NCBI GenBank assembly: GCA_024679065.1
Contig: JAGIQG010000040.1
Span: forward strand, 3,906,001 to 3,970,000
Length of the DNA stretch: 64,000 bases
Source: Sphyrna mokarran
Taxonomy: Eukaryota
Direction of reading: 5' to 3'
Shown here: positions 1-64,000 of the stretch, one piece after another
How positions within the stretch are numbered: position 1 is the stretch's first letter
Layout: each line of letters begins with the position of its first letter
The notes under the pieces: generated by a model
Seen by the model: the letters and a program-made list of their open reading frames with translations, nothing else
Database searches by the model: none
What the model was told of the DNA's origin: nothing
Position numbers and translations under genes: made by a program

Positions 1-28
1 GAATACAGGTTGCTGATGGTCTGGACAC

Positions 29-300
29 CTAAAAACCTAATACCATTAGGTAACCTAAGACCATTTCCACTTCGTCCCCGTTGATGTAGACAGGGTCATG
101 TTCTCCTCCACTCTTCCTGAAGTCGATGACTGTCTCCTTCAAAATGATATTGAGGGAGAGATTATTGTCTACGTAACAGTTCACCAGATTCTCTAAGTCA
201 CTCCTGTACTCTGTCTCGTCATTGTTTGAGATCCGACCCACTACGGTAGTGTTATTAACAAACTTGAAAATCGAGTTGGAGGGGAATTTGGCCACACAGC
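29..300 (-). mobile_element. Degenerate non-LTR retrotransposon RT fragment (Rex1/Babar-like)
   Basis: Translation KFVNNTTVVGRISNNDETEYR...DNNLSLN...KETVIDFRK matches the KFADDTTVVGLISNNDETAYR...DNNLxLN..KTKELIVDFRK region of Rex/Babar RTs; the catalytic DD is mutated. Confidence 0.7.
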
Positions 301-609
301 AATACACAAGTATTACACAAGTGCACTTGGAATGCGGAATTAGTTGAGCACAGTAACGACTGCGGCAGCGACAGTACTAATATAAAAAAGATTTTTTGCC
401 TTGTGTTGTAATATATGAATCAGATCCAAGCGCAATATTAGCAGCTGCTAGACTAGAAACAGGCAATACAGCACGGTAAGAATATAAGTTACAGAGAGAC
501 ATGGAATTAAAGACAGTAACACGACCCGACCACTAATCACTCCCATCATTGAATCAACTATCAAATAGTACTTGAATATAATGTTTTCCAAGCATACGAC
601 ACTGGCTCT

Positions 610-1590
610 GACATGTGCCGCATGATGCATTCAAAAACAAAAGTACTGAAAATTCTCTGCACTCTGAGCAGGAAAAGAGATGCTCCTGTTCTAACCCAGC
701 AGCACAATTTATCAGTTCGTGTAGTGGCGGCAAGAGCAGGTCAGAGGCTGGGAATCCTGCGGCGAATAACGCACCTCCTGTCTCCCCAAAACAAGTCCAG
801 CATTTACAAGGCAACAGTCAGGAGTATGATGGAATGCTCTCCAAACGCCTGATTGGTACAGGAACTCACTATATACACCTTAGACAGCATCATCCAAACA
901 CAATAACGCTACCACCTGGGGGTTCCCCTCCTAGCATATTGCCATCCTGACTCGAAAATATATCTGTGCTCCTTCATGGTATCTGAGGCAAGGTCGTAGA
1001 ACAATGAACTACCCATCAATAACACTATGAATGCCAAAAGAGAAGATGCTGGAAAATATCAGCAGATCCGGAAGCATTTGTATGGAGCTGACGTTTCGAG
1101 TTCCCTTTGATCCTTTGTCAAAGCTAAAAGGCATAAAAAATAGAAGATATTACAGGGTGAGGGAATGAAAGATGGGTAATAGCCACATTAACCAGGGGAA
1201 GAGGCTGCTAAAGGCAGTCCATGGAGACAATAAAATGTATGAATGCCCAAACGGCAGAGAAGCTAAAATCAGAGGGTAAGTTGTGAGAGCTGAAGATGTG
1301 GGGGCGGGGTGAATGGGTGGGGGACAGGAAAAAATTTTTAAAAAGAGGGAAAGGGGAAGCAAAGGGAGAAAGTATGGAAAGCGGAGATAAAATACGGGGA
1401 AGAGTGAGAGGGGCTGAAGAAACAAAAGGGAGAGAACAGTAAAAGCATATGTAAAATGGATGCATCTGCACCAATGGACTGTAGTGCTTCAAGAAGGCAG
1501 CTCACCGCACCACCTTCTCAAGGATAAGTAGTGATGGATAAAAACTGCCAGCCCAGCCACTGACGCATATCTCCTTAAAGAATAAAAATA
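610..1590 (+). mobile_element. Degenerate L2/CR1-group LINE 3' fragment, interrupted at ~1030-1455
   Basis: AGQRLGILRRITHLLSPQNKSSIYKATVRSMMECSP RT C-terminal motif; 3' end ttcaagaaggcagctcacc...caccttctcaagg resumes at ~1460. Confidence 0.65.
1030..1455. mobile_element. Penelope-like element fragment nested in the LINE
   Basis: gaagatgctggaaaatatcagcagatccggaagcat...gacgtttcgagt terminal motif followed by a purine-rich tract, as recalled for elasmobranch Penelope-like elements. Confidence 0.45.
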
Positions 1591-1837
1591 AATATCCAGC
1601 CAGCTGCCAGAACGGGCAATCACAGGATCCCATGAACAGGTGGATGGTAATAAACTGAAAGTCTATTTACATAGTCAACCTTTTTGAAAATGTTTTTCTA
1701 ACGAGCGTGTTGTGCAGGTGGATTCCCTGCAGCTTGTGCTCAGTTTCTCAAAAAACCCTACGTGAACCAGTCCCACCGCCTGCTCTGGGAAGAAATGAAC
1801 AAAACCTGTGAATTGGACAATAGGAAACAACATCTAA

Positions 1838-1926
1838 GGGCTTGTTTGGGATTTGAATCCGGGGCCTCTTGCACACTTCGACCACAACAATCCAAAGCAA
1901 GAATCATACCGCTAGACCAACGAGTC
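1838..1926 (-). pseudogene. tRNA-Pro(TGG)-derived sequence with a 17-nt intron-like insert, probably a pseudogene
   Basis: Minus strand reads GACTCGTTGGTCTAGCGGTATGATTCTTGCTT-TGG-A-[17 nt]-TGCAAGAGGCCCCGGATTCAAATCCCAAACAAGCCC, colinear with the vertebrate tRNA-Pro; the T-stem is mispaired. Confidence 0.8.
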
Positions 1927-3258
1927 TGCACTTACAGAGCGCAAATAAAACATAATTCATTTGTTTGTACCCAAAGCAGCTCAGAAATCTCCGATAAAAA
2001 AAAACGATTCTTTAAAAGAATTCAGCAAGTCAGCATTTGAGGACTGAAAGCACCAGAAAATATCCATCCAATATTTTAACTACTCGACTGTTTGGAACTG
2101 GGTGTTTTTGTGTTTGAAGTTCACATATTACCCGTCGCGCTCCACAAAGAATGCCGAGCACCAAGTTGAATGAATGTGAATATTTCAGCATATCAACAGC
2201 GATAGCAACTTTATCAACTCATAATAATGTATCAAGTGAAACAACAGAAGTTTGCTTTCAATACTAATATAATATTTCTATTTAGATATTTGTTCTTTTA
2301 ATTACATTTTCTCAATATAGATACTGGTTACGGTTGTGAGTCCGGAATGACTCCGATACTGAAGCCAACACGGAATCCTTCTGCCCTCTGGTGGCGGCGA
2401 CAAGGAACTACAACACGCGGCTTCCTCCCACTTCGGGAATCAAGTTTGTGTTCAACAATTTCCGATCGTGAATTCCACCAAGATTTTGTTTACCTCCTTT
2501 ATTCAAATGTTAGACTGCACCTGGAGAATCCTTTTTTGTTATGTGTCCATCTCCTCTAGACAAAGGCAATTTTTTCCAGATGTAGGCCACGGCGATTCTG
2601 TCACTCCGCTCAGACAGATGGAGAAGGGCTGACTTTACAATGTATCTATAACACGACATTTTGCTCCCTGAAAAAGGAACATTCTGCGAAAAAAATAAAT
2701 TAATTCGTTTTTATAATTTTTTACTGATAAGGAAAAGATATCAAATTAACTCGTTAATCCATGGCGCTGTTCTAATTTATAACCTCCAAGGATTTGCCGT
2801 TTTCTCGACTTCACCGTTCTCTTGAACAGAGAAGCAATGGTTTCGCAAATGTAACGCCGTTTTCCCAAATACATATCAAGAGTAACAAAGTCAGTGTCTA
2901 AAGAGCTCCAGTTTAGATTTCTGGGAAATATTTGAGTCTTGGTGTAAATTACAGTAAACCCTGAATCAACTCAGAGCGTGCAATAAAAAGATTTGCCGAG
3001 AGATGGCGCCAAATTCAAGCGTAAGTGTCACCAACTCACGAGATATTATCACTGAAACCTGTACGGATGGTAGTCTTGTGATGCCACAATAGACTCATCT
3101 CCCCTCCACGCCGCCCCCCCCCCCAAGTTTCCTCATTCCCTACACTCACCCACGCACACACACAAGGACTCAAACTACCGAACAGAGCCTGGATTTTCTC
3201 TCTCTTTTCAATCTCTGACCCATTCCGTTCCAATTAACTGAGAGAGATTCAGTCAGAC

Positions 3259-3758
3259 ATGTTTCTGCTCGCACTGGCGGTCCTCTTGCACAGTAAGTAC
3301 TGGAAAACGTTCATCAAGCCAGATAAACATATTAATACGCATAGATGACAACTTAATTAACAATCTGAAACATCTATGTGAGGCATAGAATGGAGGTTCC
3401 TCAAACTATTGCAGGTATAAACACATTTACATTAACTCTTGACATTTCATTCCTCTACCTTCACAAGCGGACTGTGCGCAGATCGAGTAACTCAGTCACC
3501 AGTGACAATAACGCATCAGAAGGAGGTTCGGTGCAGTTAGATTGCAACTATACAGACCTGGGTATGGACTACAAGCAATCGTATCAGCAGTAACCGGCAC
3601 AGCCACCAACATGGATTATTTCCAAAATATTAACAGTGAAGGAAGATAAAGGTTCAGGACGGTATCAGGCGGCTGCTGACATATCTAAATAGGACGGTTA
3701 CCTCAATATCAGCGCCCTCGGGGTGGAGAACGGGGCGGTCTATTGCTGTGCAATGAAG
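3259..3758 (+). pseudogene. TCR alpha/delta-type V pseudogene (V1)
   Basis: Leader exon 3259-3292 MFLLALAVLLH then gtaagt. V exon ~3468-3758 reads DRVTQSPVTI / SEGGSVQLDCNY...SYQQ*PAQPPTWII...GYLNISALGVENGAVYCCAMK, with a frameshift, two stops and loss of the conserved Trp. Confidence 0.85.
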
Positions 3759-3797
3759 CACCGCGTCAGATTGCAATTAAAAGCCCGTTAAAAAGCT
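3759..3797 (+). other. Degenerate 23-type RSS of V1
   Basis: CACCGCG + 22-23 nt + (T)TAAAAAGC(T) directly after the V end. Confidence 0.55.
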
Positions 3798-4254
3798 CAG
3801 CCAGTATTGACAGTTTCACTAAATTAACTTCTGCCAGAACCGTTTGTTCCCGCGTTCAAGAATGCAGTCAGGTCTATTTACCCGGCATTTTGTCCTAATG
3901 GGCAGAGAAGCGCTTTTGGAAGTCGAGACACTAATCTCCATGCTGTGATTAATGTACATAATTTAAAAATCAGCTAAAGGATGAAATCAGAAGTGGAGTC
4001 AGTGTGGCGGAAAATTGTAAGCTGTTCTTTCAGAATAGTTAACTGAAACAAGCCCACGGACACCGACTCTTCAGCACTAGTTCTTGCAACGAAATGCAGA
4101 ACGGATCAAAATCTGCCGTCGTACTTAACAAATGAGATGTACAATAACTGTCACACAAAATCACTCAGCAATATGAATATTATTATAAATCTGGGACACA
4201 GAGGCTTATCCAACAACACGAATATTGTCGATTCTCACAGCTGACACTGGTGTA

Positions 4255-4960
4255 TTATGTGGTGGTGAGCTCCCTTCTTGAAGTGCTGCGCTCTCTGGGG
4301 TGCGCGTACACCGACTGTGCTGTTAGTGAAGGATTCCAGGGTGTTGACCCAGTGACCATGAAGGAACAGCGAGATATTTCCAAGTAAGGATGTGAAATAA
4401 ATTGGAAGGTGACCTCTAGGTTGTAGGATTCCCTACAACCTAGGTCGTGTATACGGATTGGGCACCCTAAAAATCCTTGTATCTTGTAGATAGTGCACAC
4501 GGCTGCCATGGTTTGTCGCTGGTGACAGGGATGGATGTTTATTGAATGGGTAAAAATCATGCGGACTACTCTATCTTGCAACTTGTCGAGCTTATTGAGT
4601 GTTGCTGGAGCTACACTGATCCAAGCAAGTAAGGAGCATTCCATTTAGTCTGCTGTACCTTGTAGATGGTGGGTATGTCTTTGGGAAGTCACGAGGCGAG
4701 TTAGTCGCCACAGGGTTCCTAACCTTTGACCTGCACTGGGAGCTACTGTATTGCTCGGTGCTGTTCTGTTTCCGGTCAACTGCCAGGATGTTGATAGAGT
4801 GGGGGTGGCGGACAGGAAGTGGGGGGGGGAGCTGCAAAGGAAAGTTCGTTAGATCCTCTTTTATTGGAGATAATCATTGCCTGGAAATTGTATGACCTAA
4901 ACGTTGCTTGTACTTGTCAGTCCAAACCTGAGTATTGTCGAGGTCTTACTGTATTTGGGC
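4255..4960 (-). mobile_element. Degenerate L2/CR1-group LINE fragment
   Basis: MECSLLAWISVAPATLNKLDKLQDRVVRMI...AAVCTIYKI; same family as the 610-1590 element. Confidence 0.65.
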
Positions 4961-5229
4961 ACAGATCAGGCGCCTGATTCGAAACAGTGGAATATCATCC
5001 TTAAAATAAAGAATGCGGATGATTTCCTCACCATAAAGCCCACACTCGCTGAGCGACTGTTTCTTCAATCGGATAAGTTATGTCTGAGAAAAGCAAAATC
5101 GCTGTCAGGAATTGCAAAGTCGTCCAGGGCAACCCCGCTCACATACTTCATTTCTTGCTCTAGTTCTGGGACGTATTGCCTGCAATGTGATGTCTGTAGG
5201 ATTGTTGCAGCAACTGAAAACAGGCGTGA

Positions 5230-5268
5230 GGTTTTTGTACGGTGACTAGCGCCTTCTCTCTCAGTGTG
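5230..5268 (-). other. 23-RSS of V2
   Basis: CACACTG + 23 nt + ACAAAAACC (consensus nonamer). Confidence 0.92.
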
Positions 5269-5682
5269 GGCTCTATCGCACAGTAATACAGAGCAGCATC
5301 CGCGATCTCCGTGTTTTCAATAACCAACTGGCCCCGTTTTCCCGCAGTGGAGAATTCCATTTCGAACCGGCCCTTTCTGTCTTTGCCATTCGAGATTCTG
5401 CTTATTATCCACTCCAGTCCCTGTCCGTGTTTTTGCCTGTACCAATACATTCCATAAATGCTGGACATATCATAACTGCAGTTTATCTGCACCGAATCCC
5501 CGCTCTGAACTGTTTTCACTGTGGGAGTTTGTGAAACTTGGTCCGAGCGACATCGATCTGTATAAAAAAAACATACAGTGAGATAATGCAGCAAAATTAA
5601 TATAAATAAATAGCTCCAAAAGTTCTGGAATAAATATTCTGCGCTTACAAGTTAGCACCACCAGAATAAGGAACAGTTTCAT
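5269..5682 (-). CDS. Intact TCR alpha/delta-type V gene segment (V2); leader exon 5649-5682, V exon 5269-5557
   Basis: Leader MKLFLILVVLT, phase-1 GT-AG intron, open V exon DQVSQTP...GDSVQINCSY...MYWYRQKHGQGLEWII...DAALYYCAIEP with Cys23, Trp41 and Cys104, followed by a 23-RSS. Confidence 0.92.
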
Positions 5683-6190
5683 TTGCACAATGTGATATAA
5701 TAACAATGTCAGTAAGAATACGGAGCACTGCTCACAGCAGAAGACCCTGTACTGAGTCAATATTTTGCAAATGTAAGATGCACCAGATAAAGTTTCAGAC
5801 CTTTGGGTTTTCTACAATCTGTTTGGCTGGAATCAGACTCCGTTCTTCCGGTGTCAGGATGTGAGTTGTTGATCTGCAGCTGCTTTTCTTTCAGAACACG
5901 TGTGAACAAGTCAATTGTCAAAAAACCAGAACACTGCGTAATTTATAAAAGTGGTTAAAGCTTAACTTCACCAACGAAGGCATTGATTTTGAAATGAGGA
6001 TTACCCTCATTTTAAAGTTATGTATGATAAATGCATGTTTGGAAATAATTTTTGTCTATTTACATTTGCAAATATAATTGATTCCCCTTCTGTTTCAGTC
6101 ACATTTTCTCTATCCCTGAGGCACTCCACATTCTATTTCTATTTGTCATGCGGAGCTCTGGCGTTGGACTAAGATAGGCACAGTATGAAT

Positions 6191-6898
6191 TCTCACAACA
6201 CCAGGTTAATGTCCATCAGTAGTTATTTGGTACTACGAGCTTTCGGACCGTTGACCCTTCATTACGTGAGTGAAGAGTTCGATTCACAAACAGGACATAT
6301 ATAGGCACAAACTCAGTAACAAGATAATGGTTGGAATGCGAGTTTTAACAGGTAATCAAGTCTTTACAGGCACAGACAAATTGAGTGGAGAGAGAGTTAA
6401 GCACAGGTTAAGGAGATGTGAATTGTTCCCAGCCAGGACAGTTCGACAGATGTTACAAGCCCAGGCAAGTCGTGGAGGTTACAGATAGTATGACATGAAC
6501 TCAGGGTCCCGGTTGCAGCCGCCCTCTTGTGAGCAGAGACTGATAGCCAAATTTCGCGCATAAGAGGACGGCCGCAACCGGGATCCTGATTTCATGTCAC
6601 ACAATCTGTAACCTCCATGATTTGCCTGGGCTTGTAAGATTTGACAAACTGCCCTTGCTGGGAACAATTCACATCTCCTTAATCTGTGCTTAACCCTCCC
6701 TGCACTCATATTGTCCGCATCTATGAAGACTTGATTACTTGTTAAGATTCCAATTCCAACTACTATCCTGTAATTGGGTTTGTGCCTATGCATGCCCTGT
6801 ATGTGAAGCGAACTCTTCACTCGCCTGATGAAGGGGCAACTCTCCGAAAGCTCATGCTACCTAGTAAACCTATTGGACTTCAACCCGGTGTTGTGAGA
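6191..6898. mobile_element. Penelope-like non-autonomous element forming a long inverted repeat
   Basis: Arms 6191-~6530 and ~6560-6898 are reverse complements (ORFs 6270-6488+ and 6479-6820- give homologous peptides). The centre translates as EQRLIAKFRA*EDG..NRD..FMSH, like a GIY-YIG C-terminus; ctgatgaaggggcaactctccgaaagct terminal motif. Confidence 0.7.
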
Positions 6899-6944
6899 TC
6901 ACGTATTATTTCTATTTGTGTAATTCGGACAGCAGCGGGGCAAT

Positions 6945-7160
6945 TCAGCAGCTCGGCGCCAGATTCGAAAGAGCTATTACGGATCCCCTTTTTCTCACAG
7001 TCAATCGCAATATCACCACTTTCAGTCTCCAATGAATTGAAATTGCTCCCGAACCCCTCTCTTCCTTTATGTAACCAATATTTAAGTTATTGATCTCGAT
7101 CTGCTTTGCAAGCCTCCTTTCATAATCCCTTTTACTAGGGATTTTCATAATCCCTTCTAC
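6945..7160 (-). mobile_element. Old CR1 ORF2 fragment
   Basis: KRDYERRLAKQI...GYIK resembles CR1 AKRxYEKxLA..IK.NPK.FY.YIK. Confidence 0.55.
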
Positions 7161-7944
7161 TTACACATCGCTTCATAGACATTTGCTAGTTTTTGTATCG
7201 TTGAATTATCGCTCTTGTTGTGTTAGTGTGGGAGCACATATTTGTGACACTAACTGTAACTCTGAGCGTGGGCGTTTATACCCGAGTCCTTATTTCTCTG
7301 CAGCAGTGTGAGGCTCATGGAACAGAAATAGCTGTAGTGGAAATCCAAAGCGTTTTTCTTGTTAATTCTGTAATTTCTATGACTTTAATAAGTGTAGAGG
7401 CAAATGGCTGCATAAAGTCGGGGTTACGCTTTGCTGTTCCCCTCTCCCCCCACACTCCATCCATCCAGCCCCGAATTAGAACACCTTCTATAGAAAATGA
7501 CTGTGCCCTGACTGTACCAGAACACGCAAGGACTTGGATTTTTTGTTTTCAAGATGGGACTTGTGGTGAAATTAATCGACGATCTTCAACCATCATTTCA
7601 GCCATGGACTCCTCTTTTGAGCCTTAATTGTATCATTCTGACATAGGTGATGAATATTTATCACTGCACCAGCATTTTGGTAAACCATAATGTTTCAGGT
7701 ACAGCAGACGGGTTGGTGTGGGGCAGTAAGGAATGTTAATTTTAATGGGAAACATTCACTTAATCTGAAGTGATATAATAGTTAATGTTTTAAGTTATTT
7801 CCATTTGATGTTTCCTCAAACTGTACCTTTGCAGTCTGTTAAATCCTCTGCCAGGGTACAGATATACATCCCTTTCGCATTGGACTGCGGTGTCCAACCA
7901 ATGCCAGAGAAAAGTTGCAAAAATCTCTGCAATAAAACAGGGTA

Positions 7945-8710
7945 CATAGAACATAGAACATAGAACATAGAACAATACAGCACAGAACAGGCCCTTCGGC
8001 CTTCGATGTTGTGCCGACCAAAATAAAAAGCAATGCCCCTCCAAACTAAACCATTCCCTTCTCTTCCATATACTTATCAATTAACCTCTTAAACGCCACC
8101 AAACTTGGCGCATCTACAACAGCTGCAGGCAGGGCATTCCACTCCCTAATCACTCTTTGAGTAAAGAACCTACCTCTGATATCCGTCCTATAACTCATAC
8201 CCCTTAATTTAAAGCTGTGTCCCCTCGTGCTAGCTTTCTCCATCCTAGGAAAAAGGCTATCACTGTCCACCCTATCTAAACCTCTAATCATCTTATATGC
8301 TTCAATAAGATCCCCTCTTAGCCGCCTCCTTTCTAACGAAAACAACCTCAAATCCTTCAACCTCTCTTCATAGGACCTGCCCTCCATACCAGGCAACATC
8401 CTGGTAAACCTCCTCTGTACCCTCTCCAATGCCTCCACATCTTTCTTATAATGTGGGGACCAGAACTGCACACAATACTCCAAGTGCGGCCGCACTAGAG
8501 TTTTGTACAGTTGCAACATGATGCTGCGGCTCCTAAATTCAATCCCCCTACCAATAAAAGCTAAGACTCCATATGCCTTCTTAACAACTTTATCCACTTG
8601 ACTGCCTACTTTCAGGGATCTATTGACACATACACCAAGATCCTTCTGTTCCTCAACACTATTAAGAGCCCTACCATTAGCGCTATACTCTACACATTTA
8701 TGAAGGGTCA
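7945..8710 (-). mobile_element. Young 5'-truncated CR1 LINE
   Basis: Open 221-aa ORF2 C-terminus (LYKTLVRPHLEYCVQFWSP, FSLERRRLRGDLIE), 3' UTR and (TTCTATG)n tail. Confidence 0.95.
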
Positions 8711-9122
8711 AAGCGAGAACAGCACAGGCAAGCTCTTGGCAATGTTGTCACAGGTAGAATTTATCTACAAAGAACTGAACTCAGTAATATGGTATCACTG
8801 GGAAATTATATAACGTTGTCTCTCTTGTAGGAAGGATAGTTTAATCTTCATTCCATTCTGCGGAGCAGTTGGCGCGTAACAACTTAGTTAAAGTTAATAA
8901 GTTATTCAATGCTAAATGAAATCTTTTTCAACCGCCTCACAAAAAAGTTGGCGTTGAATTTCCAGCTTATATATGTTGGGTATCCAGCTGTCTGCACTCA
9001 GAAACCTTTGTCTATGATCAGTGGGATATGGCATTAATGTTTGCGATAAACAGGTACCCCTAGTTAAGAAACATCAAATTGGTGAGAGACAGCTCCGACA
9101 GCTTCTACTGCTAGATGTCCTG

Positions 9123-9137
9123 CAGGAAGTGACGTCA
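9123..9137 (+). promoter_or_regulatory. Ets + CRE composite element upstream of the V3 leader
   Basis: CAGGAAGTGACGTCA about 100 bp 5' of the ATG at 9234; CRE and Ets sites are known in TCR V promoters. Confidence 0.6.
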
Positions 9138-9233
9138 GAAATGTGGCTGCTCTGAGTCTGTGTTGTCCTGCAGCAGACGACATTTGCTCTTTTACTATTC
9201 CCTATTCTGCATCTTTCTGACAGAGCAGCAGCG

Positions 9234-10225
9234 ATGTGGATCCCCATTCTCGCTGTACTCTGGGCAGCTTTCCGTGTCGGCGAGAAATTTAAAACTTCTA
9301 AATGAAGGTTAATTTCAGAGAATTGGATTTGAAAAGTAAATAGTCTATTTAACACGTATTGAAACGTGTTCCGACCACATGAGGAGTGTTAGGAAAAGAT
9401 GTAAGGGCACAGGAGTAAATGAGAAAAAATCTTTACGAAGGTGATGCCGCAATTGACATGAAACAGTTATCAGAAATCATTGTGCTGGCTGAGGTTATTT
9501 GACCTCGCAAAATGACAGCCTGACAGAGGTCTTCAAAATGAGATTGAAATGTGATTAATAGGTGAGTGCTTCAGAGTTGTTTTTACTTCTGGATCATTGA
9601 ATATAATAAATGCAATGTTTCAAATGGATGAAAAGGGCATTGTGGACAAGCCTCCCTACACAGCGTGTGTTGATAATCTGTACATCATTAGCACAGGGGA
9701 AGCCAAATATAGAGATGATGGAGAAAGAAATGGATAAAAATTCTGAGTTGGTAAGATGGAGTCAGGCGAATTAGGCCTGATTTAATACCGACAGAGATCA
9801 ATTTTGCAGCAAGTTTTTTTTTCAAAGGCCTGAATTCCATTTTTTTCAATGTAATGCTGACTCCTAATTGTCACTTTCGGTTAAATTCAGTTGATTATTT
9901 CCTTTTTTTAACCATGTATTTCAGATCGTAGAGATGGAGATTCTGTTACTCAGCAGGATTCCTCACTCACACTACCAGAGGAGAAATATGTCACTTTAAG
10001 CTGCAACTTTACTGACAATACTGATTATGCATTCTGGTACCGTCAGTACCCAGGCAGACAACCCGAGTTTGTAGTCCGCAGGGACACTGGCGGCAGTTCT
10101 GAATTCAGAACAGATTTCGCTCAGAATCGGTTTTCTGATGAGTCCAACAGCCAGACAAGTTGTACCGATTGTCAATCGCGGAGCTGTGGCATGCTGACAC
10201 CGCGGTCTATTATCGTGCAGTGTCT
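9234..10225 (+). pseudogene. TCR alpha/delta-type V pseudogene (V3); leader ~9234-9279, V exon 9925-10225
   Basis: Leader MWIPILAVLWAAFRV. V exon GDSVTQQDSSLTLPEEKYVTLSCNFT...AFWYRQYPGRQPEFVV...RFSDE, then a 1-nt frameshift, then QQPDKLYRLSIAELWHADTAVYYRAV (Cys104 to Arg). Confidence 0.88.
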
Positions 10226-10264
10226 CGCAGTGATGCGAACGAGTTTAGTCCTCGCACAAAAACG
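10226..10264 (+). other. 23-RSS of V3 with a mutated heptamer
   Basis: CGCAGTG + 23 nt + ACAAAAACG; the essential CAC is broken. Confidence 0.85.
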
Positions 10265-11329
10265 GCCACAGGTTTCCGGGTCACAGCCCCTTTTTCTAAG
10301 GGCTGTTTATAACACCGGCACATCAATATTTTCCTGCACACAGACATCCCAAGATCAATTTGCAGAAATCCCACCAGAAACTGTGGGATTTTACATTGTT
10401 ATTATATTTACTGCGTGGTTGCAACATTAGCTGCCCACCATTAACAACACAAATTCCTGCTGCTTTCTTGAAACGAGCTCTGTCGATGCAGTGAAATGTG
10501 TTAAAGGAAAGTGACATTCGGTTTAAAATATCATCGCAACGGAGACGGTTACGTCAAATGAAAATGTTGACAATTAAATGAAACGTGTTAATCGTCGTTC
10601 AATGTGAAATTACATGGAAGTATGAAGCAAACATTGCGCTGAGATGCCAGCAGATTCTGAGGTTTTGCTGCCACCTTGTGGGAGAGTTCAGAATTTCTCC
10701 CCGTAATGTTCACTTCAGTTCAGATTATTGTTCAAGAATTATTTTTGCAAGAAATTCAAAAGACTACACCAAAGCTATCCTGTCATTAATTATTGCGTTA
10801 TTCGATATAAGTGCTGTTTTGAACTTTATCTCTATAATACTTTTTTTTTGCTATTGTAACGTTAAATTATGTTTCATGTGTTAGTTTATTAGATAATCTC
10901 TTTGTTTTGATTACATAAGGCCATGCCTTGGCTAACAACTGTCCAGACCATGCCTCTTCTCACAGGGCACAAACTAGTGTCTCAGCTATCACTACACTGA
11001 GCCCATATGTCTGTCCTAACTTCACTGGATCGGTGCCTGTTTATATTACACGAAGGCTGTTCCCTTCCTTTATTTGGCTTGTAAACCATCGGAAACGCTG
11101 CCGGTTGTTACTGATCTCAGATCATATCCATGTCTACGTTGAAAATTTTACAAGATTGTGTCAATTCTCTACGAGAGTTGGGATTGTGTCCGAAATGCCT
11201 TTGATGTAAATGGAATAGCGGAAATCTTCCCCAACTCTGTTAACCTCGGCTTGGAATTTATTGATATTTATTTGAAACCACTACATTCTGCTGATAGATT
11301 AGAAAGATAAGGGCCCCTCAGCTTCCTGT

Positions 11330-11580
11330 CACGGTGCATCACAGTCCGCAGACATACATCGCGCTGTCAGTCAGCTCACGGATAGTGAAATTCTCCCCTT
11401 TTTTTCAAGTATTTAAAGATGAAGGAAATCGAATTCCCATACCCTTTGCTCTGAAAACTTCCACAACATTCTCACGGCAATGACTAGAAAGTAGCAGTGG
11501 TGGAATAGCTGAAATTGATGATACAGAGTCGCTGTAATCGGCCCCTGCGTGACCAAGCCTGCAGCAGGAATATCTGTCCT
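11330..11580 (-). pseudogene. Highly degenerate TCR V relic (V4)
   Basis: Minus strand gives GLVTQGP..., INFSYSTT, GIRFPSSLNT*KK, NFTIRELTDSAMYVCGL followed by heptamer CACCGTG (11330-11336); internal deletions. Confidence 0.65.
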
Positions 11581-12472
11581 ATTTCAGAAATAGAGAAAGT
11601 TTTGTTATACTTTTATTACAACTAAGATTATCAAATTAATAGAATATATTGTAGATGCAGGAAGTACACGGTTTAAAGTTAAAATATTCCGTGAGTAACA
11701 TTACCAACTGAAAATTGTGTACCTTGGGAGCTACCACTTAGGAGACCAGTAGCTGTGAAGAATGAGTAAAAGGTGCCAACATGTTCATAGAGCTGATGCT
11801 GGATCTGGACTCAGTGAGTAAAAGCTCAATGGTTTTAGGGAAAAGTTCAGAAGATGGGGAGTGACAACCGGTCCTGCAAAACGATTGGTCTATTCCTGAT
11901 AGAGCGACAGGTGAAAACCAATTGGTTGATTGCTTCTTTGTCCCACATTTCATCCGATCAACTGGCAGTTTGTGATGTCAGTGAGCTGTGTAGATGAAAG
12001 ACCAGCAGTGGTCACTTTGCCTTTCGAACTCCTGTCTATCTGTCTGTCTCTCACACCTTCCTGCACTATCCGAAGTCCAATATTATTCTTAATACCCACA
12101 AATCTATTAACATCTGTTCTAAATAAATCCAGTGATTACACAACCAATAGTCTGTGGGGTAGAGAATAATTAGAGTTGTACTAAACTCAATAAAGCTTCA
12201 TTAACAGAGTCAATATTTAAATTGGACGTGTGAGTAATGGGTAATAGTTGAAATAATTGTGTTATCATGGTTGGATTTTTCCATTAAGACCTGTTCGCTG
12301 AAAATGATAAAATCCTCACCGCCGATATAAAAACAGTTTTGATGTATAGGACACATTGCACAGTAAGGATGAATTCTGGCAAGATGATCTTTATATGATT
12401 TGGGTTATATTACAAATCCACAATCGAGGTCACAGTTCTGATTCAGAGAGAGGAGGTGAGAGTGCCTTTGCC

Positions 12473-12511
12473 GGTTTTTGTACGGACTGACTGTGTCTCT
12501 GTAACACTGTG
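12473..12511 (-). other. 23-RSS of V5 (perfect consensus)
   Basis: CACAGTG + 23 nt + ACAAAAACC. Confidence 0.95.
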
Positions 12512-12947
12512 GTGTTCAGCGCGCAGTGATAGACGGCAGAGTCAGAGATATGGACTCCGGTGATAGTTAAAGGAACTGTTCTGTTGCCTTTGTCCAATTC
12601 AGCCGAAAACCGGTCAGGAAAATCTAGAGATCTATCCATCTGTTTCTTGCCGTAACTCTTCAGTAAATATCTGGGAGCTTTCCCGGCATATTGAATGTAC
12701 CAGAAGAGAGTCTCGCCAGTGTATTTTGTTGTGTAATTGCAATTCAATATTACCGTCTGTCCTTCATCAGCCGTGAATTCAGGGAGGTCCTGGAAAACTG
12801 AATCTTGGCCATTGGTTCCTGTAACAACAGAGAGAATGTGTGAGAAATCTGACTGAATATAACCGATGAAACACACGCTGAAGATTTGAGCTCAGACTTA
12901 CCCGGCAGAGTGATTATTACTATCAGTAAAGCACACAGGGAACACAT
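12512..12947 (-). CDS. Intact TCR alpha/delta-type V gene segment (V5); leader exon 12902-12947, V exon 12512-12818
   Basis: Leader MCSLCALLIVIITLP, phase-1 GT-AG intron, open V exon GQDSVFQD...EGQTVILNCNY...LFWYIQYAGKAPRYLL...DRFSAELDKGNRTVPLTI...DSAVYHCALN, consensus RSS. Confidence 0.93.
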
Positions 12948-13809
12948 GGTTCCTGATTGGTCACTGTTTAAACTGTGTTGCTGCTTCTAGTTTTATGGCA
13001 CAGAATCAACAAAGATCAGAGGCAACTGCAATTATAGGGAAACTGGAGGGCGTTTCTCAGTGCTGCGATTGGGTAATCTGCTTGAGATGACGTTAGCTTT
13101 TGACCAATCGCTGTTAGTTGACGACGAAGTGCAGCTGGCTTTCTCCAATCAAATTGTAGCCCAGGCTGTGTGCATCTGTTTCACCCTGTTACTCTGTATC
13201 ACATCATCAGTCTTTCTGACTCTTTCTTCGAACTCAATGTCAATATATTTCGTTAGTTAGATCTTTCCCCCGAATTAAGGTGAAAAATGAAGCAGATAAT
13301 TTAAGTCTGTCTAATGCACAAGTAGTGAGTGCTCAGTGCAAGAGGATAATTATTAGATATGCTGTTTTAAATACACCGGGAAAAAGTCATCAACCAACTC
13401 AGAATGGAGATGCAGTTCGATTGCGAAAACATTAATTTCAGCCAGTCAATACTATTAAGCCAACAACTTCAACATGTGACAACCCTGAGTCTGCCTTTGA
13501 TATTTGATCACTTTTGAAAGGTGTGGCCTATCACACAGTTAACTGATCTGGAACATTTAAAATACAGATTGATGACTTTGTTCGCCTGAGAGATCTGTGG
13601 GTTTATGTGAATGGGATGGGGATTGATTGGACTTTATCTGATAATAATGAGTAAAAATACCTCAAATTTACCAACAGTGAAAATCCTTAATCACAGTGAG
13701 GGAAAACACTCAGGTGAGGCTATATTGATATGTTCACTATGGGTAAAAATTCTATGATTTTTAACCGCATGTGTTGCCCTGCAATGAACCATTGATTATG
13801 GACCTGTCC

Positions 13810-13848
13810 AGATTTTGTATGATGCCCACAGGAGCCTTATTCACTGTG
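13810..13848 (-). other. 23-RSS of V6
   Basis: CACAGTG + 23 nt + ACAAAATCT. Confidence 0.85.
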
Positions 13849-14133
13849 GGTCTCTGTGCACAGTAATACACGGCGCTGTCTATCACCTTCAAATCTTTCA
13901 TGGACAAGGTTGTTTCAAGTTGAGATTGCCACTGAAGTGTTCAAAGCTGGAAGCCGCATCTGTAAACCCATAACTAACTGAGTAGATACTGAGGAGCTCA
14001 GTGTGGATACTGGCGATACCAGAACAGGCGATGTTGTGTACCTGAACTCGATGCAGAGTAACTGCATCGTATTGTTGAATCCTCACCCTCTACTGTTTCA
14101 ACAATTGGTTCTGACTGGGATAATGAGTTTCTG
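13849..14133 (-). pseudogene. TCR alpha/delta-type V pseudogene (V6), 5' end disrupted by CR1
   Basis: NSLSQSEPIVETVEGEDSTIRCSYS...LFWYRQYPH*APQYLLS...TTLSMKDLKVIDSAVYYCAQRP, with stops and frameshifts. Confidence 0.88.
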
Positions 14134-14134
14134 T

Positions 14135-16668
14135 TACTCATCTCATGGCCCAAAAGTTAACGTTCTAACTTGGGGCAAGGTGGATTTTGATGGTATCAAG
14201 CAGGAACTTTAAAAAGTTAATTGGGGGAGTCTGTGGGATAGCAAAGGGACGTCTGGTAAATGGGAGGCTTTCAAAAGTGTGTTAACTAGGGTTCAGGGAT
14301 ATTATCACATGCCTCTTACAGTGAAGGGCAAGGCTGGTAGACGTAGAGAACTCTGGATGACTCGGGATATTGAGGCTCTGGTCAAGAAGAAGATGAAAGG
14401 GGCACACGACATGCATAGTCGGCTGGGATCAAATGAATCCTTGAAGACTATAGGGGTTGTAGGAGTAGAGTTAAGACAGAAATCTGGAGGGCAAAAAGGA
14501 GACACGACATTATTTTGGCAGAAAAGACAAAGGAGAATCCAAAGACCGTCTACAAATACATAAAAGGCAAAAGAGTAACTAGGGAGAGAGAGAGACCTCT
14601 GAAGGATCAGCAATGTCATCTATGTGCCGATCCACAGGGATGGCTGAGATTCTAAATGAATATTTCTCATCAATATTTATTGTTGACAAAAGCATGAACG
14701 TTAGTGAATTTGGGGAAATAAATAGTGATGTCTTGGGGAGTGTACACGTTACAGAGAAAGAGATGCTGGAAATCTTAAAGCGCATCAAGATAGATAAATC
14801 GCCGGACTTGATGGAGTGTATCCCAGACATTGTGGGGAGGCTAGGGAGGAAATTGCGGATCCTTTAGCAGAGATATTTGAATCATCGATGGTCAAGGATG
14901 GGGTGCCTGAAGATGGGAGAGTGGCAAATGTTGCGTCTTTGTTTAAATTGGGTGTCGTATGTAAAAGACACCTCTGAGACCAGTTATGAATGAAGGTATA
15001 GCAAGTTTATTCAAAAGCTTTTGGGAGACACTCCTGGTACCTAACAGCCGTCCCCCAGGCTTCTCTCTGAATACAAATTAAGAGCCCATATTTATAACCC
15101 CCCCCCCCCACATTTCGCCCCCCCCCCCACGCCCCCAGCCACGTACGCATCTTCTCATTCTCAGGAGGTTTCCAGGCTGTGGCATGACCTTCATCGTGGG
15201 AATATGGTTGCCACGGTATTTCTTTGTGATTATCTCAAGGCTGCAATTATCGGTGGTGTGATTGGCACTTAGCTAACATACAGGCCGGCAAAACAACTTA
15301 AAGTTAACGGGGCAGGTATAACAATTTTGTGTTCATAGATTGTATAGCATGTAATATATATGATATGTTGGTACGTGACAAATGAGCAATACATAACGAA
15401 TATATATGATTATATTTATGAATATATATTTATGGCATGCAAGTTTCATTATGTTAGGCACAAGTCCATAATATTAAAGACACAAACATAGAAACGAGCT
15501 GGGTCAGCTACATTTCTGAACGGACTATCATTAACTTGTGTACAACAGCAAGGACAGCTGTAGTCTTATTGTCTAGGACATACGAAAACAAGTCTTACAT
15601 CTGTCTGGGATACATGAAAACGTTCGAAAACAAGTCTTACAATACTTTTCTACCAATCTTCAAGTATTACAAAGTTCATTAATCCATTCCCTACTGCATG
15701 TACATTAATGATTTGGATGAGAATATAGGAGACATGAATACTAAGTTTGCAGATGACACCAAGATTTGTGGGGTCGTGGACAATGAAGAAAGTTACCTCC
15801 GATTTCAACGGGGTCTTGATCAATTGGACCAGTGAGCTGAAAAATGATAGTTGGAGTTTAATTTAGGCAAAAGCGAGGTGATGCATTTTGGTAGGTTGAA
15901 CGAAGGCAGGATTTACTCAGTTAATGGTAGGAAGTTGGGGAAAGTTACAGAACAAAAGATCGAGGATTACATGGTTATACCTCCTTGAAAGTGGAGCAAT
16001 AAGTAGACAGAGTGGTGAAAAAGGTATCTGCATGCTTGGTTTCATTGGTCAGAACATTGAGTACAGGAGTTGGGGCGGTTTGTTGAAATTGTACAAGACA
16101 TTGGTAATCCACACTTGGAATACTTTGTAAAGTTCTGGTCACCGTATTATAGAAATGATATCATTAAATCAAAAAGAGTGCAGAAAAGCTTTTCTAGGAT
16201 CCGACCGGGACATGGTTGTCTGAGTTCTAAGGAGAGGCTGGATAGACTGGGATTTTTTTTCTCTGGAGCGTAGGAGGCTGAGGGGTGACCTTACGGAGGT
16301 CTATAACATAATGCGGGGCACAAATCAGTTAGATAGTCACTATATTTTCCCAAAGATAGGGAAATCTAAAACCAAAGGGCACAGGTTTAAGGTGAGAGTG
16401 GAGAGATACAGAAGTTCCAAAGGGGCAATTTTTTTTCACACAGAGGGTGCTGAGTATCTGGAACAAATTGCCAGAGGAAGTAATAGTGGCGGATACAATT
16501 TTGTCTTTTAGAAAGCTTTTACTTAGTTACATGGTAAGATGGGTATAGAGGAATATGGGCCAAATGCGGGCAATTGGGATTAGCTCGGAGTTTAAACAAA
16601 AAAGCGGCATGGACAAGTTGGGCCGAAGGGCCTGTTTCCATGCTATAAATCTTTATGACTCTATGATT
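14135..16668 (+). mobile_element. Degenerate CR1 LINE interrupted by an insert at 14953-15698
   Basis: ORF2 pieces (LTWGKVDFDGIKQEL, MAEILNEYFSSIF, YINDLDE..KFADDTK, HLEYFVKFWSPYY) and a 3' tail ending tatgactctatgattc. Confidence 0.9.
14953..15698 (-). mobile_element. Possible solo LTR nested in the CR1
   Basis: ~745-bp non-CR1 insert with TG...CA ends; on the minus strand a TATA-like TTATAAATA (~15089-15097) precedes AATAAA (15006-15011). No target-site duplication seen. Confidence 0.45.
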
Positions 16669-17149
16669 CGATCTCTGAAAATAAATAGCGGACACAAAAC
16701 GGTTTAAAAGGAGTAACAACAACAGAATATATGCCTCGAGATGGAAATATGAAATTAATATGGTGATTGATGGATTTCACCAAAGGTTCAAAATGACCGA
16801 GCTGTGATCTGGACAATAATCAGGGTCAGATAGAATTTCACCCCTACGGTTTCAGTTGAACATCAGAAACAGAGACGGTGATCACTGATTGTACCAGAAC
16901 TGCAATTGGAGATGTTGAAACAGTCAGTGGAATGGTATGAGGTCGAACATGACTCCCTGTCTCCGCCCGTTTTTATATCTTCAAACAGGCACTTCCTCAG
17001 AAGGAGATGGTGATCTGGCATAAGTGAGCAGAGAGCGCCCTCTCCTGGACAGCACTGCCGTATATTGGAAACAGGAACACACGCGGCCACTTGCAAAGGC
17101 TGACACATATCGAAATATTAGAATCATAGAATCCGTACAGGACAGAACA

Positions 17150-19128
17150 CCAAAGTTAATTTGCTGGTTAAAAGGAAAAAGGAGGCTTATGTCAGGATGA
17201 GGCTTGAAGGCTCACTTAGTGCAATGGATACCTGTAGATTAGCCAGGAGGGAGCTAAAGAGAGAGTTGAGGAGAGCTAAAAGGGGACACGAGAAGACTTT
17301 GGCTGATAGGATCAAGGAGAATCCTAAAGCTTTCTTTAGATATGTTAAGAATAGAAGATTGGTTAGGGCAAGATTAGGGGCAGTCAGAGACAGCAGTGGG
17401 AAGTTGTGCGTGGAGCCTGAAGAGATTGGAGAGGCACTGAACAAATATTTCTCTTCGGTATTCACGCAGGGAGATGTAAATGTAATTGTGGAGAACACTA
17501 GGATACAGGGTTGCAAACTGGAAAGTATTGAAGTAGATAAGGAGGATGTGCTAGATATTCTTGAGGGTTTGAAGTTAGATAAGTGCCCTGGGCCGGACGG
17601 GATTTACCCTAGGATTCTCTGGGAGGCAAGAGAGGAGATTACAGAGCCTCTGGCTCTGATCTTCAGGTCCTCGTTGGTTACGGGTGTGGTTCCGGAGGAC
17701 TGGAGGATAGCGAATGTGGTCCCATTGTTTAAGAAGGGGAAGAGAGACCTTCCAGGGAATTATAGGCCAGTGAGTCGTACTTCTGTTGTGGGCAAAGTAT
17801 TGGAGAGAATTATTAGGGATAGGATTTATAGTTATTTAGAGAGAAATGAATTGATTGGGGATAGTCAGCATGGTTTGTGAAGGGTAGGTCGTGCCTTACT
17901 AACCTTATTGAGTTTTTTGAAAAAGTGACCAAAGAGGTGGATGGGGGTAAGGCGGTTGATGTGGTATATATGGACTTTAGTAAGGCGTTCGATAAGGTGT
18001 CCCATGGAAGGGTTCTGCAGAAAATGCAGATGTATGGGATAGAGGGTGATTTAGCTAATTGGGTTAGGAATTGGCTAGCAGATAGAAGACAGAGGGTGGT
18101 GGTTGATGGGAGATATTAATCGTGGAGTTCGGTGACAAGTGGTGTACCTCAGGGGTCTGTTTTGGGGCCCCTGCTGTTTGTAATTTTATAAATGATCTGG
18201 ATGAGGGTATTGAAGGATGGATTAGTAAATTTGCAGATGACACTAAAGTCGGTGGAGTGGTAGATAGTGAAGAGGGGTGTTATAGTTTGCAGAGGGACTT
18301 GGACAAGTTGCAGAGCTGGGCCGAGAGGTGGCAAATGGAGTTTAATGTGGAGAAGTGTGAGGTAATGCACTATGGCAGAAATAATAAATGTGTAGAGTAT
18401 AGGGCTAATGGTAGGATTCTTAATAGTGTTGATGAAAAGAGGGATCTTGGTGTATTTGTGCATAGATCCCTGAAAGTAGGCAGTCAAGTCGATAAGGTTG
18501 TTAAGAAGGCATATGGAGTCTTAGCTTTTATTGGTAGGGGGATTGATTTTCGGAGCCGCAACGTCATGTTGCAACTGTACAAAACTCTAGTGCGGCCGCA
18601 CTTGGAGTATTGTGTGCAGTTCTGGTCCCCGCATTATAGAAAGATGTGGAGGCATTGGAGAGGGTACAGAGGAGGTTTACCAGGATGTTGCCTGGTATGG
18701 AGGACAGGTCTTATGAAGAGAGGCTGAGGGATTTGAGGTTGTTTTTGTTAGAAAGAAGGCGGCTAAGAGGAGACCTTATTGAAACATATAAGATGATTAG
18801 AGGTTTAGATAGGGTGGACAGTGATAGCCTTTTTCCTAGGATGGAGAAAGCTAGCACGAGGGAACATAGCTTTAAATTAAGGGGTGGTAGTTATAGGACA
18901 GATGTCAGAGGTAGGTTCTTTACCCAGAGGGTGGTAAGGGTATGGAATGCCCTGCCTGCTACAGTTGTAGATGCGCCAAGTTTGGTGGCGTTTAAGAAGT
19001 TAGTAGATAAGTTTATGGATGAAAAGGGAATGGTTTAGGTTAGAGGGTCATTGCTTTTTCCTAATTGGTCGGCGCAACATCGAAGGCCGAAGGGCCTGTT
19101 CTGCGCTGTAATGTTCTATGTTCTATGT
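17150..19128 (+). mobile_element. Young 5'-truncated CR1 LINE (RT domain with a few frameshifts)
   Basis: ORFs 17161-19038 give PGPDGIYPRIL, NYRPVS, YMDFSKAFDKV, KFADDTK and FWSPHY, then a (TTCTATG)n tail. Confidence 0.95.
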
Positions 19129-19134
19129 TGTTTT

Positions 19135-19345
19135 CAGCCCAGCAAGTCTGTACTGGCCACAAGGTCACACAGGCCGTATTCCCGTAACTCCATATATTTA
19201 CCCCGCTAATCCCCCTGACAGGAGGGTCAATTTAGCATGGCCAATCAACCGAACCTGCACATCTTTACATCGTAGATGAAACCAGAGCACCTGAGGAAAC
19301 CCAGCGTACACCGGGAGGGCAAATAACACACGGTCACGTGCAAAG
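19135..19345 (-). mobile_element. HE1/V-SINE-type fragment
   Basis: Minus strand ...gtgtacgctgggtttcctcaggtgctctggtttc...aaagatgtgcaggttcggttgattggccatgctaaattg, the V-SINE core. Confidence 0.7.
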
Positions 19346-19999
19346 ACTAACACATGTAAGAATATATAACCATTTACATTTATGCCCAAGCACCGATATC
19401 AATTGCAACGATATCTGTTATAAGTACAAAATTATTTCATAGATTTGTATCATACATTAACTTCTACTGTTAACCATGATAATATATGAATAATACCGCC
19501 TCCGTGTTCATTGGAAGCCTGGTATATCTCACAGAATCAACAAAAGCATAGCTACAGGGACAAGGAAACACAGTGATCGATTCTCAAACTGATCGACTCT
19601 AACACAGCCACACATACAATCACTGAGGAAGACGAACAATCAGATTTACACAGCCAAAGACACACTAAAGAAAAGTGCACCTATCGACAATGACGAGAAA
19701 ACATGCTAGTTCCAGAGTAAACTTCCTGAACTGGAATTCCCTGGGGTCGTGTCAGTGCGGCAATATCTTGAGAGATATTCATTGCGATGAAACTGTCCAT
19801 TTTAACAACAAGAACAGCCAGAAATCTATTTCTTACCAACAGTGATCATTAATTGATGACTATAAGCAATTGACGACTATTGGAGAATAAGGAAGAATGG
19901 ATTTCTTTTACAGTCGATCATATTCTCGATGTGTCCGTGTCACATTTAAAGTTGGTTTACTAGTGTCACAAATGGGATTACATTAATATTGCAATGAAA

Positions 20000-20238
20000 T
20001 TATTGTGAAAATCCCCTAGGCACTGCACTCCGCCATCTGTTCGGATACACAAAGGGAGAACTTTAGCATGGCAATCACCTAACCATTGCATCTTTTGTAC
20101 TGGAGGAGAAAACCCAGAACACTCAGGGGGAATCCACGTAGACTCAGGAGTAACATGCAAATTGCACACAGACCCAATCCGGGAATCGAACCCAGGTCCC
20201 TGGCGCTGTGAGGTAGCTCTGTGCCATCGTGCTGCCCG
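20000..20238 (-). mobile_element. HE1/V-SINE-type tRNA-derived SINE
   Basis: Head gggcagcacgatggcacag...cctcacagcgccagggacctgggttcgattcccgg (B box) followed by the V-domain core. Confidence 0.8.
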
Positions 20239-21077
20239 TGTGAGGTCAGTGTAGGTAAGACAGATTCCCCATCTGTTCTTAATGTTATCGGATCAAAGGT
20301 TTGGGATACAAAAGGACAACACAAGGACAACACAAGCTTTAGGTGCAGGTGATTCATTCTCTTCTGTTATATTCCACATTTTGAGGAAGGTTGTGGAGTT
20401 AATTAGTTAGAGCATGTATAATTCAGAAATAATGAAGACATGCTTCATCTGATTAAACTTGTTTTGTAAATTTGTGATCTGTTCAGAGCAGCTATAAATC
20501 TGCTCAATGATAAAGCATCCAGGACTCTCTGGGGTAGTGAATTCCATACTTTCTCAACACTGAGTGAGATAATTTATTCTCATCTCGGTACTAAATGATC
20601 AGCGGCTCCGAGATGATGTCTTCCCTGTAAAACTTCTCAGAATCGTGTAGGTTTCAAAATGGTTGCCTCTCATTCATCTAAACTCAGTGAATAGCACTTC
20701 AAACAGAAATCCTCAGATATTTGGAAGTGTTTCTACTCCTTTCTATGTTTTAATTAAGATCAGAAACATAAATTGTTGAAATATTGCAGGAACTGATAGA
20801 TTTGAATTGACAGGAAAGGCTGAACAGCCTGAAGCTCTTTCTCTGGAAAGAAGTGGGCAGACAGATGACCAGATGGATATGGAAAGGTTTTCCTTTTTTT
20901 AAGGGTTCGAAGTCAACTTTTTCATTCAGCTGTAGATTGACGTCTGCTGAATCCAATCAAGGAAACAAATGTTTGGAAATGTAGAATGAAAGTATCGACA
21001 TTAAGATGTAACAACGTGCTTTCTAGCCAATGAAAGGCATTTATAATTGAAAAATAAAAATGCTAATCCAATACTGG

Positions 21078-21149
21078 AAGTGGCACTAGGACTTGAGCCA
21101 AGGACCACTTGATCTGCAGTCAAATACTCGGTCACTGAACTACGCCCAT
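21078..21149 (-). pseudogene. tRNA-Cys(GCA) pseudogene
   Basis: GGGCGTAGTTCAGTGACCGAGTATTTGACT-GCA-GATCAAGTGGTCCTTGGCTCAAGTCCTAGTGCCAC aligns with vertebrate tRNA-Cys; the B box and acceptor stem are mutated. Confidence 0.75.
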
Positions 21150-22049
21150 GCACGCATCCTCTCACCCCCGCCCTCGGCCCTTCCAAGCTATGAATCTCCG
21201 TGAAAGATACACCCATGATCTTATTCAGTGGGTGAAGAGGCTCGAGGTGATGTCTCAATCCAGCTTTGTCTCACAGCTACTGGTTTCTGACCCAAGTCGC
21301 AGAACTTTGGGCTCAATTCAATGAGAAGTTTTTCTTAATGATTGGGCTTGGATTTGGATCCGGATCTAAGAGACATTTATGTCAGTCTAAAGGCTAAAAT
21401 CAATCCCATTACCACCCAGATTTTAAAAATTCAAACATCATGTACATTTAAAAGTCGACGAAAACAAAAATAAAGTTTTCACATGCGTCAGAGCAGTTAT
21501 TTATGTTTTTTTTTTGCTTCATTGACTTTCCACAGCAGCCAAGTTTCGATATTGTACAAAACAGGGTGTGATCAATATTTTGTGCTCCGTAATGTTAAAA
21601 AGAAACAATTGTTTCTTCTAGATTAATGGTTCGGTCCATAGACATACCGAAATAATTTATTTGTAAACGGAAACTGTATAAACTAAAATCCTCAGATATT
21701 AGGAACTGGTGCTACTCCTTTCAAGTTCTCGCAAGAAACAGAAAGCTGCTTCACGAACTGATATTTGTAATCATCAGGGAAGGGTGAAAAGCCCGAAGAT
21801 ATTTCCGAAGGAATCTACCAGGCTGTGAATGCTGTAGATGGCGAGGAAGGCAATCTGGAAGATTCTTGTAATCGCATCCGATGGAATCCAGCTATTTTCC
21901 ACGCCTCTGTTCACGATATCATTATAGGGGATGAACCTTGAACACTCCACATGAAAATGAAACCCCGTGTCACCCTGCAACTTGTGTTTTAATAGCCTGT
22001 GACTTCGCCAATGTCGGTTTGTTTCACTGAACTTTTGATTGTTGTGTTG

Positions 22050-22900
22050 TTCCTTGGATACACTGTTGTCGAATTACTCAAGGCTACCTCACACTTTTAC
22101 GAGTTAAGTTTCACCTGCCACGTATATATCAATTTGATCATTTCATCTATATCTTCTTATAACCTAAGACACTCAAATCCACTGTTGACAAACGCTCAAT
22201 CATTTGTGCTATCAGCAAACTTACAAATCCTATCCCGCACATTCATTTCTGTCGTTCATAGAAAAGATGTGTGATAGGCAAGAACATATCTCTTTGGTAC
22301 GCCAGTGGACACTGACTTCCAGTCATTAATAACAGCCTTCTCTCACTACACTACATCTCCTGCAACTGAGCCACTTTTGAATGCACTTAATCAAATTACT
22401 CTTTATACCATGTGCATATGCCTTTAAAAACGTGTTGCAACTTCCGAAAGCTTTTCTTAAATAATATGAACTACACAAACTTCACTACCTTCATCTGCAC
22501 ACCTTGTCACGTCCTCAAAAAAAATCAGATTTGTTAGTCATGATTTTCATCGACGAAGGCATGCTGACTATCCCTGATCAAGCCTTGTCTCTTCAAGTGG
22601 AGACAGATGCACCTCTTCAGAAATTTCTCGAATAATTTCCCGACCACTGACATGAAAATCACTTGTCTATAGTTCTATGGTTAAAGATCACGAGGCTTCT
22701 TAACTAGCAGAACTACATTAGTTGTTTTCGACTTCTCACTGCGGCCAGAGAGGAATTAAACATTTGGGTCAGAGCCCCTGAAATTTCCTCCCTCGCATTT
22801 CACATCGGTTTTCGAAATTTGCCCACTTTTAAGCCTGCCAACGTTTCCAAGAGCTTATCACTCCTTATTTCACTTTGCTCAGTAAAATTACAGTCTCTCT
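22050..22900 (-). mobile_element. Old degenerate CR1 RT fragment
   Basis: Plus-strand gtgctatcagcaaacttacaaatc is antisense of KFADxT; further CR1-like stretches follow. Confidence 0.65.
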
Positions 22901-23696
22901 TCCTGAATTCAAAACTTTGATTATCATTCTCTTAGGTGATAAAAGATGTGCAATATTCATTAAACATGCTACCGACATCCTTCAGCTGCACCTACGGACT
23001 TTTGTACAATCTTGCTGGGATGAAGTTGCAATTAATGACGGCCAATATGCCGGCCTGATCCTTTATGGCAACATATAACTATGCTGAAATGGACGAGATT
23101 TTACTGAAAGTAAACGCACTGAACGGGGCCTGCCCACACTGAATGCAAAAGCACTGAACTGAAAATGCCCAAATCATGTGCAACTTCGAAAATTGATCCG
23201 ATGAAAATAATCTTGACCAGTTTATTTTGAATAACATGAAACTGAAATCGGTAAATATGCAATGGAAGAAGCAATAACGAACTGGTTCTAATGCACTGGA
23301 TCGGTGATCACACAGAGGGAATAATAATCTGGAGCGAGACATTGGCTGGTTTTTACTTTTGGGCCGGAACAGCTCTGTTCAGTTCCATCTGATACTGAAA
23401 CTTCCTCACATGAGAATCATCCCGATGCCATTTTCTATTTCGCCCGTATGCTGTTACAGTTCTCATACTATACTTTCTGAGGATTTTACTTCAGAATTGT
23501 GTCAGCGATCTTGAAAAGTCTTTTTTCCACTTCATCAAAGCATGAAAAATTTTCAAAGTAGGCCCAGTTTCAAGTTGTTTATTTCAATTAATGTAATGAT
23601 TGCAAAAGATCAAGTGAACTCCCTGGAGCCTGGATTGGGTTATATATTGCCAATCTCTAATTGTCGAGCAGAATAAACACACAGCTGCTGACAGAA

Positions 23697-26578
23697 ATGC
23701 ACGGATTACCAAAAGGATTGGTTTTTGTCATTTACTATCCCGTGCTTGCAGTGATCGGGATTCCAGGTGAGCATCTTTCATGAAGTATTCGGTACGGAAA
23801 TCATTGTCAATCGCTGCCATTGCTTTCTGATTTCAGCTTATCGCCGTCCTCGTTCCCTGGAAGTGTTTTTTTTTATCATACTGGCACTCACATCCAGCAT
23901 GAACTGTTCATTTCATTGTGACAACTTTCCTTTTTAATCGTATTTTGCAATATAGTCTTTGCATTTGAAGAAATAAAAATATTCTATTTAATACTCCATT
24001 TCACCAATTTAATTTATGGAAAGGCTGTTGCGACTCAAGTTGTTCCTCAGGGATCAGTGCTGTGACCTTTGCTGTTTGTAATATATGCAAATGATTTGGA
24101 GAATAATATAACTTGTTTGATTCGTATGTATGTGGGCATCACAAAGATTAGTGGAATTGCGATAACAATGATGACTGTCAGGGGATACAACAGGGAATAA
24201 ATCGGTTTGAGACTTTCGCAGAGAGATGGCAGATGGAGTTTAATCTGGATAAATGTGGCGTAATTGATTTTGGAAGGTCTAATACAGATAGAAAATGTAA
24301 AGTACATGGTAGAACCTTTAAGAGTATCGATAGAAAGAGAGATTTGGGTGTAGAGATACACAAGTTACCGAAAATGGAAACGCGGGTAGAGAAGGTAGTC
24401 AAGAGGGCTTGCCTTCATCAGCCGGGGCATTGAGTGTAAAATTCGCAAGTCATATTGCAGTTTTGTAGAACCTTAGTTAGGCTGCACTAGGAATCTAGTG
24501 TCTCTTTCTGGTCGCCACACTGGCAGAGGATTTGGAGATTTGAAGAGGGTCCTTTATTCCTTTCATTTCCTTGCATGATTGCTAGATCTGCTTCTTTTTA
24601 ACGGTGCTATTTCTTTCCTTTATCATAACTTATTCCCATTTCTGGTTTCAGTTTTATACTTTGACAATACATAACGTTTATGTGACCACAAAGTTGGAAA
24701 ATCTTTCCCAGTTACATGAGTCATATCTCATTTTCTGCGCCCTTCTGTTCAGCGATATGATTATTAGAGGGGAAGTGTCGCAATATCACCAAACTGCATA
24801 TGCATTTCTAATGTTTAACTAGCGATGTTATCTTGTATCATCACTCAATTACCATACATGTAATAAATTATAGACACAGCCAGTGCATTATTTTATTTAT
24901 GCTTATTCGCATTGAGTTGGAATATGAACAGTTGAATCTCTTGAATCTGTGTGGCATATCATTTCATAGCTCCTCTGTTTATCGGCTGAGAAAATATATG
25001 CATCCTGCGCGGTGTATAATTATCTCAGTGGTGAAATACGTTTTGAAAACCATGCCGTTTCACTCTGAAGAGATAGACGCCCAATTCATTTACAATTAAT
25101 ATTTCCAATATGTTGGTAGCTTTTCTTGTTTCCGTAAACCACCACTGTTTTGTCTTCTGATCATTACAGTTTAAGAGTTCCTGGTCACGTACCTTTTGTC
25201 CCAAAATGCTTTTGTGCATTCAAGCGTTTTCCAGGACTAGTTCGCATCGAAAGAATTTAGTATCTATTTCCACAAAACATTTTCTGGTGCCTTTCTGCTC
25301 AATTTACATGTCGCTCTATCATTGTGTTTTCCTTCTTTTTCTCCCCAATATTCCAGCTTATATGTGTTCTGCCTCAGTGGATGCGGAAATAATTTATTGT
25401 ATTTCATTTAACTGAGTCACAAAATATGAAGTTACTTGTTTACTATAGGACCGAACCGGTATTCATCCTAGGAGGACAGAGCAGTATTGTGAATTTATTA
25501 AACATTAGCATCCGTTTTCTCCAATGAAAGCGATAGGTCATAAAACTGAAATTTTGGCTCTGCTTTTAGTTTGCATCTGATATCCAATCTGAATTTTTTT
25601 CAAAAATGTTTGTTCAGCATTCCTTTATCACGATTGCATATTCACTAGATATGTTTCCGACTCATAGCTAATCTCGCGGTAATTGTGATCCTGTCACGAG
25701 GAAGATGTGGTCTCTCCGGATGCATCACCTACTACCTGATGTCCATGGCAGTGACAGATCTCCTGGTCATGATCCTGGCGGTGATAGTAAATCGCATTTT
25801 GGGTGTTTATTTTCCATTCAGTTTCCTCTCAATCACTCCAGTCTTTGCTCTCAGTCTTGTGCTGATATATGGTGTTAGAGATTCTTCTGTCTGGTTAACA
25901 GTCGCTTTCACCTTCGATCGATTTATAGCTATTTGTTGCCAAAGGCTAAAAACAAAATACTGCAAAAAAAAAATTTCAGCTTTGGTGATAGGAACTGTCT
26001 GTTTTGTTCACTGTGCTAAAAAAATTCCCTTGTTCTTTGCTTGTGAACCATCCATTATCATTAACAATATTCCCCGATACTGTAAGTTAACATCAGTATT
26101 TTACACCTCATCTGGATGGATCGCATATGATAGCATAAACGCCATTTTAATACCTTGTCTCCCATTTGTCCTGATATTGATGCTTAATGTTCTAACTGTC
26201 AAGCATATTGTTGCAGCCAGTCGAGCCCGCAGAAGACTCCGAGCCCAGAACATTGCAGAGAGTCAGAATGATCCAGAGATGGAGAAAAGGAAAAAGTCCA
26301 TTATTTTACTATTTGCCATCTCAGCTAGTTTCATCCTATTGTATTTGCTTGCTGTTGTAACTTTCCTTTATGTCCGAATTGCGAGCGTTATTTATTTAGA
26401 AGGTTCAAGTTTCAGCAAATCCAATTATATTCTTGAAGAAAGTGGATTAATGCTGCAACTTTTGAGTTCTTGCATAAATCCATTTATTTATGCGGGGACC
26501 CAACGCAAATTTAGAGATGAGTTAAAGAATGGCGTGAAATATCTATTACGTCCTTTTGTTAACTTATTTAACTTATGA
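23697..26578 (+). CDS. GPR139/GPR142-like class A GPCR, paralog 1 (exon 1 23697-23766, exon 2 25668-26578; 326 aa)
   Basis: Exon 1 MHGLPKGLVFVIYYPVLAVIGIP|gtgag and exon 2 tag|ANLAVIVIL join in frame. Motifs: MAVTDLL (TM2), SVWLTVAFTFDRFIAIC (TM3), CINPFIY (TM7). TATA-like ttatata at ~23640; AATAAA at 26583. Confidence 0.9.
24020..24550 (+). mobile_element. CR1 RT fragment in the intron of GPCR paralog 1
   Basis: PQGSVL.PLLFVIY.NDLE and WQMEFNLDKC motifs. Confidence 0.85.
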
Positions 26579-27649
26579 ACAAAATAAAACATAACATGAA
26601 TTGCAAATGTTATTCCCTGTGCCTCGAGGTTTCAATGATCACAACAGTCATGCGGACAGCTGAGATTCCAATGCAGTGCGTCTAATGTTTTCGATCTATG
26701 TTGCCTGTACTACATACAATACATTAACTATTTAGTGTACTCTTCTCTGTATTCCTGTGTATCGTTTGTGTCTGAAGGTAGATTATCCCTTGAAATGTGT
26801 GCAATACTATTCCCGCTGATTGTTCCCTATTCACAAGCCTGCACTTCACACTGGAACTCTTCTGTTGTAAGCATAGGAACGGCGAAGAAAATGTCAAGGG
26901 AGAAAACATTCTATTTATTCGGTATTCTTTTAGATAATCAATCAGAACAGCATTCATAGTATCCACGAAGAGTGCAAATCGACTCTAATTACATAGTTAG
27001 TTTTGCTTATGCACCATTAACAGACGAATTTAAAAACCTATATGAAATTCAATGGAATCATCAACTTCAGCACGAATTATGCTCCGAAAGACATGTTGAC
27101 ATTGCAAAAATAATGTATATAATGTTTAAAAATTCTGGACCAATCACAACAGTGAATCTCTATCCTAACCTTTCGTACATACTGCACATATTGTCGGTAT
27201 GGGATTTCTCCCGTTCATGGGATGCAAAAGCCGAGACAGTCTCGCTTTTCACCCAACTTCCCGCTTCAAGACACATGCTAACATAAAGTTTCAACAAATA
27301 CGCACGGGAGATGTTGAAGCCACGACATAAAATCATTAATATTTGGCATCTAATGACAGATCCGGGCCAATGAAGCCAGGCGAAATATTTATTATCTCGC
27401 ATTCCATCTTTTGATGTCCAAACTGAAACTGGCTCATTATCTTTTGATTTATTCAACCGCTGTCCAAATTAGAGCAGGGCTGGTTGCGAGTGACATTGTC
27501 AGTAACAACAAAACCGAAACCCTGTTGTCACACATAAACTTGTTTACGTGTCAGCAATTTAATGAAAGCCTCTGCTGTCACTCGTCTATTATTCAGTTTT
27601 CTACCTTGTGAACTATTGGACTATAAACTTGGACGAATTTGTAAGATTC

Positions 27650-27940
27650 TTCGTCGTCCATACAGTATGTGAATGCCTGCTTAGCAGTGTGAATGTTTCG
27701 ATAAATAACAGCAGTGAGCACCATCTGGCGCATTTGATGAACTCAGCAAGGCTCCTTAAGTAGCACATTCCACATCCACGACTGCTTGCACGTAGAAAGA
27801 CAAGAGCAGATGACATATTAAACAGATACAAATGGAAGGTCATCTCCAGGACACTCGTCATCCTGATTTGTCAATGCATATGCTCTGATGAAAACCCTGA
27901 ACACCCTTCCCAACAGCAACCTAGGTGTATCTATGTATAT
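27650..27940 (+). mobile_element. Degenerate L2/CR1-group LINE 3' fragment
   Basis: aggctccttaagtagcacattccacatccacgact...cactcgtcatcctgatttg, similar to the 57480-58120 copy. Confidence 0.5.
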
Positions 27941-29364
27941 GTCCAAAGATGAGCATTTAGGTGGAATATCCATGCTAAATTTTCCTTAGTTTCTCCGTTT
28001 TAGCCATGGAAAATGAATAGGGTTATAGAAAATGGGGTAGGCCTCTGTTATCTTCATTGTCAGAGAGTCAGTACACACTCTATGGGCTAAATTATCTCTT
28101 CTGCCGGGATTTTATGATATGATGAGAAAGCAACAAGCCCTGTCATGTGTCTACACCTCACCAACTGCATATAAATATATCACAATCTAGATAATCACAT
28201 TCTTTAATCAAATCCACTGTGAGTGAAACAGGAAGCAAGAACACGATTTTACCCAACATTCTTCAATCTCCAGATGTCAGCAAAAAGCTGCGATTGCAGC
28301 TTTAGTCAGAGCTTACTGTCCATTCCTGGACACAAAATGCTCCAACCAGGGTCAAATCTCTAAATACACTATGCATAGGCACAGGAGAATGTTCATTAAA
28401 CCTCCGAGTAGCATTTACAAAATAACCGAGCGAGTGAGGTACAAAAAGTCACCTGAACTTTCTAAATGATTTCTGTTTCAAATTAGTCAATTTGATTGAA
28501 AAGCTGAGTGTTGTGAATCTGAAAATGAATACAATCGGTTGTATTACCCAGTGATTTCTTTCCCAGTGTTTGTCCATCAGTTTTGGAATTCAATATTTGT
28601 TGGATACTGAAGTGAAAGTCATTTCGAAATGTGCGCTTGAACAGATATGGAGAAATTGGAAACAACTTATCGGAGATGTGATTAATTTGAGAGTTAAAAA
28701 AACATGCTTCTTAAAGCATTTATGATCAAGGATATTCATGCGTCAAACATTGAAGCGAATCTCATTTCAAAATGACGATATAAAGCAGGAACAAATACAC
28801 TGCATTGTTTGGAAGGAGATGCAGGTCAAAAGAACAAGTTTTGAACGATGTTATTGATGATTGAATGGAAAATATTGGAGCCTTTTGCTTATTTTTGTTA
28901 ATTTCTTGATAAGATTAGGGAAAGAGTATTCATGAGTTGCTCCTGAACGTACTCAAAACGCAATGAGCCGTAAGGGAACATTGGATTAGATGTTTTTTTT
29001 TAAATTGAGGCTAAGGGGCAATTATATTGAATTGTTTAAAATGAGGGACCTAGATAGAGTGGGGAGGAATGACCTATTTCGTTGAACAGAGAGAACAATA
29101 ATCAGTGATATAGATTTAGGAAAGAAAACCCTCATACTTGCATTTGCCTTCCACCACCATCAGAATTTCGAAATGTTTTCCAGCCAATAAAGTTATTTTG
29201 AAATGGTAATATTGTAATATTGGGAACAGAGTAAAATCTAAATATTAGTTTCACAAATTTGAAACCAGTAAAACAATTTATTGATACATGTTAATTAATT
29301 CTTAAGTTCAATGAATTAAAAAAAATTACAGATTGAGAGAACCAACAAGAGCAATATTAATAGA

Positions 29365-32300
29365 AACACAGAACATTGCAGCATAGTACCAGCACTTCGA
29401 CCCTCAGTGTTCTGCCGAGCAATGTCCAATCCCAAGATCAATCTATTCCACTCCTTATAACTCTGGTGTGCTCCATGTGCCTATCCAATAACCGCTTGAA
29501 AATTCCTAAAGTGTCCGAGTCCTCTATCACAATAGGCAGTCTATTCCACACCCCAACCACCCTCTGAGTGAAGAATGTACCTCGGACATCCACCTTATGC
29601 CTCCCACCATGAATCTTATAGTTATGCTCCTTAATAACAGCTACATGCACCGAGAAAATAGTCTTTGCACGTCCGCTCTGTCAATCCCGCTCATCATCTT
29701 ATAAACCTCTATTAAGTCGCCTCTCATCCTCCTCTGCTCTAAAGAGAAAAGCCCCAGCTCCCTCAACCTTTCCTCCTAAGACCAACCTTCCAAACCAGAC
29801 AGCATCCTGGTAAAACCCCCTTTGCACTCTCTCCAATGTTTCTACATACTTCTTATAGTGAGGTGACAAGAACTGAACACAATATTCCAAATGTGGTCTC
29901 ACCAACGTCCGTATAGTTGCAGCATAACCCCATGGCTCTTAAACTCAAACCCTGTGTTAATAAACGCTAACACACTATAAACCGTTTTTTACGGCTCTAT
30001 ACACTTGAGTGGCAACTTTCAGAGATCTGTGGATATGAACTCCAAAATCTCTGTGTTCCTCCACATTCCTCAGAACACTGCCGTTGACCCTGTAATCTGC
30101 ATTCAAGTTTGTCCTACCAAAATGAATCACCTCACAATTATCAGGGTTAAACTCCATCTGCCATTTTTTCGTCTAGTTCTGCATTCTATCAATGTCTCTT
30201 TGCAGCCTGCAAGAGCCCTCCACCTCATCCACTACTCCACCAATCTTGGTATCATCAGCAAATTTACTAACCCACCCTTCAGCCTCGGCTTCCAAGTCAT
30301 TGATAAAAGTCACAAATAGCAGAGGACCCAGCATTGACCCTTGTGATACACTGCTGATAACTCCAGTCTGAAAGTTTTCCTTCCATCACTACCCTCTGTC
30401 TTCCATGATACAGCCATTTACTTATCCAATCGGCTAAATTTCCTTCTATCCCATACATCTTTATCTCCTTCATGAGTTCCCCATAAGGAACTTTATCAAA
30501 CGCCTCACTAAAATCCATGTGTACGACATCAACTGCTCTACCTTCGTCCACACATTTAGTTACCTCCTCAAAGAATTCAATCAAATTTGTGAGGCAAGAC
30601 GAAACCCTCATGAAACCATTCTGACTATCCCGGATTAAACTGCATCTTTCCAAATGGTCGTAAATCCTATCTCTCAGGACCCTTTCCATTAACTTACCAA
30701 CTACTGAAGACTAACTGACCTATAATTACCAGGATCATTCCTATTTCCTTTCTTGAAGAGAGGAGCAGCATTCGCCACTCTCCAGTCCTCTGGTACTATC
30801 CTCGTGGACAGTGAGGACTCAAGGATCAAAGCTAAAGGCTCTGCAACCTTATCCCTTGCCTCCCAAAGTACCCTGGGATGTATCCCATCTGGTCCAGGGA
30901 ATTTATCCACTTTCAGGTTTTTCAAAATTGCCAATACATCTCCCCTCACAATATCTACCTCTTCCATCCTATCAGCCTGTATCACGCACTCATCCTCAAA
31001 AACATGTTTTTTCGTCCTTACATATGCTTCCATTTTCGTCTTAAGACATTCAACCTCCTTTGTGAACCATGGTTCCCTCACTCCGCCATTTCCTCCCTGC
31101 CTGCCAGGGGCATGCCTATCAAGGGCACACAGTATTTGTTCCTTCAAAAAGCTCCACTTTTCGTTTATGCCCATACCTGACAGCTTCTGTTTTCATCTTA
31201 TGCTCCCTAATTCTTGCCTAATCGCATCATAGAACATAGAACATAGAACAATACAGCACAGAACAGGCCCTTCGGCCTTCGATGTTGTGCCGACCAAAAT
31301 AAAAAGCAATGCCCCTCCAAACTAAACCATTCCCTTCTCTTCCATATACTTATCAATTAACCTCTTAAACGCCACCAAACTTGGCGCATCTACAACAGCT
31401 GCAGGCAGGGCATTCCACTCCCTAATCACTCTTTGAGTAAAGAACCTACCTCTGGTATCCGTCCTATAACTCATACCCCTTAATTTAAAGCTGTGTCCCC
31501 TCGTGCTAGCTTTCTCCATCCTAGGAAAAAGGCTATCACTGTCCACCCTATCGAAACCTCTAATCATCTTATATGCTTCAATAAGATACCCCTGTCCCAA
31601 TTATAAACAATGCCCTGTCGTTGACCCATCTTTCTCCATTGCAATAATAAAGGACATGAAATTGTGGTCCCTATCTCCAAAGTGCTCTCCAATAAACAAA
31701 TCTAACATTTGGCCTTGTTCATTACTCAGTACCAAGTCCAATGTGGCCCCACCTCTTGTCGGCTTATCCATATATTGTGTCAGGGTACTCTCCTGCACAG
31801 ACTATACAAGAAGTGTCCCATCCAAACTATTCGTCCTATAAAGGTTGCACTTAATATTTAAAGTCACCCATATAGTTATCCTGAGAACTCCAAGCCTATC
31901 CATAATCTGCTTTGCCATTTCCTCCTCCACATCTCTATTACTATTTGGGGGCTGATAGAAAACTGCTAAAAACGTGACCAACCCTTTCCTATTTCTAACC
32001 AGCCCATATTACCTCAGTAGGCAGATCCCCCTCAAAATGCCTTTCAGCAGCCGTTAAACTGTATTGATTAACAATGCTACTCCTCCACCTCTTTTACTGC
32101 CTTCCCTATTCTTATTGAAACATGTATACCCCAGAACTGCCAACAACCATTCCCACCCCTGTTCTAACCATTTCTCTGTAATGGCCACAACAACATAGTC
32201 CCAAATACCAATTCACGCTTGAAGTTCACCTACATTATTCCTAATGCTCCTTGCATTGAAGTAGATACATTTCAATCCACCATCCTGTCTGCCTGTACAC

Positions 32301-32705
32301 TCCTGCGACCTTGGTACCTTCCTCGCGACCCTCAACATTGGCTTTTGGACTACATCTCATTTTCCCAGCCCCCTAACAAATTAGTTTAAACCTCCCCGAA
32401 GTGTAGTTGCAAAATTTCCTCCCAGGATATTAGTGCCCCTTTGGTTCAGGTGCAAACCGTCCTGTTGGTATAAGTTCTACTTTCCCCAGGATGTGCTCCA
32501 ATTATCCAAGTAAATGAAACCCTCTCTCCTACACCATTCCTGCAGCCAGATGTTAATCTGCATTCTCTCCCTGTTCCCCAACTCATTAGCACGTGGCATA
32601 GGCAGAAAACCAGAGATGACAACATGTTTATCCTAGCTTTCAGCTTCCAGCATAGCTCCCTAAATTCCTGTTTTAAATCTTCATCCCTTCTTCTACCTAC
32701 ATTCC
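29365..32705 (-). mobile_element. Long degenerate CR1 LINE (ORF1 end through 3' tail)
   Basis: ORF1 remnant (32446-32712), endonuclease LTQYMDKPTRGGATLDLVLSNE, RT pieces, RPHLEYCVQF and 3' UTR. Confidence 0.92.
31228..31590 (-). mobile_element. Young short CR1 3' end nested in the older CR1
   Basis: Almost identical to 7945-8310, including the (TTCTATG)n tail; interrupts the host ORF2. Confidence 0.92.
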
Positions 32706-33149
32706 ATGTCATTTATGTTCTTATATTGCTAGTCAATAAAATATCATTGCAGATTATAAATTCAATGGTGGAAGAAATCAAGACATAAGAATAAGAACCA
32801 AAGAATAAAGAAAAACATATTCAAGCTGTTTTCCTTTTAGTTTCGTGGAGGTGGCCGTCTCCAACAAGACGTGGATGTATTGGCCATATCTTTTACCCTG
32901 AACTAAGTGGTGTGTCAATCCATTGACATGTATGCATCTCAATCGATTCTATGACTCTATGATTTCACTGGACAAATAAGTGTCAAGCACATTTTCATAG
33001 ATCCAGAATCACATAAAAGCCAGACCCGGGTGGGAGAACAGTTTTCTGCCCCCAAAACAATTAATGAACAAAATTGTTTAAATGTTAGGATTATAAGATT
33101 ATATTTGTTAAAATTACCATTATTGACGAAATAGTTCAACTACTATCTA

Positions 33150-33960
33150 TTAAGTGAAATTGCATCCCACGGCCTGAGATTTAAAACTGTTTTCCCTGAT
33201 CGTTTGCCTGGATTAATGGAAATAAAATTACATTTTACCGAGTGCCATCCACTGACTCATGGGGTCACGCAGGAGTCAATGCTGAGACTCAGTTGTTCAT
33301 TATACTTATAAGTCATCTTAGTGAGGTAATCAAATGGAATATTTCAATGTTTTGTTATGAGATACTATTGTGAGTTGTGAAGTGGATGCCATGACGCTTC
33401 AAGGGGATTTAGGCAAACTGACTGACTGGGTAAAAATGACATATGAAATACAGCATGGAAAATATGACGTTCTGCACTTTGGAAGAAAAAATCGTAATAT
33501 TAAAATATAAAAATATTGGGAAGTATGGATTTATAAAGGGATCTAGGTATCCTTGTACACCAGTCACTGAAACTGGAGAGGCACCAAGCAATTAGAGAGA
33601 AAAGCGGAATGTTGGTCTTGGTTGCAAGATGATTTGAGTTCAAAAGAACGGGCGTTTTACTGCTGTTATAACGGACCCTGTTGAGATCACCCCTAGAGAC
33701 TTGCGTACAGTCTTGGTCTCCTTCCCTTATCAAACAACACACCTGTCATGGAGAGAATCCAACTAAGGTTCATATATTGTATATATATTCGGATATTGTT
33801 GGGCTGCCGAGGCTGTCCTACGAGATGTGATTGGTTCGGTTGGGCTTATATTGACAGTGGATTAGATGAATATCACGTTTAACCTGTCCAGATCCCATTG
33901 AATGGAGGAGCAAATGTGATGGATCAAATGGCCTAATACTGTCCTTACAATTATGATTCT
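33150..33960 (+). mobile_element. Old degenerate CR1 fragment
   Basis: ggggtcacgcaggagtcaatgctg (GVPQGSVL-like) and LYRTLLRSPLETCVQSWSP-like sequence. Confidence 0.65.
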
Positions 33961-34369
33961 ATAGTTGGCATAAGCTGGAGACCTTTTGTCACCCTGCCAG
34001 AATGAAACTTTCACCATGTAGGAAACTGGAACAAAGCATAAAGACTCCCGTCCTTGCAAACAGTGTTGTGATATTATTAGAAACAACACTTAAAGAAACA
34101 TCCGCTTATTTTTACCAGTAGGTGACAGTTACATGATATTTTACCCTTTGCGGATCTCCGACGAATGCAGCTTGGAAACAGAACATTGATCAATTTCTCA
34201 ATACAAAATTAAAGTAGTTACCTACATAATTTATTTCTTTTTATTTCAAACTTCGGAATTAAAACAAAAAGCATTGGGTTTAATTTTCAGCACATGAATT
34301 ATAGTGTCAACTCATAATATTTTTTTCGCAATGAATGGACTGAAAAATATCTAAATTAACACGCTTATT

Positions 34370-35460
34370 ATAGAAAGGTGGGTGACGGAAATCGGCAACC
34401 TATAATCTAGTCAGCCCACTATCGATTGCAGATGAAAGTAAAATACTTGAATGTTTGTCAGGAAATAAGAAGACATTGAGGAAATCGTACTGATATCAAG
34501 AAGAATTGGCATAGCTGCATACAAGTGAAATTGTGTTTTAACATTTATTAGAGTTCATTGAGGAATTAACACTCAAAACAAGGAAAGTAGAACATGTAGC
34601 TGCGGTACGCTTTGATTTCCAAATGTTATTTGATAAGTTTATACCTTAAAGGTTACGACAGAATAAGTACTGATTCTGTAGTGGAAAACATCATATCACG
34701 GAAGAGGACTGATTAGCTAAAAAGAAGAAAAGTTGAAATTAATTATGGAGTTTCCCAACTGCAGAAAATGGAAGATACGGGGATAGCACGGGGACATGTT
34801 CTTTGAACTCAACGGCATGTGTCATTAGACCATGAACCAGGATGAGTAGGCAGAAAGTATGGGAGTTTTTTTGTCAAGAATACCAAGATTGCTGGGAGTA
34901 ATCATTGTCTGAAAGACGTGTGGAGACTTCAAATGGATATTGATGGATACCTGAGTGTCAAAGAATATTTTGCATATAGTGCTTGATGTGGGAAAGTTCG
35001 AAACTGTCCACTTTAGTAGGCAGAAATTGCACACAATATGCTATTTAAATGGAGAACTAAAGAATCACTCACAGTAAAGATGGGTCAGCGTGCCCACTAT
35101 GTTGAGCAAAACAGATTGGTTGTGCAGATAACCGAAGAAACAGGAAAGCAACTGAATTACTGCAGGATATTGCAAGGGAGTAAATATAAATGTTGAAAGG
35201 TTTTCCCGCAGTTGCTGAGAGCACTGGTGAGACCACATCGGGGGTTCTATGCACACTTTTGGAGAACAATAATACATTGGCGTTTGCAGGAGTTGAAACG
35301 AAAATGTGTGCCCTTCTCATTCCTGTACTTAAGTGTTTACATTATCATAACAGATTGGCTCATACCCATTCGAGATTAGAAAAAAAAAGAATAAGTGGTA
35401 ATCTTATTGAAACCATCGAAATCCCGAGGGGACATGATCAGGAGATCGAGGTCATATAGT
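34370..35460 (+). mobile_element. Old degenerate CR1 fragment
   Basis: Remnants of GNY.PVS, DFQ..FDK, LVRPH and LEKKRISGNLIETI. Confidence 0.6.
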
Positions 35461-35869
35461 CGATAAAGTTGCGCAAAAGTGCCATTTCAGTGAGGTAGCT
35501 AAAATAGAAGATGCCTATCAAGTATTATGTTCTTCCCTTCCAGTTAGAAGTAATTTTTTTACTCATATTTGATCATTGAAATTTAGGATATTTTTTAAAG
35601 AATTTAGAAGTAATTTCATCAATACTCAAGGCGAAAATAAAAAATGGCAGATGTGAAAGGCCAGCAATCTTATTTCTGCACACAAGTCTCCTGTTGTATT
35701 TCTAAGTATGTATAGCATTATAATGTGAGGATAGACATCTGGAACGATAGGTCAGAACAATTAAAATAACCATTATATTAGAGCAGTCAGTCAAGCTTTT
35801 AGCAAAATTGGAGAATGTAGCTGAGAAAAGATTGAAAACGGAAGGTCATCGTTGACAACGATTTGTCAT

Positions 35870-37541
35870 CAGTTTTTCGAGAAGGTGACGAAAATGGTCG
35901 ATGAAGGGCGAACCGTTGATGTCGTCTATATAGATTTCAGTAAGGCGTTTGACAAAGTCCCTCATGGGAGGTTAGTTGAAAAGGTCAAGGCTAATGGGAT
36001 ACAAGGACAGGTAGCTAGATGGATAAGTAACTGGCTTGGTAATAGGAGACAGAGAGTAATAGTGGAAGGGTGTTTTTCTAGCTGGAGGTCGGTTACTAGT
36101 GGTGTGCCGCAGGGCTCAGTACTGGAACCTCTTCTGTTTGTAATATATATAAATGACTTGGAAGAGGGAGTAAGTGGAGTGATCAGCAAGTTTGACGATA
36201 CGAAGATGGCTGGACTTGCGGATAGTGAGGAGTATTGTCAGGCGATACAGCAGGACATAGATAGCCTGGTAACTTGGGCAGATAGATGGCAGATGGAATT
36301 CAATCCTGATAAATCTGAGTTGACGCATTTCGGGAGAAAGAATGTAGGGAGGAGATATATGATAAACGGTAGACCTATTAAGAGTATAGAAACGCAGAGG
36401 GACCTGGGGGTGCAGGTGCACAAGTCTCTGAAGGTGGCAGAGCAATTGGAGAAGGTTGTGAAGAAAGCACACGGTATGCTAGCCTTTATAGGAAGGGGTA
36501 TAGAGAACAAGAGCTGGTCTTTAATGTTGCAGCTGTATAAAACGTTGGTTAGACTTCATTTGGAATACTGAGTCCAGTTCTGACTGCCTTACTAATGAAA
36601 GGATGTGGAGATACTGGAGACAGTGCAGAGGAGGTTTACCAGGATGCTGCCAGGTATGGAAAGTCTGAGTTACGAGGAGAGGTTAGGCAAATTGGGACTG
36701 TTTTCCTTAGAAAGACGTAGACTTAGAGGAGATCTAATAGAGGTGTACAAGATTATGAGGGGCATAGATAGAATAAACAGGGTTAAGCTTTTTCCTAGAA
36801 TGGACTCAATTAGCACGAGGGGTCACGGGCTTAGGGTGAGGGGGTAATGTATAAATTGGATGGTAGAGGGAGTTTTTTTACACAGAGGTTGGTGGGGGTA
36901 TGGAATGCGCTGCCAAGTAAAATAGTGGAGGCAGGCACTCTAGAGTTATTTAAGAGATACTTAAATAGGCACATGAACAGAATGGGATTGGAGGGATATA
37001 GAAAACTGATTTAAAATAGGGATCATGAGGTTTGGGGGTCTCTGGGAAGTGTGTAAATTGCTAATGATATCGATGTTTTTTTTTATCCTACACGTATTTT
37101 GGACCGCCTTGTTGTCTAACAAAGGACGTACACGCGATGGGTCGTGGGAGGGCTGCTCTTGGATTTTTCGGAGTATCCTAGTGCTTCACGTTGTTAGGAT
37201 ACGCTTGACCTGGACCATTTGACGGGCAACACGACAGCTCAGTGACTATCGCTGTGCTGTGCAGATACATGGATTTGGGCCTGTGTCTGTGGGAGTTTGC
37301 GCATTCTCCCCGTGCTTGCGTGGGCTTTCTCCCGGTGTTCCGGTTTCCTCCCACATCCTAAAGGTGTGCTGTTAGGCTGACTGGCAGAACAAATTCTCCC
37401 TAAATTGTCTCAAATTTGGTTTCAATGCATCGACCTATAAACATAGACAGGGATCACGGGTACAGGTGGCAACATGGAGGTGGCGGCGCGGGCTCATTGG
37501 GCTGTAGGGCCTGCTTCCCGTTTGTTCTTCTTTGTTCTTTG
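35870..37541 (+). mobile_element. CR1 LINE with a long, SINE-containing 3' UTR (copy A)
   Basis: RT ORF 35852-36571 and C-terminus; ~530-bp 3' UTR containing a V-SINE core; (TTCTTTG)n tail. Confidence 0.92.
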
Positions 37542-37679
37542 ACATGCATTTAGCTGAATTTAACTTGTTGAGTAAGGGAACAACGACAAAAAAAGGGTTA
37601 TGATGCGGTGGAATTATGTGATGGCATATGTATGAGTTCTGCAGCTATGAATATAAGTATTTGATTGGCAGTGCGAGAA

Positions 37680-37752
37680 GGATGAAGAAGATGATGATTC
37701 TGGTGATGAAGATGGAAGTGATGATCATGAGGATAATGATGATGGTGGTGGT
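37680..37752. repeat. Degenerate (GAT)n/(GGT)n microsatellite
   Basis: gatgaagaagatgatgattctggtgatgaagatg...gatgatggtggtggt. Confidence 0.7.
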
Positions 37753-38592
37753 GCACATTTAGGAAATAAAATTGCAAGATCGTTTGAATAAGGCAGGGTT
37801 AATGAAATGACGTTATTGTTCTGCACAGAGCTGACATAAAATGACTTTTGAAAGACCTCATATCACTTGAGTGAAATTTGTTGCACTAATCTGTGGCAAG
37901 AGCATCCTTCTTAGCTAAAGAAAGGAAAACCAAACAAAATGATAGACGCACGTTCCTATTAAGTGCAGAAGTGAAGTCTACTCTCCTGTTTAGACCAAAT
38001 TGTAAGAAAGTCAATAAAAAACATTTATAATCTGAGTTTTCAAAGAATCTCCCCCAAAGAAAACGCAAAACACACATTTTCCATTTTCAACTACTAAGCT
38101 TTAGTTTATTCTGTGACAAATTTGTCATGATGGCACAAAAAATAAAATAAATATAATATGGCATATCAAAATTACTTCTTGATCAACGCATAATTGAATC
38201 CATTGGCAAGAGTGCAAGTTATTCGCAGTTTTAAGGCTGACCTATATGATCGCAGAATAATTACTTGCTCACAGAGACATCAGAACAATTACGCAGCTGG
38301 AAACAAACGCCCAAATAATTTATAATTCGAACAAGTGCTTGAAAAATCAGATTAACTCCCGAGACTAATCGGAATACATAAAACAACTAGTTAGCAGCGG
38401 CAAAAGTGCTGAAATCTAACTGGGCGCATTTCACTGACGGGATTATGTGAGAATGTAGTTTTACTTTGTCGTTCATGTATTGACACATTGGGAATGAAAT
38501 TGATTCCGAGTGTATGTTTGGTGCGGGTCGTGTTTACCAGAAACATGACTAGGACACATTGGAAGACGACATTAATTTCTTGCAGGATTTTC

Positions 38593-41589
38593 CTATTTTA
38601 AGATTCTAAGCAATTTAATAAATTGACAAAAGGGGTATTTCAGCCCATTTCTTAATTCATTTCTAAATTTTTTCTGTGTCCCAGCATAAATGAATGGATT
38701 CATGCACGAACTCAAAAACTGAAGCATAAATCCTTTTTCCTCCAGGGAAAATGTTGATTCACTGGAATTGGAACCTGAAAAGTAAGTAACCTGTGCAATT
38801 CGGACATAGAGTATAGTTATAAAAAATAGCAAATATAACAAGATGAAACTGCCCGAGATGGCGAAGAGTAAAACAATCGATCGTTTCCGCTTTTCTATTT
38901 CTGGATCAGGCTGATTCTCTCCATTTCCGTGGGCTCGGAGCCTCTTACGAGCTCCACTTGCCGCAAGAATGTGTCTGACAGTCAGAGCATTGAGCAGTAA
39001 AATCAGAATGAACGGGAGAAAAGGGGTTACAATGCAACGAATCCAGTCATATACAGCCCAAGCTGCTGAGATGTAAAAAAAAGGCTTTACATTACAGAAC
39101 CAGGGCACTTTGTTAATTGTATATTTTGGTTCATATATGAAATACAAAAAGGCATTTTTTATCGAGGTCAGTGCAGCCACGATTCCTATCACCCAAGCAG
39201 CTGTCTTCTCCGTGCAATATTTCAATTTCAGCTTCTGGCAACAAATGGCAACAAATCGATCGAAGGTGAAAGTGACCGTTAACCAGGCTGAGCTGTCTAT
39301 TGCTGCAAAAATGAGCGCAGAACGGAGACTGCATACCGGCGTGATAGACAGGAAACTGAAGGGGAAATAAATGCCAGCAATCCTGTTTAATATTACAGCT
39401 GTTACAATGACTAAGAGATCAGTCACCGCCATGGACACCAGGTAGTAAGTGATACATCCAGACAGGCCACATCTTCTTCGAGAGAAGATCACAATCACTG
39501 CCAAGTTAGCTGTAATAAAGAAATGGGGAGAAAAAGAGTGTCTGTATGAATGGAGGAACCGACGAGAAACAAAATCATCCACTTTATGTTTGAAGTTATA
39601 ATTTCTTGCTGCCAGAAACTTATCCCTTATGCCGTGGAAAATTGCTATCAGTTAAAAATAATCATTTGGTTTCGAAAAATGAATAAATTTGGAATAGAAA
39701 GTATTACACTACAGTTAATTGTATATCTCAATTCATATATGAAATACAAAAAGACATTTTTATGGAGATCAGTGCAGGCACGATTCTTAGAAATTAGAGA
39801 TGTAACAAATAAAGACACAAAATTATATCACCGAAGAATGGAATAGACAAATACGAAAATACAACATCAGATAACCATGCAGAATATTGGACTGGATCAA
39901 TCACGACAAAATAGAAGAAGAATATTAACTATGAAATCTAACAAGAACACAGATTATATCTGACTGTGGATCAGAAGTACCCCGTCGCATTAAAACAAAA
40001 ATCAAATCTTTCACTAGCGAAATGTCAGTTATCGGCTTGTTCAAACTATAGAAATTAAATTGGCTTTTTTTTCATATTCCAGCTGACACTTTGAACTGGA
40101 TGCAGAATTATGTCGGGTCCCACAACTAATAATCACTTCTGCGTTTTCCTGTAATAAAACACTTCTTAAGTGCTACACAGTCCTAATGCTCAGTTTAACT
40201 GACAGTGAATATTTGGAATATAAATTGTGCACATTACCTGAGCTGATGCCAGAAGTCATGGTTACTAAATTAATGCTGCGAAAAGAACAACCCTCGACAT
40301 TGCAGCCGATGGGCGCAGAAGGAAATCCCGCAATCAACAATCGCCATCTTAGAACAAACTACAGAAGTGGATTTAGAAGAAGGGCAGCCTTGTGAAGTAG
40401 TCAGTGTGATAGGATAAGAACATAAGACATAGGAGCAGGAGTAGGCCACCTAGCCCTTCAAGCCTGCCTGCCGTTCAATAAGATCATGGCTGATCTGAAG
40501 TGGATCAGTTCCACTTTCCGCTTTCTCCCTATAACCCTTAATTCTCTTGTCTATAAGAAACCTTTCTACCGTGACTTAAATATATTCAGCGAGGTAGCCT
40601 CTACCATTTCAACGGGCAGAGAATTCCAGAGATTCACCACCCTTTGAGTGAAGAAGTTCCTCCTCAACTCCGATCTAAACTGCCCCCCATCCCCCTAATT
40701 TGAGCCTGTGCTCTCTAGTCTCGCTATCCTTTCAAAGCGAGAAGAATCTCTCTACCTCAAATCTCTCTACCTCTACCTCAAAGGATAAAGATCGAAATAC
40801 TTTTTTTCCGACTGAGGGGACATTCCAACAGTTCGCAGGTCTTTACCATGCTCTTGTACCTGTCAAAAAATATTTGCAAATCACTGTCTCTTCAACAAAT
40901 TCAATTGGATTTTTTTTTTGACTGAATATCCCTCAGAGCGAAGAGGATGATCACCAACAGTGCCATCGAGACATTAGAAATCATTGCGGAAGGAGGCGTA
41001 CGAGAGTTCAGTCGCAGCAGCAGTGCTGATGCCATATTGAAACAATTTTTTACAACAGAACCACTTTGTGATAATCGAGCTCCAATAATATTGCTAACAA
41101 TGCATTGATATTGTGATAGCAGTACGCTCATTCACTCGTAGTCAGAGCACCAAAATAACAAAAGGTGATTGTGATAAATGAAGTGTATTACACATCTGAT
41201 TTGACTATATAAGCCCGAATACTGTCAGCAAGAAGTTGATAGGGGATAGGGATGAGGGTGATTGTGAGAATTAAACAATTCATACTGCAAATATATGGCA
41301 ATGGAGAGAATAAATTATCGCCACGAATGCTGTGTCAATATTGCTAAATATAAACGCTACCATGAAAGAGAAGAAAATATACGTTTGAATGTGAAAATGA
41401 TATCCCATTGCATTGGAGAAGGAATATATGTACCGCGGAAATGCACAACTGGGAAAATGACAGTGTTAATGCAACTGAACAACGATTCACACAGTTGATA
41501 ACAAACTGCAATAAAGTACCTGGAACTCCAATAGCTGCAATGACAGGATAGTAAATCGCAAACACCAAGCCTTTTGGTATTCCGTGCAT
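38593..41589 (-). CDS. GPR139/GPR142-like class A GPCR, paralog 2 (exon 1 41520-41589, exon 2 38593-39509; 328 aa)
   Basis: MHGIPKGLVFAIYYPVIAAIGVP|gt...cag|ANLAVIVIF joins in frame. Motifs: MAVTDLL, ITPVC, SAWLTVTFTFDRFVAIC, CMNPFIY. Confidence 0.92.
40415..40760 (-). mobile_element. CR1 3' end in the intron of GPCR paralog 2
   Basis: cataagacataggagcaggagtaggcc... tail and gagaattccagagattcaccaccctttgagtgaagaagttcc (antisense of FFTQRVVNLWNSLP). Confidence 0.85.
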
Positions 41590-42589
41590 TTCAATCTGAA
41601 GCTCTGGGCGCGTTCTGCATGCACTGAAACGTGGTGAAACTTATACATGACAGCAGTCTCCTGGGAGATAATTAGAAGGTTTACGTTTAAAATGATTATT
41701 TTTGTAAAAAAACACGTTAGTACAGCACCTGGTGGACTGTTGTTTATTACTTTTCATTTAATGTAACGTTTATTTTTCATGGAACCTGATTTAACCCTAA
41801 AGTATTATGAACAGAATGATCCAAAAAAATTAATTGTGAAAATGATAAGGTTTTGTGTTATGAGCTTCGGCCAAATCAGCTAACCTCTCTCTTGACCTCA
41901 TTCCAGAATGATGCCAATGAATTGATTATTAAACAGGAACAAGTTATTTTCAAACTTTTTGAAATTTCATATCTGCTTCGTTGCAACTGTGTGCATGCTC
42001 AGTGTGGACACGTTCAGTTATGTACTGTTGTATTTGGTGTGGATATCTCCAGTTCAACATAACTAAATTCCGTGCACAGATCAGTACTGTAGTATTATGT
42101 TTGGACAGATATAGTTCACCGTAAATATGACCATCTCAGTGCAACTGCATTTAGATATTTACTGTGTGGTGTGTGTAAATGAGTGTAAAATAAACTTGTT
42201 GATGAAACATGGTAACATTCTGAGAACACAATTTCAGATATGGGTAGTTCAGTTCTCGATATCCATTATTCACTGTAGACCTATAGAGTGAGGGTCAGTA
42301 TATCATCATTGCTTTAGTGTACTTCCACTCTTATACTTTACAACTGGTAAGTGAGTTGGCAGCAACGTCTCCATACCTGGGAATTTAATCTCCGTTTCAG
42401 CTATATCAGAAGTAGATGATAAATATTATAGTAAACAAGAAACACTTAATGCACCCATTAGATTGACGTCATTTTCCCTACATGTGGGCGATATGGCAGA
42501 CGATCTGTTTCATTTTCTGTTGTCCAGTTCTTGTCTTCAGGCCACGTTGTTGATCAACAGAGAGCCACGTTTTTTAAAAAAATGTTATT

Positions 42590-43480
42590 ATCAATTTACG
42601 AGATGAGGTCTCATCCATCCCAGTTGCCCTTGAAAAAGCGTTGGTGAGTTTCTATCGTTAGTCACAGAAATCACTGAAGTATAGGCACACCCACAGTGCT
42701 GTTAGGGAGAGAATTTCAGTACTTTGACACAGTGGCATTGAAAGAGGATGATATATTTCCAAAGCAGGCTGGTAAGTGATTTGCAGGGGAACCTCCAAAT
42801 GATGGTTTTACCAAGCATATGCTGGCGTTATCTATCTAGATGGTCGTGGGTTTGGAATGTGCTGCTGAGGGGACACAGGTTTGTTCCAAGATGTAGTGCA
42901 TCTTGTCGATGGTGTATACAGTTATCACTGTGGACCGAGTTTGAGAGATTGAATACTTGTGGAAGAGGTAGCAATCAAATGACTCATTTATCCTAGATGG
43001 TGTCAAGTGTTTTGCATGCTGTTGGGATGCAGCCATTCAATCAGTTGGAGAGAATTGCATAATACAACTGACTTGTGCCTGGTGAACAGGATTGTAGAGT
43101 CAGAGTGTGAGTTACTAGCCTTTCATCTGCTCTCATAACCATAATATTTAAATGGATAGTCCTGTTGATTTTTTGATCAATGACCGAGGATGTTGACAGC
43201 AATGGAATCAACGATTTGTATTGCATTCAATGTCAAAGGACTATGGTTATAGTCCCTTTCGTTGGAGTATTTTTTATCTTGCATATGTATGGTGTCAACG
43301 TGACATGTGAATTGTCAGCTCAACCATGAAGATTGTCTAGTTCTTGCTATATATGGACAGTGTCCGCTCAAATAGCTGAAGAGCCGTAAGCTGTGCTGAA
43401 CATTATGAAGTTATTAGGCAACATTCCCACTTCTGTAATAGTTATGAAAGCCAGGTCCTTGATCAAACAGCTGAAGGTCG
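42590..43480 (-). mobile_element. Degenerate L2/CR1-group LINE fragment
   Basis: Colinear with the 4255-4960 element (gatatatttccaa, gcatcttgtcgatggtgtatac, ggatgttgacag). Confidence 0.6.
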
Positions 43481-45509
43481 TTGGACTCAGGCTTAAGAAT
43501 ATGTAATCTTTTTCATTTTATTACACAGATTCTCTAGTGGCAATCCAACAGCTGAGAGCCACTGGAATAAGACCGTGTTCTTGTTTGCCCACGCTAATAC
43601 ATCAGACAGTTCGAAGGAGGTAGGGCTGTCACAGATATAATGCACAAATGGCCTTGCACTCAACCCCAACGTGCTGCAAAATTACTCAGTTGCCTGATGA
43701 TACATCTGTTGACTTCTCGGCTCGTGAAGTTTAACATGACTAAAGATGGAAACCACAAGTATTGTGAACCCTAGACTTTAAACTGATCTTCAGCATCTTT
43801 CCCACAGCTTAGTCCTTGAGCTCAGTTTGAACAATTTAAAAATGAATCTAAATATTCCTGTAACAGTGGGAAAAAGAGCTATTTTTCGAATGTATGACTA
43901 TTTATGACCAATGTTGCTGTTTTAATATTTTTATAACAAATTTTTCATCCTTTTTTTCTTCAGCACTAATTTGATATTTTAAGTCTGAAAGATCAAACGA
44001 AATGACAATAATGCTTTACAGCTAGAACCTAAGAGAGTCTACAAATTCAAACATTAATGAATAAAAATACTTCGCCTTATAACTTTAGTTTCCTATGACT
44101 TTTATTTCATATGGTTGAAGTTCATTCTTTATTTATTAAGTTATTAATTATAGCTTTGGGACTCTAGTTTGGAAATTGAAAATATGTTGCACTGCATTAT
44201 GTCCGGACAGGCCAGTTGAACTGAAGGGAAAATCTTGCTCCACCCATTGTCAGAGCAGTTCATTCCTTAAGGACGAGTTTTGTTTGTAGTGTGCTTCTAA
44301 TCAACGAGACCATTTGGTTGTCTATTAGTGCGTGGATAATTAAGTATGCACTGGTGGGCATCAGTTATCATCTTACGCCATCCTTTAGAATTGGCAGGAG
44401 ACAGAATGATTGTTTGCTTCCCTTTCATGTTAATTAGCAATTTGCCCTCTTTCCCAATTCTAACAGCCAAACTCTCTTATATTTGTTCCACTCCGAACTT
44501 ACTGCATTGGTCTTCTACTCACTTGAATAATTCCTCTGACATACAACATGTATTCACATTTTTTTTTAACTTGTTTTCTCTATTTCACACGCCATCCGGA
44601 TAGACATAACGTAGTTTTTCTTAACTTTCAGATTTGCTGCAATGGATTGATCCTCTTCTGATATGTTTCCCTTAATGGTGACTTCTGCTCAGTCACATTT
44701 TTTGCTATCAAACATTGGTTGCCCTTTAGCATGACCTCAGCACACTCCTTGCATTTAATTCATTCATCTGCCGATTTGGATGTCCTACATCATAATGATC
44801 GTCGCTTGACTAATCATAGCATGATATCCTTGCTCAAAAGTCCTAGAGAGATAATTGGTTCACTTAGATCACGCGATTTTCAAGTGGTAGATTCATATAG
44901 CAACCAACTGGTCAAGGACTTTTCCATGAGCATAAATTGCATAAATAATTCCCTGTTTACCATTTGTTTTGATATTGCTGCCAGCGACTTTTGGATAATT
45001 AGCAGCTTTTGATATCATACCTGCTTAGTTATTTCATCATATTTAGCACAATACATCTCTTGCAAGCTTATCTCTATCATTTCCTAGCAGGTTGCTTCAC
45101 TTCAGCAATGTCCAAAACACACACGTGTTATCTCTGCCAGACTTTTATGTCTGTTTATTGGCTTCTCTCACCCTCTCTGTATCACCGTACCATATATGAG
45201 CGGAAGAGTGACCAATTTACTTCTCAACTAAAGTCAATCAGGTTTCTTCTTGTCGATCAACAACATCATTTATTTCTAAATGTGCAACTACACTCAAAAT
45301 GGTAATGAGCTTGCCAGTCCTCCTGTGCTGTCTTTTTACGCACAATTCTGGTAGCGGAATCACAAACACCCATTCCTCAGAACAATTTAGCCTCATGGAA
45401 ATTATGTTGCAAAGGCATGACTATGATGAAACTCATCAAGATTATTCATGGCTTGTGTGCAGTGATAGACATGCATTGAAAACCATTTTTCCATTCCTCT
45501 TCCTTCTTA

Positions 45510-45820
45510 GGGCGGCACATTGGTACAGTGATTAGCACTGCTGCCATAAGAAACCAGATAAACCAATTCTGGCATTGGATCTTTGTTTGGGGTTTGCACG
45601 ATCTGCCCCTGTCTGCGTGGGTTTCCTCCAGATGCTCCAATTTTTTCTCACACTCTAAAGATGTGCAGGTTATGTTAATTGTCCATGATATCTTTCCCAT
45701 AGTGTTAGGGAGATTAGCAGGGAAGATGCGTGGATTAGAGCCTGTTTGAGACTATTGTTAGTGCATGCTCAATGGGCCGAATGACCTCCTTCTGCATTGC
45801 ATATATTCTATGTTTATATG
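45510..45820 (+). mobile_element. HE1/V-SINE-type SINE
   Basis: gggcggcacattggtacagtgattagcactgctgcc head, tctgcgtgggtttcctcc core and gggccgaatgacctccttctgcattg tail. Confidence 0.85.
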
Positions 45821-46874
45821 ATTTTTCATTCTGTTTCCTTTCTAATGTCGTATTTTTTTCTCTCGTCCAATAAAACGCTATCACTTCATAACAGTCTTTA
45901 TCTCCTGTGTAATTGTATGTGCAGATATGTATACCTTGCACATTTAATTCACACCATCATAAAAGAAGGCAAAGAACCATCCCTGGGCACAAACCCATTG
46001 ATACTGGCGCCTCCTACCTTGGAATTGGTCGCCATGACACAATAATCAGAAGCCGCACCTCCTTCACCATTCCTCAAGTCTTTCAAATAACCTCAATTTG
46101 TTCTTTTCTGAGCAATGGGGTCAAATTATTTATCCAGATTTTCAAGCTTAAGTTTTTATCTATGTTGTGGGATTTTTACATACCAACCTTTAATAAACAT
46201 TCAATAATATTTGTGAATTATGTTCCATCTGTGAAAAAAATGGTTGTGAAAATGTTCCATGTTAGAGGAAAGTGCTAGGCACATCAACTGCAGAAGAGCA
46301 AGGACTTGTAGAAGTTGATATAAAACAAAATTAAACTCAACTACATGATTGTCATTGTTTAATTGGCTTTACAATAAGATTCCATAGATATTTCAACACA
46401 TTCCGAAATTCTTCTCTGAATCTACTCTGTATGCATAAATGGATTGATGTAAGAACTCAACAATTGAAGCATCATAATAATTTCGTCCAGAAAATAGTTA
46501 AATTCATTGAAATGAGAACCAGATAAATAATTGAATCTGGCAATCTGAGTTCAGAATGTTATATGGAGAAATGTATATAAGAATCTTGGATGGGAAATCT
46601 GTCAGTGAGGGCCTTAATGAACTAATAACTCGAACTATAGTGCTGGTTCGTTGTGAGCCTGTCTGTGTGGTTTTTGAGTGTGTGTATCTTTGGGTATGCA
46701 TGTAGGTTCTGGAGTGCGCTTTTTATGTGTTTATAAGGACCTGAGTACAGGTAGAATGATCCATTACTGCAGCTGTACATGGCCTCGATGAGAGAAGACC
46801 TGGAGTATTATGCGCAGTTAAGGTCATTTTGACTATGAAATCACATAATTGACTATCGTTGTTTGTGTATATAG

Positions 46875-46908
<34 letters not shown>

Positions 46909-47128
46909 GAGATAAATAGATCGAACATAGAACATTACAGCACAGTACAGGTCCTTCGGCCTTCGATATTGCGCTGACCAATGTAACCAATTTTATGACC
47001 CTCTATCCTAAACTATTCCAATGCTATCCATATGCCTATCCACTGCCCATTTGAACGCCCTTAAACTTGACGAGTTCACAACTGCTGTAGGCAGGACATT
47101 CCACGCCCTTACTACCCCCTGAGTAAAT

Positions 47129-47163
<35 letters not shown>

Positions 47164-47165
47164 TG
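46875..47165 (-). mobile_element. Short CR1 3' end (46923-47125) flanked by (GACA)n/(GATA)n/(GA)n microsatellites
   Basis: FTQGVVRAWNVLP...DRHMD plus tail; simple repeats on both sides. Confidence 0.8.
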
Positions 47166-47199
47166 AAGATATAGTGGGGGGGGGGGTGCGGTGACGGAA

Positions 47200-47700
47200 T
47201 GCGAAGCAAGTTTGCAAACTACATCAAGATTGTTAGGGTTGGTAATAGTGACAAAGATGGTTTTTGGTTACAGGAAGATATAGATGGGTTGATGAGATGG
47301 GCAGAACAGTGGCAGATATTACTTAACTTGATAATTACGAATTGATGTATTTTGCAAGAAACGAAAGAATATGAGGGATTTTTTTTTTCATGAATGCCAG
47401 GATATTTGGCAGCTCAGAGAAACAGAAGGGTCTTGGGGTAATTATTCACAGATTCATGAAATCGGCAGAACAGGTGACTAGGCCAGTTAAGAAGGCACAT
47501 TTGACGTTTGATGTCATCAGACATGGTACAATTCAAGAAGATGGTGATCTTGGAGTTGTACAGAGGGCTTTTAGGGTACAGCTGGAGTACCGTGTGCAGT
47601 TCTGATCATCGCAGCTAATAGATGTGATGGGTCTAGATAGTGTATATGAGGTTCACCAGAATGTTGCCTGGGTGCAGCATTTATGCTACGAGGAGCAAAT
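47200..47700 (+). mobile_element. Old CR1 RT fragment
   Basis: aagtttgcaaac..., WAEQWQ and RVQLEYRVQF motifs. Confidence 0.7.
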
Positions 47701-48869
47701 ACATAGGCTCGGACTTGGCCTCGACGTGAAGGCGAAGTGGGATGGATGTGGGGGTCGTGATTGGGGTTTAAATTATTATCGACTGGGTGCATAGAGACCA
47801 GACCATGCAATAGTTTCCGCATTTAATGTCTCGTGACTTTCATCTTATCAGAAAACTTTCCTATTATTATGTTTCATCTCTCCTGCAATCTCAGTATAAA
47901 CCTTGTTACATTTTCAACCATTCCCACTTGTAATGAAAGTTCATGGGGGTGAAAGATGAGCTTTGTTTCCCTGTGCACATGCACTGGTGGACATTCTAGC
48001 TTGGTCCAGCATTTTCACCTTTCACTGCAGGAGACAAGAAAGGCATTTTTTTGCTGAGTCATCCACTGAACAGCGGCTTGTGAGTGAAGGGAGTAGTCCT
48101 CACTTTGGATGTTGTCGTCAGAGAATCTGTGTGAGGTCTCGGCTCCTACTTGCCAAGTCACGGAGTTTTATTTAATTTCCTTGTCATAGATATAGTGGCA
48201 TTGGGATATAGCTATTTGTTTTGAAAAACTGAGGGAAAGTTACAGGCAATTGGTCAGCGCAACAAGCTTGTAAGAAAAGCAGGGCATTTTCAGGAGGGCA
48301 CTTTCTTTGTCGATGTCAACTTTATTGTTATCCATCAAGTCAGACGACTACATGTTTTTGCATTCAGGCAGACGGCAGCGCTTTTCTTGATATTCATTCA
48401 TGGGTTGAGGTGTCTACCCCACTGTCTGTCACTATCTACCTCTCTTAGCTTCTGCATATTTGCTTCAGTTTATTTTACTTTCCCAGTCTCTGTTGATAGG
48501 GAGATTTTAAAAATCTATGTTTCGACTGGTAAACAGCAGAATTCACATAATTTTTTTTAGCCAGGTTTAAGTTAATGCTTCCATTTAATGTTCCAGAGAG
48601 GGAGGAGTGGGTATTTCTTACGCTTGGCAAATATGCTAGTCTTTCTTGGGATTAATTTCAATATCAGTTACTGAGATCTGTTGCATTTACAAAGCTGTGG
48701 TGTGAAAGGCAAATAGTTGATTGGCAAATAGACAGCCCGATGATTGGAAGGCGGGTTTTCATTTCTTTACATTTAACTGAAAATTAGCGGTAAACTGCTA
48801 GTGATTGGGAAAGTGTCAAAAGGCAGCTCTTAACTTTTCTCGAAGATTCAAAATCTTTACAATGGATTA

Positions 48870-49640
48870 TTATTGAACTATTATTTAAACGGTAAAATGT
48901 TGCAGCATGCTGCTGTGCAGAGGAACCCGGGTGTCCTTGTGGAAGAATCTCAAGGAGTTGGTTTGCAGGTACAGCATGTAATTAAGAAGACAGATGGAAT
49001 TTTGCCCCTCATTGCTCGAGGAATGGCGTTTAAAAACAGCGACGATATGTTGCAGCTGTATAAGGCGCTGGTGAGGCTACACTTGGAGTACTGCGTATAG
49101 TTTTGGTCTCCTTTCTTGAGAAAGAATATACTGGTTCTGGAGGGATGCAGAGGAGATTCACTCGGTTGATTCTGGAGCTGAGAGTGTTGGCTTATAAAGA
49201 AAAAACTGAGTCGATTGGGGCTATACTCATTGGAATTCAGAAGAATAAGGGGAGATCTTATAGAAACATATAAGATTACGAAGGGAATAAATAAGGTAGA
49301 AGCATGAAGGTGTTTCCACTGATAGGTGAAACTAGAACTAGGGGGCATAACCTCGTAATAAGGGGAAGCAAATTTAGGAACGAATTGTGGAGGAACATCT
49401 TCACGTAAAGGGTTTTGAATCTCTGGCATTCCCTGCCCAGTGAAGCAGTTGAGGCTACCTCATGGAATGTTTTTAAACAAGGATAAATACGTTTTTGAAT
49501 AGTAAAGGAACTAAGGGTCATGGTGAGTAGATGGATAAGTGGAATTGAATTCACGAAAAGATTAGTCATGATCTTATTGAATGGTGGAGCAGGCACAAGA
49601 GGCCAAATGACCTACTCTTGCTCTTCGTTCTTGTGTTCTT
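48870..49640 (+). mobile_element. CR1 3' fragment
   Basis: LYKALVRLHLEYCV, EFRRIRGDLIETYKI and a 3' tail. Confidence 0.9.
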
Positions 49641-50477
49641 GTGAGTAATATACTAGAACACCTGCTCCAGAGACAGTAATGGACAGTCTAGAGAGCCTGG
49701 TAGTTGTGACAGAATGATGCTGTCGGAAAACTAAAGTGAAATCATGTGAGGCAAAGCTGTGGTTCAGAAGAATTCATGGAAGACGAAACCAAGTGTTCTG
49801 AGTTAATGAGACGATTATATTTAATTAAATCTAAAGGGGGAAGCAGACTGGCTGAGGTCATTGAAAAGTTTGAAATAATTTTATAGAGAATCTAGGACAT
49901 GAATGTTAAAGCAAATTTGGCCGTTTGAAACAGTGAAATCAAGTCCAAAAAAAACAAAAGAGATTTATCATGGCACGGGCTTACTGGAAAAAGTGGAGCC
50001 AGAGGTTTTGGTTAAATTCATCCTTCAAAAAGCGTCAGTTGGATTTCGAAAGGTGGATTGCTAAATCCTTTATTGCTATGAGACACCATTATAGAATGTG
50101 TTTTGGGAACGGAGCTTGGAAAATCTTATCTGACCAACAGCTGGAGACATTCGAAGGAACAATCTGCAAGCACTAACTTTGAGTGCCAAAGAGACTATTC
50201 TGGCCACACATGGTATTATTCATTATTGTTAATAATCTACCATGTGTCTATTGGTTAAAATAAAGAAGTGGCAAAAGGTAATGCACAATAATCCATTGTT
50301 CGCACTGAATAAATGTATTTTATTGTTAAAAAGAATTTCCCATCAGGTGATTCCTTTCCTTCACCTTTGCAAAAGAAAAGTCGCTGTCTTCTGAGTCTAG
50401 GGTTTGGCATCTTCCCGCCCAGTTATAACATCAACCAGGACCGTTACTATGTACCAACAGTTAGATAAGAGGTAAAC

Positions 50478-50721
50478 AGAGAGAGAGAGAGAGAGATTGG
50501 CAGATATGCACACACACGCGCACACATATACAACAAATGTAGGGAGACTGAGAGAGAGAGAGAAATACAGAAAGATAGAAAAATAGCTAGCTTGACATAT
50601 AGATAGAAAAATTGATAGATAGATAGATAGACAGACGGATGGATAGATAGACGGATGGATAGATAGGTAGATCGATAGATAGATAGATAGATAGATAGAT
50701 AGAAATATAGATAGATAGATA
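50478..50721. repeat. Compound (GA)n/(CA)n/(GATA)n microsatellite
   Basis: Tandem repeats visible directly. Confidence 0.9.
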
Positions 50722-50729
50722 GCGTCAGT

Positions 50730-64000: not shown

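Follow-up and report, generated by a model that had tools for sequence, protein, structure and literature searches.

The window, that is, the whole 64,000-nucleotide stretch of Sphyrna mokarran DNA analysed here, lies in the interior of the 12.3-Mb scaffold C994 (3,906,001-3,970,000) and contains 0 N letters. Five V segments belonging to the TCR alpha/delta type are found between positions 3259 and 14132, their characteristic split leader and V-set domain being intact in two of the five. Both intact segments are on the minus strand: one at 5230..5682 (leader 5682-5649, V exon 5557-5269, 23-RSS from 5268), with a V-set domain match of 1e-15, and the other at 12473..12947 (leader 12947-12902, V exon 12818-12512, perfect 23-RSS), for which the top solved-structure matches include TCR alpha chains. 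The three pseudogenes comprise a plus-strand copy at 3259..3758 (leader 3259-3292, V exon with stops and a frameshift, degenerate RSS), a second plus-strand copy at 9925..10264 (V-like part to 10225) with a frameshift, a lost second cysteine and a changed heptamer, and a minus-strand copy at 13810..14132 with stops and a frameshift but a retained RSS. In this last V segment (13849-14132 without its RSS), a LINE fragment occupies the place of the leader directly upstream. The 3' RSS with a 23-bp spacer were located at 5268, 12511 and 13848. A homolog search in the "longer" mode from one V segment returned no match.

As the preliminary description had proposed, this V block adjoins a GPCR cluster, the first GPCR start codon (23697) lying 9,565 bp past the last V segment, and a tblastn search from 14.2 kb to the window end revealed no further V-like sequence. 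The 9,564-bp interval (14133..23696) is 43% covered by repeats, taken as sequence with at least three matches in the other DNA examined, and harbours a single CTCF-like site (17035-17048, one mismatch); CTCF-like sites, assigned by motif likeness, numbered four against 0.39 expected. Three GPR139-like genes follow, each consisting of two coding exons: the first at 23697..26578 on the plus strand (exons 23697-23766 and 25668-26578, open frame of 326 aa), the second at 38593..41674 on the minus strand (exons 41589-41520 and 39509-38593, 328 aa), and the third at 54021..56682, also on the minus strand (exons 56595-56526 and 54940-54021, 329 aa). A frameshifted GPCR 3'-end remnant was additionally identified at 46355..46550 on the minus strand.

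Judged by their sequences, the receptors are not odorant receptors, which have a single coding exon, but members of a GPR139-like family; the claim that a non-OR multigene GPCR family stands next to the V segments was thereby borne out. All 18 GPCRs compared with Pfam match 7tm_1, and no olfactory receptor family was present among the nine families listed for them at E<=1. Compared with solved structures, the family profile matches GPR139 best (E 7e-16, a distant match), databases name the proteins "probable GPR139", and the Atlas neighbours are FMRFamide-receptor-like. Within the neighbourhood of GPR139/GPR142, TRH, neuromedin-U and FMRFamide/Srw receptors, GPR139 is hence the closest characterised relative by distant sequence match, with the difference that hundreds of divergent copies exist here instead of one gene. 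The family motif has 427 exact matches genome-wide (control 0). The GPCRs of the window's scaffold form several deep subfamilies mixed with copies from other contigs and other sharks in a quick tree of 55 rows that contains no true GPR139.

Family members are common outside known immune loci, many clusters having no visible immune neighbour, and 12 of 19 cluster positions on 14 other contigs fall within 12.5% of a contig end (p=5e-4), these positions being hand-picked and read by hand, and the contig ends not being proven telomeres. Members were also encountered near other immune loci: one copy, which carries a stop, is 17 kb away from the main V array of TCR-beta (a check fixed beforehand), and distances of about 250 kb and about 16 kb separate family members from a second TCR-beta C and an MHC class I-type exon, respectively. 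No family motif match was found on the IgL contig C772, and for three other C1-set clusters (C335, C838 and C446) the nearest matches lie 3-13 Mb away in a listing that is complete to C849.

The switch-on signals of these GPCRs resemble those of smell-receptor genes, as far as motif likeness can tell. The family promoters carry TAATT joined to an O/E-like core (a homeodomain plus EBF-like motif) and a TATA element. In the window, the composite stands at -85 and -87 of the second and third genes, respectively, and the first gene has the O/E-like core at -77 without an adjoining TAATT. The EBF-like core is present upstream of seven of nine training genes, with a conserved forkhead-like TGTTT. 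The strict pattern, which was designed on these nine paralogs, occurs in five of them and in 4/10 held-out first exons compared with 6/1280 background windows, 10 of the 20 fetched genes having no detectable first exon. The same motif recurs on C971, C749 and C805, contigs without a visible immune neighbour. Mouse OR enhancers carry an Lhx2/Ebf composite, as described in an excerpt of PMC5608512.

At the scale of the scaffold, the window belongs to the inner part of the antigen-receptor complex known from sharks, and the proposal that it captures the distal V boundary has to be abandoned. An open V segment with a 23-RSS lies at C994:3,989,608, 19.6 kb beyond the right window end with no gap between, and 16 V-like matches were found in the 340 kb to the right. 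Among the 100 listed of 131 perfect 23-RSS genome-wide, at least 69 are on this scaffold, which the listing covers up to 6.03 Mb: seven left of the window, one inside and 61 to the right. The 844 kb mapped hold 54 V-like and 22 GPCR loci with 18 V/GPCR switches, and the adjacency is locally ordinary because eight of the 22 GPCR loci have a V within 10 kb, the window's gap being the longest of the eight. Further afield, GPCRs alternate with V, NAR-TCR and IgM clusters across about 9 Mb, and zinc-finger arrays are mixed in just as densely. The V block of the window and the block at 3.36-3.40 Mb are paralogs in opposite orientation (69-76% nucleotide identity), and one 981,130-bp offset is common to the GPCRs at 5,248,254 and 6,229,384 and to five V pairs, although this 981-kb duplication may instead be an uncollapsed haplotype.

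A delta cassette lies gap-free 37-55 kb left of the window (D 3,851,818; J 3,860,612 and 3,861,428; C 3,868,712; TM 3,872,490), the C-delta exon being 37 kb upstream. The J-alpha/C-alpha part lies 0.41-0.49 Mb to the right across two short N gaps (4,052,325 and 4,099,039), with about 107 J-alpha at 4,384,290-4,455,355 (108 with one stray at 4.545 Mb) and, 0.41 Mb from the window, a C exon at 4.3795 Mb, which was found by motif and carries the CLxTDxF signature given for C-alpha (PMC10322711). Against solved structures this C-alpha candidate gave weak Ig C matches only, and a genome search with Pfam DUF1968 (TCR alpha C) found nothing. The window V segments are in cis linkage with delta or alpha D/J/C elements, hence not orphons, in agreement with the original expectation. 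They lie 3' of both a C-delta and C-alpha, contrary to the distal placement that had been supposed, and the flanking marker DAD1 has its best matches on C1326 and none on C994. The canonical layout 5'-TRDC-(TRAJ)n-TRAC-3' (PMC10322711) is not seen: the 118 kb upstream of J-alpha, which are free of gaps and hold zinc fingers instead, contain no C-delta, and the closest same-strand C-delta is 0.91 Mb away. A single 0.58-Mb inversion parting C-delta from J-alpha was considered and rejected, given that zinc-finger arrays surround J-alpha/C-alpha on either side and that C-delta is multi-copy; the presumed inversion ends displayed neither a signal joint nor unique homology.

NAR-TCR/TCR-delta models and GPCRs share a record in four other sharks, the call resting on the same species and the same record length, which does not show interleaving. 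These are Heterodontus (59,489,666 bp, with 52 of the 73 GPCR matches listed), Rhincodon (11,734,621 bp, 11 of 16 matches), Chiloscyllium (15,332,846 bp, accessions 36 apart) and Mustelus (20,430,395 bp). Together with the N-free window, this linkage argues against an assembly join and agrees with the suggestion that relatives share the arrangement. As in the elasmobranch AgRC (Flajnik et al. 2025, PMC12227049), IgH clusters are linked here to TCR alpha/delta, with TCR-type V exons and NAR-TCR V between them over many Mb; GPCRs are unmentioned in the main text or two supplementary files of that description. In its stingray and catshark tables C-delta adjoins C-alpha, whereas here J-alpha/C-alpha sit in a zinc-finger array and C-delta has multiple copies. 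In mammals, according to the portion of PMC2275272 available, TRAV1 and OR loci are intermingled at the 5' end of TRA/TRD, so that multigene class A GPCRs likewise stand beside and between TCR V segments. The shark receptors differ in being non-OR, having two coding exons and occurring throughout the complex, including 3' of C genes, with DAD1 elsewhere. The supposed echo of the mammalian arrangement therefore survives in a broad sense, given the members beside TCR-beta and MHC and the OR-like promoter motif, but not as a distal boundary.

The mosaic map, the paralogous V blocks, the duplicated V and GPCR stretches and the same-record linkage therefore favour, with a probability of roughly 65%, a complex of alternating V blocks, NAR-TCR, IgM, delta D-J-C, zinc fingers and GPCRs in which the GPCRs are likely long-standing passengers. 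The old linkage would have been kept via co-duplication, the GPCRs being copied and inverted along with immune segments, and the mixing would stem from segmental duplication in a duplication-prone domain common to many tandem families rather than from an enhancer that serves both. Transcription of the GPCRs would depend on promoters of their own with homeodomain, EBF-like and TATA elements, probably in sensory neurons. Going by strand orientation, the two intact V segments, which are on the minus strand and 42-50 kb 3' of the C-delta on the plus strand, would reach the D-delta of that cassette through an inversional join, as mammalian TRDV3 does; with the minus-strand J-alpha/C-alpha no productive join would be possible.

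The neighbours at two TCR-beta loci and MHC are, nevertheless, more repetition than simple hitch-hiking needs, and selection might account for a linkage that spans three shark orders. It is conceivable, if doubtful, that several hundred GPR139-like genes with Lhx2/EBF-type promoters constitute an undescribed chemosensory family kept by selection in the places of mammalian ORs, at TCR alpha/delta-IgH, TCR-beta and MHC. The reason would be that both kinds of array depend on silencing by default and on the choice of one gene per cell, and the arrangement would converge on the OR-TCR/MHC layout of mammals, though with receptors of an unrelated family. The position beside these immune loci, the OR-like promoters, the TRAV1 parallel and the four-shark linkage speak for such a pairing; the IgL contig and C1-set clusters, the many GPCR clusters without immune neighbours and the equally dense zinc-finger arrays speak against it, as does the description of catshark olfactory neurons as microvillous V2R cells in the accessible part of PMC10116579.

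It appears rather improbable that the immune locus switches the GPCRs on in B or T cells. Their position among IgM clusters and V segments and the EBF-like and TGTTT sites would suit B cells, EBF1 and FOXO1 being B-cell factors, rather than T cells, and the suggested T-cell co-regulation gains no support from a motif that points to homeodomain/EBF factors. The same motif, however, recurs on contigs without a visible immune neighbour, rearrangement would delete or invert any genes lying between V and D/J, and a homeodomain site is not known as a hallmark of lymphocytes. A literal distal TRA/TRD edge, to which the lack of V past 14.1 kb within the window might point, or an assembly-join artefact is very improbable in the face of the resumed V array, the gap-free sequence and the linkage in other sharks.

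The shark TCR alpha/delta region emerges as a mosaic of about 10 Mb, its gaps filled by an overlooked receptor family, instead of an orderly translocon edged by GPCRs. The size of that family sits badly with the "relative paucity" of GPCRs published for cartilaginous fishes, as worded in a section of PMC8455134, and with the very small olfactory repertoires of sharks given in the excerpted PMC10116579. The promoter motif makes olfactory expression of the family directly testable.

Elsewhere in the genome, C1027 was considered as a further TCR V array and rejected, since it holds a V-C1 family and RSS were not found in the two stretches examined. On the TCR alpha/delta scaffold, C-delta is present in ten or more copies, six of them within NAR-TCR miniclusters. 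These units repeat the order [V-D-J-V-(J)-C], each with a delta-type C of its own and a V-D that appears to be joined in the germline. The supporting V is apparently joined to D alone and retains a 23-RSS of the D type that faces one J. Repeated units, a private delta-type C and a supporting V that is already joined are likewise features of marsupial and monotreme TCR-mu (PMC7615758) and shark NAR-TCR, the differences being the D-only join with its retained RSS and the location here. If true, the miniclusters would represent an antibody-style cluster layout with a germline RAG join in a shark TCR locus, paralleling marsupial TCR-mu.

Five TCR alpha/delta-type V segments lie in the window, all within 3259-14132; two are intact, with a split leader and a 23-bp recombination signal (RSS), and three are pseudogenes, including the last, which carries stops and a frameshift and has a LINE directly 5′. 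Downstream of this V block follow three open class A GPCR genes of two exons each (326-329 aa, mutual identity 60-67%) and one remnant. The preliminary description had placed the last V less than 10 kb from the first GPCR start codon, and this is borne out, the ATG being 9,565 bp away across an interval that is 43% repeat. Four CTCF-like motifs occur in the window (2381-2394, 10668-10681, 17035-17048 and 34115-34128; 0.39 expected by shuffling), one of them inside this interval. Young LINE copies (17122-19035, 59177-63267 and others) are frequent; they match further copies elsewhere in the region at 91-98% identity and could act as seeds for its duplications and inversions.

The proposal that the window forms the distal boundary of a TCR alpha/delta locus fares differently. 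The window occupies G000:C994:3,906,001-3,970,000, C994 being a scaffold of 12,332,008 bp in the Sphyrna mokarran assembly (G000), of which 3.30-3.50 and 3.666-4.573 Mb were examined in full. To its left, without a gap, the plus strand carries a TCR-delta cassette made up of a VH-like V, a D, two J segments, a C exon at 3,868,712 and a transmembrane (TM) exon. To its right, V segments restart at 3,989,608, and beyond this point come a NAR-TCR unit, IgM clusters and further V segments and GPCRs. At 4.38-4.455 Mb the minus strand carries about 107 J-alpha segments together with C-alpha, separated from the window by two short N gaps. Most V segments of the scaffold are found at 4.9-6.3 Mb. Scoring of 844 kb gave 54 V-like and 22 GPCR loci with 18 switches between the two types, a V being within 10 kb for 8 of the 22 GPCRs. 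Among the 129 of 2457 candidates that were scored, GPCR matches span 2.58-11.97 Mb of C994; Ig C exons, for which 150 of 490 candidates were scored, span 0.6-10.9 Mb. The adjacency is real and the boundary wrong: the V-GPCR neighbourhood belongs to a known complex, in variant form.

The layout of C994 agrees with the antigen-receptor complex as set out by Flajnik et al. 2025 (PMC12227049), where the text consulted, term searches and table S1 gave no mention of GPCRs; term searches of PMC10751288 and PMC10322711 gave none either. No description of this GPCR family, or of GPCRs in a shark TCR region, was found in the literature searched, where prior mention is possible. The canonical TRDC-TRAJ-TRAC order is broken here, J-alpha/C-alpha (4.19-4.57 Mb region) being embedded in C2H2 zinc-finger arrays. 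Two conventional delta cassettes (3.83-3.87 and 5.36-5.39 Mb) were seen, neither adjoining J-alpha. At C994:4,461,981 a solitary near-perfect 12-RSS precedes the first J-alpha by 6.6 kb; it has no FGxG and could be a pseudo-J or the remnant of a D. Immediately 5′ of the delta cassette, at 3.676-3.826 Mb, near-identical GPCRs form a tandem run of recent origin, every one of them on the minus strand, and right after the 3′ end of five of them perfect heptamers recur with a 22-bp spacer and a near-nonamer.

The GPCR family is shark-wide under the database name "probable GPR139" (1840 clusters at E<=0.001, of which 120 were listed), and one strict motif is matched exactly 427 times in the genome, pseudogenes and possible haplotype copies included, vs 0 for the control. 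Each of the 18 aligned members matches 7tm_1, whereas an olfactory family was matched by none; the best solved structure is GPR139 (E 7e-16), and the Atlas neighbours are FMRFamide-receptor-like. Five of nine training genes have, 72-114 bp upstream of the ATG, a homeodomain-type TAATT beside an O/E-like (EBF-type) site, with a TATA-like box after it. Four of the five matches to this pattern in 444 kb fall at GPCR promoters, and 220 kb without GPCRs gave no match. Among 20 held-out genes fetched, the first exon was undetectable in 10; the pattern occurs in 4/10 held-out first exons vs 6/1280 background windows. By sequence it appears to resemble the Lhx2/Ebf composite found in mouse OR enhancers (PMC5608512). 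The motif would offer a testable sensory hypothesis for the family.

With a probability of roughly 0.65, we regard the GPCRs as old residents of a duplication-prone domain, within which they would have been copied along with V blocks and Ig clusters, because the block at C994 3.36-3.40 Mb has an inverted paralogue in the V block of the window and V and GPCR recur at a single 981,130-bp offset. A quick tree places several old GPCR subfamilies on C994, intermixed with other contigs and species. That the GPCRs were instead kept as a selected, OR-like partnership with immune arrays seems unlikely; family GPCRs occur on many contigs where no immune neighbour was seen. Expression of the GPCRs in lymphocytes, with which the activity of EBF in B cells too would fit, is slightly less probable again. 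Judging from their orientation, the two intact V segments of the window would reach the neighbouring D-delta through inversional rearrangement, and no productive join of theirs to J-alpha would be expected.

Linkage at the level of the sequence record extends to related species, NAR-TCR or TCR-delta models and family GPCRs sharing species and record length in four other sharks (Heterodontus, Rhincodon, Chiloscyllium and Mustelus). Catshark family GPCRs are on a record of 133.84 Mb, which would fit the chromosome 17 coordinates of table S1 in PMC12227049 and may be that chromosome. In S. mokarran, the main TCR-beta V array has a family GPCR 17 kb away on one side and none within 130 kb on the other, and further members are near a second TCR-beta C and next to an MHC class I-type exon. 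In mammals, TRB and MHC likewise have ORs at their flanks. The two TCR-beta constant loci are on different scaffolds (C949 12.5-12.85 Mb; C738 57.9 Mb), with a family GPCR near each. One scaffold (C1548 81-111 Mb) combines an array of IgL clusters with MHC exons of class I and class II type, and also has a large cluster of GPCRs and a multi-C Ig-like gene; on the IgL contig C772 no match to the family motif was found. Family GPCR clusters tend towards contig ends. At C1027 0.45-2.85 Mb, a large V and C1 gene family with adjacent exons has a GPCR cluster beside it, and no RSS was found in the two stretches read.

Thirteen C-delta exon matches were found in the genome, ten of them on C994, where one more TM exon, at 12.20 Mb, points to an eleventh. 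The exons are open and 88-100% identical, one pair being identical, and the TM exon was located for nine of the ten. Six lie in 15-19-kb units ordered V(NAR)-D-J-supporting V-J-C. These NAR-TCR miniclusters, each having a J and a C-delta of its own, are at G000:C994 10.43-10.53 and 11.98-12.33 Mb. In 6/6 units, the supporting V terminates no more than 2 nt from the usual end and is followed by 7 nt and then the D-delta 3′ RSS and flank, whereas a V-type RSS is kept in three other supporting V segments; we therefore infer a probable germline V-D join. The units are collinear with conventional delta cassettes down to C-delta at 69-83% (three of six aligned). Their single J reads FSSG, not FGxG, which counts against function.

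One review describes shark TCR loci as translocons (PMC6795676), a second gives TCR-mu as the only TCR with a germline-joined V (PMC7615758), and a germline-joined TRD V-J has been reported in a newt (PMC12698447). Six miniclusters with an apparent germline V-D join are a notable finding; multi-copy C-delta was not found described in the literature searched, prior mention being possible. Eight models with distinct C-delta sequences occur in Mustelus asterias, and C-delta is absent in nine of the ten NAR-TCR models examined in other sharks and a sawfish, which weakly suggests that the NAR-TCR/C-delta units are lineage-restricted. An unjoined supporting V (C994:10,976,539-10,979,177) stands merely 2 kb from C-delta, beside which no J was found, and the C exon there recurs on the small contigs C47, C180 and C1271.
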